Source of the DNA: a virus
Lineage: Duplodnaviria; Caudoviricetes
Direction: 5' to 3' (one strand)
IMG/VR virus record: IMGVR_UViG_3300009345_000002
Location: 1 to 51,868 of that record
DNA: 51,868 nt
Part shown: in pieces, positions 1 through 51,868 of the stretch
Layout of the letters: each line of letters opens with the position of its first letter
Position numbering within the stretch: the first letter of the stretch is position 1
Translations under genes and position numbers: made by a program
The notes under the pieces: generated by a model
Seen by the model: only the letters and a program-made list of their open reading frames with translations
Told to the model about the DNA's origin: nothing
Databases searched by the model: none

Positions 1-30
1 TAGATAATAAAAACTATATGTTGTTTTATA

Positions 31-203
31 CTTTACTGTAAAAAAATGAACATGTTTTTTGTTAAACTACTGAAAAATAACAAAAGTGGTTTTTGTGATT
101 TACTGTAAAAAAATAACATTCTAATGCAAAAAAATAACATTGTTACTGTAAAAAAATAACATTGTTACTGTAAAAAAAGATTGATTTACTGTAAAAAATG
201 CCG
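31..203 (+). repeat. Left array of ~7 TTACTGTAAAAAAATAACATT-like units (21-22 bp period); imperfect inverted copy of 51546-51717
   Basis: Units near 33, 68 (short), 100, 121, 143, 165, 186; same order of units and AACATGTTTTT landmark on the opposite strand at the right end. Confidence 0.85.
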
Positions 204-262
204 TCAGTTTTTTAATTTATGTAATATTCTATAAAATAATAAGCAAATAAAGGAGGATAATT

Positions 263-526
263 ATGGATACAGTAAAATATAAACATAAAACGCAAGATTT
301 TAATATATATGTACAATTTAATTTATATCATGATAGATGCACAACGCAAGGATGCGAAAGATATTTTCAAGCATTGCAAGAAAATTACAAGCCGTATTTT
401 ACAAATATGCTAAATTTAGAGCGTAATTTTGTAATGGTTGGCAATGATAAAAGCGACCGAATACAAAAAAATATTAATATTTCAATAAAAAATGCAAAAA
501 AATACAAAAAGAGCTTGACTTTATAG
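263..526 (+). CDS. hypothetical protein (87 aa)
   Basis: ORF with strong AAGGAGG RBS. Confidence 0.7.
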   Translation: MDTVKYKHKTQDFNIYVQFNLYHDRCTTQGCERYFQALQENYKPYFTNMLNLERNFVMVGNDKSDRIQKNINISIKNAKKYKKSLTL

Positions 527-550
527 TAAAGTAGTTATATTATATAACTA
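515..550 (+). promoter_or_regulatory. sigma70-type early promoter with palindrome over -10
   Basis: TTGACT(515)-17-TATTAT(538); TAGTTATAT-T-ATATAACTA inverted repeat at 532-550. Confidence 0.75.
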
Positions 551-574
551 TAGACAAAAACAAATAAACAAAAA

Positions 575-889
575 ATGGTTTTAAAAATGAAATTTACAGA
601 ATTAAAAAAACAAGTTGCTGCAATACCATATTGCAACTCCTGGGAATATAACAACCTAACAATTATCACATATAACCACCACGGCAAAAAACTTGATATA
701 TATATTAATTTACAAGATGGCGTTTTTACTGGTGGCAGTTGCGACCTTTACAAAATAGATTTATCAATATATAACAGCCTTGCAAAAATTCAAGGTCTAT
801 GCGCCGACAGTTTAAGGGATATTATAAAAGCAGCCTTTAAATTTGAGCAAAACAGACAAAACAAGCTAATAAAACAAATATCAAAATAA
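575..889 (+). CDS. hypothetical protein
   Basis: ORF directly downstream of promoter and CA-rich leader. Confidence 0.65.
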   Translation: MVLKMKFTELKKQVAAIPYCNSWEYNNLTIITYNHHGKKLDIYINLQDGVFTGGSCDLYKIDLSIYNSLAKIQGLCADSLRDIIKAAFKFEQNRQNKLIKQISK

Positions 890-896
890 TTAAAAA

Positions 897-929
897 AGAC
901 TTTGGCCACTAGTCTATAAAATAAGTGGC
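897..929 (+). other. predicted H-type RNA pseudoknot (PK1)
   Basis: AGACT-TTG-GCCACT-AGTCT-ATAAAATA-AGTGGC: S1 AGACT/AGTCT, S2 GCCACT/AGTGGC. Confidence 0.5.
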
Positions 930-965
930 AACCTAAACAAACAAATAAAATAGAAAGTTAAAACA

Positions 966-1325
966 ATGAAAGAATTTAAAACAATTATAGCAGTAGCAGA
1001 ACAGGCAAAAAAAGAGGGATTAACTGTTTATTTATCAAAAGATAAGGCCCACGGTTTTTTTACTGATGGTAATTATTGCGTAAGCTTTGAAAATCCTTTG
1101 CATACTGGCCAAATATCACTAAGCACAAACCATAAACCAAACAGGTTATATGGCACAGGTTTTTGCATTAATGAGAATATGGCCGTTAAATATAGAGATT
1201 ACAAGCCAGTAACAGGAGCAATGCGCAATTATTTAGAATGCAATAAAAATGCAAAAATAACACCAGTAACAGAAAAAGAGCATCTTGCAACTTATGGCGC
1301 TTGCTGTGGCTTTACAAAATTTTAA
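966..1325 (+). CDS. hypothetical protein
   Basis: ORF in tightly packed early cluster. Confidence 0.7.
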   Translation: MKEFKTIIAVAEQAKKEGLTVYLSKDKAHGFFTDGNYCVSFENPLHTGQISLSTNHKPNRLYGTGFCINENMAVKYRDYKPVTGAMRNYLECNKNAKITPVTEKEHLATYGACCGFTKF

Positions 1326-1340
1326 AAGGATATTAAAACA

Positions 1341-1640
1341 ATGACACAGCTAACACCTGAAAGAATGGCCGAGGCCGAAAGAGAAAGAGTAAAAACAGTG
1401 CAACCAATTGTAAAAAAATATTGTGAATATATAAAAAAATATTGTGGCGCTAACGTTGAGCCGTGCGGCTGGTTTACAGAAATAAACAACAACAAGTTTA
1501 ATGTAGAACCATCAAGCGAGCAAGACCGCGAAAGAATAGCCTTTGACAGGATGGAGCGCGCAGGCCTTAAAGTTGAGCCGAACGGCGTAACAAGAATAGC
1601 CGTAACAATAAGCGATGCAATGAAAAAAATAACAATATAA
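1341..1640 (+). CDS. hypothetical protein
   Basis: ORF, AAGGA RBS. Confidence 0.7.
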   Translation: MTQLTPERMAEAERERVKTVQPIVKKYCEYIKKYCGANVEPCGWFTEINNNKFNVEPSSEQDRERIAFDRMERAGLKVEPNGVTRIAVTISDAMKKITI

Positions 1641-1653
1641 AGGATTTAACAAC

Positions 1654-1974
1654 ATGAAAACAATTAAACAACTATGCACAGCAAAAAAGCACCTTGATGC
1701 AATTAATTTTATTGATGGATTATGCGACGAAAAAAGCAACTTAATTTTTGGCTTTATATTAGAAAAAGACTCTTGCGACGAAAAAGCAAACGAAAAAATA
1801 ACAATCGGCGCGCAATATTGGAGATGGTCGGAGGCCGTGGCAGAGCTGCGCGAGTATGTAGAAAATAACAGCTTTAAGGCAACAAAAAAGGCCCTTGAAT
1901 ATCTTGAGGGGCTGGAGTGTGAAGAACTTCACGAGCTGCACGAATTAGCGCATAAATTTAACTTTTTAGATTAA
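1654..1974 (+). CDS. hypothetical protein
   Basis: ORF, AAGGA RBS. Confidence 0.7.
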   Translation: MKTIKQLCTAKKHLDAINFIDGLCDEKSNLIFGFILEKDSCDEKANEKITIGAQYWRWSEAVAELREYVENNSFKATKKALEYLEGLECEELHELHELAHKFNFLD

Positions 1975-1989
1975 TAGGGGGCTTATATA

Positions 1990-2346
1990 ATGAAAAGCAG
2001 AGACTTAAAAGCATATAGTCATAATTTAGAGACTTGCACTCACTCACTTGGCTGCATAACTTTAGAAATAACACAAACAAATAAAATTATATTTAAAACT
2101 ATAACAAGGGATGCGCAAACAGATATTTGCGAGCTAGCAAACTACTTTAATAATCAGCATTTAACAATCGGCCGCATGGTTATTGTATTAATGGATTTAT
2201 TTTATAATGATTATGCTAATAATGATTATATTGATTATATGCAAACATTTATAACAAAATTTAGGGGTTTATTTTCTCATGAGAAATTTTTTATTGAGTT
2301 TATAACAGAATTACAACTATTAGAAAGTAAAGAAAATGCAAGATAA
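1990..2346 (+). CDS. hypothetical protein
   Basis: ORF, AGGGG RBS. Confidence 0.65.
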   Translation: MKSRDLKAYSHNLETCTHSLGCITLEITQTNKIIFKTITRDAQTDICELANYFNNQHLTIGRMVIVLMDLFYNDYANNDYIDYMQTFITKFRGLFSHEKFFIEFITELQLLESKENAR

Positions 2347-2761
2347 TTTAAACAATATAGAAACTATTAAAAATAGATTAAAATTAGGCCGTGAAATTGA
2401 GTGCTTATGCGCTCCAGTTACTCAAGTAGATGAGGATTTTCCTTTAGGGTTTTACTCAAGTTGCACAATTGATGATTTTTGCGACGATGAGGACATGCAA
2501 GACTTTTTAAACGGATATCATGAGATTTTCAAGCCTTTGATGCAGGGCGGTAATAATGAGGCACTACATCAAAAAAATCAATATGAGGTTGATTGTATCA
2601 TTGAGATAACAGACTATAAAGAACATAATGAGCATGATATAATCAACAAGCTATGCAGTATGCAATGCAGCAAAAAGCCAGTTGATGAGATATGCAGCTA
2701 TTTAGATGACCAGGGGGTGGAGTACTCAGCACCATACAAAGACAAACAAAAAGAAAGCTAA
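2336..2761 (+). CDS. hypothetical acidic protein
   Basis: ORF overlapping upstream stop; D/E-rich. Confidence 0.7.
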   Translation: MQDNLNNIETIKNRLKLGREIECLCAPVTQVDEDFPLGFYSSCTIDDFCDDEDMQDFLNGYHEIFKPLMQGGNNEALHQKNQYEVDCIIEITDYKEHNEHDIINKLCSMQCSKKPVDEICSYLDDQGVEYSAPYKDKQKES

Positions 2762-2765
2762 ACAA

Positions 2766-2990
2766 ATGAAACAAGATATATTGTTAGAATATCACGACAA
2801 CAGCCTATTAAAAAAACAAGATAGATATTATAAAATAACTAGTGTTTATACTAGAATATCAAAAAAAAGATATGAAGATTTAATGCAGTCAAAAATGTAC
2901 ACTACAGAAGAAGAAAAGACTTGCGAACAATTCATATTGCATCAAGGCAAAAAAACAATTAAAACAACTTTAAGAGTTGCAAACCATTAA
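2766..2990 (+). CDS. hypothetical protein (start revised from 2706)
   Basis: In-frame ATG at 2766 just after upstream stop. Confidence 0.55.
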   Translation: MKQDILLEYHDNSLLKKQDRYYKITSVYTRISKKRYEDLMQSKMYTTEEEKTCEQFILHQGKKTIKTTLRVANH

Positions 2991-3007
2991 ACAGGGGGGC
3001 TTTATGC

Positions 3008-3346
3008 ATGCAAGACTACAGAAAATTAACAAACTTTGATAATGCTAGTTTATATGACCAATTCAGTTTTTTAATAAGTGATTTATCTTGTATGCTAGAT
3101 GGTTTTTATTTAACCAATAACAGGGGGTGTTTATGGGTAAATAGTAGTTTTTACTACTTACCTTTAAGAGTTGCAAAACAATATCTTAATACAGGATTAA
3201 ATGGGGCAGCATATAAAACTATTTATCTAGGTATTAAAGATATCAGAAAAGATTTTAAAGAATATAGTTTAATAGTAAATAAATGCGATGAGATAAAAGC
3301 AAAAATGCAAGAGATTAAACAAGTACAATTTGTAAAGAAAGGCTAA
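3008..3346 (+). CDS. hypothetical protein
   Basis: ORF, AGGGGG RBS. Confidence 0.65.
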   Translation: MQDYRKLTNFDNASLYDQFSFLISDLSCMLDGFYLTNNRGCLWVNSSFYYLPLRVAKQYLNTGLNGAAYKTIYLGIKDIRKDFKEYSLIVNKCDEIKAKMQEIKQVQFVKKG

Positions 3347-3350
3347 ACAG

Positions 3351-3548
3351 ATGAATACATTTAAAAATATACAGCAGAAAATATCCACTCGGGTGGATAT
3401 GGAGCGAGTAGTTATGAAAAGAGTTTTAAATAGTATGATTGCAGCATTGTCAGATGAATATAATAAAATTATCAGTCATTATAATATTAGTTATGTAGAT
3501 GATAATTATAATTTTAGAACTAGGGAGGGGCATCTTTGCAACAAGTAA
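3351..3548 (+). CDS. hypothetical protein
   Basis: ORF, GAAAGG RBS. Confidence 0.55.
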   Translation: MNTFKNIQQKISTRVDMERVVMKRVLNSMIAALSDEYNKIISHYNISYVDDNYNFRTREGHLCNK

Positions 3549-3742
3549 ATAATATTAAATATGAAATAAAAAAAGATATTATAGGCCAAAAGATCATTTT
3601 TAAAGTAGGTAAGGTTTATATTGATGATGTTTTTATTCATAAACATATAGGTAATTTTTATAATTCAGACGACTGGAAAATTATCACAAAAGATTTTAAG
3701 AAAAAAATAAATGAAATAACAAAGGATATTATAACAAAATGA
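3536..3742 (+). CDS. hypothetical protein (TTG start)
   Basis: GGAGGGG RBS before TTG; fills gap. Confidence 0.5.
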   Translation: MQQVNNIKYEIKKDIIGQKIIFKVGKVYIDDVFIHKHIGNFYNSDDWKIITKDFKKKINEITKDIITK

Positions 3743-4602
3743 AAAACTTAAGAACAGGCAAACTATATACAAACAGACACATTAGCAATTTAAAAATTAA
3801 TACTACAGGGGAGGGGGAGCTAGAAAGCATAACTCTAAAATTTAAAGAAAAGAAACACACAGTAAGACCAACCAAAAACGATAAATATTTTCAATTCTAC
3901 ATGGACGGATGCGTAAAAATCGGACAAAGTTTTTTAGATGAGGCAATTATTGATGCATGTAATATTATGAGTACAAGGTCGCAAGTTGAGTTAATTATTT
4001 ATAAAGACCAAACATGGCACGTGCAAAGAACAGGAATGTTTACAAGTGTAACTCATGAGCATAAAAGACATTTAAGCTTTACACATGATTGTAATAAAAT
4101 AGACCTTGGAATTTTGGCAGGGCTTGCACGTCATAAGCTTGATAATCAAAAATATAAGGTTTATGGGGTTGGGAGAGATAATACAATTCATTACATTGCT
4201 AATATTGAAAAGCCATCAGATATGAAAGCACAACATGTACTGGAAACATGGATGGAAACATTTTATAGCTGGAGAGGTATCAATAAGCACGAATTTGAGG
4301 ACTTTTTATTGGTTGACTACTATGATGATGACACTAGACACCCAAAAGCAACTAAAATGCCTAAAAAAATGTACTCTTTAATACTTGAAGATGATACAAT
4401 TCACAGAGCTTTTATTGATGAGATGGATTTAGAAGACGTTGATGAGGGGAAAATCCCATCTATATCAATTTATTTTGCGAATGCAACAAATAACATTATT
4501 GCACGCTCAGTATATGATAGACACGGTCAAGTAATGTTATCAGATGATGCGTATCCAAAACAAATACAATTAATTAACATAAAAGACTTGCAAAAAAACT
4601 AG
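3739..4602 (+). CDS. hypothetical protein (287 aa)
   Basis: Long ORF, ATGA overlap with upstream gene. Confidence 0.8.
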   Translation: MKNLRTGKLYTNRHISNLKINTTGEGELESITLKFKEKKHTVRPTKNDKYFQFYMDGCVKIGQSFLDEAIIDACNIMSTRSQVELIIYKDQTWHVQRTGMFTSVTHEHKRHLSFTHDCNKIDLGILAGLARHKLDNQKYKVYGVGRDNTIHYIANIEKPSDMKAQHVLETWMETFYSWRGINKHEFEDFLLVDYYDDDTRHPKATKMPKKMYSLILEDDTIHRAFIDEMDLEDVDEGKIPSISIYFANATNNIIARSVYDRHGQVMLSDDAYPKQIQLINIKDLQKN

Positions 4603-4623
4603 TTATATGATATAGTATAACTA
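4588..4623 (+). promoter_or_regulatory. sigma70-type early promoter with TAGTTATA...TATAACTA inverted repeat
   Basis: TTGCAA(4588)-17-TATAGT(4611); followed by CA-rich leader. Confidence 0.7.
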
Positions 4624-4661
4624 TAATAACAAATAAACAAATAAACAAAGAAAGTAAAAAT

Positions 4662-4793
4662 ATGTATAAGAACTCAATCATAGTTTTAATAATGTATGCA
4701 ATACTAACGGCTTTTAATTATTGGATTATTACAGATAAATTTGAAGCTATTAGTGCTCAATTAACAGATATAAATGTAAGATGTTGGAGATAA
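4662..4793 (+). CDS. small membrane protein (43 aa, not in ORF track)
   Basis: MYKNSIIVLIMYAILTAFNYWIITD...; first ATG after promoter/leader. Confidence 0.5.
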   Translation: MYKNSIIVLIMYAILTAFNYWIITDKFEAISAQLTDINVRCWR

Positions 4794-4795
4794 AA

Positions 4796-5278
4796 ATGAA
4801 AATATTAAAAGATTTTAAAAAAGTTATTCTTAGCGATGGCAACGAAATAAAAGGTAAAACACCTCTTGAGATTGCAGGTAGATTAGCAGTAGTCCTAGAG
4901 GGTGGGCATTATAAAGCAAGCAAAAATGCTCCTAGGTATGCACTTATGAAAACTCAAGAAGAACTAGGTGGAATGGTTACAGACTATGCTGCCGAAAGAA
5001 CAGATAGTCAAGAGCTATATTCTGATAGCCAACAAGCTGCTTTATTTGAGCATATAGGGGGGGCATATATTAAACATTATAATAATTGTCCTAAAAAATT
5101 ATTAAAAGAATGGAGAGTTAGAGTTGGTAATCATGGCAATTTTGTTACTAGAGTTATGAAAGATGGAGTTGATGATGCCCCTGGGGAAAATAAAGCAATG
5201 TTATTTACAGATCTTGATTCTTATTTCTTAGTTCAAAAATATAAACTAGTATTAAAAAGGTTTAAAATTAATGGTTAA
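4796..5278 (+). CDS. hypothetical protein (start revised from 4781)
   Basis: GGAGA RBS before ATG 4796. Confidence 0.7.
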   Translation: MKILKDFKKVILSDGNEIKGKTPLEIAGRLAVVLEGGHYKASKNAPRYALMKTQEELGGMVTDYAAERTDSQELYSDSQQAALFEHIGGAYIKHYNNCPKKLLKEWRVRVGNHGNFVTRVMKDGVDDAPGENKAMLFTDLDSYFLVQKYKLVLKRFKING

Positions 5279-5534
5279 AAGAGAATATAATAGTAAATAC
5301 TCTTATTGCTATCATATAGCTGAATTAGATGATAAACAGCTTGAAAAATGCAAAGGGGCAATATATAATTTTATGGTTGATAAATTAATGGAAAATCAAG
5401 AACCATACAAGGCATTAAATTTATCACTTAACTATGCAGTAGAATTATTTGATGAGAAATACTCAGAAGAATATGGAATAACAAAAGATTTGAAAGGAGT
5501 CAGTTTACTAAATGAAGATATTGACAACTTTTAA
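5271..5534 (+). CDS. hypothetical protein
   Basis: ORF overlapping upstream stop. Confidence 0.65.
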   Translation: MVKREYNSKYSYCYHIAELDDKQLEKCKGAIYNFMVDKLMENQEPYKALNLSLNYAVELFDEKYSEEYGITKDLKGVSLLNEDIDNF

Positions 5535-5862
5535 ATTTATAGCTGTTGCTTGGTTGTATATATATACAGAATATAATGACTATTCAGCAGTAAGTGAGGA
5601 TATGTTTTGGTTGGCAGTAGGTTTCTTAACTGGGACTATTATTGTTAAACTAATAGGGTTTTGCTATTGCCATAAGGCATTAGCAGATGCAGGAATATTT
5701 AGCTCAGTATCTGTGGCTATAAAGCTTAATGTCTACTTAATTATTAACTTCTACTTATTTATGGAAAACGAGTTATATATATTAGCAACATTATCATTTA
5801 TTGCTCAAGCATCTTATGCTGCACTAAATATTTATTACAACAACAAAAAAGATGGAGAATAA
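5512..5862 (+). CDS. putative multi-pass membrane protein
   Basis: Several hydrophobic segments; AAGGAG RBS. Confidence 0.65.
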   Translation: MKILTTFKFIAVAWLYIYTEYNDYSAVSEDMFWLAVGFLTGTIIVKLIGFCYCHKALADAGIFSSVSVAIKLNVYLIINFYLFMENELYILATLSFIAQASYAALNIYYNNKKDGE

Positions 5863-6058
5863 AATGATTAGTTTGTTCAAAAAATGTAGTAAATGTGGTA
5901 GAACTTTACCTTTCTTTATGTTTAGAAAAATAAGCAAAGGAGGTCAAGAGGCAGGAATGCCAAGCCGTGATTATAAATGTGATGATTGCAGAAAAGAATA
6001 TATGCGTAATTACTTACGCACTTATATGAGAACTTATAGAAAGAAAGGTAAAAAATAA
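5852..6058 (+). CDS. small zinc-finger protein
   Basis: CSKC...CDDC followed by basic helix. Confidence 0.65.
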   Translation: MENKMISLFKKCSKCGRTLPFFMFRKISKGGQEAGMPSRDYKCDDCRKEYMRNYLRTYMRTYRKKGKK

Positions 6059-6060
6059 AA

Positions 6061-6363
6061 ATGGATATGAGAAAACTAAGGCTTATGGCTAGGGTATCTC
6101 AAAAGGAGGCAGCTGAGATTATTAATGTATCTCAAGCTGCTCTATCCGATAAAGAGGTAAATCCAAAAAGAAAATTTACACCAGAGCAAGAAAAGATTTT
6201 ATATAGTCATTATTTTGATAAAATTAATAGTCTTTTTGATATTTTCCAACTTGCTGCTATTCAGCGTATTGACGATATAGATAAAAGGCTTAATCAAGAG
6301 CAAAAAAGAGAGTTAGCTGTAAGATTATTTAATTTAACAGAGGAGTTTATCAAAAATGTATAA
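6061..6363 (+). CDS. XRE/Cro-like HTH transcription regulator
   Basis: LRLMARVSQKEAAEIINVSQAALSDKE helix-turn-helix pattern. Confidence 0.75.
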   Translation: MDMRKLRLMARVSQKEAAEIINVSQAALSDKEVNPKRKFTPEQEKILYSHYFDKINSLFDIFQLAAIQRIDDIDKRLNQEQKRELAVRLFNLTEEFIKNV

Positions 6364-6562
6364 AGTAAAATTTAGAAGTTTAGGCAAAGATGTTGATATT
6401 GAAATTTCAGATGAAACATTTAAAAATGCCCAAAGGTTAAAATGTCGTAATATGTCAGCTGAAACAGAGACTTATCTTATTCTTTTATTTGATAGAGATG
6501 ACGAGGGAATTTTAGTTTTAGAAAAAAATTGTAAAAAAGTGCTTGACAAAAAGAGTAAATAG
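6356..6562 (+). CDS. hypothetical protein
   Basis: GAGGAG RBS, overlap with upstream stop. Confidence 0.6.
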   Translation: MYKVKFRSLGKDVDIEISDETFKNAQRLKCRNMSAETETYLILLFDRDDEGILVLEKNCKKVLDKKSK

Positions 6563-6579
6563 TTATATAATATAACTAT
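6543..6579 (+). promoter_or_regulatory. consensus sigma70 promoter with palindrome over -10
   Basis: TTGACA(6543)-17-TATAAT(6566); ATAGTTATAT-A-ATATAACTAT. Confidence 0.85.
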
Positions 6580-6606
6580 AAACAAAACTAAACAAAGGAA
6601 AATAAA

Positions 6607-7161
6607 ATGAAAATGGATAAAATAGCAAATAGTGGTAATGATGAATATTATACACCACTTTATGCAATAAAACCTATAGTTAAATATTTAAAAAAAGGGA
6701 GTACAGTTTGGTGTCCTTTTGATACAGATGATAGTCTTTATGTTAAATACTTAAAAGAAAATGGATTTAAAGTTTTAAATTCTCATATTGAAGATGGTAT
6801 TGACTTTTTTAATTATATAAAAGATTTTTCACCTATATGTGATTATATTATATCAAACCCACCATATAGTATTAAAACAGAAGTTCTTCAAGCTCTGTTT
6901 GATAATAATAAGCCATTTGCTATGTTAGTCGGTGTAGTTGGTATATTTGAAAGCCAAAAGAGATTTGATATGTTTAAATTAAATAAATTTGAAATAATGT
7001 ATTTTAATAGGAGAGTTGGGTATATGAATGATTACACTTCTGGAAAATGTGCATTAAGTCCTCCATTTTCTAGTGTATATGTATGCAATAATATATTACC
7101 AAGCCAGATAGTATTTGAATCAATAAATAAAAAAGAAATATTAATTAATAATGGAGAATAA
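6607..7161 (+). CDS. phage DNA N6-adenine methyltransferase
   Basis: DEYYTP, VWCPFD and catalytic IISNPPY motifs. Confidence 0.75.
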   Translation: MKMDKIANSGNDEYYTPLYAIKPIVKYLKKGSTVWCPFDTDDSLYVKYLKENGFKVLNSHIEDGIDFFNYIKDFSPICDYIISNPPYSIKTEVLQALFDNNKPFAMLVGVVGIFESQKRFDMFKLNKFEIMYFNRRVGYMNDYTSGKCALSPPFSSVYVCNNILPSQIVFESINKKEILINNGE

Positions 7162-8083
7162 AACAATGTCTATATTTGAAAATAAAACAATTACACATAA
7201 ATTTGAAACAGAACAAGAATGGCTTAATCTTAGGTCTAAAAAAACCTATATTACATCAACAGAGGTTGCAAGTATTAAAGGATGTGGCTTTGTTACACCT
7301 AATGAAGTATTTGAGGCTAAAATGACAGGTTATAGAAAAAAAATGCCTAATGATGTATTATTAGTTTGGGGTCAAGAATATGAGCATTTAGTTGCTGATA
7401 TGATGAAAAAAGTTTACGGTCTTATTGTAGAGCCAAACAAGGTATTTCAATCTCGTGGAGTTCTTGCAGCATCTTATGACTATGTTATTACAGGAATTGA
7501 TGAAAATGCCCCTAAAATGCTTAATATCCCATCTGATATTGTTGAGGTTATGGCAAAAGGTAAAAGAGTAAACTGTGAAATTAAATATGTATCGCCTTTA
7601 AAATGGGCTGAAGAGTGGGAGGGTGATGGCTTACCAGCTAAATACTTCTATCAAACACAAACACAAATGTTTGTAGATGGTGAGTTTGATGATACTTTTG
7701 TATTTACATTTTATGGTTTTAATCTTGAATATAGACATGTTACAGGCGATAAGTTTATTCAAGAGGGTATTTATGAAGATGCAAAAACATTTATTAATGA
7801 TTACATCTTAAAAGAAACACCACCACCAGCAGATTTTGCAAAAGATACAGAAGTTATTAAATACAGAGTAAAAAATAACTATGCTTATGATGAGCAAAAA
7901 AATGCTCAAGCTGAGTTAATTGAAGAATACTTTTCAAATAAAGCAGAGGCAGCAGCATTGAAGAAAAAAGATACAGCATTAAAGAATGAAATTCTAGCAG
8001 TATCAAAACTTGAGGGCCTATATGACGGCTATGAGATTAAAATTGATAAACGTGGGGCTATCTCTATTAAAAAAGGTAAGTAA
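7151..8083 (+). CDS. YqaJ/lambda-exonuclease family protein
   Basis: EWLNLR..ITSTEVASI, WGQEYE, AASYD, CEIK, YFYQTQTQM motifs. Confidence 0.85.
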   Translation: MENKTMSIFENKTITHKFETEQEWLNLRSKKTYITSTEVASIKGCGFVTPNEVFEAKMTGYRKKMPNDVLLVWGQEYEHLVADMMKKVYGLIVEPNKVFQSRGVLAASYDYVITGIDENAPKMLNIPSDIVEVMAKGKRVNCEIKYVSPLKWAEEWEGDGLPAKYFYQTQTQMFVDGEFDDTFVFTFYGFNLEYRHVTGDKFIQEGIYEDAKTFINDYILKETPPPADFAKDTEVIKYRVKNNYAYDEQKNAQAELIEEYFSNKAEAAALKKKDTALKNEILAVSKLEGLYDGYEIKIDKRGAISIKKGK

Positions 8084-8084
8084 C

Positions 8085-8456
8085 ATGGTTGATATTATAA
8101 ATGACAGTGGGTCTGATGCTAAAGAGGGAATGTATCCTGATGATTATTGGGCCGATATGGCTTATCTTGGTATCTTACATCCTGACCTTGAAGAGCATAT
8201 TGAAAAAGAAAAGAAAAGCATTGAAAAGTTTGAGAGAAGATGTAAGGCTAGAGCTGCTCAATACAATTTCAACAATAATGTTGCAAAAACAGGTAGTAAA
8301 ATAAGGTGTGCATTTTGTTTTAAAGAAACAACAAAAACACATTATCAAAAAAAATTCTGCTGTACTAAATGTAAAGATAGATATCATAACTCTGTAAATG
8401 AAGACAGAAGAAATAGAACAGAATTTAATTTAAGGCTAAAAGCAGGGAAAAAATAA
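8085..8456 (+). CDS. zinc-binding hypothetical protein (start revised from 8010)
   Basis: CAFC...KKFCCTKCKDRYHN; ATG 8085 after upstream stop. Confidence 0.6.
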   Translation: MVDIINDSGSDAKEGMYPDDYWADMAYLGILHPDLEEHIEKEKKSIEKFERRCKARAAQYNFNNNVAKTGSKIRCAFCFKETTKTHYQKKFCCTKCKDRYHNSVNEDRRNRTEFNLRLKAGKK

Positions 8457-8457
8457 A

Positions 8458-9687
8458 ATGAAAATTAAAGTAACACCAGAAATTAAGAAAGCTATGGATC
8501 TAGTTAAGAATACCGACAAAAATATTCTTATATCAGGCCAGGCAGGAACTGGAAAATCTTCATTTTTAGAATACTTTAAGCAGACTAATAACAATAAGTA
8601 TCAATGTGCATTTATTGCTCCAACTGGTACTGCTGCTGTAAACATAGGGGGCTGTACAATTCATAAGTTTTTTGGATTTAATACACAATTTCAAAATATT
8701 GATAATATTGACTTGTACAACTACCTATTTGCTAAAAATGATAATTTAAAAAAGGTTTTAGATAGCTTAGATTTTCTTATTATTGATGAAATTTCCATGG
8801 TTAGAGCAGATTTAATGGATGCTGTAATAGAAATGTTATCAAGAGTAAAGAAAAGAGTTAGAATTATTGCTCTTGGAGACTTAGGTCAATTAAGGCCAGT
8901 TCTAACAAACGATGAAAAAGATATCTTTTATAGACATTATGATGATACTCTTTTTTATAGTGCTAAACTATTTGAAAACTGGAATTGGGAAAAGGTTTTA
9001 TTCAAAAAGGTTTTTAGACAAAAAGACCCAGTAATGAAAGAACACTTAAACAATATTAGAAATAAAAGGAATTTACAAAAGTCACTTGCTTATTTCAATG
9101 AAAGATATGATCCTGAATTTAAAGGATATGGTATTAAAATCTGTAATCAAAATAAACAAGTTGATGAAATTAATGCTATAGAATTGCACAAGGTTAAGTC
9201 TCCAGAAATTATTGTAAAAGCAGATGTTGAGGGTGATTTTCCTGAAAATATATATCCTACACCTTTAGAAATTAAGTTTAAAGTAGGCGCTAAAGTTATG
9301 ACAATTAGAAATCATTACCAAGGTGAATATGTAAACGGAACAATTGGTACAATCATGGGATATAATGATAAAGACGGAAGTATCAGAATTAAGACAGAAG
9401 ATGGTAAAATTATTTTTGTAGAACGTAATAAATGGGAAAATAAACAATATAAATCTGATGGTGAAACACTTGAAGATGATGTTGCAGGAACTTTTGAACA
9501 ATACCCAATAAGATTAGCTTATGCTATAACTTCACATAAGTCTCAAGGAAAAACTTTTGATAGTGTGATTATTGATAGGGGCAGGGGGTTCTTTGCTTTA
9601 GGCCAGTTATATGTGGCATTATCAAGATGCACATCATATGATGGGATACACTTAATTAAAAAACTACAAAGGAGCGATGTAAAATGA
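8458..9687 (+). CDS. PIF1/RecD-like SF1B DNA helicase
   Basis: GQAGTGKS, APTGTAA, IIDEISMV, GDLGQL, AYAITSHKSQGKTFD, YVALSR. Confidence 0.92.
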   Translation: MKIKVTPEIKKAMDLVKNTDKNILISGQAGTGKSSFLEYFKQTNNNKYQCAFIAPTGTAAVNIGGCTIHKFFGFNTQFQNIDNIDLYNYLFAKNDNLKKVLDSLDFLIIDEISMVRADLMDAVIEMLSRVKKRVRIIALGDLGQLRPVLTNDEKDIFYRHYDDTLFYSAKLFENWNWEKVLFKKVFRQKDPVMKEHLNNIRNKRNLQKSLAYFNERYDPEFKGYGIKICNQNKQVDEINAIELHKVKSPEIIVKADVEGDFPENIYPTPLEIKFKVGAKVMTIRNHYQGEYVNGTIGTIMGYNDKDGSIRIKTEDGKIIFVERNKWENKQYKSDGETLEDDVAGTFEQYPIRLAYAITSHKSQGKTFDSVIIDRGRGFFALGQLYVALSRCTSYDGIHLIKKLQRSDVK

Positions 9688-9845
9688 CAAAATTAACAGA
9701 AAAATAAATTGAAACACTAAAAGAGATTTTATCAGATATGGAACATATTGCAAATACAGGTGGGTTACTTATATCAGGTCTAATGTGTTCTGAATATAGA
9801 GATAAGGCTCAAACAATAAAAGAAATTATAGAGGAAAATGAATAA
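9684..9845 (+). pseudogene. 53-codon ORF interrupted by TAA at codon 8
   Basis: AAGGAG RBS, ATGA overlap, MTKLTEK*IETLKEIL... open to 9845 and overlapping the next start. Confidence 0.5.
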
Positions 9846-10713
9846 GATGCAAGACTATAAAATTGAAATAATGAAACTTACTAAAAATGAGTTCTATGCA
9901 AACCAAGTTAATGCAATTTGTAAAACTAAATTTATTGACTTAACAACTAAATCAGCAACATCTAAAAAAACAGTTATGCAAGCTGATGCTGCTAATAATC
10001 AGATCTTAAAAGCTATTGGTCTTTATGCTCCATTAGAGATTAACTTTAAGAATGTTTCTGTTATGCCTCAGCGTGTAGATATTGATGTAAACGGATGGCT
10101 TGAAATTATGGGTAGAGCTGGTTACATGGTTCATGCTAACTTTATTATGCCAGATGATAATATTGCTGAATTTAATGAAGCTGGATTTACCAAAGAACCA
10201 CCAGTTGCTTATCATAATAGAAATGGTAAAACATACACATCAGAAGAAATATTTAATAAATGCGTTGGTATTTATGCTTATGCTTATGATAAAAAAACAG
10301 GATTCTTCACAGGTGTTGAGTATATCAATAAAGATGAAGTTAAAAAACTATTTACAGCAAGTAAAGCTCAATATGTTTGGAAAGCTTACCCTGGGGAAAT
10401 GTTAAAGAAATCAGCTATTAGAAGATTAAGAAAAAGGCTTAATATTGAAGATAGATATATTGATGCAGTATTTGATAACTTTGATGAAAGTGTTGACTTA
10501 TCTCCGTCAAAAGGTATACTAGAAGTCTACAAAGAAGAATTTTCTAAGACAAATGACAAAGCAAGTGTTAGATCTTATTATACAAAACTAAGACAGGATA
10601 AAAACTTAAAACAAGAGCATTTATCAGAGCTATTAGAACATATATGCGAACACTTAAAAACACTAGATGGTGTTGATGGATTAGAAGAACACTTTCAAGC
10701 ATTGATAAAATAA
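9838..10713 (+). CDS. RecT-family single-strand annealing protein
   Basis: VGIYAYA and WKAYPGEMLKKSAIRRL motifs; close to YqaJ exonuclease. Confidence 0.7.
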   Translation: MNKMQDYKIEIMKLTKNEFYANQVNAICKTKFIDLTTKSATSKKTVMQADAANNQILKAIGLYAPLEINFKNVSVMPQRVDIDVNGWLEIMGRAGYMVHANFIMPDDNIAEFNEAGFTKEPPVAYHNRNGKTYTSEEIFNKCVGIYAYAYDKKTGFFTGVEYINKDEVKKLFTASKAQYVWKAYPGEMLKKSAIRRLRKRLNIEDRYIDAVFDNFDESVDLSPSKGILEVYKEEFSKTNDKASVRSYYTKLRQDKNLKQEHLSELLEHICEHLKTLDGVDGLEEHFQALIK

Positions 10714-11013
10714 ATGAGTTTTTTTGAAAGCGAAGTAGAAAAAATTCCTGATAAAAACTTACGAGAGTTTGTTAAAAAAGAGGGATTTTATGAAAAAATA
10801 GAAAGTAAGAATGGCATAATATACGAGTTTATAAGAGATAGTAGTTTTGAGTGGTGTGTTTTTATAAACGGTTATAAAGTTTTTGACCCATTTGACCACG
10901 GATACGAGAATCCATTTTCTATAGCTCCAAATTATGCCACTCTAAAAAAAGTTAAACAAATAATTAATAAAGGAATAAAGGATGGCTCAATTAAAATTAC
11001 TAAAAGGCGCTGA
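10714..11013 (+). CDS. hypothetical protein
   Basis: ORF abutting neighbours. Confidence 0.6.
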   Translation: MSFFESEVEKIPDKNLREFVKKEGFYEKIESKNGIIYEFIRDSSFEWCVFINGYKVFDPFDHGYENPFSIAPNYATLKKVKQIINKGIKDGSIKITKRR

Positions 11014-13246
11014 TTTTATTGAAGATAGATGCAAACCCATTATTATTGTTAATGATGAGCAAAGCTACTCTTTAGGTGATGCGATCTTAGGTGATGAATA
11101 TAATATCTTATTTTATGAAAAAGGAAAAACAGAAGAATATGATTTTGATAAATCTATTGAGGAATCAAAAGTAATTTGTTTCCTAACAAATGATGAGCAA
11201 TCTCAAAAAGACTTTGATAATATTGAAAGAAGATGTTCTCTGCAAATTGGATCTGTTCACCATATACAACATTTTAAAAACAGAGTTGAATCATATTCTT
11301 TAAGTAGTTTTATTAAACAAGAGCAAAATAACATTGATGAAATTATAGATTTTATTAACAATAATGAGGCTAGAGTAAAAAATAAGAAAAATGATAGCAT
11401 TAAACTATTATCAAAAGATAGAAATTTTGCTTGTCTTGGATATAACGGTGATTTTTATTATTTTTATAAAAAAGGTAACCAAACTATTGTTAAGGTTAAA
11501 TCTGTTAATGTTGATGTTAAATTCATTAAAACACTTGAAACTGGGGATTATTGGGCTAAAAAATACTCTAATAATTCAAAAGATATGTTTGGTAAAATTG
11601 CTCAAGATCTTAGAGAAGAATGCGAGAGCTTAGGAACATACTCTGAAACAGAAAGAGACCGTAGTGTTGGATTCTGGAGAGATGGAACAGATTTTGTTTA
11701 TCATGACGGAGAGCAGATTTACTCTTCTAAAACAAAAGATAGAAAAGACTTGTTTACATATTCAATGGAATCAGATGATAAAATGGTTTATACATCATCA
11801 CCAAAACTAAATCTTAAACTTGGAGCAACACTAAGTGCAAATGAAAAAGAAACTATAAAAGAGTTTATTGAATCTTTTAAATGGCGTACTGATGGATATG
11901 CAAAAATTGCTTTAGGATGGGCTTTTGTATCACCTCTTGGTGGCTTACTTGAGTGGAGACCAAATATTTGGATTAAAGGTAACTCAGGGTCTGGTAAAAC
12001 AACTGTATCAAATGCTCTTAAATCTTTATGTATGGTTGATCAAAGATTTAAAAATGATGGTGGTACAACTGAGGCAGGTCTTAGGAATAAACTTAATAAT
12101 ACTGCATTTGGAGCTTTTCTTGATGAGTTTGAATCTGAAAATAAAATTGGCAAACAAAAGAAACAAGATATTGCATTATTAGTTAGATTAGCATCAGACG
12201 GTGGCTCAGTTACTCATGGGGTATCAAACTTTGGTGGAGCAGCAACATATACTATTAAAAACTGTTTTTGCATGGTATCTATTGCAGTTGGTCTTGAACA
12301 GAAAGCAGATTTAAATAGGTTTTCTATTTTAGAGCTAGATGGTGAAAAAGAAACTGTATCACTTGCTAAATTTAAAGAGCTAGAACGTAATTTTTATTGT
12401 GCTGTAGACCCTAGAAACTTAGCAGATGAGTATAGATTTAACAAAGATTACTGTGTATTCTCACCATTAAGGAATAAGTTTATTACTAAATCTTTTGATA
12501 ATATTAGAAAGATATTAAATAGAACTAATATCATTAGAAATATCTTAGTTGACATGACAAACGATCATAGATTTTCTGATAAGCTAGCTCCAATGATTGC
12601 AGGATATACTGTTTTTGATGACTTAGATTTAAAAAGAAATGAATATAAAGAATATATTGAAAATAATTTTGGAACTATTTTAGAAGAACAAAAACAGCAA
12701 GAGAAAGTTAGCTTACTTGATTTTCAAAAAGCTCTTTTAGCATCAGAAGTTAGATTTTCTAAAACAAAAGAAAGATTTGCTACTGAGGGTGATATAGCTG
12801 AGCTTATAAGTGTTTACTCAAAAAATGAATATGAGTTCCATAAATCAAGAAAAGAATATGAAGAAGAAGACAAAGGCTCATCTACAACTAAAAAGCCAGC
12901 ATATTTAAAAGAATTATCTGAAATATTAAAACGTAAAGGTATTAAAATTTATAAAAATTCTATTCTATTTAATCTTGAAAATAAGTTTTTAGCTAAAGAT
13001 TTATTTATTGACCAAGAGACTTTAGAAAATGCTGTTAAAAGTTTTGTTAATGCTGTTTATTTAGATTATTGCGAATCTATAGACACGTATAACAAAGGTG
13101 TTAAAGATAAGAAAGATCTTAGAAAAAAAATGCGTAAATGTGATTTTTGTGTAACTAGACGTAGGGCTTTTGGTGGTGTCAAAGTTAAAACTGCATGCTT
13201 ACCATTAAATTACTTTATTGACTTAAGCGAGGGAGATGAATTTTAA
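10982..13246 (+). CDS. primase/helicase-like replication protein (P-loop ATPase, degenerate N-terminal Toprim-like region)
   Basis: LGGLLEWRPNIWIKGNSGSGKTT Walker A, FLDEFE Walker B, FACLGYN motif. Confidence 0.75.
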   Translation: MAQLKLLKGADFIEDRCKPIIIVNDEQSYSLGDAILGDEYNILFYEKGKTEEYDFDKSIEESKVICFLTNDEQSQKDFDNIERRCSLQIGSVHHIQHFKNRVESYSLSSFIKQEQNNIDEIIDFINNNEARVKNKKNDSIKLLSKDRNFACLGYNGDFYYFYKKGNQTIVKVKSVNVDVKFIKTLETGDYWAKKYSNNSKDMFGKIAQDLREECESLGTYSETERDRSVGFWRDGTDFVYHDGEQIYSSKTKDRKDLFTYSMESDDKMVYTSSPKLNLKLGATLSANEKETIKEFIESFKWRTDGYAKIALGWAFVSPLGGLLEWRPNIWIKGNSGSGKTTVSNALKSLCMVDQRFKNDGGTTEAGLRNKLNNTAFGAFLDEFESENKIGKQKKQDIALLVRLASDGGSVTHGVSNFGGAATYTIKNCFCMVSIAVGLEQKADLNRFSILELDGEKETVSLAKFKELERNFYCAVDPRNLADEYRFNKDYCVFSPLRNKFITKSFDNIRKILNRTNIIRNILVDMTNDHRFSDKLAPMIAGYTVFDDLDLKRNEYKEYIENNFGTILEEQKQQEKVSLLDFQKALLASEVRFSKTKERFATEGDIAELISVYSKNEYEFHKSRKEYEEEDKGSSTTKKPAYLKELSEILKRKGIKIYKNSILFNLENKFLAKDLFIDQETLENAVKSFVNAVYLDYCESIDTYNKGVKDKKDLRKKMRKCDFCVTRRRAFGGVKVKTACLPLNYFIDLSEGDEF

Positions 13247-13743
13247 TGTTTATTAAGCACGAAGTAAAAAACAAACCATCATTTTATTGTGAAATCCAAG
13301 GTAGGTTAGTTCCATTTCAAATAAAAGATAATGAGCTTTTCTACCAAAGAATGGGAATGGTTGAAAACACAGAAGTTAATAGCTGGATGTTGAGGTCAAA
13401 GACAACTTCAACAATGGTTTCTAGTGATAAGAAAACAATAAGTTTTAAGAGCATGCCAAAAGAAAAGTTAAATTTTGAATGCCCTGATAAAAACTTTACT
13501 AAAATACCAAGTTTAGTTGCAAGACTAAATAAGGCTTTTAATGTAAATATTAGAGCTATATCTGTTCATTACTGTGAGCCAGATAATGACTCAAAAGGAA
13601 AGTTTTTTGTTATTATTAAAGTAATAGCACCAGATGTTGAAAGCAAAGAAAAGATTAAAAAAGGCTTAATAAAGACAGGAATTAAAGAAGAATTTGTTTA
13701 TGATGTGTATGATGACTTACATTTCTTAATAGAGGAAAAATAA
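13246..13743 (+). CDS. hypothetical protein
   Basis: TAATG coupling on both sides. Confidence 0.7.
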   Translation: MFIKHEVKNKPSFYCEIQGRLVPFQIKDNELFYQRMGMVENTEVNSWMLRSKTTSTMVSSDKKTISFKSMPKEKLNFECPDKNFTKIPSLVARLNKAFNVNIRAISVHYCEPDNDSKGKFFVIIKVIAPDVESKEKIKKGLIKTGIKEEFVYDVYDDLHFLIEEK

Positions 13744-15206
13744 TGAAAATTCAATTAAGACATTATCAAAAGAAAGTGCAGCTTGAGGCAAGCAAGGCGT
13801 TCCAAGATGGTTTTAAATCTCAAATTTGGGTAATGCCAGCAGGTTCAGGAAAAACTTTTACAGCAGGAGATACTATTCGTAGAATGGTTGAACAAGGTAA
13901 AAAGGTTGCTTTCTTTTGTCATAAAAACGATTTAATAACTCAATCATACAATAGCTTTAAAATGCTAAATATGGATGTTGGAATTATAAGTAGTCAGTTT
14001 GCTGTATATTACAATGAGAGCAATCCTGTTCAGGTAATTTCTATTCCTACTTTAAATGCTAGAGCTAAGAAAATTTTAGAAAACTTAAATTTTGATTATA
14101 TCTTTTTAGACGAATGTCATCATATGGGTTCAAATACCTGGGTAAAGATATTTAATCATTTTGTAAATGAAAAGAATGCAAGAGCTGTAGGCTTAACTGC
14201 TACACCTTGTAGACTGGATGGAAAACCTTTAGGTCAATACTTTGATAAAATGATTTTAGGGCCAAGTGTTAAAGATCTTATTGCTGAGGGATCTCTTTCT
14301 AAATATAGATATTTTGCACCCACTACAATTGATATGTCTGCTGCTAAAAAAAGAGGTGGAGATTATAAAGCAGAAGATGTTAAGGAGGCAATAAACAAGG
14401 CTCATATTATGGGTGATATTCCAAAGTCTTGGTATGAGTTCGCACAAGGCAAAAGAACGATAGGATTTGCTCCAAATACAGAGCAAGGAATGCAAATTGT
14501 TAGAGAATGTCAAGATGCAGGTATTAAATGTGGATGGCTTGATGCAAATGACAATGAAGAAGAGCGTCGTAAAATTATTGCACAGTTTGCAGATGGTGAA
14601 ATTGATATTTTATGGAATATTAATTTATTCTCTGAGGGTTTTGATTTATCAGCTCAAGTTGGTAGAGATGTTCCTATTGAGGCAGTTTTACTTTGTAGAC
14701 CGACACAGTCATTATCTTTGTATATTCAACAAGTAACTAGAGCATTAAGAAAAAAACCAACTACAGCTATTGTTATTGATTTTGTAAATAACTATGAGAC
14801 GCATGGTTTTCCATGTTGGGACAGAGAATGGAGCTTAGATAAACCCCAGCAATCTAAAAAAGCAGCAGAAAATATTGAAGAGTATGGTGTTGCTATTACA
14901 AGATGTAAAAAATGCTACAGAGCATTTGAGCCAAGTCATAAGCATTGTCCTTTCTGTAAAGCTGAAAGAGAAAAGACTGCTCACGAGTATAAAATGGAAA
15001 AGAAACATAAAATTAAAGAGCTTGAAATTAAAGAAAAGCAAGAAAAAAAAGATAAGAGAAAAGAATTTGCCAAAATGCTTGTAAAATGCAAGACTAGATC
15101 TGATGCAGTAGATACATATTGTCTACATTTTGAAAAAGATAATAGGCAAAAAGCAGCAGCGCATATGAGTTTTGCTTATAGAAAAATCTGGGAGCGCTTG
15201 CATTAA
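13743..15206 (+). CDS. SF2 DEAD/DEAH-box (ResIII-like) helicase with C-terminal Zn ribbon
   Basis: LRHYQ, PAGSGKT, DECHH, GLTATP.RLDG, FSEGFD, RPTQS, CKKC/CPFC. Confidence 0.92.
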   Translation: MKIQLRHYQKKVQLEASKAFQDGFKSQIWVMPAGSGKTFTAGDTIRRMVEQGKKVAFFCHKNDLITQSYNSFKMLNMDVGIISSQFAVYYNESNPVQVISIPTLNARAKKILENLNFDYIFLDECHHMGSNTWVKIFNHFVNEKNARAVGLTATPCRLDGKPLGQYFDKMILGPSVKDLIAEGSLSKYRYFAPTTIDMSAAKKRGGDYKAEDVKEAINKAHIMGDIPKSWYEFAQGKRTIGFAPNTEQGMQIVRECQDAGIKCGWLDANDNEEERRKIIAQFADGEIDILWNINLFSEGFDLSAQVGRDVPIEAVLLCRPTQSLSLYIQQVTRALRKKPTTAIVIDFVNNYETHGFPCWDREWSLDKPQQSKKAAENIEEYGVAITRCKKCYRAFEPSHKHCPFCKAEREKTAHEYKMEKKHKIKELEIKEKQEKKDKRKEFAKMLVKCKTRSDAVDTYCLHFEKDNRQKAAAHMSFAYRKIWERLH

Positions 15207-15249
15207 TATAATTTAAAGATTTTATTGAGAGACAAAACTTATTATTAGC

Positions 15250-15278
15250 TTGAGTTAGTATTATTATTATAGTATAAT
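15250..15278 (+). promoter_or_regulatory. promoter for candidate sRNA-A
   Basis: TTGAGT(15250)-17-TATAAT(15273). Confidence 0.6.
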
Positions 15279-15284
15279 AATAAA

Positions 15285-15387
15285 TGTTGCAAGAGGTATT
15301 TCTTTCACTTTCTTAATATCTCTTGTGATTATTCCTTATAATTAAGTTATAGTAAAAAAGGCAGAATTAATTTTTTGTCTTTTTTTT
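15285..15387 (+). ncRNA. candidate small RNA A (~100 nt)
   Basis: Own promoter, long hairpin with pyrimidine loop, TTATTCCTTAT segment, intrinsic terminator, no RBS-led ORF. Confidence 0.45.
15354..15387 (+). terminator. intrinsic terminator
   Basis: AAAAAAGGCAGAA-TTAAT-TTTTTGTCTTTTTTTT. Confidence 0.65.
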
Positions 15388-15446
15388 ATTGTTTTTACTT
15401 GACACCTGTTAGATTAAGTGTTATATTATACACATACTAAACAAAA
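15381..15446 (+). promoter_or_regulatory. duplicated 66-bp promoter cassette, copy 1
   Basis: TTGACA(15399)-17-TATATT(15422); 5 mismatches to 22214-22279. Confidence 0.85.
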
Positions 15447-15474
15447 ACATTAAACAAAATAAAGGAAAATAAGA

Positions 15475-16905
15475 ATGTCTAAAGATATTATTGTTCTTGA
15501 TCAAAATAGAAATCTTGCCGACTTATATCAAACAGATAACGGTATTGAAGATATTTTATCACAATTGGAAAATCAAGCTAGATCTATGGTTTTTGACTTA
15601 ACAACAGATACAGGTAAAAAAGAATGTATTTCTTATGCCTATAACATTGCTAAATCAAAAACGGCATTAGTTAAGGCTGGTAAATCACAAACAGAAGATG
15701 CTAGAGCATTTATTAAAACTGTAAATTCTCAAACAAAAGAAGTTGAAGAAAGACTTGATGCATTAAGAGATGAAGTAAGAAGACCAATTACTGAACTTGA
15801 AAACAAAGAGAAAGAAAGAAAAGCTATTTTAGATAAAGCTCTTTCTGATATGTCTGACTTTGTTCCAGCTATTGGTATCCAGCTTACATTAGAAGAAATT
15901 GAGCAGCGTTTAAATGGATTAAATAAAATTCATGAGCAAACAGATTGGCAAGAGTATAAAATGAAAGCACAAGCTGATTTTGAGAGACATACTGCTGCAT
16001 TAAACTCTCTTAAAACTGCTGCTAATGCCATTGCAGAGCTTAAAGCAAAAAAAGAGGCAGAAGAAAAAGCTGAAAGAGAACGCCAAGAGAAAGAGCGCAT
16101 TGCTGCTGCTGAAAAGGCTGCTAAAGAAAAAGCTGAAAGAGAGGCTGCTGAGAAAATTGCTAAGGCAGAGGCTGAAAAGAAAAAAGCAGAAGAAGAGGCT
16201 AAGGCTGCACAGTTAAAAATTGAAGAAAATGCTAAAAAAGAACAGCAAAGACTAGAAAAAATTAAAGAAGATAAAAGCAAAGCTGATAATATGATTGCAG
16301 AACTTGACCTTATTGATTTTAGTAAAGCTGATACATTGGAAGAGGCAGAAAAGAATTTTGTTCTAGCAACGGAGTATAGAAGTAAGGCTATGGATCTTGA
16401 TACTAGTGTTTATAAAGAGGCATGTGTTGTGTTTAAAGATTATCATGAGCAATCAAGAAAAGTTTTAGATACTCTAACTCAAAAAAGAAAAGAAGAGTTA
16501 CAGATATCTTATAAAAAAATCGCAGATGAAACAATTGAAAATATCAATAAATTAATGAATTTTGATTATGATTCTGTAACAGTTTCTGAGCTTAAAACAA
16601 TATCTATTAAAATTGAAAATAGTGTTAAAGAGTTCTTTAATGACCATGGTAAGCCAGAATATAGCATTGGTATTACAGGTCTACAAATGAAACTTGATGA
16701 TTGTAAGAAACAACTTGAAAAACTTATCTCTTCTAAAAAAGATGAGGCTGCTAAACAAGCTAATGAAGATCATTTGACTGCTAAAAAAAGAGAAACAGCT
16801 CAATCTTTAAGAAATATTGATAAAACTATAACTGCTGACCAATTAAAAACAATTGTAGAGGCTCTATTTAATAATGAAGTTAAAAATGTAAGGATTGTAT
16901 TATAA
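15475..16905 (+). CDS. long coiled-coil phage protein (TolA-like misannotated family)
   Basis: ARSMVFDLTTDTGKKECISYAYNIAKSKTAL...RLDALRDEVRRP N-terminus; EKA-rich helix. Confidence 0.7.
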   Translation: MSKDIIVLDQNRNLADLYQTDNGIEDILSQLENQARSMVFDLTTDTGKKECISYAYNIAKSKTALVKAGKSQTEDARAFIKTVNSQTKEVEERLDALRDEVRRPITELENKEKERKAILDKALSDMSDFVPAIGIQLTLEEIEQRLNGLNKIHEQTDWQEYKMKAQADFERHTAALNSLKTAANAIAELKAKKEAEEKAERERQEKERIAAAEKAAKEKAEREAAEKIAKAEAEKKKAEEEAKAAQLKIEENAKKEQQRLEKIKEDKSKADNMIAELDLIDFSKADTLEEAEKNFVLATEYRSKAMDLDTSVYKEACVVFKDYHEQSRKVLDTLTQKRKEELQISYKKIADETIENINKLMNFDYDSVTVSELKTISIKIENSVKEFFNDHGKPEYSIGITGLQMKLDDCKKQLEKLISSKKDEAAKQANEDHLTAKKRETAQSLRNIDKTITADQLKTIVEALFNNEVKNVRIVL

Positions 16906-17087
16906 TGGCTAAAGTTACATATATTAAAAATGGTGAAAAGATTATTCTTGAAACAACCGAAGAAAAAGAGGCAATTAGTGTTTTTGCAACAATAATTGTT
17001 AGACATGAACATAATGTTATTAAAAAAGTAAGTGAAGATGATATTATGAAATTATTGGAGAATATGGATGGCACAACAAGAAACTAA
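16905..17087 (+). CDS. hypothetical protein
   Basis: TAATG coupling. Confidence 0.55.
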   Translation: MAKVTYIKNGEKIILETTEEKEAISVFATIIVRHEHNVIKKVSEDDIMKLLENMDGTTRN

Positions 17088-17484
17088 TATATCTCATAAA
17101 ACAGAGCTTGCAGCATCAAAATTAGGTTTTGCAATGCACAGAAATAATACAGGTGTGTTTTATGCGATTAAAGATCATGGATTCAAAAGAAATCAAGCTT
17201 TTGTTAATCTTTTAAATAAATTCTTTAGAAGAGTTCAAGCTGGATTAGGGAAAGGAACGTCAGATTTAATTGGTTGGCGTACTGTTGAAATAACTCCTGA
17301 TATGGTAGGTAAGCGTATTGCAATTTTTGCTGCGCTTGAGATTAAAACAGATAAAGGACGAGCAAGCCCAGAGCAGATTAACTTTGTAAAACAAGTTAGA
17401 GCTGAGGGTGGAATTGCAGAGTTTGTGAAAGGAGATGAGGGAGTTGAAGATCTGGTTACAAAATATCAAGATTCTAATGTTTAA
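17068..17484 (+). CDS. VRR-NUC domain nuclease (resolvase-like)
   Basis: RNNTG, GLGKGTSDLIGW, ALEIKT..GRASPEQINF..GGIA. Confidence 0.88.
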   Translation: MAQQETNISHKTELAASKLGFAMHRNNTGVFYAIKDHGFKRNQAFVNLLNKFFRRVQAGLGKGTSDLIGWRTVEITPDMVGKRIAIFAALEIKTDKGRASPEQINFVKQVRAEGGIAEFVKGDEGVEDLVTKYQDSNV

Positions 17485-17659
17485 AAGACAAATTACTTCT
17501 AAACAATTAGCAGAAGAAATGGGGATTAGCAGAACTTATGCAAGTTCTCTAATAAATGGAAAAGAAAAAATAACAGATAAAAGATTTCAACAAATTGCTG
17601 AAATTTTAGACTCTACAGTAGATCAAATAAAACATGAAAGGATAGAAATACATGATTAA
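17477..17659 (+). CDS. XRE-family HTH regulator (start at or upstream of 17477)
   Basis: ITSKQLAEEMGISRTYASSLING...QIAEIL. Confidence 0.75.
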   Translation: MFKRQITSKQLAEEMGISRTYASSLINGKEKITDKRFQQIAEILDSTVDQIKHERIEIHD

Positions 17660-18464
17660 CAAAAAAACTTTTCAATTAAAGTATAAAGAGGCATTAAAAC
17701 TACAAAAAAATCTATGTGATGCATCTAGTTTTGACCAACTAAGAAATGGTGTTATTATTAGGATTGGCACAGATGATTTACTTACTCTTTATGCTACAGA
17801 TGGCCAGGTAATGGGTCGTTTAAGAAAAGAAAAAGACGAAAACCAAGCAGCAATACCATTTGCAGATATGGAAATAGCTTTTGCTGTTGATATTAAGCCT
17901 CTTGAAAAACTTACTAAATATATTGATGAAAAAGAAGATATTCTTTGCACATATGAAGAAAGCGAAGAGGCTGATGAAAATGAAAATAGAGAATGTTTTG
18001 TAACTTTCCATATGAATAGCACTAAAGAAATTATCAAACTTAGAGCTAAGCAAGTGAAAGAAGATATTTTAGAAAAAATTGATAACTATTTAAATGAAGA
18101 TAACTATACATCAGATTTTGAAATATCAAGAATCATAACAAATACTAAAAAAATGAGTAAAGTGGCATTTAATGAAAGTATTATGTTCCAAGTTAATAAA
18201 AATCTTGGTGAGCCTAGATATAACGAAGAGGGTGTGCAAATCGGAGAAGAAACACCTATATTCTTAATCAAAACAAGAGATAAAGAGTATACTGGAGTTA
18301 TTCTTGCTAAACATGATAAAATCGGTGAAGATAATCCACCTGAGGAAGAAAAATCTGAATCAAAGGATGAGCCTCTACCATTTGAAGATGATTTAGAAGA
18401 GCTTGTAACTAAGCAAGTTGAAAAAAATAAAATAGTTAAAAAAATATTAGCAAAGGATGAGTAA
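17652..18464 (+). CDS. divergent DNA polymerase III beta-clamp-like protein
   Basis: LRNGVII...LYATDGQVMG resembles clamp ATDGHRL motif; located in replication module. Confidence 0.45.
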   Translation: MINKKTFQLKYKEALKLQKNLCDASSFDQLRNGVIIRIGTDDLLTLYATDGQVMGRLRKEKDENQAAIPFADMEIAFAVDIKPLEKLTKYIDEKEDILCTYEESEEADENENRECFVTFHMNSTKEIIKLRAKQVKEDILEKIDNYLNEDNYTSDFEISRIITNTKKMSKVAFNESIMFQVNKNLGEPRYNEEGVQIGEETPIFLIKTRDKEYTGVILAKHDKIGEDNPPEEEKSESKDEPLPFEDDLEELVTKQVEKNKIVKKILAKDE

Positions 18465-18684
18465 AATGTGTAAAATACAGGACTACTTAGACAAGCAAAA
18501 AGAATTTCTACTATTAGATAATGAGGACGTTATTTATGATTTAGATCTTATTTATCGTAAAAACGACCCATTTTGTAAAGTAGAAGTAAAGGTTACAGGA
18601 AGTTTAAACTCTTTTAACCTTTTAAGGTTACAACATATAATTAACAATGCAGAAGATATGCATGCAAATAAAGGAAATAAATAA
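18457..18684 (+). CDS. hypothetical protein
   Basis: ORF overlapping upstream stop. Confidence 0.55.
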
Positions 18685-18685
18685 A

Positions 18686-19108
18686 ATGGCAAGTTCACTT
18701 AATAAGGTTCAAATTATAGGAAATTTAGGCAAAGATCCTGAGATTAGATACACAAACGATAATAAAGCAATCGCAAACCTAACAGTTGCAACAACTGAAA
18801 GCTGGAATTCAAAAGACGGTGACCGTCAAGATAAAACAGAATGGCACCGTTGTGTTGTCTTTGGTAAGCTTGCAGAGGTTATTGAAAAGTATCTTAAGAA
18901 AGGTTCTAAAGTTTACCTTGAGGGTAAACTACAAACTAGAAAATGGGAAGATAAAGACGGCCAAGAACGTTATACAACAGAGATTGTTCTTAATGGTTTT
19001 GGTAGTCAAATGGTAATGCTTGGAGCTAACGGTCAACCATTGAGTGATCAAGCTGGTGATCAAGTAGTATCAAACGAGCCAGATTTCGATAACGATATAC
19101 CCTTTTAA
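18686..19108 (+). CDS. ssb: single-stranded DNA-binding protein
   Basis: [43 protein letters not shown]-terminal DIPF. Confidence 0.97.
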
Positions 19109-19117
19109 GACATACCG

Positions 19118-19146
19118 TTGACAAACTAAATAAATTATGATATATT
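19118..19146 (+). promoter_or_regulatory. sigma70-type promoter
   Basis: TTGACA(19118)-17-TATATT(19141). Confidence 0.7.
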
Positions 19147-19176
19147 AAATTATGATTAAAAATAAGGAGATATATT

Positions 19177-19602
19177 ATGATTAAAAAAAAATGTACAAGA
19201 TGTGGTGAAACTAAAGATATTAGCCAATTTCAAAAGAGAGCAGCATCATCAGATGGATTAACTGCATCTTGTAAAAAATGCTTATCAGATTATGATAAAA
19301 AAAGAGCAAATAAACCACATAGAGTTAAAGCTAGAGAGAATTATTTAAAAACTGAGCAAGGCAAAGCAGCTCATAAAAGAGCAGTTGATAAATATAGAAA
19401 AAAAAATAATATTCAATATAGCTCTAACAATATTTTAAATAATGCTATTCGTGATGGTAAAATAAAAAAACCAACTAAATGTAGTATATGTGGTGTAGAA
19501 AATGTTTTAATTCATGGTCATCATGAAGATTATTCTAAGCCTTTAGAAGTTATTTGGTGTTGTGAGCAATGTCATGAAAAACTTCACGGTAGATTAAAAT
19601 AA
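19177..19602 (+). CDS. zinc-finger / HNH-like endonuclease
   Basis: KCTRCGETK...CKKC and CSICG..HGHHEDYSKPLEVIWCCEQCH. Confidence 0.8.
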   Translation: MIKKKCTRCGETKDISQFQKRAASSDGLTASCKKCLSDYDKKRANKPHRVKARENYLKTEQGKAAHKRAVDKYRKKNNIQYSSNNILNNAIRDGKIKKPTKCSICGVENVLIHGHHEDYSKPLEVIWCCEQCHEKLHGRLK

Positions 19603-19840
19603 TTTCCCTCTTGCAAAACCTGTAAAGGATAAGCACAGTTTTTAAGTATTTCTGTAAAAAATACTTAATTATTATGGAGGCCGCAGGTAGAATTTAATAC
19701 AATCTCACCGTAAGGCGAATGCTCAGTTCAAGTCTGAGGGTAACCGAGAAACCCATCGAGTGGGGCAATTGACTAGGATGTAAAACAGAGAAGAAATTGC
19801 AGCAGTTTTAGATATTTCTGCTAAATAAAAAAATATCTAC
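19601..19840 (+). ncRNA. structured intergenic RNA containing a tRNA-like domain (19676-19746) flanked by two pseudoknots
   Basis: T-arm CTCAG-TTCAAGT-CTGAG, partial acceptor stem GGAGGCC/GGTAACC, GNRA hairpins, PK2 19635-19668, PK3 19801-19839. Confidence 0.5.
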
Positions 19841-19878
19841 CTATAAATTAACTAAACAAAATAAAGGAAAAAAATAAT

Positions 19879-20391
19879 ATGACTGTAATAGCAGCAAGAA
19901 AAACTGATAAAGGTGTAGAAATTTCATGGGATAGTTTTTGTGGAGACACTTATAGAAAAGGAAAAGTAGATAGGCTTTCAAACCTAGATAAGAAAATTGA
20001 CGGTAATAACTTTAAGGCTCTTATTTGTGGTAGTGCAAGCTCTGGGAGTCTTTTAAAGTTTTTCTCAAAACACAATGGTATTGAAAGTGCAACCGAAATG
20101 GATATTCTTGGCTATTTAATTAGATTTAAAGAATGGTGCAGAGAAAAACTTCCAGCTCCAGATTTAAACATGGATATGATTATTATTATGGATGGTAAAA
20201 TATTTGAAGTAGATGCTGACCAGTTAGTTGTTTTTGAGAATACAGAATTTATTTCAATGGGTGCAGGTCAGCAATATGCAGCAACAGCATTGCATCTTGG
20301 TCATACAGCAGAAGATGCATGTAAAATTGCTTGCCAATTGTCTAATCATTGCTTAGAGCCTGTTAGAACTGAGGTAATAAAATATGACTAA
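19879..20391 (+). CDS. HslV/proteasome-like Ntn hydrolase
   Basis: N-terminal M-T-V-I-A (Thr1), ISWDS, SMGAGQQYA..AL, A...ACQLS pattern. Confidence 0.7.
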   Translation: MTVIAARKTDKGVEISWDSFCGDTYRKGKVDRLSNLDKKIDGNNFKALICGSASSGSLLKFFSKHNGIESATEMDILGYLIRFKEWCREKLPAPDLNMDMIIIMDGKIFEVDADQLVVFENTEFISMGAGQQYAATALHLGHTAEDACKIACQLSNHCLEPVRTEVIKYD

Positions 20392-20581
20392 TATATATAA
20401 GTTTGAAACTAACACTACTTATACACTTGAAGAAGTATTCAAGAGAAGTGGTCAGGAACTTAGAGATATATGGTTAGATAAACCAAAATATATAGTTAAA
20501 CATACAACAAACAGACACAAAAGAAGAGCTTTAAAAAAAATGAGGTTAAAGAATGAAACTAATAGAGTTAATAAAAACTGA
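20384..20581 (+). CDS. hypothetical protein
   Basis: GAGG RBS; basic NRHKRR tail. Confidence 0.55.
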   Translation: MTNIYKFETNTTYTLEEVFKRSGQELRDIWLDKPKYIVKHTTNRHKRRALKKMRLKNETNRVNKN

Positions 20582-20759
20582 TAAATTTGTTGATTTTAAA
20601 TTTAAAGAAGATCATGATGATCATTTATATTCTACAACAGGGAATGAAGTAAACCCTAGCGAAATATATAATCATGAATATGATTGCTATTTATCTTTAT
20701 CATCAATAATTGAAATGCTAGATAAAGAAGTAATAATTACAGGAGAGAATAATGACTAA
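20553..20759 (+). CDS. hypothetical protein
   Basis: ORF with GAGG RBS. Confidence 0.55.
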   Translation: MKLIELIKTDKFVDFKFKEDHDDHLYSTTGNEVNPSEIYNHEYDCYLSLSSIIEMLDKEVIITGENND

Positions 20760-20967
20760 TTTACTACTATGGATTTCTATAATATTAAATATAATATTTT
20801 TCAGAGCAATAATTATACATTCAAAAACATTAAAAGATATAAGAAAAATTGCAAATATGCAAATTAATATTTTATCATTAAAAGGCTGTATTGGATATAA
20901 TGAATTTGTAGAGGTTATGGATTCATTAAATAGAATAAGCGATAAAACAGAAAGGCATAAAAAATGA
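20752..20967 (+). CDS. small protein with N-terminal TM helix
   Basis: AGGAG RBS; hydrophobic N-terminus. Confidence 0.6.
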   Translation: MTNLLLWISIILNIIFFRAIIIHSKTLKDIRKIANMQINILSLKGCIGYNEFVEVMDSLNRISDKTERHKK

Positions 20968-21731
20968 CTAAAAAAACACAAACACCTATGACAGCAACAG
21001 CTTGTTTTGAGCTTATTAAAAAAAGTAAAAATGTTGCAGACCATAAATTTTTAAACGAGTTAGAAAAAACAACTAAGCCAATGCTTGATAAAGCTTTTGC
21101 AATTGGTCAAGAGTATAAAATAAGACAATTGTTATTTACATTGAAAGTTATTGCAAAAGAAAAAATATTAGTTGATTTAGGTTTTGATACATATGTTTAT
21201 AGAGATGATGTTGAGCAATTTGTTGATATGTATGCAGAAACAAATGATTCTAAACATATTGCAATCATTGAACTTGAAAAGTATGAAAGAGAAATACCTA
21301 ATCATATTGCCGAAGATGTGCTTAAATTAAAAGAATTAGACATTTTTGATAGATTTCTTATTGTTTATACAGATTACACTCAAAAGACAAAGAAACGAGT
21401 TGAAAAAGAGCGTGATCCTATTATATTTGGAATATTTGAAAGAGGTAAAGGTCATAATGTAGAAATTTACGATAAGATGTATTTTATTGGAGATTGGGAA
21501 GATGATTATTGCGACCTTACTCTTGAAAAAATGGTTGATGTAATGGCTAAGAAAAAGAATAAAGATATTAAACATAGCACTTTTGCTAGTACTGATATTA
21601 AATCTATTGAAAAATACATGGAAAAACTATCTGAAAGTAATGATAAGACTAATTTTAGAATAATTCCAAATAAAAAACCTACTGTATTTAAAAAAGTAAC
21701 AAGAGTGCTTAAATCATGGATAGGTCAATAG
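20964..21731 (+). CDS. conserved-looking hypothetical protein (DPIIFG...FIGDWEDDYCDLTL)
   Basis: 255-aa ORF with motif-like C-terminal half. Confidence 0.75.
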   Translation: MTKKTQTPMTATACFELIKKSKNVADHKFLNELEKTTKPMLDKAFAIGQEYKIRQLLFTLKVIAKEKILVDLGFDTYVYRDDVEQFVDMYAETNDSKHIAIIELEKYEREIPNHIAEDVLKLKELDIFDRFLIVYTDYTQKTKKRVEKERDPIIFGIFERGKGHNVEIYDKMYFIGDWEDDYCDLTLEKMVDVMAKKKNKDIKHSTFASTDIKSIEKYMEKLSESNDKTNFRIIPNKKPTVFKKVTRVLKSWIGQ

Positions 21732-22093
21732 ATTTAACACAAAACTTTCTCTTTTCAAAGAATCCTTTATCTGATATTTCAAATATGAGTTTTGGAATTA
21801 AGAGTAAATTATTTCAAAAATCTTTTTCTCTGGTGGAATTTATACATGGAAGTAATCCAGCAGATGAAAGACAAAGAGCTTGGAGTAATACAACTTTATT
21901 ACTTGGAGTAAATTCAAATAAAAATGAAGATTATCTAAAATATTGTGAAATTGAATCTGGTAATAGTTGTTTCTGCTGTGGGAAAAAAGAAAATATTTTT
22001 AAAAATGTTAGATTAGGATTTATTGGTATTTGTGGAGAATGTGATCGCAGAATGGAGAATATGGAATCAACAAAAAAATGGTTGCAATCCTAG
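21716..22093 (+). CDS. zinc-finger hypothetical protein
   Basis: CFCC...CGEC. Confidence 0.65.
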   Translation: MDRSIDLTQNFLFSKNPLSDISNMSFGIKSKLFQKSFSLVEFIHGSNPADERQRAWSNTTLLLGVNSNKNEDYLKYCEIESGNSCFCCGKKENIFKNVRLGFIGICGECDRRMENMESTKKWLQS

Positions 22094-22110
22094 TATTTTT
22101 GTGGTATATT
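22082..22110 (+). promoter_or_regulatory. promoter for candidate sRNA-B
   Basis: TTGCAA(22082)-17-TATATT(22105), TG extended -10. Confidence 0.65.
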
Positions 22111-22115
22111 TATAA

Positions 22116-22212
22116 ATGAGGTTATCAACACCTCGTTCAAAATTAAAAAAATATATTTTTTTTTATTTTGTTTATTTGTTTAGGGAAAAGTAGGTTTTTA
22201 GCCTGCTTTTTC
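22116..22212 (+). ncRNA. candidate small RNA B (~95 nt), antisense to CA-rich mRNA leaders
   Basis: 5' hairpin GAGGT/ACCTC, GU-rich core TTTTATTTTGTTTATTTGTTTAGG, terminator hairpin, no RBS-led ORF. Confidence 0.55.
22185..22212 (+). terminator. intrinsic terminator
   Basis: AAAAGTAGGT-TTTTA-GCCTGCTTTT followed by T-rich tail. Confidence 0.65.
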
Positions 22213-22213
22213 A

Positions 22214-22279
22214 TTTTTTTATTGTTTTTACTTGACACCTGTCAGATAAGGTGCTATATTATACATATACTAAACAAAA
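22214..22279 (+). promoter_or_regulatory. duplicated 66-bp promoter cassette, copy 2
   Basis: TTGACA(22232)-17-TATATT(22255); CACCT-N8-AGGTG inverted repeat in spacer. Confidence 0.85.
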
Positions 22280-22294
22280 CAAGGAACAAAATAA

Positions 22295-22663
22295 ATGAAA
22301 AGAATGCAAAAATATTTAACAATCATTGTAGATAAAAATGAAAGCTTTGAGGAGTGGGCTGAAAAGTTTAAAATTGATTCTGATTCCGAACTATATCAAG
22401 ACTTAGATAAGTGCTATATGGAAAGCGAGAATGAGATTCAATATGCTCCAGTATTTAACTTTGATGATGATGAATTTGCAAGACATGGTATGGATGTTGT
22501 AGACGAATATGAAGAAGATACAAATTCTTATATTACAACAAGATCAGGATGTAAAGATGGTATTGCAGAATCTATTTATAATGAATATGTTGGAGAAACA
22601 AAACTAGACCCAATTACATCTGCTTATATTTACGAGTTAATAAAAGATGAGGTATATTTCTAA
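22295..22663 (+). CDS. acidic hypothetical protein
   Basis: First ORF after promoter; D/E-rich. Confidence 0.7.
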   Translation: MKRMQKYLTIIVDKNESFEEWAEKFKIDSDSELYQDLDKCYMESENEIQYAPVFNFDDDEFARHGMDVVDEYEEDTNSYITTRSGCKDGIAESIYNEYVGETKLDPITSAYIYELIKDEVYF

Positions 22664-22899
22664 TGATTACAGATAATAAAAATACATTTTTTGTAAGGTA
22701 CGAATGCCAAAAATGTGGCCATGATAAATATTTCTTTACCCCCAGGGGTTTCTGTTGGCCTGCTGCTGTGATAGGACTTATTATTTTTCCACCATTAGCA
22801 CTTATAGGGTTTATAGGAATGAACACACCAGTAAAAAACTGCAAAGAATGTGGCTCAAGAAAGGTCAAGAGAATAAAGATTGGAGAAAGTGATGAATAG
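22663..22899 (+). CDS. small Zn-ribbon membrane protein (CxxC-TM-CxxC)
   Basis: CQKC, hydrophobic stretch, CKEC. Confidence 0.65.
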   Translation: MITDNKNTFFVRYECQKCGHDKYFFTPRGFCWPAAVIGLIIFPPLALIGFIGMNTPVKNCKECGSRKVKRIKIGESDE

Positions 22900-23023
22900 C
22901 TTAATAGACTGGTATATAGATCAATATAATGCTTTTGTTGAACTATGGATGCTACCATCGCACAAAGCTAGTATAAACAAACCAAACTACCCACAAATAG
23001 TACCAAATGATAATTTTAAATAA
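22892..23023 (+). CDS. small hypothetical protein (43 aa, not in track)
   Basis: GGAGA RBS, fills gap. Confidence 0.4.
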   Translation: MNSLIDWYIDQYNAFVELWMLPSHKASINKPNYPQIVPNDNFK

Positions 23024-23036
23024 GGAGAAAAAATAA

Positions 23037-23204
23037 ATGGAAAAGTTTTATGAAATAATGAAAAAGTCGCCTAAAGTAGTTCAAGTACTTTTAGTCGCTT
23101 TAGGCAGTATCGGTTTGTATGTTGTATATAGATTTAGATATTTAGTTTTAATTATTGCTATTGCAGCAATTGTAATTTATATGAGCATGCAAGGGGGTAT
23201 GTAA
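23037..23204 (+). CDS. small membrane protein (55 aa, not in track)
   Basis: AAGGAG RBS, two hydrophobic segments, TAATG coupling to the MTase. Confidence 0.6.
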   Translation: MEKFYEIMKKSPKVVQVLLVALGSIGLYVVYRFRYLVLIIAIAAIVIYMSMQGGM

Positions 23205-24400
23205 TGCAAATATTAAGTTTATTTAATGGTATGTCTGTTGCCAGTCAAGCACTAAAAGAAATTAATGTAAAGCCAGAAAAAACATATGTTTCTGATATTG
23301 ACAAATGGGCCAATGATAATACAAGATATAATCATCCTGATAGTATCCATGTTGGTGATGTAACAAAATGGAGAGAGTGGAATATAGATTGGTCTAAAAT
23401 TGATTTAGTTGTAGCAGGCTCACCTTGCCAAGGTTTTAGTTTTGCAGGTAAGCAATTAGCTTTTGATGACCCAAGATCTGCTTTGTTCTTTGAGTTCTTA
23501 CAAATTCTTAATTATGTTAAGCAGCACAACCCAGATGTTAAATTTATGCTTGAGAATGTTAAGATGAAAAAAGAATTTCTTGATACAATTACCAATCTAC
23601 TAAAAGCTGATCCTATTTTGATCAATAGTGCTTTAGTAACTGCCCAAAACAGGCAAAGATACTATTGGACTAAAGAAGATATAGCACAGCCAGAAGATCT
23701 AGGAATTATGTTAAAAGATATCTTACAAGAAGACAATGAAGTTGATAGTAAATATTTCTTATCAGAAGAACAAATCAACAAAATTGATTTTACTAATATA
23801 AATAAAACATTCAAGTCTGATGTTAAAGTTCTTGGTCATAGAAAAGGTTTCAGAAGAAATACTCAATGCTTTGATCCGACAGGAAAGACTGAATGTCTTG
23901 ACACATGCACAAGTGGTGGCAGACAGCCTCATGTATTAAAAATTAATAAAAAAGGTAAGATTAAGTCAAATCAGAATAAAGCATCTTGCTTAACTGGTGG
24001 TGGGCATAGTGGAGGAAACCATTCAGATATGGATATCATTGCTAAAGGAGTTGCTCAGAGAGGTAGATATAATGAAGAAATAGCTACATCTGATAAAGAT
24101 ATTCATCAGTTAAAATGTGATAGTGGTTATCAAGATAATAAAGTTGGAATTAAGAAATCACCAACATTAAGAGCAGGTAATAGTTTTGTTCTTGGTATGG
24201 ATGAAAGATTCTTTATTAGAAGACTAACACCTACTGAGTGTGAGAGGCTACAGGGGCTACCTGATGGATATACTAAGTATGGCAGAAAAGAAGATGGAAC
24301 TGTTTACGAAATCTCAGATACTCAAAGATATAAAATGCTTGGGAATGGATGGACTTTGCCAGTTATTAAACATATATTTAAACAAATATTAGGAGAATAA
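23204..24400 (+). CDS. dcm: DNA cytosine-5 methyltransferase
   Basis: LSLFNG, AGSPCQGFS, LENV, AQNRQRYYW, RRLTPTECERLQG, YKMLGNGW. Confidence 0.95.
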   Translation: MQILSLFNGMSVASQALKEINVKPEKTYVSDIDKWANDNTRYNHPDSIHVGDVTKWREWNIDWSKIDLVVAGSPCQGFSFAGKQLAFDDPRSALFFEFLQILNYVKQHNPDVKFMLENVKMKKEFLDTITNLLKADPILINSALVTAQNRQRYYWTKEDIAQPEDLGIMLKDILQEDNEVDSKYFLSEEQINKIDFTNINKTFKSDVKVLGHRKGFRRNTQCFDPTGKTECLDTCTSGGRQPHVLKINKKGKIKSNQNKASCLTGGGHSGGNHSDMDIIAKGVAQRGRYNEEIATSDKDIHQLKCDSGYQDNKVGIKKSPTLRAGNSFVLGMDERFFIRRLTPTECERLQGLPDGYTKYGRKEDGTVYEISDTQRYKMLGNGWTLPVIKHIFKQILGE

Positions 24401-24509
24401 GATGACACAGCAAGAGAGAATTAACTTAGTATTGGATTATTTAATTAACCAATGTGAAAAAAAATTAGCAGAAAAATCGCCTTATCTGCTTTATATATAG
24501 GAGAAAATT

Positions 24510-24644
24510 ATGGGACTATTTATTTTAGGGAGCATATTTGGTACTTTAATAGTATCGCCAATATTGCAAAGCTTATTAGTTAAATTAGATTTTTGGCTAG
24601 AAGATAGAGAAGATGAAAAACATGGGAGGCATGGAGACAGATGA
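24510..24644 (+). CDS. small membrane protein (44 aa, not in track)
   Basis: AGGAG RBS, hydrophobic N-terminus, ATGA overlap with next gene. Confidence 0.5.
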   Translation: MGLFILGSIFGTLIVSPILQSLLVKLDFWLEDREDEKHGRHGDR

Positions 24645-25057
24645 CTAAAACACTAGATGACTTTATTAATAATTTAGAATTATACCATTCTGAAATTGAA
24701 AGAATTGAAAAGGAAGTTGGCTTTAATGCTAGGAAAATGGAAGTTAAACGCGAGCATTTTGATAAAAAGCATGGGGCTGGGGCTTATAATATTTTTCATG
24801 ATTTGGTTCAGCTTGCTTATATGAAGAAAAAATATGATGCTGTTACAGAATCTTTAGAAAAACCTGTTGAGTTTAGCAATCATATCGTTGTAAATAACCT
24901 ACAGACAGCTATTCAGACTACTTTACAAGATGAAAAGATAGATCTATCACAAGCAATTAATGAAAGAGAAGAAAAGCTTGGTTATATGGTTAGACTTTAT
25001 AATGTTGATAATGCTGGCATGATAACACCAAACACATTACGATTAAAAAAAGTATAA
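24641..25057 (+). CDS. hypothetical protein
   Basis: GGAG RBS. Confidence 0.7.
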   Translation: MTKTLDDFINNLELYHSEIERIEKEVGFNARKMEVKREHFDKKHGAGAYNIFHDLVQLAYMKKKYDAVTESLEKPVEFSNHIVVNNLQTAIQTTLQDEKIDLSQAINEREEKLGYMVRLYNVDNAGMITPNTLRLKKV

Positions 25058-25115
25058 ATGTAATCCTGATAACTTTTTATCAATATTTAAAGATGATATA
25101 GAGAAAGAATAGAAT

Positions 25116-25240
25116 TGATATAATATATATAAATAAGACCCTGGGGGTGTCTTTAAGTACCCTCACTAGATTATGGATAAAATATCCACCGTAAAATTAC
25201 GCACTATACCTTTTAAGCACGTCCATAGGAGGACATAACG
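25116..25240 (+). promoter_or_regulatory. extended -10 promoter and structured 5' leader (pseudoknot PK4, SD-occluding hairpin)
   Basis: TGaTATAAT at 25116-25124; AAGAC-CCT-GGGGGT-GTCTT-TAAGT-ACCCTC; GTCC-ATAGGA-GGAC. Confidence 0.5.
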
Positions 25241-25546
25241 ATGTTAAACAGAAAAACTGTTAAACAGTTGAAACAAGAAATTGCAGATTTAAATACTCAA
25301 CGCGATATTCTTTTAGAAGACGGTGATGGAGTAGTGGTAAATCTCTGTAATGTTCATACCCTTAATATTCAAATTCAAAAACGCGAAAGCATGATTAAGG
25401 ATATTAAAGATATGTTAATTAAACAGGAGCGTTTGCTTGAATACGATATTCAGCTTACTAAAGATAAGATTGATCTATTAACTGAATCAGTCATTGTCGG
25501 CGATAACTCCAAAGAGAACCAAAGACTAATTAAACTAAGAAATTAA
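25241..25546 (+). CDS. coiled-coil hypothetical protein (frame continues past TAA to 25639)
   Basis: AGGAGG RBS; heptad pattern. Confidence 0.7.
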   Translation: MLNRKTVKQLKQEIADLNTQRDILLEDGDGVVVNLCNVHTLNIQIQKRESMIKDIKDMLIKQERLLEYDIQLTKDKIDLLTESVIVGDNSKENQRLIKLRN

Positions 25547-25604
25547 ACCGTTGAAGAGTTAGGATTTTTAGAAGACGAACTTACTCTACTTAGGAGAGAG
25601 AAAA

Positions 25605-25805
25605 ATGAGTTTAAGCCATGTCTACCAACTCCAGCATGAGTTAAGAAGTGCAGAATCATATTTAAGATTTTGCAAGTCTCAACAAAGCAATCAATTATCC
25701 ATTGCAATAGCAGGTAAGGACAAAATAAATGAACAAGTCAAGAAAGCACAAAGGCAAGTATGGGAAATTAAGAAGGAGTTGGCAGTTGCTACAGAAGAAA
25801 CATAG
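25605..25805 (+). CDS. hypothetical protein
   Basis: AGGAG RBS; last + strand gene before terminator. Confidence 0.65.
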   Translation: MSLSHVYQLQHELRSAESYLRFCKSQQSNQLSIAIAGKDKINEQVKKAQRQVWEIKKELAVATEET

Positions 25806-25824
25806 AAAATGATATTTTACGATC

Positions 25825-25856
25825 AAAAAAGACCCATAATTACTATGGGTCTTTTT
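25825..25856. terminator. bidirectional intrinsic terminator between convergent arms
   Basis: AAAAAAGACCCATA-ATTAC-TATGGGTCTTTTT. Confidence 0.85.
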
Positions 25857-25894
25857 ATTTAAGTATGGTTATATCAAGCATGTGATGTTGATAC
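25825..25894 (-). ncRNA. candidate small RNA C (~70 nt), antisense to lysis-operon 5' end
   Basis: Minus-strand TTGACA(25928-25923)-17-TACATT(25905-25900); contains CTTGATATAACCAT; ends at terminator. Confidence 0.5.
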
Positions 25895-25928
25895 TTAATA
25901 ATGTATCACTAATTGACTAATCTGTCAA

Positions 25929-26234
25929 CTACTTCTTTTGCTTACTTGTTGGAGTTAAATAACCAGCAATACCAGTTGCAATTACAGTACCAATAGCTTG
26001 AGTAACACTAACTGTTGTTTCCACTCCTGCTGCAACATAAGCTGCTTGAACAATAGCTGTACCAAGTTCTGGGCTAATAGCAATACCAATAGACGAGCCA
26101 ATTGATAAAACAAGAGAAACCATTGAAGATTTTTCTTTAGCTCTATTAACAACAAAACTTTTACTGTTTTTTAAAGTAGGTCTGATTATATTTTTCTCAA
26201 CTACCTTACATAAGCTTTTTAATTTTTCTAACAT
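25929..26234 (-). CDS. putative holin / lysis membrane protein
   Basis: Basic N-terminus, hydrophobic helices, basic C-terminus, adjacent to endolysin. Confidence 0.55.
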   Translation of the reverse strand: MLEKLKSLCKVVEKNIIRPTLKNSKSFVVNRAKEKSSMVSLVLSIGSSIGIAISPELGTAIVQAAYVAAGVETTVSVTQAIGTVIATGIAGYLTPTSKQKK

Positions 26235-26253
26235 TTTTTTGTTCCTTTATTTT

Positions 26254-26616
26254 TTAATAACCGAATATTGTTTGATGCTCTCTGTCATCAATATGCACAA
26301 TATCTTTTCTTATTCCAACTGTAAGGCCCAATGCTATAGCAGTTGTTATAAATTTAATTCTTTGTTCTTGATTCCAATGAGACCAAGGAAAATCTACAGC
26401 TCTACCTAGCTTATGCATAGAATCCTCACTACCACCTATTTTTTTATTGAACTCTTCTGATCTCCAAGAAGAACTAGGAGATAATCCAAACCCAACAATA
26501 TGTCTTAAGAATCCTATTTTAGATAAGAACCCTTTATCCATATGCTCAAAAACATTAACCCTACCATAATCCATAGTGAACTCAGTAGGTTTGAAATATT
26601 TATCAAAATAATCCAT
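26254..26616 (-). CDS. peptidase M15A-family endolysin
   Basis: SSWRS..FN..IGG..DSMH.LGRAVD...VHIDDR zinc-peptidase motifs. Confidence 0.85.
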   Translation of the reverse strand: MDYFDKYFKPTEFTMDYGRVNVFEHMDKGFLSKIGFLRHIVGFGLSPSSSWRSEEFNKKIGGSEDSMHKLGRAVDFPWSHWNQEQRIKFITTAIALGLTVGIRKDIVHIDDREHQTIFGY

Positions 26617-26676
26617 ATATTTTTTTCCTTTCTTTGTTTGTAATATTATATATTATAACAGAAAAAAGCTAGTTTA

Positions 26677-27210
26677 TCAACCAGCCTTATTCATCATCTT
26701 TTCTAGTAGTAATAACTTACTCGTTATTCGCTCTTGTCTCGTCCTCAGTTGGTTGGATTCCTCCCTCAGAAGACCCATTTCCTTCTTTATCGAAAAAACC
26801 TCAGCATTTGTATTTGTTAGATCAGTTCTAAGACTTTCTCTTGTTCTAACAACCTCTTGGCTTAGGTTTTTGTTTTGTTCAGACATTATTTTAACCGTTG
26901 TTGATACTGTAGCTAATTGCTCCCTAACTTTAAAGTTCTGGTCTGACATCTTTTTATTCATATCAGATAACTCATCTTTTACTTCTAGCATTATATTTGC
27001 TAGTTCTATTTTAGTTTTTAACGGCTCTAACTCAGAGTTTGCTCTGTTATCGCTTGTAATTTTTTCTTGAGTTTTACTATTATTTGCTTGGTCTTTTATC
27101 TGCTCGTCATAAGATCTAAACTTATCAACAAGCAACCAACAAAATCCTAAAAATAAAGCCCCAACTATAAAGCCCTGTATACTATTTTTACTGTTTAAAT
27201 CAATTTGCAT
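26677..27210 (-). CDS. N-terminal TM + coiled-coil protein (lysis accessory, spanin/holin-like)
   Basis: One TM helix then long coiled coil; immediately upstream of endolysin. Confidence 0.55.
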   Translation of the reverse strand: MQIDLNSKNSIQGFIVGALFLGFCWLLVDKFRSYDEQIKDQANNSKTQEKITSDNRANSELEPLKTKIELANIMLEVKDELSDMNKKMSDQNFKVREQLATVSTTVKIMSEQNKNLSQEVVRTRESLRTDLTNTNAEVFSIKKEMGLLREESNQLRTRQERITSKLLLLEKMMNKAG

Positions 27211-27311
27211 AATAAACCTTTCTAATTAAGAGTAGGAAAGGGGCGAACCCCAAACCTAAACCTTAATATAACCATATTTACATAATACAACTAATTAGTA
27301 TAAATAGTCAA
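27211..27311 (-). promoter_or_regulatory. lysis-operon promoter and structured leader
   Basis: TTGACT(27311-27306)-18-TATTAT(27287-27282); leader starts ATGGTTATATTAAGG and has GGGG-TTCG-CCCC hairpin. Confidence 0.6.
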
Positions 27312-27312
27312 T

Positions 27313-27341
27313 AAAAAAGACACCTGTAAAGATGTCTTTTT
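27313..27341 (-). terminator. intrinsic terminator
   Basis: AAAAAGACATCT-TTAC-AGGTGTCTTTTTT on minus strand. Confidence 0.75.
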
Positions 27342-27344
27342 ATT

Positions 27345-27905
27345 TTATATCTCACTTTCATTCATTTCAAACCATGTATAAGCAACATGTATTCTCTGAG
27401 ACTTAGCATGAGTATTAGTTATTTTTAACACAAAGAATGAATCTGGATTATAAAGTCTAAATCCTAAATCAGAATTTATACCACCACTAGATTGACCAAC
27501 ATTACCAGCAGATGGTATAAAGTCTCTTTCCCTTATTGTGCCAGCTGTTGCTGGAGGGGTTGTAAGCTCATTAATTGCCATAGTAGCAACTGAGGAACTA
27601 AGCCTATTCTCATTAAACGATGGTATTGATGATCCTGTTGACAATCCTGTAGAATCCCATAATATTTCTATTTCAGCTCCTCCAGATTCTGTTTTAAATT
27701 GCCTTTGCTGTAGTGCAATTATTTTTCCACTAGACGTACTTGGCATTTGATATAAAACATACTTTACCTCGCCAGAGTTAAAGCTTTTATCATACTCTGC
27801 ATAAAACCTATGACCATCAAAAGTTTCTTTTTCAGATAACTCTGATGTATTTACTAAACCTGTCTTATTAGCCTTATGACCAAATATATTTGTAAAATCT
27901 CCCAT
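27345..27905 (-). CDS. hypothetical (likely virion, beta-rich) protein
   Basis: AGGAG RBS; late region. Confidence 0.7.
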   Translation of the reverse strand: MGDFTNIFGHKANKTGLVNTSELSEKETFDGHRFYAEYDKSFNSGEVKYVLYQMPSTSSGKIIALQQRQFKTESGGAEIEILWDSTGLSTGSSIPSFNENRLSSSVATMAINELTTPPATAGTIRERDFIPSAGNVGQSSGGINSDLGFRLYNPDSFFVLKITNTHAKSQRIHVAYTWFEMNESEI

Positions 27906-27914
27906 AACAAGCTC

Positions 27915-28241
27915 CTACTCTACATGAATAATATTATCTATTGCAACAGTTAAATTAGTTGCACCAGTATATTTTATTTTATATTTACAATTCATGCTCA
28001 TAGAAATATTTTGAATATGTTGAGCGCCATCTTTTACATCTATACCCTCAAGTAATGGATAGTAATTATCATTATCACCAATTATAGTAGCCAAGATATC
28101 AACAATTCCAGTATCACCATGAATCATAGTTAGTATTGGTCTTGAATCCAAATTTAAGGTTACGTCTTGTTGGAATGGTTTAGATTCACCATTTCCTGAT
28201 ATTCTTTGTATATCAATATCACTAGTATTTTTTAGTATCAT
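27915..28241 (-). CDS. hypothetical protein
   Basis: GAAAGG RBS; late region. Confidence 0.65.
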   Translation of the reverse strand: MILKNTSDIDIQRISGNGESKPFQQDVTLNLDSRPILTMIHGDTGIVDILATIIGDNDNYYPLLEGIDVKDGAQHIQNISMSMNCKYKIKYTGATNLTVAIDNIIHVE

Positions 28242-28305
28242 TTTATTAGCCTTTCATTATTTTAAACAAAACAATGATTGAATTAAGGTATATTAAAATA
28301 ATAAC

Positions 28306-28439
28306 ACAAAAGCAGCCCTATTACAATAGAGCTGCTATCTGCATTATACAGATGATTATATTAAGTATATTATTACTTATGGCTATTAAGGGAGAGAGCA
28401 AAACCTAAATCATGCACTCCCACACCTTAATACAATCAT
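28306..28439 (-). ncRNA. candidate small RNA / attenuator leader D (~130 nt)
   Basis: TTTACA(28472-28467)-17-TATATT(28449-28444); long 5' hairpin; terminator-like hairpin AGCAGCTCTAT/ATAGGGCTGCTTTTG at 28337-28307. Confidence 0.5.
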
Positions 28440-28458
28440 AAATAATATAACACCCATT

Positions 28459-29166
28459 TTAATCCTTGTAAACAGTTTTAAAGAAAATACCAGGTAAAAA
28501 TGATAAAAATCCTTTAAGTTTATATCTATACCCTAAAATATCCAATAAAGGTTTTTGAGATTTAACGCAATTTAACCTCATGTTTAATAATTCCGTATTG
28601 TAAGCTGTAGATTGTTTTAATCCACTTACAGCCTTTCCTGTTTTATTATTGGTACAATCAGTCCTAATTAACACATAATGCTTTTTAATATGGGTTAAAT
28701 CTAGCTCATGAGCAGCAATAACACCCTTTCCTTTATCTAATTTATAAACTTTACCTTTTATAATACTTGCCATTCCTGCAAAAGGACTTCCAAATAAACT
28801 GATTATATATTGTTTTAAATTCTGTGGCTTGTAAAATGCCAAATAAACATATTTACTATTATATCTATCACTCTTAAAATTATATCTTTTTAAAGCCTGA
28901 TAAATAGTAAAGTAAAAAAATACAAAATTAAGTATTAATATTGACATGCTAGAATTGGAATTAAGGTCAACTATGACATATAATATCTTATGAATTGCCA
29001 TGGATAATACGACACTGATTGCCTCATCTCTTGATGAACATATGGAGATTGTTAATAATGTAATGATTGTATAGAGGTCTTTATAATAAAAGAACTCAAT
29101 TGGTAGAATATCATAGCAGTTATAAATATAATAACCCATGATAAGAAATATATATAGTTTATTCAT
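28459..29166 (-). CDS. membrane protein with soluble C-terminal domain
   Basis: Several N-terminal TM segments; 235-aa ORF. Confidence 0.7.
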   Translation of the reverse strand: MNKLYIFLIMGYYIYNCYDILPIEFFYYKDLYTIITLLTISICSSRDEAISVVLSMAIHKILYVIVDLNSNSSMSILILNFVFFYFTIYQALKRYNFKSDRYNSKYVYLAFYKPQNLKQYIISLFGSPFAGMASIIKGKVYKLDKGKGVIAAHELDLTHIKKHYVLIRTDCTNNKTGKAVSGLKQSTAYNTELLNMRLNCVKSQKPLLDILGYRYKLKGFLSFLPGIFFKTVYKD

Positions 29167-29211
29167 AATAAAACACCTTTTTAATTAAAATTTTGATTAT
29201 ATTAAGGTGTT

Positions 29212-29239
29212 GGAGGGACTTTCACCCTCCTGTTTTTTT
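29212..29239 (+). terminator. terminator-like hairpin with U-tract on + strand (antisense to late operon)
   Basis: GGAGGG-ACTTTCA-CCCTCC-TGTTTTTTT. Confidence 0.55.
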
Positions 29240-29240
29240 A

Positions 29241-29786
29241 TTAGAAAGTTATATCAATTGCATATAACTCATCAGCATTTTTTGCATTAGAAATATCATT
29301 AGATAATAAAACTTTCTTTTTATCTATTGCATCTATATGATCAGTATAATCAATCATAAAAGCAATAAATTCATCAGCATCGGCAAAAGTACAAAGTTTT
29401 TTATTTCTATCATAATATGAAAGCTGTGTTGCTGTTGGTGTTTCACCTTTAGCAACAACTCTTTCAACATTTCTAACACTAACATCTAATTTAGCAAGTG
29501 TTGTGCTTGAACAATAAAAGTTATATTCTGTTTCAACTTCATCAACTATTTGTGAATATTTATAACCATCCTCAATAACTTCGTCATATTTAGCAGTTAG
29601 CACATTATTTAATGTTTCTTTGCATTCTGATAAATTAGATACTGTATCTAAAACCCAGTTAGTACCATTCCATTGGTGGCAATTTGTTGGTAAATTATTT
29701 AGATTAAACTCATTATTCATTGGTATTGTACCGTTTGGACTGTGCCCTGAATAATAACCTTGTTTTGTTACTATAAATTTTTCCAT
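29241..29786 (-). CDS. tail fibre assembly protein-like (DUF4376-like)
   Basis: HQWNGTNWVLD and C-terminal I.NAKNADELYAIDITF; follows fibre gene. Confidence 0.65.
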   Translation of the reverse strand: MEKFIVTKQGYYSGHSPNGTIPMNNEFNLNNLPTNCHQWNGTNWVLDTVSNLSECKETLNNVLTAKYDEVIEDGYKYSQIVDEVETEYNFYCSSTTLAKLDVSVRNVERVVAKGETPTATQLSYYDRNKKLCTFADADEFIAFMIDYTDHIDAIDKKKVLLSNDISNAKNADELYAIDITF

Positions 29787-29787
29787 G

Positions 29788-31980
29788 TTATTTTACTCCT
29801 ATAAACCTTGTTAATGTCATACCTTGATTTAACACAGTTGTTATTGTATCTTTATTAGTTCCTGATATGTAAAATCTAAATAGGTAATCAGCAGATGCTG
29901 AACTATATCTATCATCGAAAGAGTCTGTAGTTCCTAAAGAATTAAGTAATAAATCAACATTAATATAGCTAGATGTTTTAAAATCTCCAGCATAACTGTA
30001 ATAAGGTAAAACTTCATTGTAATTAGCAATAGAGCTATTAAGTTTTACACTACCTGTTGTAAAAGTGCCAATAAATAAATCAAAAAACCATTTATTATAT
30101 TTTCTAGTAAACTTAGCTAAGTCGCCTGAGCCATCTGTTGGGAATGCAATATCTTTATCGTCCCCCAATCTTCTTTTAGCACCTGCAATTGTTGGTAAAC
30201 CTGAACCGTCTTTATTTAGAGTTCTTTCAAGTTTTAAAGTTTCAGTATTATCATAACCAATAAAGTAATAATAATCTGTATAAGCCAATGTTGCTGTTGC
30301 TGGGTCTTGTGGTTTTATAACTTCGACACCGTCTAAAATAAGACTTGTACCGTCTAAATATACTTTACCGTCTAAATATCTATCTAAAGAATAATAATTT
30401 GCACCTAATATAAAATCTGCTGCATTAGATAAATTGTTACTATCCACAACAGTAACATCATCAGTCCATGTTTGACCATTATCTGTGCTATAAGAAATAA
30501 TATATTCAGTTAATGTTTTAGTAAATTTAAAATTATAAACTGTATTAGGCACAAAATTTTCCGAGCCAATTACTCCATTTGCAATATTCCAATTTGTACC
30601 ATCACTTGATGCATAAAAATTAATTTTATTATTCTCAATAAAAATATAAAGCCTTTCAGCAGTATCGCTACTATTACCTAAAATTGGAACTTGACCTGTA
30701 GGGTTGCTAAAATACTCAAGCTTTACATTAGCCTCAAATGTATCCGTATTTAAAATTGCAGGGTTTGATATATTTTTATTAGTACCGTCAAAGTTATAAC
30801 TGTAATCTGTATTAATAAAAGCAGGGTCACCAAAAGTATTCCATTGACTATTTGCATTAAATATAACATCACTTCTAATATAATCATTTGATACAATATC
30901 TGCTGAATTATCTTCTGAACGAGTCTCCCCTTTCCAAATAATTGAGTTTGGAATATAAGGAGTGTCTTGTGGTCTGATAATTTCAATGCCGTCTTTTGTT
31001 AAATATAACTTATCTAAATATATTTTACCTGTAAAAAATCTGTCTGTCCCGTATAAATGTGCACCTAACATAAAGATTGCAACAGTGTTAGTAGAGTTTG
31101 CTATATTAATATCTTCAACCCATGTAATTCCATCATCTTCACTATATTCAAATATATAGTTTGTAAGTGTTTTTTTACATCTTAATAAATAGTCTGTATT
31201 AGGTGCAAAAACTTTTGTACCTTGCACATCTTGTGCTATGTCCCATGATGTTGTATTACTAGATAAGTATATACTTAGCTTACCAGTATCAAGTATTTGA
31301 ATAATTCCATATTCTGTTACATTTGCAGTTTGTCCAATTATAGGGTTTATACTTGTGGAACTCATGTTAAATGGGATTACAAATTCAAACTCATCACTAT
31401 CTAACTGTACATTACCAGTAAAGTACTGATTAATACCATTTAAAGTATAACTATAATCAGCATAGTCATATACAGGGCTATTAACTTCTGTAAACTGTGT
31501 ACTAGCATCAAACTCGCCACCATAATAAATAGTATCGTCTGTAAAGTTTTTAGAAAGTCCACCTAAGTCATTAAGATTAGCTAAGAAGTCCCAGTCTTCA
31601 TCACCATTATTATCAGGTAATGTTCCAGTTACATTATTATTTTTGCATCCATAAAGTTCATAAGTTCCAGTTTTTCTAACAATACTATATTCATGATAAA
31701 CTTCTGTATCAATATGCTCAGGAATACCTTGCTGTTGATACTCTTTTAATTTTCTTGTTATTAAATATATTAATGTATTATCGTGATCAAGGGCTGGTGC
31801 TTTACCAGGCAATACATTACTTAACCAACCACCTATAACAATTGCCGTGTTTTGTTGTAAAACATCAGGATCTTTTGAGATACCACCAGTACCTGTAGAG
31901 AAATCTCCTAATACTTTAGTACTAGCATTTGGGTCGGATGCAAATATATCTATTTTTTTTGCAATTAACTTGTTAGTCAT
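29788..31980 (-). CDS. tail fibre / receptor-binding protein with two duplicated LamG-like domains
   Basis: Follows baseplate genes; N-terminal QQGIPE..Y anchor motif; two ~180-aa internal repeats with Asp-box motifs. Confidence 0.8.
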   Translation of the reverse strand: MTNKLIAKKIDIFASDPNASTKVLGDFSTGTGGISKDPDVLQQNTAIVIGGWLSNVLPGKAPALDHDNTLIYLITRKLKEYQQQGIPEHIDTEVYHEYSIVRKTGTYELYGCKNNNVTGTLPDNNGDEDWDFLANLNDLGGLSKNFTDDTIYYGGEFDASTQFTEVNSPVYDYADYSYTLNGINQYFTGNVQLDSDEFEFVIPFNMSSTSINPIIGQTANVTEYGIIQILDTGKLSIYLSSNTTSWDIAQDVQGTKVFAPNTDYLLRCKKTLTNYIFEYSEDDGITWVEDINIANSTNTVAIFMLGAHLYGTDRFFTGKIYLDKLYLTKDGIEIIRPQDTPYIPNSIIWKGETRSEDNSADIVSNDYIRSDVIFNANSQWNTFGDPAFINTDYSYNFDGTNKNISNPAILNTDTFEANVKLEYFSNPTGQVPILGNSSDTAERLYIFIENNKINFYASSDGTNWNIANGVIGSENFVPNTVYNFKFTKTLTEYIISYSTDNGQTWTDDVTVVDSNNLSNAADFILGANYYSLDRYLDGKVYLDGTSLILDGVEVIKPQDPATATLAYTDYYYFIGYDNTETLKLERTLNKDGSGLPTIAGAKRRLGDDKDIAFPTDGSGDLAKFTRKYNKWFFDLFIGTFTTGSVKLNSSIANYNEVLPYYSYAGDFKTSSYINVDLLLNSLGTTDSFDDRYSSASADYLFRFYISGTNKDTITTVLNQGMTLTRFIGVK

Positions 31981-31981
31981 T

Positions 31982-32575
31982 TTATACTCCTTTTAAGTTA
32001 ATAAATGTCGCATCTTTGACATCATTATTTTTTAAATCGGAAAAACCTATGTTTTTACCGAAACCATCATCAAAACCAAATATAAGTTCAGGATCAACAA
32101 CCCCAATAGGAATAATACTAACACAATTTGGTTTTGGAAGTACTCTTTTCTCTAGGGCAATATCAAATAAATCTTTGTTATTGGCGTCAACATAGTATAC
32201 CATTTGCATACTGTTATTGTCAACGGCTCTAACAAAACCATTGAAGTTTTCATAAAGTATTTCTGAAATTTCCCATATTGAATTATTACTTCTATTAACT
32301 GCTGATTTAAGTTTTATAATCTGTCTGAAATCATCATCATTTATTTCACCACCACTATAAAACCTATCAACTCCAACTCTTTGACCAAGAACACTAAGAG
32401 CCTCACCCTCAGCATCATCTAGGCTTAAGAACTTTCTATATTCATCTATATTGAATATATTACCACTAGGATAAAGTTTAGAACCCAAGAATGTTAAAAA
32501 CTTAGGTGTTCTAAATTGTCTAATAACCAAGTCAAGATATGACTGTACTGTTTTTGAAAAGTTTCTATAATCCAT
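31982..32575 (-). CDS. baseplate wedge protein (DUF2612-like)
   Basis: LDDAEGEALSVLGQRVGVDR...DDDFRQIIKLK...LPKP. Confidence 0.8.
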   Translation of the reverse strand: MDYRNFSKTVQSYLDLVIRQFRTPKFLTFLGSKLYPSGNIFNIDEYRKFLSLDDAEGEALSVLGQRVGVDRFYSGGEINDDDFRQIIKLKSAVNRSNNSIWEISEILYENFNGFVRAVDNNSMQMVYYVDANNKDLFDIALEKRVLPKPNCVSIIPIGVVDPELIFGFDDGFGKNIGFSDLKNNDVKDATFINLKGV

Positions 32576-33738
32576 TACTCAAACTCCACTTCTGAACTTA
32601 CGAAAACATCAACAATATCGCTAGGCTTAATAAGACTTTTATATGTTGCTCCATCATCATCAGATATTAAAATACTCTCTGCAATATATCCATCAATAGT
32701 ATTAATAGCATCATAATAATCTTGAACCTTTGCTGTCTCACCTAAGCTATATTTTACACCTAAACAAGCATTCTCTGCTAAAGAGTTTTTAGTCTCACCC
32801 TCTTCAACTTTGATTTTTATTTTAAGGTCTATTAAATTAGGTCTTTGAAATAAAATATCTTTTGGTTGAGTACCAGGTAATTCAACAGTTTCAGTAACAC
32901 TACCACTATTACCTCTTGTATACATGCCAGCAGCAGCACCTTTTTTCTTGGCAATAGCAACTGCGATATTTTGGTCTCCTCCACCCTCTACAATTATAAA
33001 TAATGATTTTGGAGATATTCCGTTACTGTCAACACTTTCTGTGTCATTTTCATATACTGTACAAGATACAACACCCTCAACTTCAAGAATGCTAGAAACT
33101 AAACCATCTAAATATCCAAGGCTAGGAGCTGTAATAGCTACTTTATATCTTCTTCTTAAAGATGCGTCGTTTTCTTTTTCTATTCCATTAATTCTTTGCT
33201 TGGCAGGGTTATTCACACTATCAACACCAAATACTGGAGTTGATATAGTATTTACAGAGTTTGGCTCTATCTCAACACTTCCTGATATATCTGATTGAAA
33301 ACTTAAAGTATGATCACCAGCAGTCTCTAAAAGAGATGTTGAAATTAAGCTAAATGTAGATCCAGCTGCATTTGCAGCTTTAAATGTAATACCATCACTA
33401 TCTAATCCAGATAATGTAATACTATCGTTCAATGTTGTAACAACAACATCAACAATTGCAGCCTGACCTTTACTTCTTCTAATCAAAGCTCCAGTATAAC
33501 AAATAGCATCTAAATCAACATCTTCTGCCGAATCAACTTTTGTTGCATTATAAACTTTTATTAAAAGATCGCCCTCATCTTTCTCTTTTTGACCACGAAT
33601 ATTTATTTCTTGACCATCATGAGAGTTTTGTTCAACATTAATATCTTTATCCCATATAGCCTTAAATTCATCTTTTAACCTTGTAATAATAGTAGATAGA
33701 CTATCATTTGTAAGGATACCATTCTCAAAATTAATCAT
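32575..33738 (-). CDS. baseplate J-like protein
   Basis: SVNNP..GIEKENDASLRRR, VEGVVSCTVYENDT, IVEGG..IA.AIAKKK. Confidence 0.9.
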   Translation of the reverse strand: MINFENGILTNDSLSTIITRLKDEFKAIWDKDINVEQNSHDGQEINIRGQKEKDEGDLLIKVYNATKVDSAEDVDLDAICYTGALIRRSKGQAAIVDVVVTTLNDSITLSGLDSDGITFKAANAAGSTFSLISTSLLETAGDHTLSFQSDISGSVEIEPNSVNTISTPVFGVDSVNNPAKQRINGIEKENDASLRRRYKVAITAPSLGYLDGLVSSILEVEGVVSCTVYENDTESVDSNGISPKSLFIIVEGGGDQNIAVAIAKKKGAAAGMYTRGNSGSVTETVELPGTQPKDILFQRPNLIDLKIKIKVEEGETKNSLAENACLGVKYSLGETAKVQDYYDAINTIDGYIAESILISDDDGATYKSLIKPSDIVDVFVSSEVEFE

Positions 33739-34108
33739 TATTTGTAACTCCTATTGTATCAAATTTAATATTTACACTTCCACCATCATCAAGGCTGATA
33801 GTAAAAATAGCATAATAAACTCTATTCTCGATATAACTAGAAAAAGTATTAATTGATGCAACGCCGTTTGTAGCTAAAACAGCTTTTTTTATATCCTCAT
33901 CAACTCTTTCTTTTCTATAATTTCTGCTACCAAGTATATTATCCCAATCTATATTAGCCTCTAAATCGAAAAAGCAATCTCCAACCACACTTCTAAGTCT
34001 AGTAATAACATCCATAGCAATTGCATCATTGCCACTAAAGTAATTAAGCATGCCCTCTCCGTATAGTGGCTCACCATCAACATCTATAGCTCTAAATTTA
34101 TCTGTCAT
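33731..34108 (-). CDS. baseplate wedge (gp25/gp46-like) protein
   Basis: AIAMDVITRL..GDCFFD...GVASINTF; synteny. Confidence 0.75.
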   Translation of the reverse strand: MTDKFRAIDVDGEPLYGEGMLNYFSGNDAIAMDVITRLRSVVGDCFFDLEANIDWDNILGSRNYRKERVDEDIKKAVLATNGVASINTFSSYIENRVYYAIFTISLDDGGSVNIKFDTIGVTNND

Positions 34109-34791
34109 TATTTTATCACCTTGTTAAAGTTTTCTTTTGCAGCTGTAATAGCCTGAATTGTTGGGCCATTGAAAGCTGGGTTATTAGCTGTATTCTTAGC
34201 AGTCTCTAAGGCAGTAAATAATTGGTTCATAGCCTGAGACAAATCCATAACTGGACTTCCCTCTTCATCAACTACCGATATATTAACTCCAGCACTTGAA
34301 ACAATTATAGCATAAGTACCCACTTGAATGCTAATATTATCTGTACCAACAACTATTTTTGCTTCATCTCCATTCCTAAGAACAATATCTAATGCCGAAT
34401 AATCTTTCCTAGCATCTAGCACAGATCTAATACCAACCAATGCAATAGCAGATTTCCTTGTATGTCTTTCATCTTGAATATCTACATATTTAGTTTTAGT
34501 CTCCTGCCAAGGTTTAAAGTTAGTATCATTAAAGAATACAACACAATCATCTCCTGACTGTATAGGAAATTCTAAGCCTGCTACTCCACCACCTAAACAC
34601 ACAAAAGGCAATCCAGTTAGTAATATTTTTTCACTAGAGTATGGAATTGATGATTTTTTTAATGAATCTTTTTTATATAACTCAACTGCAACCAATTGAT
34701 TATTATAATCAACAGACTGAACAACTCCAACTTCTATGCAATTAATAGATTTTGATATTGTATCTTTAAATTTAAGCCAATCTATTTTCAA
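34108..34791 (-). CDS. baseplate spike (Gp138-like N-terminal OB domain)
   Basis: LPFV..GGG...FPIQSGDDCVVFFND...RH..SAIALVG. Confidence 0.8.
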   Translation of the reverse strand: MKIDWLKFKDTISKSINCIEVGVVQSVDYNNQLVAVELYKKDSLKKSSIPYSSEKILLTGLPFVCLGGGVAGLEFPIQSGDDCVVFFNDTNFKPWQETKTKYVDIQDERHTRKSAIALVGIRSVLDARKDYSALDIVLRNGDEAKIVVGTDNISIQVGTYAIIVSSAGVNISVVDEEGSPVMDLSQAMNQLFTALETAKNTANNPAFNGPTIQAITAAKENFNKVIK

Positions 34792-35896
34792 AGTTAATAC
34801 CTCCTGTGTATAACTGAACTGTTGTTACTTGTCTACTGCTTACTGGTGAATTAAAATCTCCAGAATGCATAACAGCTTGAACAAAAAGCTCACCATTATA
34901 TTTGTTATTATTTAATGCTCTCCATATTCCATCAGCATTATATTTAGTAATTATTTTTGAGTTTATTTTAACTCTATCGCCAATTTTGATATGAGGATTA
35001 AAAACTGTTTCTATAACTATGTATTCGTTTTCTCTTCTAGGCGCAGCCATAAGACCTTGTTCATCACCTATTTCATGTAATTTACCAGATCTTTGATTAT
35101 TTAACTGTTGCAAATACTCATTTCTTTTTGTATTTTGAATTAATGCAACTGCATCATCTACTGCAATTAATGAACTGTTACTAGCATTAAAATCTGTTAT
35201 ATTAAACTCTTCAAGAATATTAAGCATCACTTCTTGAAATGTTCTGCCTGAAACAGGAATAGATTTTTCTGGCAATCCATTATATATAGAAATTAAGTCT
35301 GCTGATTTAATGCCCATTTTATCATAATCTAAATTATAGTTTATAGCAAAATCATCAGTCATACTTTCTAGCTGATTCAATGCAGAAACAAGAGTTGTAG
35401 CGTTCTTTTTAAGAACTATAGATTCAGATGACATCTTGCCTACAATTAAATAATAACCAACATCACTAACTGATATCTGAGTTGACATTGTAGATGGAGT
35501 TATTCTCACAGGAGGCAAAACTTCCTCAATAACACCGTCTAAAACAGTTATGTATGTATCGTCTTCAATAAGTTCTATTTTTATTCTAGGATAAATATTA
35601 CCACCATTAAGAACACTTTTAACTTGCTCAATATTTTGAGCATTTATCTCAGACCCAACTTGTCTAACAAATTCTGTATATCTATCATATGTTATATAAT
35701 CTACAATAGTGCTATCAAGATTAATAACATTAATTGTACTAGCACCACCAACTGAAAATATATTTTTAATAACAGATATTGATGCTGCATTGTTTTCAAT
35801 TATAAGAGGGTCTCCTGAAGAATATTTACCAGTAAGTCTATTAAACTCTGGAACTTGAATTGTTAGCCTATATGCTATTTTTCTTTTTAAAGACAT
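34772..35896 (-). CDS. baseplate hub protein
   Basis: GLMAAP, FNPHIKIGDRVKINS, HSGD motifs; synteny. Confidence 0.7.
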   Translation of the reverse strand: MSLKRKIAYRLTIQVPEFNRLTGKYSSGDPLIIENNAASISVIKNIFSVGGASTINVINLDSTIVDYITYDRYTEFVRQVGSEINAQNIEQVKSVLNGGNIYPRIKIELIEDDTYITVLDGVIEEVLPPVRITPSTMSTQISVSDVGYYLIVGKMSSESIVLKKNATTLVSALNQLESMTDDFAINYNLDYDKMGIKSADLISIYNGLPEKSIPVSGRTFQEVMLNILEEFNITDFNASNSSLIAVDDAVALIQNTKRNEYLQQLNNQRSGKLHEIGDEQGLMAAPRRENEYIVIETVFNPHIKIGDRVKINSKIITKYNADGIWRALNNNKYNGELFVQAVMHSGDFNSPVSSRQVTTVQLYTGGINFENRLA

Positions 35897-36187
35897 TTAA
35901 ACCTCCCTAATAATGTATAATTTACTGTTCCCATCTTCTAAAAATGAATCTGCTAAATAAGGGCCTATATCATCACTTGATTCACAAGCGAGATAAAAAC
36001 CAAGATTATATTCTGATAAAAGATCTGTATTTGGAGCTATAATCCTACTTCCGAATACACCATCAACCCCAACAATCCATCTTTTTAAGTTTGTTAGATA
36101 TTCTAATTTAACCGAATAATTGTCAATAGTAAATACTTGTATTAAGTTATCACTAATATTTGTTATTTCTTCTCTTTCAATAGACAT
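35897..36187 (-). CDS. small baseplate protein
   Basis: Synteny between Dit-like and hub genes. Confidence 0.6.
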   Translation of the reverse strand: MSIEREEITNISDNLIQVFTIDNYSVKLEYLTNLKRWIVGVDGVFGSRIIAPNTDLLSEYNLGFYLACESSDDIGPYLADSFLEDGNSKLYIIREV

Positions 36188-36196
36188 TATATGCTC

Positions 36197-36958
36197 CTAA
36201 CTAAATAAACTTAAAGCTGAATCAAATATTTTTTTAGCTCCAACTTTTAATTCTTTTACTTCATCCTCAATAAACTGCTGTGCTTGTGCAATTGTAGTTT
36301 TTTTAGATGATGCTGTTTCTTTTTTTACAACAACATGTTTCAGCTGTATAGAGAATTTAGAAGATCTATTTGCTGTGTTGCTATAATCAAATCTAACTTT
36401 CTCAATAGCCATATTACTATAAACACCAAATGGAGTTGTTAATGCTATCGTTTGTTTTGCATCTCTCAATGCTAAAAAGAATACAACAGCTTTTTCAACT
36501 TCTGTGCTACTTACAAGATTGTTTTGAACAACTGTATAAACATCTAATGCATTAGCAGCAACATTTTCAATAGGCGTATCTTCATTTGTAAGCTGACTTA
36601 TAGCTGTACTAACACCATCAGCTAATAAATTTACTGTATTAGCAATACTGAAAGCCTTTCTTACAGTTGTTGCCACATCTGTAATGATACCATTATCTGT
36701 TGGATTTTCAAAGTATAATTCTGAAATAGTGCCCTCTAATGATATTGTAAAAGGTTTATTCGCAATAAAGTTTTGAAGAAAATCACCTGTTTCTAATTGG
36801 TAGTCAGTAACATCACTCTGAGCCTCAAGAGTTGCTCCTGTTACTGAAATAAATTCATAACCTGCTATACCAAGGACAGTATTAGCTGAAAGTAAAAAAT
36901 CTTTACTATTTGAAATAAACTTTGTTACATCTACTATATTTTGCTGTGTTTCAGCCAT
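36197..36958 (-). CDS. tail tube initiator / Dit-like protein
   Basis: SDVTDYQLETG...P.TISLEG; TPFGVYSNMAI. Confidence 0.7.
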   Translation of the reverse strand: MAETQQNIVDVTKFISNSKDFLLSANTVLGIAGYEFISVTGATLEAQSDVTDYQLETGDFLQNFIANKPFTISLEGTISELYFENPTDNGIITDVATTVRKAFSIANTVNLLADGVSTAISQLTNEDTPIENVAANALDVYTVVQNNLVSSTEVEKAVVFFLALRDAKQTIALTTPFGVYSNMAIEKVRFDYSNTANRSSKFSIQLKHVVVKKETASSKKTTIAQAQQFIEDEVKELKVGAKKIFDSALSLFS

Positions 36959-36968
36959 ATCTTACTCC

Positions 36969-38336
36969 TTAATTATTATCAACAATACCATTAAATAATG
37001 TATTGTTAGCGTTAATATTTACTTGAACTTTTTCTTTTTTAGAGATTGCACTATTCATCTTTTCAAGCTCTCTAACAACTGCTAGAATATTCTCAGATGT
37101 TACCTCTGATGCCTGCAATCTATTATCATCACCAACAATATCAGTAATTCCTTTAAAGCTTGTTATATCTCTAAAATCTTTATTAAGACCCCTAACTTTT
37201 GTTATATCTGCAAGTTTCTCATTCATTCTATCAGCAATATCTTGTTTTGTACTATCAGAGAAACTATCTATTCTTTTCATTAAAAAGTCAGGTAGTGGCT
37301 TAGAAAATGCCCCACCAAAACCTTGTAAGTCTTCAACATCTTCTGCCTTGCCTATATTTTTTACACCAGTTATAATATTTGATATTGCACCAGATGTATT
37401 TTCAATCCAGTTATTAGCAAATGTAGCCAAGAAAGTGCCAAGCTTGTTTAACCCAACATTAGCTATTGATATATTTTGAGTAAATTCTCTATACTCAGCA
37501 ACAAGTTCTCTTTTACTATCTCTTATTTGTTCAGAAACACCTTGGTCTGCAAATAAATTCTCTTCAAAGTTAGCACCTCTAAGAGCATTAAAGTTAATTC
37601 CAAGTATTTGCTCAAATAATCTATTTACCTCACCTTGATTAGCACCAAAATCTGTAGTAGATGCACCAATAATAGCCTCAATGATACCCTCTCTTGATAT
37701 TTCACCACCTTTAACACCAAGTAGATTAAGCAACTTAGCACCCTCTGGGCTAGTACCAGTAAGTAAATCAGTTATAGCATTAGATATATTCTCAGTAGCT
37801 CCTGTAGCCTCTCCAAAGCTTAAAAGCTCATTACCTGTAGTAAGTCCACTAACGAACCTACCAAGTAAGCCATAGTCTATTTGAGTTCTTTCAGATAGTG
37901 TTTGTAAGCTAATAGCATCTTCACCAGAAGCTCTAATAGTTCCAATTGATGCAGCACCACCAGCAACAGCAGCTGCATTTTTTACTAGTTCATTAGATAA
38001 TGCAAGATTTCCTGCTCTTGCATTTCTTTCATTTGCATCTGCTGCATTATCAAGATTTTCTTTCATCTCTTCTAAGGAATCATTAATATCTTCAAATTTA
38101 TCAGCCATTCCATCAATAATACCATCAAATTTATCAGATATATCGCCAATGTTATCATTAATAGCTAAATCTAAGTCTATTCCAAGGTTTTTTATTGAGT
38201 TTTCGATGTTTTCTAAAGAACTAGTACTAAGAGATGCATCAATTGTTATATCGCCGTTATTTAACTGCTCTTCAACATTCTTTTTTATAGCACTTCCGAT
38301 ATCTAAATCTACATTTGCCATTATTTCTTTAGCCAT
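36969..38336 (-). CDS. tape measure protein (short, 455 aa)
   Basis: Position after chaperones; Ala/Gly/Ile-rich helical sequence. Confidence 0.65.
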   Translation of the reverse strand: MAKEIMANVDLDIGSAIKKNVEEQLNNGDITIDASLSTSSLENIENSIKNLGIDLDLAINDNIGDISDKFDGIIDGMADKFEDINDSLEEMKENLDNAADANERNARAGNLALSNELVKNAAAVAGGAASIGTIRASGEDAISLQTLSERTQIDYGLLGRFVSGLTTGNELLSFGEATGATENISNAITDLLTGTSPEGAKLLNLLGVKGGEISREGIIEAIIGASTTDFGANQGEVNRLFEQILGINFNALRGANFEENLFADQGVSEQIRDSKRELVAEYREFTQNISIANVGLNKLGTFLATFANNWIENTSGAISNIITGVKNIGKAEDVEDLQGFGGAFSKPLPDFLMKRIDSFSDSTKQDIADRMNEKLADITKVRGLNKDFRDITSFKGITDIVGDDNRLQASEVTSENILAVVRELEKMNSAISKKEKVQVNINANNTLFNGIVDNN

Positions 38337-38583
38337 TGTTTAATTCTTTCCATCTTATTCTCACCTCATTTTCGTAATCTTTTATAAAAACTTCATAATA
38401 ATAAAGATCTATGACGTGAGCTGCGTTTGTATTTAAAATTTCATTGTAGCTGCCATAACCAGCCTTTGAGACAACAGTAACAATTTTCTGTAAAGTTGTT
38501 CTCTTGTCAACATAACCTACATTTACTTGTTGCCCAACGTCTTCTGTAACAACGGTAACATATGTAGGTGGTCTACGAAAAAA
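38329..38583 (-). CDS. -1 frameshift extension of tail assembly chaperone (gpGT-like)
   Basis: Slippery T-TTT-TTC at 38583-38577; -1 frame open 82 codons to TAA 38329, overlapping TMP start. Confidence 0.75.
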   Translation of the reverse strand, partial: FFRRPPTYVTVVTEDVGQQVNVGYVDKRTTLQKIVTVVSKAGYGSYNEILNTNAAHVIDLYYYEVFIKDYENEVRIRWKELNNG

Positions 38584-39017
38584 ACCATACCAACCTGTAA
38601 GAATAACTGTGTTTTAAATAATCCAAAGTTTTTTCTAAACCATTGTTGTTGCATCAATCTTTGAGCAAAGTTTAATTTCATATCTTCTGGTGGTAAATCA
38701 CCAGTAATTTTTTCAAAGTAATTCTGTAAAATTACTAAACATGCATCGTTAAATTCTTTACATGTATCAATTTTTAAAGAAAGATTATACGCTTTCTCTG
38801 ACATAAGCTTTTTATTTTCGTCGCTTTCATCGTCTTTAGCCTCAAGTTCTTTTAGTCTAATAAGGTCTTTTCTAACTTCTTCTGCTGTTTCAAAGTCGAT
38901 GTGTTTTTTAAAAGCTGAACTCAACATCCAAGCATCTTGGATAGTTGGCATGTTAAGAACAAGCTCGACAATTTTACCTTTTTCTTTTTCAAGTTTTATG
39001 GTTACTTTATCATTCAT
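38523..39017 (-). CDS. tail assembly chaperone (gpG-like)
   Basis: Between tube and tape measure genes; slippery site near 3' end. Confidence 0.75.
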   Translation of the reverse strand: MNDKVTIKLEKEKGKIVELVLNMPTIQDAWMLSSAFKKHIDFETAEEVRKDLIRLKELEAKDDESDENKKLMSEKAYNLSLKIDTCKEFNDACLVILQNYFEKITGDLPPEDMKLNFAQRLMQQQWFRKNFGLFKTQLFLQVGMVFFVDHLHMLPLLQKTLGNK

Positions 39018-39051
39018 TTTGTATAATCTTTCTTTATATTATTTATATTTA

Positions 39052-39546
39052 TTATAGTTCTTCTCTACCTTTGTAGCGACAGCCTGTAGGCATTTTTACT
39101 GAGAATGCAAATACTGTTTGTGTAGCATCGCCATTCGCATTTGCTCTTAAGTTAGGAGTTACTGATACAGAACCGAAATCTGCTGCAAAAGTTCTCTTAA
39201 CTAGAACGCCATCTTCTTCATGGTAGAAGTAGAATGTAACATTTTCTAGTGTCATTTTATTAAGGTCTGTACTATCAGCCTGCATATATTGGTTTGTAAG
39301 CTTTAATAACTCTTCTGCAAAAGGATCAGAGTTTAAAATTCTGAAAGATGCAGTAGAAATTGTTGCTTGCATATCAATTGCACCAGCAGCATTACCACCG
39401 ATACCTTTAATGAACTTAATAATCTCACCATTTGTTAGTTGTAGATTAATATAATCTCCATCAACAAATTTTTGTAAGTCATAAGTTACACCATTATAGT
39501 CAAAGCTTGCAGTACAAGGTCTTGCTAAAGTTAATGATTGTGTCAT
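39052..39546 (-). CDS. tail tube protein
   Basis: Directly follows sheath; size and beta-rich pattern. Confidence 0.7.
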   Translation of the reverse strand: MTQSLTLARPCTASFDYNGVTYDLQKFVDGDYINLQLTNGEIIKFIKGIGGNAAGAIDMQATISTASFRILNSDPFAEELLKLTNQYMQADSTDLNKMTLENVTFYFYHEEDGVLVKRTFAADFGSVSVTPNLRANANGDATQTVFAFSVKMPTGCRYKGREEL

Positions 39547-39550
39547 ATTT

Positions 39551-41014
39551 CTATTCCTCTACTGTAATATTAATTTGCGCGCCATGGTATGCTCCAGATG
39601 CCTTACAAGCAACTTGGATTAATGCCTTACGCTTTTCTCTATCAGCCTGAGTTGTTTCTGGAACAATATAAATGTAATAACCATTTAATTCGATAGATGC
39701 TCTAAATTCTGCATCATTACCAAATGTTTCACCATTCCATGTTTCGCCTTGAGCTAACCAACCTGATCTAACTAGTTTATCTAAAACTTTAGCTACTGCA
39801 TTTCTAAGTCTATCCCTACCAGCTTGTTCTTGAGGAACTTTAGTATCTGTTAAGAATGTATTAAACACATTTGTAACCATCATCATAGGAATTAGGTTAG
39901 ATAAGTAAGCAACGTCTGTATATTTATTAGCATTACCTGTAATTAATGTTGAAAGTGTTTCGTTACGTTTTACATAAACATCAACACCTCTTTCGATTAG
40001 TTCAGCTAATTCAGTTGTACCAATTTTATCATTACCTAAAACACCTGAGATAATTTTATTATCCATTGTTAAGGCTGTATTTGACATGTTTGGATTACCT
40101 GAGAACATCTTAGAAACAGCACCTGCTGCAATTTTCTTAGCTGTAAGAATATCTTCACCTAAGTTTGATGTAAGCCTTGTATTCCAAAGCGATTTACCAA
40201 CTACATTTTCACCAACAATTCTAGCATCTACATCACCAGCGATATCTGGATAGAATAAATATGGTTGACCCATAATAGCCTCAGCTGTTGTATTTTTTTC
40301 TTCTGGTGTCATTACTTTAGTAGTAATAATACCGTGGAAAAATTCTTTACCATCAAGCCTTACAAGAACTTCTGGAATTGTTTCACCTGTTGGATCAGTA
40401 CCAGCTGTTTCTGTAGCAGCAGTTAAGTCTAGCAATGTTGCATCTGCTAAATCAGTACCACTCTCAGCAGCAACATTAATAAATGTTACAGCAGAGCCTG
40501 CGATTTTTGTTGAAAATGTAATTTCACCAGTATCGTTATCTCCTGACACAGAATAACCAAACGCCTTAAGCTCTAAAATCTCAGCAATATCTGTTACTGT
40601 GTTTACACTTGAAAGGTCGATGAAAACTGATTTCTTAACATTTCCGTTTATTGAGAAAGTTAATGCACCGTCTGTTACTGCCTTAAAAGCATCAATTTTA
40701 GATGATAAATCTACTGTTTTTATTGTAGCTACTGTACCATCTGTTGTATTATCCATTTTAACAACTTTAACAAAACCACCACCTGCTAAAATACCTGGTG
40801 TTTGACCAAATACTTGGTTAGCCATTTGGTAAGTTACTGAATCAACTCCCCAAAATTTTCCAATATCACTAGCGTTGAAAAAATCTCCAACATCTTTAGT
40901 GAATGAGTTAGGTTCATTAGTCATTAAACAAACAATATTTGGATTAGGTTCAGCAACCTTTGTGATACCAGCTGATAAGCTAGCACTCACATTATAAGTT
41001 AAAGGGATTGACAT
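39551..41014 (-). CDS. contractile tail sheath protein (DUF3383-like)
   Basis: WGVDS.TY.MA..VF.QTP, TKVPQ..AG, GYYIY, DREKRKA..IQVACK.SGAYH. Confidence 0.88.
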   Translation of the reverse strand: MSIPLTYNVSASLSAGITKVAEPNPNIVCLMTNEPNSFTKDVGDFFNASDIGKFWGVDSVTYQMANQVFGQTPGILAGGGFVKVVKMDNTTDGTVATIKTVDLSSKIDAFKAVTDGALTFSINGNVKKSVFIDLSSVNTVTDIAEILELKAFGYSVSGDNDTGEITFSTKIAGSAVTFINVAAESGTDLADATLLDLTAATETAGTDPTGETIPEVLVRLDGKEFFHGIITTKVMTPEEKNTTAEAIMGQPYLFYPDIAGDVDARIVGENVVGKSLWNTRLTSNLGEDILTAKKIAAGAVSKMFSGNPNMSNTALTMDNKIISGVLGNDKIGTTELAELIERGVDVYVKRNETLSTLITGNANKYTDVAYLSNLIPMMMVTNVFNTFLTDTKVPQEQAGRDRLRNAVAKVLDKLVRSGWLAQGETWNGETFGNDAEFRASIELNGYYIYIVPETTQADREKRKALIQVACKASGAYHGAQINITVEE

Positions 41015-41020
41015 ATCCTA

Positions 41021-41581
41021 TTACTCCTCTATTTCTTGTTTATCAATTATAATTTCTTCATAGAACTCAACAGCAACGTCGTCAACTATTTTGTTCACTA
41101 ATGAGTATATCACATTATATGATAACTGTAAACCTCTGACAGTAGCACCACCAGTATTAGTTTCTATAATGAAATCACTTTGTTCAGGCATGGAAAACAT
41201 CAGCACACCGTTTTTTCTAAAAACTCTATCTGATAAAAATCCGTTTAACATACCTTTTATTTTTGACAGAAGTCCATAAACAATATCATTTGTACCGATA
41301 ATTTGTATAGTTACATTATCATTACATTTTTCAATGTTATATTGACCTCCATCTTGCATGCCAAGTCTAGTCTGTCTTGCTGTTAGTGGTGCAATAGCTA
41401 ATTCATTGCTTATCTCATTAACAACATGAGTATTTAGACCCAACATTACAATACCTGTTTGCCATTCTGGATTTTCAACATTCTCGTTTTCATAAACGAA
41501 TTGAACATCTTCATTCTTTAATGCCTCAGCTATCAAAGCATAGAATGACCTAATACTTGGAAGTTCTTTAAAATTAGACAT
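41021..41581 (-). CDS. tail completion / neck protein
   Basis: Synteny immediately upstream of sheath. Confidence 0.55.
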   Translation of the reverse strand: MSNFKELPSIRSFYALIAEALKNEDVQFVYENENVENPEWQTGIVMLGLNTHVVNEISNELAIAPLTARQTRLGMQDGGQYNIEKCNDNVTIQIIGTNDIVYGLLSKIKGMLNGFLSDRVFRKNGVLMFSMPEQSDFIIETNTGGATVRGLQLSYNVIYSLVNKIVDDVAVEFYEEIIIDKQEIEE

Positions 41582-41991
41582 TACTTAACCTCCTTTAAAT
41601 AATTCATGCTAAAACCAGCTACAATTTCTCTATCAATATTAAATATAGTATATGTAGTTTTTCTGATTCTAACTCTACCACCGATTTTTAAAAGCTCATT
41701 ATTTGCTGTAGCAAATACTTTTTCTTTAAAACCACGATGACCTACAGCAGACATTTTACCTATTTTTTGAGAATAAGATTGAAGAGTTCCCTCAATGGTA
41801 TCTACTTTTTCCCATCGAACACTACGGCTAACATTTAAAGTTCTGCCCTCAAATTCTCTTTCAACATATGTGCTAACCTCTCCAAGAATATCGGCAGTTT
41901 CTTTTCTGCCCTCTAACGGTGTAGCATCATACTCATAATGTCTACGATCAAGTTTGTTTTGACCTTTATTTTTTCCTATTAATTTTGCCAT
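41581..41991 (-). CDS. head closure / neck protein
   Basis: Synteny. Confidence 0.55.
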   Translation of the reverse strand: MAKLIGKNKGQNKLDRRHYEYDATPLEGRKETADILGEVSTYVEREFEGRTLNVSRSVRWEKVDTIEGTLQSYSQKIGKMSAVGHRGFKEKVFATANNELLKIGGRVRIRKTTYTIFNIDREIVAGFSMNYLKEVK

Positions 41992-42374
41992 GACACAAAT
42001 ACCTCTATATCGTCTTTTAATTTACCAAAATCTACAAGATTAACTGGTGAATTTGAAGTTACTTTAGCTCCAGTTTTTTTATAATAAAAAGTGTTAGTAT
42101 CAGCCCCTGCCCATTTACCATGACCGTTGGTTGAAAAACCCTCTATCACATAATCTTTTATTCTATTTGCATATGAACTTACAGATTCCTCTAATGGATT
42201 AAATGGATTGGCATCCACAAAATCCTGAACTGGCTCGTATAGCCAAGATCTTTTTGGCATATTAACTGTTCCTAGCTCATGTAACAAGCCAACATCTGCA
42301 GTAGTCATTATAGAACCACTACTAGTTACATAAATAGAGCCGTTTTTAATACCTACACTAATTCTAGCTTTCAT
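41979..42374 (-). CDS. neck protein (HE.GT..P.R.WL family; start revised from 42392)
   Basis: GLLHELGTVNMPKRSWL, NLVDFGKL motifs. Confidence 0.7.
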   Translation of the reverse strand: MKARISVGIKNGSIYVTSSGSIMTTADVGLLHELGTVNMPKRSWLYEPVQDFVDANPFNPLEESVSSYANRIKDYVIEGFSTNGHGKWAGADTNTFYYKKTGAKVTSNSPVNLVDFGKLKDDIEVFVSWQN

Positions 42375-42973
42375 TAGTCTGCCACCATGCAATGAACGCC
42401 TTTAGAGCCGTAATATACAGCCTCAATATACTTATATCCGTAAGTTATATGGCCCATTCTTGCAAATAGAACACTATTAGCAATCCTAGGAGGCACAGGT
42501 CTTGTTGATGACATATGAGATTGGTTTCTTGTAGATTCGAGAGTTCTTGAAATTGCACCGTAAGTTTGCTCCATCTCATAAATTTCTTGAACAAACATAA
42601 AAGCTACCAAATTATAAAAAGCCTCTCTGCCTTTAATAAATTTGGCATCAGTCTCTAAAGTGCTATCTGTAATATTAAATGCATAATTATTAAAAGTAGC
42701 CTTAGCTAGCTCAACAATACGCTCTAAGTCATCTTCAAGAATTGCAGAACCAACTGGCTCTTCTAGAGTATCTTCAAAAACATCTGTTGCTTGATCTGGT
42801 ATTAATCCAGATTGAGTAGCAGCAGATTTAACTCTATAAAGTTTATTCTCATAAACAACATATTCATTTATTACATTGTATACTCTAGCAACATCAAAAT
42901 CAAAAGCTATAGCAAATATTTTTTGCCACCTAGCCCATACATCTCTTGTTGTTATATTATTAATTAAACTCAT
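42374..42973 (-). CDS. head-tail adaptor (DUF4054-like; start revised from 43015)
   Basis: AFYNLVAF...TYGYKY motif; GAAAGG RBS before 42973. Confidence 0.6.
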   Translation of the reverse strand: MSLINNITTRDVWARWQKIFAIAFDFDVARVYNVINEYVVYENKLYRVKSAATQSGLIPDQATDVFEDTLEEPVGSAILEDDLERIVELAKATFNNYAFNITDSTLETDAKFIKGREAFYNLVAFMFVQEIYEMEQTYGAISRTLESTRNQSHMSSTRPVPPRIANSVLFARMGHITYGYKYIEAVYYGSKGVHCMVAD

Positions 42974-43020
42974 TTTACAAAGTCCTTTCTTCTGTTTATA
43001 TATAAATATTAACACAAATA

Positions 43021-43046
43021 AAAAAAGAGTTCAAATGAACTCTCTT
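43021..43046 (-). terminator. intrinsic terminator after head genes
   Basis: GAGAGTTC-ATTT-GAACTCTTTTTT on minus strand. Confidence 0.7.
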
Positions 43047-43061
43047 CTTATACATATTTTT

Positions 43062-43433
43062 TTACTTTTTAGCTGCTGCTAATAGTTCTGCAATTTGAGC
43101 TTTCATTTCAGCATTTTCTGCTTTCATAGCCTCAACTTCTGACTTAATTTTGTCATTAGCATCTTCTTGCATAGCTTTGCCAGATTTTCTAGCTGCTAAT
43201 TTAGCTTTCCACTCATTTTGCTCATCTAGCGAGCCTAGGAATGGGTAGATAGCTCTTAATTCTTCTTCTGAATCAGCAGGAACTTCAATAGCTCCTAATG
43301 AATCTAAATAAGATCTAACTTTACCCTCAACACCTACAACTTCTTTGTTCTTGATAATTCTTTTAGCATCTGATAAGATTACTTGTTTTGTCTCTGAACA
43401 GTTGTATAAAGTTACAATTTTTTCTTTTGCCAT
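43062..43433 (-). CDS. hypothetical head-region protein with C-terminal coiled coil
   Basis: Follows major capsid gene. Confidence 0.7.
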   Translation of the reverse strand: MAKEKIVTLYNCSETKQVILSDAKRIIKNKEVVGVEGKVRSYLDSLGAIEVPADSEEELRAIYPFLGSLDEQNEWKAKLAARKSGKAMQEDANDKIKSEVEAMKAENAEMKAQIAELLAAAKK

Positions 43434-43449
43434 CTTAATTTACCCTTTC

Positions 43450-44865
43450 TTAGTAGCCTTTAGTTAAGATCATAATATCTTTTGATCTGAATTTTAAGTC
43501 TGGCTGAGCAGTAAACATTAAACTTCTGTTTTGGAATGTTACGTTATCAGCTGTGTTAAATCCAAATGGTGATACTTTAGTATAGTGGAACATTGAACCC
43601 TCTTTAGCATAAACTAAGATAGTATCAGCTGTTGCCTCACCTGTTTTGCTTTCAATGAACTCACCTTTAGAGAAACCTGAACCTAAAACTGTTACGTTTA
43701 CGTCTTGGTCTGTCATGTCAGATAGTTTTGCCTCAATAACTTCTTTGAAGTACTCTTTAACAGTCTTCATTACTGGGTAATCAGCAGAAGTAGTTAATAG
43801 TTCATTTAATTGAGCCATGTAAGAACGAGGTAGAACTACTGTATCGAATGGACGGATAATCGCATCAACACCTAAGTTGTTCTCTTGTGAATCTGTTCTC
43901 CATTTGTCAACGATTGCTTGAGCGAAAGCCTCAACATCAGCATTTGTATCCATTTTCTTAGTCCAAATACCAGCATCAGCAACTGCACCAGGGAATTTTA
44001 ATAGACCTTTGATAGTAGAACCATCTCTCTCAGAAGTTACACCAACATGTAAAATTTGTTGTAGAGCAACGTCAAATGATGTATTTGTAGCCATAATTAA
44101 CTCATCAACTAATGATAAACCGATTGCTTGGTTTAGAATTTCATTGATTCTATTCCAACGGATTGTAGCAGATAGTTGAATAACTGGTACAGATACTTGG
44201 TTGATTTCGATTGAAGTTGTGTTTTCAAAGTCGATGTTACCAACAGCGCCAGCCATTTGCTCAGCTGTTAGATACTGACCTTGTATACCAAGTCTTAGTA
44301 ATTCTTTTTTGAATCCACATTGGCCAACTACAACATTAATGTATTTTTCAATACCTTGCTCATAGATTTTAGCTCTTGTGATTTCAGCAAGACGTAGTGA
44401 TAAAGTTGTGAAAATACGGTTAAGACCGAAATCACCATTATCAGCAGCCTCGTAAGAGTTTAAAACTCTAACTGAGTTTTTAAGACCATCTGCAATACCA
44501 TCAGCATCAATTGAGTTAGTTACTGTTTCGTAACCATCTTTATTGATTGAATTGATCATTCTTGCGAAGTTATTAACATCTAATGAATCTTCGCCAGCAG
44601 AAATAAATTCGCCAACTGCATTTTTAATTGAAACATCTGCTTGGTTTCTAATTACTGATAGTAATTTTGAACCTTTAAGCTCTGGAGCATTTATGAAAGT
44701 CTCATAACCCTCTTGAGTTTCTAGCATTTCGATGTTTTCTGAAACAAAGTTTTTAACACGTTCTGGAGCGCCGTGTAAAGCACCATCAACAATTGGCTGT
44801 AGCTTAGCGTGTGCAGCTAAAGCAACTGTGTTGAACTTTTTATAATCATCTCTAGTAAATTTCAT
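43450..44865 (-). CDS. major capsid protein (HK97 fold, DUF2184-like, long N-terminal extension)
   Basis: Size/position; high-expression codons; INVVVGQCGF, G....IKGLL..PG, PFDTVVLP. Confidence 0.75.
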   Translation of the reverse strand: MKFTRDDYKKFNTVALAAHAKLQPIVDGALHGAPERVKNFVSENIEMLETQEGYETFINAPELKGSKLLSVIRNQADVSIKNAVGEFISAGEDSLDVNNFARMINSINKDGYETVTNSIDADGIADGLKNSVRVLNSYEAADNGDFGLNRIFTTLSLRLAEITRAKIYEQGIEKYINVVVGQCGFKKELLRLGIQGQYLTAEQMAGAVGNIDFENTTSIEINQVSVPVIQLSATIRWNRINEILNQAIGLSLVDELIMATNTSFDVALQQILHVGVTSERDGSTIKGLLKFPGAVADAGIWTKKMDTNADVEAFAQAIVDKWRTDSQENNLGVDAIIRPFDTVVLPRSYMAQLNELLTTSADYPVMKTVKEYFKEVIEAKLSDMTDQDVNVTVLGSGFSKGEFIESKTGEATADTILVYAKEGSMFHYTKVSPFGFNTADNVTFQNRSLMFTAQPDLKFRSKDIMILTKGY

Positions 44866-44881
44866 TTATACTATTCCTTTA

Positions 44882-45301
44882 TTATCTTGGTGTTTTTTCA
44901 TAAATAGCTACGCCATCAATAACTTGAGTAACTGTAGCTAGAACAACATTGCCTGAACCAGTAACAAACTTCACAACTTGAGTACTGTCAGCAGTATCAA
45001 CCATGATTTTATCACCAGTAACAATTGTTTCACCTGATTTAATTTTTGTTCTAAAGATACCATTTTGTGAAACATTAACTGAATCGCCAATTGCGAATGT
45101 TTTCTTTTCACCAGGTAAGTTAAATGCAACATAAACATCTGTATCTGTAGATGTAGCTGCCTCTAAAACACCGTTTACGAACTTATATAGTCCACCTGAT
45201 TCACCAGCAACAGAAGTCTTAGCAGGGCGTGAAGTTCTTACTTCTAAAGCCTCACCAGTTTTAACTGCTCTGAAATCAGCATTTGTAACTAAAGTAGTCA
45301 T
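44882..45301 (-). CDS. capsid decoration/cement protein
   Basis: Between scaffold and MCP; beta-rich 139 aa. Confidence 0.6.
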   Translation of the reverse strand: MTTLVTNADFRAVKTGEALEVRTSRPAKTSVAGESGGLYKFVNGVLEAATSTDTDVYVAFNLPGEKKTFAIGDSVNVSQNGIFRTKIKSGETIVTGDKIMVDTADSTQVVKFVTGSGNVVLATVTQVIDGVAIYEKTPR

Positions 45302-45315
45302 GTTTTATTTTCCTT

Positions 45316-46293
45316 TTATTTATTACTAATTTTTCTTAAAGATTTAAGAACTTCATCGTTTTGCTCTTTAGCAAGACCCTGTAGTTCCTTAGAGCTTTCA
45401 ACTGAGTTTTTAACATTCTCATCATTTGATGTAGCCTCTTTAACGATTTCTTCTAACTCTTCTTTAGAGTAAGTTTTCTCACCGACTTTAAGCTCTACAT
45501 CTGCCTCAGCCTTTTCAATCAAAGCCTCAACATCTGATTTAGAATATTCTTTATCTTCTATTAAGATTTTATGCTCAGCTGAATTTAATTCTTCAACTTT
45601 ACCCTCTAGCTCAGCAACCTTAGCAGTAGCCTCTTCTAGTTTAGCAGGTGTAGATTGAAGTTCGTCAAGAGTCATCTCTGTTTCTTCACCAGCAGAGTTT
45701 TTAACTCTAACTATAGAATCCAAAGCTACCTCTTCAACTTTTTCTTTTTTAAATAATTCGAACATTCTACTGCCCTTTTCTTTTTTGTTAAAATTTTCTT
45801 CTACACTTTCATCAACATCAACACAATTATACACTCTAACAAAGTCATTGTCAACACCTGATAAATCTTCTATATCTTCACCAGTTGAATTAACTATCCT
45901 TGTTTCGTACACATCAGCACCTGTATAGCGCTGCTTATTGTTAGTTATTCCAGAAAGTTCATATGGCTTTAAGTCGATCATTTCATAATCATACTCAATG
46001 TTGTCATATTTCTTTTTAGAATAGTTTGGTATCTTCTTAGCATCATATCCAACAGAGACTTTTTTATATTTCTCTTTTGAAGTAAATGAACCTACCATCC
46101 AGTCATGTTCTACCTCGCAAGATAAAACCTCACCTCTAGGTTTTTCATCATAGTTATGATCCTGATATACTGGTTTACCAACAATTTTTTTATGAGCAGC
46201 AGCAATTGTCTCAGGAGCAATTAATATAAAGCTATTGCCGTATTTTGTTACGCCAGCCTTAATAAAACGAGCCTTATTCTTTCTCATTCTCAC
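45316..46293 (-). CDS. prohead protease/scaffold (DUF2213-like)
   Basis: GKPVYQDH, VSVGY motifs; acidic coiled-coil C-terminus. Confidence 0.7.
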   Translation of the reverse strand: MRMRKNKARFIKAGVTKYGNSFILIAPETIAAAHKKIVGKPVYQDHNYDEKPRGEVLSCEVEHDWMVGSFTSKEKYKKVSVGYDAKKIPNYSKKKYDNIEYDYEMIDLKPYELSGITNNKQRYTGADVYETRIVNSTGEDIEDLSGVDNDFVRVYNCVDVDESVEENFNKKEKGSRMFELFKKEKVEEVALDSIVRVKNSAGEETEMTLDELQSTPAKLEEATAKVAELEGKVEELNSAEHKILIEDKEYSKSDVEALIEKAEADVELKVGEKTYSKEELEEIVKEATSNDENVKNSVESSKELQGLAKEQNDEVLKSLRKISNK

Positions 46294-47524
46294 GCATCTC
46301 CTCTAAAATTTCTTTAGCCTCCTCTTTGCTATAGATCTCAGCACTTGCTGCTGAAATAATAACCTCAGGAGTGATTTTTTTCTCTTTAACTGGTGTTAGC
46401 TCTGGAAACTCAAAATCAAAATCATCTGGTAATTTCTCACCATAATAATTTTGCCACATAATGTCAAAAATTTGATGATATTGAGATTTATATTGTTGTC
46501 TCCATTTGTCTATGTTCATATAATATGAATCCATAGCAGAATCTGAATTTGATAAACCTGATGTTTGCTCTCCTAATAAAGAAGTTCTAGTTTCACCTAG
46601 TTCCATCATTAGAACCTCAAACATTTTATCAATAATATCAGATAATCCACCAAATGAATAAGATTTAAACTCAACCTCATCCTCTTTATCTAAAACAGCA
46701 AATCTACGTGTACGTTTAGAATCAACAATTAATTTTATACGCTCACGAACTAATTCTTTGCCCTCTTCGCCATTATCTGCAATTTCATCTGCCATTTCAC
46801 TTAGGCGATAAACTTCCATTTTGGCATCATCTAAATATTCCATTGGCTTATTAATAGCCTTGTAATATTTATTGATAGAATCAAGAGTATGCTCTGCAAT
46901 TGATGTACCCCAACCCATTGTGTAACGGTCATACGGAAAGTCTGAAACTTCATTTCTAAATACGATTAAACGGCTTGAATCAATCCACTCATCAGTATTT
47001 TGAAGTCTTAATTTACTATCTGTAATAATATTACCCAAAAGTTGCCATCTATGCAAACTTGTTGTTTTTATCTCTAGTTTATCATTAATTAACTCATATT
47101 TCTCACTTAACGGTAAACTTGATTTTCTACCCATGATAAATACTGCACCACCACCAAAATTACGGCCTTTTACAGCAGCATCTTTTGAGTTTATGTATAC
47201 ACCATCTTTCTCAAGTCTTTTATGAAAATCTCTTGCTTTTTCTTTAAAACCAGCTTGCTTACTGTAAAATTTATATTTACCCAAAAGTCCAATAGTTGGT
47301 CTTTGGATACAAACTCTACGGTAAAGCGAATCTTTAATAAATCTAAGTGCAAGGTAAGTCCAAGCATTAGAAATAAGACCCTCTGCACCAAGGTAGTTAA
47401 ATAAAGCAGCATCTGAATCAGCAGCATAAGAAGATGTAAAATTACCAAGACCAATATTTGATACATCATTTAGAGTGTTATTAAGCATTCTAAAATTCTC
47501 AGCATTCATTTTTTTCTTAGACAT
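46274..47524 (-). CDS. portal protein (DUF1073-like; start revised from 47539)
   Basis: GRNFGGGAVFI, IDSSRLIVF, GWGTSI, SFGGLSD, LLGEQTSGL, FDFEFPEL. Confidence 0.88.
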   Translation of the reverse strand: MSKKKMNAENFRMLNNTLNDVSNIGLGNFTSSYAADSDAALFNYLGAEGLISNAWTYLALRFIKDSLYRRVCIQRPTIGLLGKYKFYSKQAGFKEKARDFHKRLEKDGVYINSKDAAVKGRNFGGGAVFIMGRKSSLPLSEKYELINDKLEIKTTSLHRWQLLGNIITDSKLRLQNTDEWIDSSRLIVFRNEVSDFPYDRYTMGWGTSIAEHTLDSINKYYKAINKPMEYLDDAKMEVYRLSEMADEIADNGEEGKELVRERIKLIVDSKRTRRFAVLDKEDEVEFKSYSFGGLSDIIDKMFEVLMMELGETRTSLLGEQTSGLSNSDSAMDSYYMNIDKWRQQYKSQYHQIFDIMWQNYYGEKLPDDFDFEFPELTPVKEKKITPEVIISAASAEIYSKEEAKEILEEMRENEKE

Positions 47525-49619
47525 TATTAAAACTTCCATTATTTGTAATTATACTATTCAGTTTTCTAGTAGTATCTAAAGTATAGCCACTACCACCACT
47601 TCGTCCAGTATAACCTACAAAGGCTGCATCTGTCAAGCAGTCTACCATATCATCATGACCATGCTTACCATCTCTTCTAAAATTAATACACTCCTCAATA
47701 AACTCTGATGCAAACTCATTACGAATCCAAACATGGTTAAGCTCAAGCTGATCACGGATTAACTGAACCCTAGCTACCTTACCTTTTACATTGCCTGCGT
47801 TTGGTAAAGCAATATTTGTTTTTTTATCAACCTTGTTCATTTTACTATTTCTTTTCATAGTCTTTAATGGTATGCCACATTGATTACAAATCTGCTTTGT
47901 CATAAGACCACCAGAAATTGCCTCAATATAAAATGGTATTTTTTTCTCATACTCATTACACCATCTTATCCATGTATTACTAATTGTTTTAATAAGATCA
48001 AGACCCTCAAGTTTACCCCTATACATGTCAAGTAAATATAAACGACCGTGTTTTGTTAATGCCCATAAGCATGCAACAGTATAGTCGGCTTGCGCACTAT
48101 CAACCATGGCAGTATCTGCCGTGGCAAAAATTTTTTTAATATCATCCCTATCAGGCTCAATAGAAAATTTATGGAAAAATTCTCGCTTAAATAAATCTCC
48201 CTCATCTAACATCGGAGCATTTTGGTACATACATGAGAAAATTCTAGGTCTACCAATCATAACTTTTAAAATAATTGAGTATTCACGAATCGGATCACCT
48301 GTTCTAGTGTCTTTTTGCATATATAATTCTCTATCAAAAACTGGCACACGGGCCTGTCTAAATTCACCTTTCATATGCAGCATTACCATACCAGATAAGT
48401 CATTTGAGTGAACTCGCTGCTGGTTAAGAATAATTTTTGTATTACCCCTAGCCCTAGATAAAACTTTACCCATGAAGTCGTTCCAATCACTCTCGTACTC
48501 ACTAGCAGCCCTACCCTCTTCTTGAGGGTCATCAAGCATTAGCAAACCACCTGTTGATTTTGAATTAACAAATTCCTCAAGCTCCTCTTTCATAATTTCC
48601 TTGATATTATACTTGTTAGCATCATCAATACCAATCTCATTATTCATGAATTTTTTATCTGCCTCTGTAAGCTTTGAACTCTCAGTACCACCAGCTGATG
48701 CACCCAAGAATGCAGAACCATATGTTCTAGCCATATAGTTATATGATTTTGTACTGTCTGAAAATGCCCATTGTGTAACCTTTGTACGGTCTTTCTTACG
48801 CAACATATGACCAAATAAAAATCCAAACATCTCATGCATACATGTTTTACGAATACGCTCGGCATTCTGTGTAAGCAATGCATCCGATGCTGAAATATGA
48901 AGAATAACAGAATCCTTATTTCGTGCCAACTCATACTCCAAAAGTGAGTTTGTAGCATCTGTCTTACCTGCACCAGAGAAAATATTGATAATAGTAATCT
49001 TCTCTTTTGTATCACCATTTAATACATCAACTGCACTTGTAAATAACGGCATCAAATGCTTCAAAGGAATAAATTTCTGCTGATTAATTACCAAAGCCTT
49101 AATTGTGTAAAACTTTAAAAAGTCATTTTTAATATGCTCACCAAATGCTCTGGCCCTGTCTGCAAACCTCTGCCTCTCAATTGGAGCATAATGCTTACTG
49201 TTTGCACATGCATATAAATTGTTAATTCTACGAACACAATCCTTATTCCAAATCTCAACCATCGGATCAAACATATTAAAATAGTTAATTAGATAATAAT
49301 CAAAATTATCTCGGTCTAATTCGAAATTTTTCGGAAATTTTTTTATAACCTCTGTCTGAGCAGTCTCTTCAATCACGAAATTCTTCATTCGCTCAGCATA
49401 TTCTTCTTTTAAATTCTTATAATTTCTGAATATCTTGTACATTATCTTATTGTTTAACTTTAACCAACCTAAACGCCTAAAGAAATCACCCTCCCACTCA
49501 GTCTCACCAAGCTGAAAGTCCTCAAAATACTCCGTAAATGCAGCAAGTATATCTACATCTGTATCTTTTTTATGAAAGTCAAAATCTCTCCATTCCTTAA
49601 ACTCTTTATGCATCATCAC
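47517..49619 (-). CDS. terL: terminase large subunit
   Basis: IINIFSGAGKT, LMLDDP, QQRVHSNDLSG, YQNAP, ATADTA..ADYT, HGHDDMVD. Confidence 0.9.
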   Translation of the reverse strand: MMMHKEFKEWRDFDFHKKDTDVDILAAFTEYFEDFQLGETEWEGDFFRRLGWLKLNNKIMYKIFRNYKNLKEEYAERMKNFVIEETAQTEVIKKFPKNFELDRDNFDYYLINYFNMFDPMVEIWNKDCVRRINNLYACANSKHYAPIERQRFADRARAFGEHIKNDFLKFYTIKALVINQQKFIPLKHLMPLFTSAVDVLNGDTKEKITIINIFSGAGKTDATNSLLEYELARNKDSVILHISASDALLTQNAERIRKTCMHEMFGFLFGHMLRKKDRTKVTQWAFSDSTKSYNYMARTYGSAFLGASAGGTESSKLTEADKKFMNNEIGIDDANKYNIKEIMKEELEEFVNSKSTGGLLMLDDPQEEGRAASEYESDWNDFMGKVLSRARGNTKIILNQQRVHSNDLSGMVMLHMKGEFRQARVPVFDRELYMQKDTRTGDPIREYSIILKVMIGRPRIFSCMYQNAPMLDEGDLFKREFFHKFSIEPDRDDIKKIFATADTAMVDSAQADYTVACLWALTKHGRLYLLDMYRGKLEGLDLIKTISNTWIRWCNEYEKKIPFYIEAISGGLMTKQICNQCGIPLKTMKRNSKMNKVDKKTNIALPNAGNVKGKVARVQLIRDQLELNHVWIRNEFASEFIEECINFRRDGKHGHDDMVDCLTDAAFVGYTGRSGGSGYTLDTTRKLNSIITNNGSFNNV

Positions 49620-50190
49620 TCTCCTTTACTTCCTCAAAACTAGCTGAAATTGTACGCATCTTATCTAGTGTATTACCACCTGACTTTGTATCTGAAAAGT
49701 CTACCAACTCTCCACCGTTATGCAATTTTGATGGGTTAGCAGCTGGCGTAGGAACTGTCGCAACAGCTGCTCTCGTATTGTCGGCATACCCATATATGTT
49801 TTGTAAGGCAATATTACCTGCCTTGTCCTTAATATCTCCACGAAACATTGCCTGCAAAATCTTTGTTCGCAGCTTGCCCTCAAGCCTCGTCTTCATAGTC
49901 TTAAACTCCTCCATACATTGTATATCATGCTCATCACACAATAACTCCAACTCTGCCATTGTATACTCCTTTGGTCTTTCTATGGAGAATTGCAAGAAAC
50001 CATCAAGGTCTGGATACAAATTATGACCACTAGCATTATTGATACTGGTGTTTAACTGTTCACTCAACTCTGATAAATATCCTAACATTGCCTGCTTGTC
50101 TAATACACCATATTCCTGAGATACACTATAATCCCATGCTCCCTCTTCTATGATTATCTCTCTAGCTGACTTAAATATATTCCTTGCCAC
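49606..50190 (-). CDS. putative terminase small subunit (GTG start)
   Basis: Immediately upstream of terL; IALQNIYGYAD resembles the TerS 'LKN..GY.D' motif. Confidence 0.55.
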   Translation of the reverse strand: MARNIFKSAREIIIEEGAWDYSVSQEYGVLDKQAMLGYLSELSEQLNTSINNASGHNLYPDLDGFLQFSIERPKEYTMAELELLCDEHDIQCMEEFKTMKTRLEGKLRTKILQAMFRGDIKDKAGNIALQNIYGYADNTRAAVATVPTPAANPSKLHNGGELVDFSDTKSGGNTLDKMRTISASFEEVKESDDA

Positions 50191-50222
50191 TTGTTCGTTC
50201 CTTTCTTGTATTAAGTAATGAT

Positions 50223-50250
50223 ATTATAGCATAGAATTTTTTTTTTTCAA
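50223..50250 (-). promoter_or_regulatory. late/packaging operon promoter
   Basis: TTGAAA(50250-50245)-16-TATAAT(50228-50223) with TG extension. Confidence 0.55.
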
Positions 50251-50377
50251 AATTTTCGGCGAAAAATGGCTGGTCAGACAAAATAAATAAAAAAATCTAG
50301 TACCTTTTAAAACTTGCTTTTTCTAGTGTTGCACAAATAACACAAGCAAAAAAATGAAAAAAAAGTGCATAAAAGCA

Positions 50378-50413
50378 TTGACAATCTTGCATATTAGTTA
50401 TATAATATAACTA
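50378..50413 (+). promoter_or_regulatory. consensus early promoter with palindrome over -10
   Basis: TTGACA(50378)-17-TATAAT(50401); TAGTTATAT-A-ATATAACTA. Confidence 0.85.
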
Positions 50414-50448
50414 TATTAAACAATAAACAAATAAAGGAATTAATAAAA

Positions 50449-50904
50449 ATGATTAGACAATACGAAAATAAAAACACACTAGAAAAAAGCCAAAATAAAG
50501 CAATAAATAATGTATTGTATAAAAATGCATTAGTTCTAATAGTAAATAATGGAATTGATGGCAATTATACAAAAACTTTAGGTTATTACACTAAAGCCCC
50601 AACTTATACTAATTATATTGAAGAATTAAAAAGAGTTTTAGATTGTAAAGAGTTAGAGTTTAAAAAATTAAATGATATACAATATAAAAATTTTAGTATT
50701 GTTTTTACTGATAATAGTATAATTGTTAACGGTAAAGAATGGCCTTTAAATGAAAACCGCAAAGGTTTTACTTATAAAGTATTAAAAAATAAAATAAATG
50801 TTGATACAATTGAAGAATTTAAAAAACATATAGTGCAATCTTGCAATGTTGCAAGCCCATTTTATACAACATTAAAAAACTTACTTGAAAAACTGGAGGC
50901 GTAA
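50449..50904 (+). CDS. hypothetical early protein
   Basis: AAGGA RBS after promoter. Confidence 0.7.
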   Translation: MIRQYENKNTLEKSQNKAINNVLYKNALVLIVNNGIDGNYTKTLGYYTKAPTYTNYIEELKRVLDCKELEFKKLNDIQYKNFSIVFTDNSIIVNGKEWPLNENRKGFTYKVLKNKINVDTIEEFKKHIVQSCNVASPFYTTLKNLLEKLEA

Positions 50905-50907
50905 AAC

Positions 50908-51024
50908 ATGAAAATTTTAACAATTATTTTAATTATTATTTTAGGCTTTACAATATGGGCTTGCAACTCAATAGATAAAGCAACTGGATTAACAACCGAA
51001 CAGTTGCGCAAGATTAACAGTTAA
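50908..51024 (+). CDS. small lipoprotein-like/membrane peptide (38 aa, not in track)
   Basis: GGAGG RBS; MKILTIILIIILGFTIWAC signal-like N-terminus. Confidence 0.55.
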   Translation: MKILTIILIIILGFTIWACNSIDKATGLTTEQLRKINS

Positions 51025-51040
51025 ACAAGGGGTTTTTATT

Positions 51041-51319
51041 ATGAATACAAAAAGCGATTTTATAAAAGAAGTTGAGCAACATATGCAAAAAAACTACATA
51101 CCACCAAAAAGCAAGCTAGATAAATTAAAAAGTAGTTTAAACTATGATTTTAAAAATATTAGCAATGTATCAATTAAAAATAATAAGTTATATTTTACTT
51201 TAGATAAAAACAAAATAATTATATCTAGTAATAATATAATTAGTGATAAATTGCCAAACCTTGCAAATTGGTTTTTATTAAAACAATTACAACGCAATAT
51301 TGCACTATATACAAAATAA
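51041..51319 (+). CDS. hypothetical protein
   Basis: AAGGGG RBS. Confidence 0.6.
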   Translation: MNTKSDFIKEVEQHMQKNYIPPKSKLDKLKSSLNYDFKNISNVSIKNNKLYFTLDKNKIIISSNNIISDKLPNLANWFLLKQLQRNIALYTK

Positions 51320-51330
51320 AGGGTTTTAAA

Positions 51331-51531
51331 ATGAAAAATACAGAACTATATAAACAAGCAGAACAACATATAAAAGCACTAAAAAGACTAAAAGAAAAGC
51401 ATAATAAAACATTACATCCAGTTAAAAAGTACAAAATGCAGCAAGATATTGAAATAATAACAATTGAAGAATGTAAAAAAATTGCCTCAGATGTTGTTTT
51501 TTTAGAGTGTAATCAGTCAATAAAGTACTAA
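51331..51531 (+). CDS. hypothetical protein (start revised from 51268)
   Basis: AAGGG RBS before ATG 51331. Confidence 0.55.
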   Translation: MKNTELYKQAEQHIKALKRLKEKHNKTLHPVKKYKMQQDIEIITIEECKKIASDVVFLECNQSIKY

Positions 51532-51545
51532 AAACACAAAAAAAC

Positions 51546-51717
51546 ACGCCTTTTTTTACAGTAAACTTTATTTTTTTACATTAAAAACTTTATTTTTTTA
51601 CATTAACTTTTTTATTTTTTTACATTAGAACTTTATTTTTTTACATTAACTTTAAAAATCGCAAGTCTATATTTTTCAGTTACTTAGTTAAAAACATGTT
51701 TATTTTTTTACATTAAC
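51546..51717 (-). repeat. Right array of ~7 TTAATGTAAAAAAATAAA-like units; inverted counterpart of 31-203
   Basis: TTTATTTTTTTACATTA at ~51567, 51589, 51611, 51632, 51699, plus TTTTTTTACAGTAA at 51551 and ATTTTTCAGT at 51671. Confidence 0.85.
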
Positions 51718-51868
51718 TTATAAATGAACTATAACTTTTTTAATTACATGATAATATTTTAATTGACTTATTAGGCCTAACAAAAAGAATAAAAAGAATA
51801 AATAATATAACTATAAAAAAATAAATAATAATAATAACTCTCTTATAGAATTATATAATATATATATA

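Follow-up and report, generated by a model that had tools for sequence, protein, structure and literature searches.

In a 51,868-nt stretch of phage DNA (the window; positions 1 to 51,868 of IMG/VR record IMGVR_UViG_3300009345_000002), a short segment termed unit B (22116..22217, plus strand) carries the mirror image of a leader found before the early genes, and therefore likely makes an RNA that damps these genes collectively. The explanation preferred from the sequence, in which belief and doubt are about equally weighted, is that unit B is a trans-acting antisense RNA of about 100 nt that damps the early leaders, that units C and D form a separate module built on a 15-nt motif, and that unit A is left with no supported target. 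Early-gene turn-off in phages that lack a polymerase or sigma factor of their own is poorly explained beyond a few models. The best database matches of this phage point loosely toward Proteobacteria as host, and proteins at least 90% identical are present in Logan contigs.

Unit B follows genes 20964 and 21716, both of which have no assigned function; gene 20964 matches a PHROG labelled transposase, with no Pfam support. The promoter-like site of the unit (TTGCAA-17-TG-TATATT, 22082..22110, plus strand, 9/12 with an extended -10) overlaps the stop codon of gene 21716-22093. The predicted RNA (fold z -5.9) consists of a 5' hairpin, a weak A/U hairpin, an exposed U/G-rich seed and an intrinsic terminator at 22184-22212. 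The seed (22154..22183, plus strand) is the reverse complement of the CA-rich early-gene leader AAACAAAUAAACAAA, keeps its G/C and A/U register over 16-17 nt, and is unpaired in its 3' part in the predicted fold. The layout of the unit, its match to the leader and the margin of this match over controls are shown by the sequence.

The exposed segment is predicted to complement mRNAs of the same phage at their ribosome-binding sites, and the U/G-rich seed to match ACA-rich elements upstream of the Shine-Dalgarno sequence in many of them. Modelling predicts binding to eight to ten leaders, with 17-30 pairs each, and a rise of 2-8 kcal/mol in the opening cost of the target ribosome-binding sites. 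The predicted targets on the plus strand are the leaders of gene 575 (551..577, 16 perfect pairs), gene 966 (928..968), gene 4662 (4621..4664, the best, -18.3 kcal/mol), the methyltransferase gene 6607 (6579..6609), gene 15475 (15433..15477), the HslV-like gene 19879 (19845..19881), gene 22295 immediately 3' of B (22266..22297) and gene 50449 (50414..50451), together with the start region of the operon-internal gene 2766 (2735..2768). The leader of the M15-peptidase endolysin gene (26614..26646, minus strand) is a weaker predicted target (-9.0 kcal/mol, rank 15/86). Most target genes have no known function, which limits the value of the finding.

Several statistics argue for targeting. The top nine of 86 leaders for B are the eight CA-rich ones and gene 2766, at -11.2 to -18.3 kcal/mol against an all-leader mean of -6.3. 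Helices of at least 12 bp form with 14 leaders, compared with 3.1 ± 2.2 in shuffles (0/300 as good; 85 of the 86 leaders scored, B's neighbour being set aside). The longest helix to any leader reaches 17 bp, or 21 bp with two G.U pairs, lengths attained by 0/300 and 1/300 shuffles. Among 595 coding-strand tiles, the best six for B pairing are gene-start tiles. When leaders were picked by promoter score only (14/86 at 10/12 or better), the median for B was -9.0 versus -4.9 (p 0.0005), and A, C and D showed no preference for the same set (p 0.29-0.81). One result counts against it: B binding follows the A content of the leaders (rho -0.64). Within the 20 A-richest leaders, the 11 that contain AAACAAA have a median of -13.5 to B and the nine others -7.1. 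A blind scan returned the B window as the top intergenic 30-mer, with at least 14 bp to 6/25 leaders; across 12 other phage records or loci, the top window paired in this way with 0-4 leaders. Shuffling the linker alone never reproduced the observed mean (0/200 and 0/150), in a test on eight leaders chosen for carrying the motif.

Unit B would be transcribed from a promoter of host type or else be released from the 3' end of the upstream operon's transcript, and would then accumulate. Its seed would pair across early-gene ribosome-binding sites, so that the early genes are damped as a class. The outcome could be a delayed shut-off in lytic growth or a standing repression in a plasmid-like prophage. 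By analogy, B would act as GcvB does on ACA-rich enhancers and as c4 does on an mRNA of its own phage.

The initial annotation had described four ORF-less units, each with a promoter, hairpins and a terminator, as one network. The folds and the promoter-like matches stood up; the strict absence of reading frames and the single network did not. The promoter-like matches of units A (15250-15278, plus strand), C (25928-25900, minus strand) and D (28472-28444, minus strand) each score 10/12, the latter two with an extended -10, and sigma70-like matches by themselves are not enriched in the window (102 versus 93.3 ± 9.9 in shuffles). All four units fold better than 200/200 dinucleotide shuffles (z -4.7 to -5.9), values that are strong partly because every unit includes a terminator hairpin. 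The scanner called a terminator in B and in D (28336-28311), but in neither A nor C, whose terminators are visible in the predicted folds. Unit B contains a 25-codon frame (22116-22193) with no Shine-Dalgarno sequence, unit C a 43-codon frame, and unit D a 26-codon frame plus a 44-codon frame on the opposite strand. By exact sequence, 0/4 small frames of B, C and D (the 25-codon B frame left out) occur in the protein collection, an uninformative absence because the putative holin is absent there too.

The proposed complementarity of B, C and D to leaders of their own genome was borne out in helix length, and the matches of A, already described as short, proved to be at chance level. The longest helix is 15 bp for C (1/300 shuffles as good, and 3/300 with two G.U pairs allowed), 17 bp for D (0/300 and 4/300) and 10-15 bp for A (300/300 and 34/300). 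In pairing energy against shuffled controls, the check that had been proposed, B alone of the four units exceeds the controls in net binding energy, and C and D are at chance (48/60 and 17/53 shuffles as good for C, 9/15 for D).

The leader targets of C and D are copies of one 15-nt motif. Six copies occur in total, all intergenic, in both orientations and within 3.4 kb (25865-29207), with a leave-one-out rank of 1-3 genome-wide. Unit C (25823..25894, minus strand) comprises a hairpin, an anti copy of the motif and a bidirectional terminator placed where two genome arms converge, and may be merely the 3' end of the lysis transcript. The copy at 25865..25879 (plus strand) gives the anti copy in C RNA. 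Another copy (27261..27275, minus strand) lies at the predicted +1 of the transcript of gene 26677-27210, a weak Rz-like match. Through the copy at 28274..28288 (plus strand), the leader of gene 27915-28241 has an anti copy, which is the 5' arm of a hairpin predicted over the ribosome-binding site. Unit D (28303..28439, minus strand) has the motif at +1, an internal anti copy and its terminator, and doubles as the 3' UTR of gene 28459-29166. The internal copy (28352..28366, plus strand) gives an anti copy that can refold onto the 5' end of D, where the motif copy (28417..28439, minus strand) is extended to a 22-nt inverted repeat (20/22) of 29194-29215. In the leader of gene 28459-29166 (29167..29215, minus strand), the anti copy at 29193-29207 pairs the Shine-Dalgarno arm; the same copy overlaps the -10 box of a promoter-like site at 29225-29196. 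Invertase or IS ends are not favoured as an origin of these inverted repeats, as recombinase matches were none.

For C and D, the leading reading, held at somewhat below even confidence, is that the motif serves as an asymmetric DNA operator bound by a protein of the phage or its host, such as one of two HTH proteins. The motif would keep the host-type promoters of 25.8-29.2 kb off until late, C and D would be ordinary 3' ends with internal promoters, and the complementarity would be a by-product of the two site orientations. This agrees with the chance-level net energies of C and D RNA and with the position of five of the six copies at -17 to +29 of predicted starts, one of them over a -10 box. 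A weak copy (score 8.2) also stands where the terminase operon is predicted to start. The genome offers two genes for candidate transcription regulators, an HTH protein (6061..6363, plus strand, below the Pfam cut-off) and a Cro/C1-type HTH protein (17477..17659, plus strand). The motif further resembles a half-site of the early-promoter palindrome TAGTTATA-N3-TATAACTA, which covers a -10 box at 532..550, has exact copies at 6560-6578 and 50395-50413, and is a candidate operator or a shared promoter signature. A second candidate operator, the GACACCTGT box within a CACCT-N8-AGGTG palindrome, lies in promoter 22232 (22234..22253) and recurs at 15401-15420, with the 9-mer alone at 27319-27327; promoter 27311 combines a degenerate palindrome, the GACACCTGT box and the 15-nt motif. 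However, the strongest lysis promoter, that of the endolysin (26680-26652), has no motif copy. The D/29166 match extends to 22 nt, past the shared core, and takes in the anti-Shine-Dalgarno arm. What sets the copies apart suits pairing between particular RNA partners: at motif position 4 the 27210 end has a G opposite a C of unit C, at position 7 D has a G opposite a C of the 28241 leader, and the remaining changes yield G.U pairs. The sixth copy, in the middle of D, is also positioned to refold onto the 5' end of D.

The preferred RNA mechanism for C and D is an activating switch, which is put forward tentatively from modelling and ranks slightly below the operator. In it, D and the 27210 transcript would use their 5' ends to bind the anti copies of the 29166 and 28241 leaders, releasing the Shine-Dalgarno sequences concealed there, and the anti copy of D itself and unit C would serve as sinks. 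The two ribosome-binding sites are the 7th (29166) and 2nd (28241) most occluded among 86, and pairing is predicted to cut their opening costs from 9.3 to 2.4 and from 7.0 to 4.0, respectively. When the whole 29166 mRNA is folded, pairing between leader and D is minor, with about 2-3 expected pairs, and use of promoter 29225-29196 would leave the anti copy outside the mRNA, with the binding site already open. C as a repressor of gene 27210 was rejected, the predicted effect being a slight opening (4.1 to 2.5); C could possibly block a short leaderless frame at the 5' end of the 27210 mRNA. The suggestion that C and D time lysis as antisense RNAs is weakened: the energies are at chance level, the predicted effect is to open ribosome-binding sites, and the partners are Rz-like or unassigned genes, neither the endolysin nor the putative holin. 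If RNA-based, the module would offer an uncommon example in which RNAs of a phage activate that phage's own genes.

For unit B itself, the U-rich stretch could be the A/U-rich tail of a 3' UTR before a terminator, or an inverted decayed leader, with proteins at the promoter palindromes responsible for early shut-off; this is unlikely, yet it is the main competitor of a regulatory B. The promoter of B is only 9/12 and overlaps the upstream stop codon, the B-leader duplexes are nearly all A-U with just 1-3 G-C pairs, and in L019 and G001, two other AT-rich phages, poly-U tracts likewise pair with leaders rich in A. A plain poly-U tract of control locus L019 forms at least 14 bp with 4/18 leaders, and at 12 bp three L019 windows and two G001 windows reach six leaders versus eight for B. 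CA-rich leaders of strong host-type promoters are partly missed by B (19177 at -5.8, 50190 at -2.7). A B-like unit is absent after the homologous gene in eight distant loci, which is weak evidence at 28-35% identity. At 532, 6560 and 50395 the palindromes cover the -10 boxes, whereas those at 15403 and 22236 fall between -35 and -10; together with the two HTH genes they offer a candidate protein route to shut-off. Both had been missed when RNA-based timing was deduced from host-type promoters and the lack of a visible phage polymerase or sigma factor, and that premise is weakened. However, composition-matched shuffles do not reproduce the G/C and A/U register match over 16-17 nt, and at B the minus strand has no fitting promoter or gene start. 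In a viral scan the early palindrome also turned up in nine unrelated records, again at promoters, and may therefore be a promoter signature and not an operator; protein repression is in any case compatible with regulation by B. An RNA-based early shut-off is supported for B, on sequence statistics.

Two layers made of RNA only, in which B, as a master repressor like GcvB, silences all early leaders through its one seed and the 15-nt motif forms a switchboard on the lysis side, are considered improbable. The motif would act as activator at the 5' ends of D and 27210, as lock in the two leader hairpins, and as sink in C and in the 3' half of D; if true, mRNA 5' ends would turn on neighbouring mRNAs. 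The original proposal, four discrete small RNAs joined in one network that times early shut-off and lysis by antisense pairing, is less probable still. In its favour, each of the four units combines a promoter-like site with a stable fold, and B is predicted to pair the endolysin leader as well. Unit A (15285..15388, plus strand), a long hairpin with a pyrimidine loop and a weak terminator, nevertheless fails both target tests and has no target beyond chance among the leaders. Its loop can pair 13 bp (three G.U) with a hairpin a little upstream of the 29166 leader (29212-29230), a type of pairing that cofolding cannot score. As a general anti-Shine-Dalgarno RNA, A was rejected, its best leader reaching just -8.9 kcal/mol and none standing out. 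C and D fail the energy test, with the partners named above, and no pairing between B and C or D stood out; with such cross-talk not found, a network is not shown. The least probable reading, held to be very unlikely, takes B as a leaderless mRNA that encodes a peptide of 25 residues, basic at first and then hydrophobic, with the hydrophobic part encoded by the U-rich stretch: the AUG coincides with the predicted first base and the seed lies within the frame, but this AUG is buried in a 7-bp hairpin of the predicted fold, any frame of a U-rich RNA encodes Phe/Tyr/Val/Leu, and coding leaves the exact leader match unexplained.

The searches for relatives yielded at best distant loci. Viral scans found two distant loci with gene 20964, no relatives with the endolysin or the major capsid protein, and no matches for the B seed plus terminator or for the 15399/22232 promoter. 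The C/D motif was found at 22 viral loci in single copy, 19 of them within long open frames, and none of the 22 has a protein match. Scanning with the aligned 27345 family gave four loci, none of them syntenic. One metagenome scan returned no relatives, and another seven loci at 28-35% identity, all without a B-like unit. A genome scan yielded generic HTH matches, and blastn against GenBank phages just chance-level pieces. Rfam gave five weak matches in the whole window, all below gathering scores and none to C4 or GcvB, ARAGORN returned nothing at threshold, and no antirepressor match was found among 82 proteins.

For unit D, the likeness is to DsrA and RprA, which are anti-antisense activators of rpoS. 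As with these RNAs, the predicted pairing of D to the 5' arm of a leader hairpin frees a Shine-Dalgarno sequence; unlike them, a single motif, copied within 3.4 kb of phage DNA, would supply the activator, its targets and the sinks alike. The likeness stands beside the operator reading of the same motif, itself not quite an even prospect.

The closest known relatives in kind of unit B are the c4 RNA of P1/P7 and GcvB. The c4 RNA of the immI region is described as a phage RNA that pairs in trans, through exposed segments, near the ribosome-binding site of an mRNA of its own phage (PMC12197685, PMC8201110), and the exposed seed of B is predicted to do likewise. For immunity, c4 acts on a single mRNA, ant, from the same operon, whereas B would address eight to ten scattered leaders, has no Rfam C4 match and lies outside an immI-type operon, with no antirepressor recognised. 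GcvB of enteric bacteria silences many mRNAs with one seed, at ACA-containing enhancers upstream of the Shine-Dalgarno sequence (PMC3879156, as described there), and the predicted targets of B are ACA-rich leaders. GcvB is chromosomal and acts on amino-acid transport genes; B is phage-encoded, directed at genes of its own phage, and has no Rfam GcvB match. The SAS of Cluster K mycobacteriophages is reported as a common motif before many non-structural genes; in four genomes a lone copy points the other way and is not next to a gene start (PMC3203893). Sequence and host group differ, and the inverted SAS copy is not read as a small RNA in that description; the inverted copy in B, in contrast, sits within a promoter-hairpin-terminator unit and offers a testable reading of these lone copies. 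SviR of the Vibrio cholerae satellite PLE is presented as a trans-acting small RNA on transcripts of its own element and of the phage during infection, and sviR as bordered by inverted repeats (bioRxiv 10.1101/2022.04.08.487710). By that report SviR is satellite-encoded, directed against the helper phage and experimentally shown, whereas B would act on its own phage and is read from sequence alone. Regulation by B could be tested in laboratory E. coli by leader-reporter fusions, for which the actual host is not required. The RegB protein of T4 is described as inactivating early mRNAs class-wide at a motif in translation initiation regions (PMC3014915). RegB is a nuclease acting at GGAG, and B would reach the same result by base pairing; if this is true, one phage RNA against a common leader would be an RNA answer to a problem that T4 solves by a nuclease.

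The phage genome, with a G+C content of about 31% across the 51,868-base window (the whole virus record), carries a tailed-phage gene set comprising sheath, baseplate, portal, terminase, and an M15-peptidase endolysin. The + strand arm carries the replication genes and small genes without an assigned role and the - strand arm those for virion and lysis; the two meet head-on at unit C, one of four proposed small-RNA units (A, 15285-15388, +; B, 22116-22217, +; C, 25894-25823, -; D, 28439-28303, -). As the initial annotation had noted, no phage RNA polymerase or sigma factor was recognised among the 82 proteins, nor was an integrase. The phage is an orphan, the best relatives of the sheath outside it being 29-30% identical. 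Proteins at least 90% identical to those of the phage do exist, including counterparts of products encoded next to B and next to C and the leader of gene 26677-27210; no close relative's DNA was reached in viral, metagenome, and genome scans or by blastn against GenBank phages. Mutually inverted arrays of 21-22-nt repeats occupy the window ends (9-201 and 51548-51740). Gene direction is unchanged across the junction, so the arrays are likely to represent one replication origin that was split where the assembly broke, at a TA repeat. Such iteron-like arrays would also fit a plasmid-like prophage lifestyle.

Each unit is preceded by a promoter-like site, matching the sigma70-like boxes at 10 of 12 positions in A, C, and D and 9 of 12 in B, with an extended -10 in B, C, and D; in this AT-rich region such sites are no commoner than chance (102 vs 93.3 ± 9.9). 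All four units fold more stably than each of 200 shuffles; of the terminators proposed for them, a terminator scan reported those of B and D, and the folds of A and C show the other two. Because their promoters overlap the last codons of the upstream genes, B, C, and D double as the 3' ends of those genes. The description of the units as lacking open reading frames needs amending for B, C, and D, which are overlapped by short frames without a Shine-Dalgarno sequence. The first loop of B (22123-22131, +) shares TATCAACA with the 5' end of C (25892-25885, -), possibly by chance. A and B each lie directly 5' of one copy of a 95-nt cassette (15374-15468 and 22207-22301, 82% identical) containing a terminator tail, a promoter with CACCT-N8-AGGTG, and a CA-rich leader. 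Neither an Rfam family nor a tRNA was found in the window by Rfam and ARAGORN. A tRNA-like remnant at 19676-19745 (+), inside the ORF-free stretch 19603-19878 and 3' of the endonuclease gene 19177-19602, has a clean T-arm (CTCAG-TTCAAGT-CTGAG) and broken acceptor, D, and anticodon arms; it received no ARAGORN or Rfam call and its fold has a z of -0.1. The G+C-rich leader 25134-25240 (+), 5' of gene 25241, shows several hairpins and folds no better than shuffles (z -0.7).

Unit B stands out by its relation to the early leaders. The CA-rich leader AAACAAAUAAACAAA, or a variant, opens many + strand genes, and six such leaders sit right behind a consensus promoter. The 16-mer of this leader occurs in sense at 557 and 4634 and once in antisense, within B (3 matches vs 0.04 expected). 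When B was cofolded with 86 leaders, the top nine, named by gene start, were 4662, 15475, 966, 6607 (methyltransferase), 2766, 22295, 19879 (HslV-like), 575, and 50449, at -18.3 to -11.2 kcal/mol against a mean of -6.3 over all 86. Shuffling the linker of B alone weakened pairing from -14.4 to -8.0 and -8.9 (0/200 and 0/150 as good). That test used eight leaders picked for carrying the motif, so unbiased tests were added. B forms helices of at least 12 bp with 14 of 85 leaders, its downstream neighbour being left out, compared with 3.1 ± 2.2 in shuffles (none of 300 equal), which bears out the complementarity originally proposed for this unit. Among 595 tiles of the coding strands, the six best partners of B are gene starts and the seventh a gene interior. 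Leaders picked by promoter score alone (14 of 86) bind B with a median of -9.0 vs -4.9 (p 0.0005), a preference not seen with A, C, or D. Leader A content confounds B binding (rho -0.64); among the 20 A-richest leaders, the median is -13.5 with AAACAAA (n=11) and -7.1 without it (n=9). In a blind scan that used a single gene caller throughout, B was the top intergenic window of the genome: of 25 leaders, it paired with 6 over 14 bp and with 8 over 12 bp. The comparison set, six complete records of other phages plus six loci, gave 0-4 and up to 6, respectively, and its highest-scoring windows were poly-U tracts.

The predicted B duplexes span 17-30 pairs, often across the Shine-Dalgarno sequence up to the AUG, and hold just 1-3 G-C pairs. 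For each of the 11 CA-rich leaders tested, the endolysin leader among them, pairing is predicted to make the ribosome-binding site 2-8 kcal/mol costlier to open. B RNA would pair over the ribosome-binding sites of these leaders and close them. On sequence evidence, B is a well-supported candidate for an antisense RNA acting on early leaders, with about an even chance of being one. Protein control at promoter palindromes can coexist with this role. At 532, 6560, and 50395, the -10 box is overlain by the palindrome TAGTTATA-N3-TATAACTA, CACCT-N8-AGGTG lies within the promoters at 15399 and 22232, the GACACCTGT box recurs at 27319 (3 matches vs 0.11 expected), and two HTH proteins are encoded (6061-6363, a weak match; 17477-17659, Pfam HTH_3 above cut-off). 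TAGTTATA-N3-TATAACTA is shared with promoters in nine unrelated records and so may be a promoter signature.

C and D are complementary to leaders over 15 bp (C 25864-25878 with 27262-27276) and 17 bp (D 28422-28438 with 29194-29210, part of a 22-nt inverted repeat flanking gene 28459-29166). These helices are longer than in shuffles (C 1-3/300, D 0-4/300 as long). Both matches are copies of a single motif, ATGRTTRWATYAAG, present six times between 25865 and 29207, each time intergenic; the pattern was drawn up post hoc, and leave-one-out profiles rank every held-out copy 1-3 genome-wide. Read on the transcribed - strand, two sense copies start at the predicted +1 of D and of the mRNA of 27210 (gene 26677-27210, -). 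Four antisense copies lie in C, the 3' half of D, and the leaders of 29166 (gene 28459-29166, -) and 28241 (gene 27915-28241, -). C and D represent a real motif module, either DNA operator or RNA switch. An operator is a tentative choice, somewhat short of even odds, and five of the six copies show operator-like placement, at -17 to +29 of predicted starts. The RNA switch, a possible though doubtful reading, would rely on the antisense copies as 5' arms of predicted hairpins (the lock) masking the 29166 and 28241 binding sites, which rank 7th and 2nd of 86 in occlusion. D or the 27210 5' end is predicted to open them (cost 9.3 to 2.4 at 29166; 7.0 to 4.0-4.6 at 28241), and C to lower that of 27210 from 4.1 to 2.5, so the modelled sign of pairing is activation. 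Against a switch, transcription from a promoter-like site at 29225-29196 would begin beyond the lock and leave it out of the 29166 mRNA, and controls reach the net binding energies: -10.8 for C was matched by 48/60 shuffled units and 17/53 shuffled leader sets, and -9.7 for D by 9/15. Chance-level net energy is expected if hairpins must be displaced on pairing, but C and D thereby fall short of the energy criterion set in the initial annotation.

Several features accompany this module. An AUG stands at the predicted +1 of both D (28439-28410, -) and the 27210 transcript (27275-27222, -), opening leaderless frames of 9 and 17 codons; the latter stops on the Shine-Dalgarno sequence of 27210, making translational coupling possible. 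A weak antisense copy at 50202-50216 (score 8.2 vs 19-22 for the six) lies where the terminase operon is predicted to start. The + strand terminator called at 29212-29240, opposite the genes, could close an antisense RNA spanning the leader of 29166, although none of the promoters identified would serve such an RNA. Antisense to D, a 44-codon frame (28274-28408, +) with a hydrophobic C-terminal half follows a TAAACAAAAC leader-like stretch without Shine-Dalgarno or promoter, and its product is absent from the protein collection.

The partners of C and D, 27210, 28241, and 29166, include no core lysis gene. Gene 27210 has a weak Rz-like match (E 1e-4). In 29166, the N-half holds the membrane segments and the C-half has weak Vibrio phage homologues; beyond that there is only a lead to a permuted papain-like fold. 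For A, the best leader energy is -8.9 kcal/mol amid many similar values, its helices are short, as first noticed, and at or below chance against shuffles, and the one lead left, a 13-bp pairing of its loop with hairpin 29212-29230, is one among many short matches; a target-pairing role is unsupported by the sequence. The network of four small RNAs, as written in the initial annotation, is improbable; A lies at chance, and the C/D energies are at control level.

Virulent phages are reported to produce many small RNAs lacking characterisation (bioRxiv 2023.10.13.562163), and SviR, a trans-acting sRNA of the Vibrio cholerae phage satellite PLE, is described as active during infection (bioRxiv 2022.04.08.487710). 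In titles and abstract openings of the open-access literature, no phage RNA was found described that represses the early leaders of its own phage as a class; a review's table of 38 function-less sRNAs and preprint tables may bear on this. Class-wide early inactivation is attributed to a protein in T4, RegB (PMC3014915). The geometry of B and its leaders, many sense copies and a single inverted one, is that reported for the SAS motifs of Cluster K (PMC3203893). The c4 RNA of P1/P7 is described as pairing with a target of its own phage at the ribosome-binding site (PMC12197685; PMC8201110), as predicted for B, although B does not match the c4 Rfam family. GcvB is reported to silence ACA enhancers on many mRNAs (PMC3879156), a mode of action predicted also for B, which does not match the GcvB Rfam family. 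By analogy, c4 and GcvB would be the systems that B works most like.

Follow-up and report, generated by a model that had tools for sequence, protein, structure and literature searches.

The small RNA GcvB is approximately 200 nt long. In enteric bacteria its unstructured, GU-rich R1 seed is described as pairing with CA-rich or ACA-containing translational enhancers in or near the ribosome-binding sites of many mRNAs (PMC3879156). The RNAs by which phages act on their own genes are, as they are reviewed, cis-antisense or directed at a single target, such as sar, OOP, aQ and c4 (PMC12197685). The c4 antisense RNA of phages P1 and P7 acts in trans on a phage ribosome-binding region (PMC12197685; PMC8198154) and is described there as sitting in the operon that it controls and as having one target mRNA, ant. 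Phage sRNAs with multiple targets are described mainly by way of their host targets (PMC12197685), and these include VpdS and PreS, which bind Hfq (PMC12197685; bioRxiv 10.1101/2024.10.31.621285). VpdS is said to regulate both host and phage mRNAs (PMC12197685), and these sources present the two RNAs through their host targets or competition for Hfq, not as the mirror of a leader that phage mRNAs share. In phage T4, RegA and RegB are described as shutting down many early mRNAs post-transcriptionally at their translation initiation regions (PMC3014915). A literature search that covered few subscription journals found no published description of a phage RNA that mirrors a leader common to many of the phage's own operons.

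The locus described here, termed unit B, lies in virus record IMGVR_UViG_3300009345_000002, the whole of which (51,868 nt, GC 31%) is the window that was analyzed. The + strand carries a block of small early genes together with replication and recombination genes, and the − strand a block of myovirus head, tail and lysis genes. PHROG and Pfam profile searches of the genome's proteins gave no integrase match, and neither an antirepressor nor an integrase is among the 80 (PHROG) and 72 (Pfam) proteins. The host is probably Gram-negative and probably gammaproteobacterial, judged from the SSB hits and the M15 endolysin and spanin. The annotated phage set contains no close cultured relative, relatives at 90–95% and approximately 50–55% protein identity are represented solely by proteins of Logan contigs, and scans of viral contigs, metagenome contigs, genomes and annotated phages found no related DNA. 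Two viral loci (L006 and L007) have one gene in common with the phage, and their intergenic stretches contain no unit resembling unit B. The major capsid protein gene (43450–44865, −) has 2 hits among 1.84 billion representatives, and a capsid protein so nearly without relatives indicates that the phage lineage is isolated.

Unit B (22116–22220, + strand) is on balance likely to be a phage small RNA that would repress, in trans and by antisense pairing, the promoter-proximal leaders of the phage itself. Its exposed middle mirrors the A/C-rich leaders of most promoter-proximal genes, and hence the unit is likely to be a small RNA that would lower the expression of those genes. As a sequence feature it is real and statistically strong; as an sRNA it is a good candidate from a single genome, as yet unconfirmed. 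What the sequence itself shows is a complementarity that is concentrated in leaders, together with the hairpin and terminator; the toehold and the open state of the leaders come from folding predictions, and we infer transcription, repression, timing and the use of Hfq. The unit extends over approximately 105 nt including its U tail, and its parts and the promoter before it are as follows.

22082 to 22110, + strand: predicted sigma70-type promoter (−35 TTGCAA, 17-nt spacer, TG-extended −10 TATATT)
22116 to 22136, + strand: 5′ hairpin from the predicted +1 (predicted fold)
22116 to 22193, + strand: overlapping open frame of 25 codons, with an AUG at the predicted +1
22138 to 22170, + strand: weak A/U stem holding a U9 run and AUUUUG (predicted fold)
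22171 to 22183, + strand: unpaired 13-nt U/G toehold, the seed (unpaired probability 0.89–1.0 in the predicted fold)
22184 to 22220, + strand: intrinsic terminator with a 13-bp stem and U tract (predicted fold)

This is the general layout of a trans-encoded base-pairing sRNA (own promoter or 3′ UTR origin, intrinsic terminator, 50–300 nt), in which the terminator is clear and the promoter weak. The latter matches the consensus at 9 of 12 positions and has the TG, in a promoter scan that overall did not rise above chance (62 sites versus 57.6 ± 6.2 expected). Its −35 falls within the last codons of ORF 21716–22093, and its −10 hexamer is identical in the promoters at 15399, 19118 and 22232. Because the seed lies between the stop of ORF 21716–22093 and the next terminator-like site, it would be transcribed from the + strand under either origin. 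The T tract of the terminator doubles as the upstream element of promoter 22232. The predicted + strand fold (−27.4 kcal/mol, z −5.6, with G·U at 4 of 33 pairs) compares with −16.4 kcal/mol for the − strand, and its U-rich stretch, hairpin and U tail would be compatible with an Hfq-binding module. Rfam gave no match at the gathering score in the whole window and none at 22116–22220 at E ≤ 5, nor did ARAGORN return a match. The initial annotation had placed an sRNA of approximately 95 nt at 22116–22212 and taken 22161–22184 as its seed; the predicted anatomy is indeed that of an sRNA, now extended to include the U tail, and within the proposed seed 22171–22183 is predicted to be unpaired (p ≥ 0.89) while 22161–22170 sits in the weak stem.

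The same annotation had listed eight leader segments complementary to this 24-nt core. All eight are exact reverse complements of parts of 22161–22184, each at the position assigned to it, and each lies upstream of a start codon and within approximately 25 nt of it. The complements are concentrated in leaders, as expected from the initial proposal, with matches of at least 12 nt in 5 of 53 + strand leaders and in none of 30 late-strand leaders or 849 CDS windows. Since matches of at least 9 nt occur in 17 of the 849 CDS windows, the three shortest of the listed segments (two of 9 nt and one of 10 nt) are weak when taken alone.

Seven promoter-proximal leaders were used for scoring, six identified by a promoter pattern that is independent of the seed and one (4662) added by eye. 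The summed exact-match score of the core against these seven is 84, which was reached by none of 6,000 shuffles (3,000 mono- and 3,000 dinucleotide; maximum 67), and the summed hybridization of −129 kcal/mol was reached by none of 2,000. Among the genome's 103,690 24-nt windows (both strands), the core is the top complement once the leaders' own opposite strands are set aside, and the next scores at most 68. In unrelated AT-rich viral DNA, where 23 sites selected for the motif (see below) had been masked beforehand, none of 645,882 windows scored 84 or more (maximum 77), and 1.8 Mb generated from Markov models of the intergenic DNA of the phage itself contained no window reaching 84. The low complexity of the sequence, raised as a caveat when the match was first noticed, does not account for it, because no null set reached 84.

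When G·U pairs are allowed, the pairing region lengthens 5′ to about 22152 and the U9 run is predicted to face the purine Shine-Dalgarno block of the leaders, with U opposite GG as wobble pairs. Contiguous pairs including G·U then number 21 at 15475, 19 at 19879 and 15 at 263. Changing G at 22170 and 22178 in silico weakened the predicted binding at all 8 of the motif leaders tested. The predicted targets are as follows.

15451 to 15471, + strand: leader of 15475–16905; 21 contiguous pairs that take in the AAAGGAAAA Shine-Dalgarno by means of G·U; dG −19.4
4634 to 4665, + strand: leader of the small ORF at 4662; 30 of 32 positions paired, ungapped, across the AUG; dG −18.2
931 to 958, + strand: leader of 966–1325; dG −15.8
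2757 to 2779, + strand: in-frame AUG at 2766 within ORF 2706–2990, absent from the initial annotation; dG −15.3
6587 to 6620, + strand: leader of the DNA methyltransferase-like gene 6607; dG −14.9
22269 to 22307, + strand: leader of the adjoining gene 22295; dG −13.8
19853 to 19871, + strand: leader of the HslV-family gene 19879; 19 contiguous pairs; dG −12.5
26614 to 26640, − strand: leader of the M15 endolysin gene (26616), with a sigma70-like promoter of its own at 26680; dG −12.1
558 to 573, + strand: leader of 575–889; 16 exact pairs; dG −12.0
50424 to 50435, + strand: leader of 50449–50904; 12 exact pairs; dG −11.5

When accessibility is taken into account, the ten best-ranked of the 82 starts are 15475, 4662, 966, 6607, 22295, 19879, 26616, 575, 3351 and 50449. 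Six of the seven promoter-proximal leaders are in this group (five of six without 4662, whose selection by eye means that the set is not fully independent), as is the endolysin leader, and the predicted targets 966, 2766, 3351 and 19879 are internal starts. A dG of −11.4 or lower, a threshold chosen post hoc, is reached by 6 of the 7 promoter-proximal leaders versus 5 of 75 other starts, and a threshold-free Mann-Whitney comparison gives p = 7e-4. None of 60 RNAs with a shuffled middle bound equally well. CDS windows have a mean dG of −4.0, and 2 of 168 reach −11.5 or below. A ranking by raw hybridization energy alone places roughly half of its top 21 non-self sites inside genes, the tape measure and major capsid genes among them. 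The promoter-proximal leader at 19177 has no match to the seed. The original proposal, that one phage sRNA silences the first gene of most early and middle operons, is hence partly supported at the level of predicted pairing, by the six top-ranked promoter-proximal leaders, and the predicted target set is not purely early and middle, in that the endolysin is included and 19177 is absent.

The leaders that carry the motif are 65–73% A, contain two to three ACA each and are unstructured (predicted folds of 0 to −2.1 kcal/mol). An exact A/C-rich 18-mer is found in 23 unrelated viral loci (L012–L034; 12 distinct contexts), and it precedes an ORF on its A-rich strand in 17 of the 23 loci and 8 of the 12 distinct contexts. 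In unrelated viral contigs the 18-mer often stands directly before start codons, frequently without a Shine-Dalgarno. From its distribution, the 18-mer is suggested to be a widespread viral translation enhancer. These 23 sites, which were selected for the motif, score 79–83 on the summed-match statistic, and none of the 23 has a strong terminator on the U-rich strand. Unit B shows the reverse arrangement, and this inverted, terminator-linked placement of the motif appears to be unusual. A 22-mer copy has two exact hits in bacterial genomes, one of which precedes an ATG. Capture of unit B from a host sRNA was considered and rejected, the flanks of both bacterial hits being without the context of the unit.

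A leader motif that is generic in unrelated viruses means that the phage's leaders can be explained without any sRNA, and also that foreign mRNAs could be targets. The RNA might then be real while its selected targets are foreign A/C-rich leaders, in host mRNAs or co-infecting phages, and the phage's own leaders would share a generic enhancer. This is in keeping with the 18-mer leading ORFs in unrelated viruses, with the bacterial 22-mer before an ATG, and with the use of U instead of C opposite the Shine-Dalgarno, which widens pairing; the phage's own leaders, however, are matched over 16–30 nt in register with Shine-Dalgarno and AUG, so they would be hit hardest, and we regard this explanation as unlikely. 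A leader copy inverted within a 3′ UTR could have left the seed behind as a neutral remnant, the terminator and the downstream promoter element being the sole parts that matter, but we regard this as rather unlikely. Such a remnant would explain the 26/30 ungapped identity between the seed and leader 4634–4663, and it would fit the weak promoter and the low-complexity sequence. The seed may well have originated by inversion of a leader, but that origin is compatible with function. Moreover, there is no − strand promoter or ORF beside the seed, which forms the free toehold of a fold with a z of −5.6 and is a composite of two leader variants joined in tandem, with a mean match to the leaders that exceeds the match of any leader to the rest.

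Other explanations concern the effect of pairing or the nature of the product. The A-rich leaders, single-stranded by prediction, could be stabilized or activated by the RNA, for example through masking of A/U-rich nuclease sites, and PreS is described as acting both ways on different targets (bioRxiv 10.1101/2024.10.31.621285). Since the Shine-Dalgarno, and in some cases the AUG, would lie within the predicted duplexes, and the leaders lack inhibitory structure that could be opened, such activation in place of repression is very improbable. It is just as hard to favor a leaderless mRNA for a basic/hydrophobic peptide of 25 residues, in which the U-rich tract would encode F, Y, V and L and a dual function would be possible: the frame is open to 22193 from an AUG at the predicted +1, and unit A (see below) likewise begins with an AUG, yet the AUG is mostly paired in the predicted fold, 15% of shuffled sequences yield a comparable ORF, the hydrophobic run spans just some 10 residues, there is no Pfam match at E ≤ 1, and none of the genome's coding windows comes close to matching the leaders this well. 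The − strand carries leader-sense sequence and might be the actual product, an A/C-rich decoy titrating either a GcvB-like sRNA of the host or a protein that binds leaders, much as AgvB is described as mimicking GcvB targets (PMC12197685). This is the least credible of the readings, for no − strand promoter is nearby, the predicted fold of the − strand is 11 kcal/mol less stable and has none of the G·U pairs, and the U tract is on the + strand.

The reading of unit B as a trans-acting repressor of the phage's own leaders places it close to, and apart from, each of the systems described above. The initial analogy with GcvB holds, in that an unstructured, GU-rich seed is complementary, by computation, to CA/ACA-rich elements at several ribosome-binding sites, which parallels the pairing reported for R1 (PMC3879156). 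Unlike GcvB, unit B is phage-encoded, is about half as long and has no Rfam match, and its predicted pairing is longer, near-perfect and reaches the AUG. GcvB is a chromosomal gene whose targets are mRNAs of amino-acid uptake and metabolism, whereas unit B is in a virus and its predicted targets, scored among phage starts, are phage genes. As far as its sequence indicates, unit B is not GcvB itself, though it would act in the manner of the R1 seed. The P4 CI and N15 CA RNAs are grouped with c4 as phage antisense RNAs. Like c4, unit B is predicted to block translation in trans at a phage ribosome-binding region. In contrast to the location of c4 in its target operon and the single target described for it, unit B is standalone and has about ten predicted targets across operons. 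It differs from c4, CI and CA in having one linear seed and no match to the Rfam models of that family, and its targets are scattered over a genome without an antirepressor or integrase by profile search. With VpdS and PreS it shares the character of a phage-encoded, multi-target trans sRNA, the described emphasis of those two being on the host. As with RegA and RegB in the account of T4, many early mRNAs are the predicted targets, at their initiation regions. RegA and RegB are proteins, a repressor and an endonuclease with no such match in this phage, and the predicted agent here is an RNA.

In the proposed mechanism, host sigma70 polymerase would make the RNA from the 22082 promoter, or the RNA would be the 3′ end of the 19118 operon, and it would be + strand both ways. 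The toehold would dock onto the AAACAAA repeats of the leaders, and upon strand displacement the weak A/U stem (22138–22170) would open so that its U9-AUAU part covers the Shine-Dalgarno and the AUG. This would keep 30S subunits from loading on the endolysin and, in most sigma70-driven operons, on the first cistron, and silencing would reach coupled downstream genes through polarity and decay. A stable RNA would build up and become a delayed brake on sigma70-driven genes, premature endolysin included. It could serve as such a brake in lytic growth or, alternatively, as a threshold against leaky expression.

A palindrome, TAGTTATA..TATAACTA, lies over the −10 box of four early promoters (532, 4600, 6560 and 50395, +), and a second is in the spacer of the duplicated promoters at 15399–15427 and 22232–22260 (+). 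We infer that both may be operators, for which the HTH genes at 6061 and 17435 may encode the binding proteins. Viral loci L008–L011, considered as possible relatives of the phage, match only the putative operator palindrome and are unrelated. The sRNA promoter carries neither palindrome, so the RNA could add a level of control shared by the two promoter classes.

Two further units have a similar build.

15250 to 15388, + strand: unit A, promoter, hairpin and terminator, with a 12–15 bp stem and C/U-rich loop; fold −27.5 versus −10.5 for the opposite strand
25928 to 25821, − strand: unit C (near 25895–25821), with a strong promoter, 5′ hairpin and bidirectional terminator

Units A and B are colinear, with one gap, from the −35 of their promoters to the duplicated downstream promoter and differ in the middle, and they are probably paralogous. 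Unit A is an internal control, as it has no strong leader match (best dG −9.1), and its target is possibly in the host. Neither A nor C binds any of the 82 start regions better than −10.2 kcal/mol. For unit C, a 15-bp helix with the leader of the spanin-like gene 27210 (27230–27300, −) is separately predicted (dG −11.4). Mutual sponging among A, B and C was considered and discarded, their binding to one another being merely −1.5 to −3.9 kcal/mol.

Other elements were noted elsewhere in the window. The motif TGRTTRWATTAAG occurs five times in both orientations, at 27274 (−), 28275 (+), 28353 (+), 28438 (−) and 29194 (+), around genes between the tail fibre and lysis, and its copies could be mutually pairing leader or RNA elements, operators, or inversion sites. 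A GC-richer intergenic stretch after the HNH-like gene (19603–19850, +) contains small hairpins, one with a loop like the T-loop of tRNA; the fold of the whole region is no better than shuffles, and Rfam and ARAGORN gave no match there. Iterated A-tract repeats, in opposite orientation and ending in a TA run, occupy the contig ends (1–200 and 51540–51868) and may be an origin or packaging region that spans the assembly break.

If the repressor reading is true, a single RNA that recognizes one leader code in many operons of its own phage would time the early-to-late switch, which is often unexplained in phages without known regulators. A more far-reaching form of it, offered tentatively and as doubtful, is that unit B is a master RNA off-switch, a mirror of the consensus leader (enhancer, Shine-Dalgarno spacer and AUG) that ends the translation of nearly all sigma70-driven operons and restrains the endolysin, within a cassette set of A, B and C. 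Because the leader motif is generic, such an RNA could also silence co-infecting phages, and, if this reading is true, RNA would do in this phage what T4 does with RegA and RegB.

Follow-up and report, generated by a model that had tools for sequence, protein, structure and literature searches.

The window, by which we mean the whole stretch of DNA analysed here, is a contig of 51,868 bases with a G+C content of 31%, in which the terminase, portal, capsid, sheath and baseplate genes are encoded on the minus strand and the replication genes on the plus strand. It stems from an uncultured, myovirus-like phage that is an orphan, as its terminase is only about 25% identical to those of cultured phages, and the relatives of its capsid protein are restricted to one at 95% and one at 55% identity. 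The repertoire of putative regulators includes two small HTH-like genes (17435-17659, 74 amino acids, E 1.3e-8; 6061-6363, 100 amino acids, E 2.4e-4), while no integrase and no serine or tyrosine recombinase was detected among the scanned ORFs (46 + 38 ORFs with PHROG, 53 with NCBIfam and 26 with Pfam); the gene labelled 'transposase' by PHROG (20964-21731) yielded only sub-threshold, nuclease-like leads. ARAGORN returned a blank, and an Rfam search of the whole window gave two sub-threshold matches, neither of them in the region studied here, and no family match. Iteron-like direct repeats of 21-22 nt are present at both contig ends (51550-51725 and 24-198) in opposite orientations and possibly mark a replication origin or a genome end. 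Two G+C-richer intergenic stretches (19670-19800 and 25125-25245, plus strand) contain small hairpins that fold no better than shuffled sequences and hold no tRNA.

The genes of immediate interest are located on the minus strand. The TM-coil gene (26677..27210) encodes a protein of 177 amino acids with a single N-terminal transmembrane segment (residues 10-28) and a weak match to Rz-like spanins (phrog_214, E 1.4e-4); its identity as a spanin is weak, no nested partner ORF of at least 30 amino acids is listed on its strand, and its putative role in lysis is suggested by this match and by its position. It is preceded by a terminator (27341-27312) and then by the predicted promoter P27311 (TTGACT-18-TATTAT; the two elements together occupy 27282..27341). 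The TM-coil leader (27211..27275) contains a hairpin with a UUCG loop and an open Shine-Dalgarno (SD) sequence, AGAAAGG (27223-27217); on the minus strand its fold is no better than that of shuffles (49/300). A candidate leaderless upstream ORF of 17 codons (27275-27222) starts at position +1 and its stop codon overlaps the SD sequence; as 5 of the 15 predicted promoters have an ATG 5-7 nt past their -10 box, this start is weak evidence. The endolysin (26254..26616; Peptidase_M15_3, PF08291, E 1e-11; phrog_894) and the probable holin (25929..26234; 101 amino acids, unassigned in Pfam and PHROG, with an Atlas lead of 'Holin family protein' that scores 0.84 against a bar of 0.9) follow downstream.

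The sequence-only reading had treated these three genes as one transcript. This view does not hold, as a terminator (26688-26665) and the near-consensus promoter P26680 that overlaps it (26652..26688) separate the TM-coil gene from the endolysin and holin genes, which probably form a unit of their own. With terminators on both of its sides, the TM-coil gene is likely read from P27311, even though this promoter is one of the weaker ones. P26680 (TTGATA-17-TG-TATAAT, 26680-26652, 11/12) carries the palindrome-like motif of the early promoters and lacks the motif that is the subject of this report; the endolysin/holin leader is open and likewise free of it. The palindrome-like motif is positioned over the -10 box of the early promoters at 534, 6562 and 50397 (plus strand) and of the endolysin/holin promoter at 26659 (minus strand), which makes it a candidate for an operator through which lysis would be tied to the control of the early genes.

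The holin stop codon (25931-25929) is immediately followed by a further predicted promoter, P25928 (TTGACA-17-TG-TACATT, 25900..25928), which together with a terminator at 25856-25826 delimits a predicted RNA of 69 nt (25826..25894, minus strand), in agreement with the transcript of about 70 nt that had been proposed at this site. We refer to it as sRNA-C. It is modelled with a 5' hairpin and an exposed AACCAU toehold, and its sequence doubles as the predicted 3' UTR of the endolysin/holin mRNA. The -35 box of P25928 belongs to a short inverted repeat (25913-25928), of which it makes up one arm and which would form a hairpin right behind the holin stop codon in the lysis mRNA. It should be noted that a simple promoter scan of the genome returned 54 sites where 53 were expected.

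The complementarity from which this work started is present as described: CTTGATATAACCAT in sRNA-C (25878-25865, minus strand) pairs with ATGGTTATATTAAG at positions +1 to +14 of the TM-coil leader (27275-27262, minus strand) over 14 nt with one G-U pair, and the duplex would grow to 15 nt with a transcript that includes position 27276. Modelling leaves six bases at the end of the sRNA seed and eight at the beginning of the leader unpaired, a geometry suited to toehold pairing. The TM-coil leader is the best accessible target of sRNA-C (1/85), narrowly so at -6.2 versus -6.0 kcal/mol for an unrelated runner-up; by dimer energy it ranks second of 83, and by raw duplex energy it stands behind eight non-self windows. 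Of 5000 shuffled 5' parts of sRNA-C, 846 had a complement of 14 nt with at most one G-U pair somewhere on the two strands of the genome, so that the match as such would not be surprising in an AT-rich genome. At predicted 5' ends, a match of 14 nt was obtained with only 2 of 5000 shuffles and one of 15 nt with none (0/5000); this set comprises 14 hand-picked ends, to which P27311 was added by hand; this promoter scores 10/12 with an 18-nt spacer and did not pass the stricter promoter cut. Together, the modelling supports a trans-acting sRNA-C that pairs with the 5' end of the TM-coil mRNA.

The sequence-only reading went further and envisioned a timer or safety catch, in which sRNA-C, or a read-through 3' UTR with the same sequence, directly represses the message of the TM-coil, endolysin and holin genes and thereby delays lysis. 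The top rank of the TM-coil leader among the accessible targets fits such a role, as do the upstream ORF running from +1 to the SD sequence, which is reminiscent of mok (PMC4147584, in the text available), and the continuous pairing of 15 nt that is sufficient for OrzO according to the accessible portion of PMC3919570. The hok-type fold-back between the two ends of the message also forms in a model of a 1450-nt read-through RNA, with pair probabilities between 0.84 and 1.0, but the polymerase would have to pass the terminator at 26688-26665, and the fold-back leaves uncovered the SD region modelled in the dimer. The target does overlap the base of the leader hairpin, as had been claimed; it is not next to the ribosome-binding site (RBS), as the pairing covers +1 to +14 while the SD sequence begins at +53, about 40 nt away. 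Occlusion of the TM-coil RBS by sRNA-C was considered and rejected, as the modelled accessibility does not fall on binding: the opening cost is 2.24 kcal/mol for the leader alone and 2.35 kcal/mol with sRNA-C bound, and the occlusion of this RBS ranks only 51st among 83 leaders (2.2-2.8 kcal/mol). Since the endolysin has a terminator and its own promoter upstream, the targeted RNA is probably not a lysis-operon mRNA, and any fold-back depends on read-through. Of this claim, the targeting of the TM-coil leader is supported by modelling; the role as a timer or catch for lysis is weakly supported. The endolysin and holin genes, with their own promoter and motif-free leader, are probably not direct targets of the 14-mer RNAs. 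We regard direct repression of lysis by sRNA-C as decidedly unlikely, and the link between the 14-mer and lysis is indirect at best.

A different picture emerges when the 14-mer is traced through the surrounding DNA. The match between sRNA-C and the TM-coil leader is not unique, as four more copies and a variant, missed in the earlier work, are situated within 3.4 kb. In total, six copies and one variant are distributed between 25865 and 29207 (25.8-29.2 kb), all of them intergenic and in both orientations. Read on the minus strand, two copies stand at the start of predicted transcripts, namely the TM-coil leader and an RNA that we call X, and are referred to here as keys; the other five are complements, or anti-keys, and are found in sRNA-C, twice inside X, in the leader of p108 and in the leader of p235. 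Conservation is limited to a core of 14-16 nt, and the flanking sequences differ.

This family structure largely refutes the view that the match is a chance product of an AT-rich genome, a reading that we regard as extremely improbable. Apart from the genome-wide shuffles mentioned above, it could draw on the 37 matches found at the level of three mismatches where 27 are expected; against it, each copy ranks between second and seventh of about 103,700 positions in a leave-one-out search, in which the five training copies are counted, the copies are clustered, and they are placed at predicted 5' ends. With at most two mismatches to the consensus, which was derived post hoc, all five of the five matches fall within 25.8-29.3 kb. 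The copies provide the stem arms in four separate local RNA folds, and the variant within X, from which 2 nt are deleted, still pairs. Of the six core substitutions among the copies, as read by hand, three are compatible with G-U pairing, two match a change in the neighbouring partner, and one creates a mismatch. In nine of nine modelled pairings the minus strand gives the stronger duplex; these cases are not independent, as they share a few substitutions, and two of them are nearly tied. The possibility that the motif is a late-promoter element was rejected, since the copies occur in both orientations and the head and tail genes lack a full copy ahead of them.

The remaining copies are located upstream of the TM-coil gene, around p186, p108, X and p235 (all minus strand). 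p186 (27345-27905; phrog_5335, of unknown function) and p108 (27915-28241; no family) form a predicted two-gene unit (27345..28241), whose predicted promoter P28326 resides inside the terminator of X and is followed by the p108 leader (28242..28326 for both); an anti-key in this leader (28288-28274) pairs with the SD sequence. RNA X (28305..28439) is a predicted unit of 135 nt without a long ORF, with a key at its 5' end (28439-28425), a terminator at 28336-28311, and two internal anti-keys (the variant at 28392-28378 and a copy at 28365-28352) that fold back on the key of X itself. Its predicted promoter P28472 (TTTACA-17-TG-TATATT, 28444..28472) begins in the final codons of p235. A hydrophobic plus-strand ORF of 18 amino acids opposite X (28352) has no SD sequence upstream. 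The p235 gene (28459..29166), predicted to be the last of the head-tail operon, encodes an orphan membrane protein with hydrophobic segments at residues 50-68 and 74-92; its C-terminal half, judged by eye, resembles a permuted papain-like domain, although no family match was obtained. A structure model of p235 made without an alignment reached a pLDDT of only 37 and was unsuitable for a fold search. In the p235 leader (29167..29215), an anti-key (29207-29193) pairs with the SD sequence, and this leader shows 88% complementarity over 25 nt to the 5' part of X. When compared with shuffles, it folds better on the plus strand, and the TM-coil leader likewise has no advantage on the minus strand. 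A plus-strand terminator (29212..29238) directly follows a key-sense copy, so that a short cis-antisense RNA to the p235 leader is possible, although its promoter is weak.

Folding models thus predict two locked leaders, lock 1 at p235 and lock 2 at p108. When X is added in the model, the cost of opening the RBS decreases from 9.3 to 2.2 kcal/mol for p235 and from 6.1 to 1.7 kcal/mol for p108, the two largest X-induced unlocking effects among 83 leaders. Unbound, the RBS of p235 and that of p108 rank 3rd-4th and 9th-10th among the leaders in occlusion; this result is partly built in, as the AAGG in the key means that every anti-key close to an SD sequence is bound to lock it. Unlocking of p235 is likewise modelled for the TM-coil leader, with a ddG of -7.1 to -10.0. 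Full-length X conceals its own key, at an opening cost of 9.0, which implies that X may need to be processed or to act while nascent; among its accessible targets p235 is only the fifth best, and p108 is outside the top eight. The modelled binding of sRNA-C amounts to -8.9 for the TM-coil leader and only -1.8 for X, a preference consistent with a G-C pair that is unique to the former combination: the anti-key of sRNA-C (25865..25878) has a C opposite the G at position 4 of the key, and only the TM-coil key carries that G. In terms of modelled pairing, the TM-coil key is thus the best fit for sRNA-C. Two partial matches were also seen. The predicted start of the head-tail operon transcript (50216-50205, minus strand) contains a 10-nt perfect complement of the X key that touches the SD sequence of the first gene and is borderline with respect to chance, and the final endolysin codons (26262-26254, minus strand), which immediately precede the holin RBS, form a 9-nt duplex with the variant anti-key of X (third of 85 targets).

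The same distribution of copies could be explained at the level of DNA, if they were asymmetric operators recognised, irrespective of their orientation, by a protein of the phage which represses or times host-type promoters; the RNA complementarity would then be a by-product of their opposite orientations. Multiple asymmetric operators are bound by the repressors of P1, P7, L5, Bxb1 and phi105 (PMC1934351, in the portion available), and several non-palindromic copies near promoters, as in operators of the P1 C1/L5 type, are indeed found here, four of them within about 30 nt downstream of predicted -10 boxes (P28472, P28326, P27311 and P25928). The DNA similarity between the sRNA-C and TM-coil copies extends beyond the predicted start by another 10 nt on its upstream side (24 nt, 88%), with non-wobble mismatches in that part, and the two small HTH-like genes could provide a binding protein. 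Operators would leave unexplained the four local RNA stems, the pairing-competent deleted variant, the 25-nt match between X and p235, the strand asymmetry and the two units devoid of ORFs; moreover, no integrase was found among the scanned ORFs, and three early promoters as well as P26680 already carry another motif, the palindrome-like one. We consider this explanation unlikely.

The copies might also be relics of short direct or inverted duplications of promoter-leader-terminator cassettes, with local hairpins and no regulatory pairing in trans. Near-duplicated promoter regions do occur elsewhere in the genome (15399 and 22232), the RBS regions of TM-coil and p235 resemble each other (repeat D3), and in one inverted pair (I3) the flanks match beyond the predicted transcript. 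Simple duplication is difficult to reconcile with the restriction of conservation to the 14-16-nt core, with substitutions that are mostly compatible with pairing, and with the placement of copies at predicted 5' ends, and we view it as quite unlikely. In our opinion, it is highly improbable that the lysis and p235 genes lie in a shufflon-like, invertible region that recombines at the repeats. Repeats of 14-25 bp in both orientations do flank whole genes (I2, I3), but shufflons and other invertible segments have a site-specific recombinase encoded nearby, whereas no serine or tyrosine recombinase was detected among the scanned ORFs and the 'transposase' gene offers nothing beyond its nuclease-like leads.

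We therefore favour, with a probability of roughly 0.55, the reading that the 14-mer is the shared word of a lock-and-key network of RNAs at the outer end of the late region, in which sRNA-C would serve as an anti-key. As the same word of 14 letters recurs at several nearby sites, these RNAs are likely to pair with one another and thereby switch late genes; the feature is real and wider than first noted, and its mechanism is likely a different one. Keys would begin the predicted TM-coil mRNA and RNA X, and anti-keys are predicted by folding to lock the SD sequences of p235 and of p108/p186. The predicted opening of these locks might be brought about in trans by a key through strand displacement, starting from a single-stranded toehold. 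sRNA-C may soak up the TM-coil key, as may the 3' UTR of the endolysin/holin mRNA, whose end has the identical sequence, and such titration would create a threshold or a delay for the unlocking of p235. Since the lysis mRNA ends in the anti-key sequence, transcription of the lysis genes would feed into the circuit. Rather than blocking a lysis ribosome site, sRNA-C would cap the 5' end of the TM-coil mRNA, and it might lower TM-coil output via the 5' tail by acting on a standby site, on the leaderless upstream ORF or on mRNA decay. The purpose of such a network might be to time genes whose host-type promoters would otherwise have them transcribed immediately.

Anti-leader RNAs appear to be a habit of this genome, since a second predicted RNA, E2, is complementary to many leaders. 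E2 (22115..22226, plus strand; unit region 22082-22226) is a predicted promoter-terminator unit with three hairpins that is unrelated in sequence to the 14-mer and represents a separate system. Its U-rich middle is perfectly complementary over at least 10 nt to 16 of 84 leaders (mean of the shuffles 5.4; none of 500 as high), in a leader set that includes one entry (4676) with a mis-set start; the partners are A/C-rich leaders of early genes, and the pairing extends to 16 nt with the gene at 575. From its sequence, E2 is a candidate sRNA for the shut-off of early genes. The promoter-terminator unit E1 (15250-15385, plus strand), which has a 15-bp hairpin (z -4.5), showed no complementarity above chance to any of these leaders (0/84).

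A more comprehensive model can be entertained only tentatively. The phage may possess a natural toehold-switch circuit in which one 14-nt word serves as key, as lock (at p235 and p108/p186, and partially at the small-terminase and holin RBS) and as anti-key, so that the late genes for membrane proteins and of the lysis region, which have ordinary host promoters, would be timed through the titration of RNAs and not by a late sigma factor or an antiterminator, while E2 would shut the early genes off. If this were true, neighbouring genes would be unlocked by the 5' end of an mRNA and by a small RNA, and these would be titrated by another small RNA, a new way of timing late genes for a phage dependent on promoters of the host type, with parts that are all shorter than 140 nt.

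Relatives of the phage in which the network could be followed are scarce. Viral scans with the endolysin, the tail sheath and a capsid alignment, together with a genome scan, recovered no relative. A search with the baseplate protein found four loci with 27-36% identity and no other shared gene, and one with p186 found eight loci that share p186 only. The motif is absent from the eight p186 loci (best PWM score 10.6, versus 19.5-23.8 for the copies in the window). In the one locus that was examined in detail (L005), the gene order is different: the p186 homologue (5707-6519; 270 amino acids) is situated between a terminase and a portal-like gene in a different phage layout, which indicates that p186 moves between phage types, and its extra N-terminal part may correspond to p108. 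For TM-coil a single variant with 96% identity was found, and the p235 search returned only p235 itself. Scans with the motif gave 7 and 10 matches, none of them with a second strong copy or shared synteny, which we treated as chance, while scans with the long motif gave none; a blastn comparison of the region with cultured phages produced six short matches, all outside the motif copies.

How, then, does this system compare with known regulatory RNAs? The c4 RNA of P1/P7 and the sar RNA of P22 are, as here, short phage RNAs (68-77 nt) that pair with an mRNA of their own phage (PMC12197685, in the text available). They block the ribosome site of an antirepressor mRNA (PMC12197685), whereas in our case there is no antirepressor and the RBS is not the target. 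The motif is, furthermore, common to several RNAs, activation is predicted, and there is no Rfam match. Among the phage RNAs compared here that act on genes of their own phage, sar, c4, OOP, aQ and PAK_P4as15 repress, with IsrK as the exception, and none of the papers accessible to our literature search describes a phage lock-and-key circuit of this kind. PAK_P4as15 has been proposed to delay lysis (PMC5563952 and PMC12197685, available portions), but it is a cis-antisense RNA of about 550 nt over the endolysin gene (PMC5563952), while we are dealing with a short match in trans that does not involve the endolysin unit. The PLE satellite RNA SviR, according to the available text, is a trans-acting sRNA with several targets among phage mRNAs and its own; it differs in that it functions in a conflict between satellite and phage and lowers translation, and no relationship in sequence is to be expected (10.1101/2022.04.08.487710). 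Many phage ncRNA candidates are still without a function, as the available part of a recent preprint indicates (10.1101/2023.10.13.562163).

The pairing itself resembles IstR-1/tisB and OrzO/zorO, in which a non-overlapping sRNA pairs over about 15-18 nt with a part of the 5' UTR at some distance from the start codon, and in which paralogous pairs are distinguished by few bases (PMC4147584 and PMC3919570, as far as their accessible text goes). With 14-15 nt, one G-U pair and a position at +1 to +14 relative to an SD sequence at +53, the duplex studied here is a borderline case of such pairing, which typically comprises at least about 15 nt off the RBS. The targets described in these texts encode small toxins and have a sequestered RBS (PMC4147584, PMC3919570); in contrast, TM-coil is a protein of 177 amino acids, and the sRNA is encoded downstream on the same strand. 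The sequestered RBS or standby site of the tisB type is not seen in the open TM-coil leader. With hok/sok it shares a pairing region that overlaps a possible upstream ORF and the potential for 5'-3' pairing in a read-through RNA (PMC4147584, in part). Type I toxins typically have fewer than 60 amino acids (PMC11264685, available portion). TM-coil is no such small toxin, a terminator separates the two ends, and in the model the SD sequence is open without translation of the upstream ORF at 27275-27222. The antisense RNA Sok is encoded in cis opposite the leader of its target, whereas sRNA-C is not opposite its target and is located 1.4 kb downstream on the same strand. The 14-mer system belongs neither to the hok/sok nor to the tisB type, nor to any Rfam family. 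In mechanism it would be comparable to systems in which an RNA acting in trans opens a hairpin that hides an SD sequence, as DsrA and RprA do on rpoS by anti-antisense pairing and as engineered toehold switches do. The predicted locks of p235 and p108 would operate in the same manner as this anti-antisense or toehold activation, with key, lock and anti-key sharing one 14-nt word within 3.4 kb.
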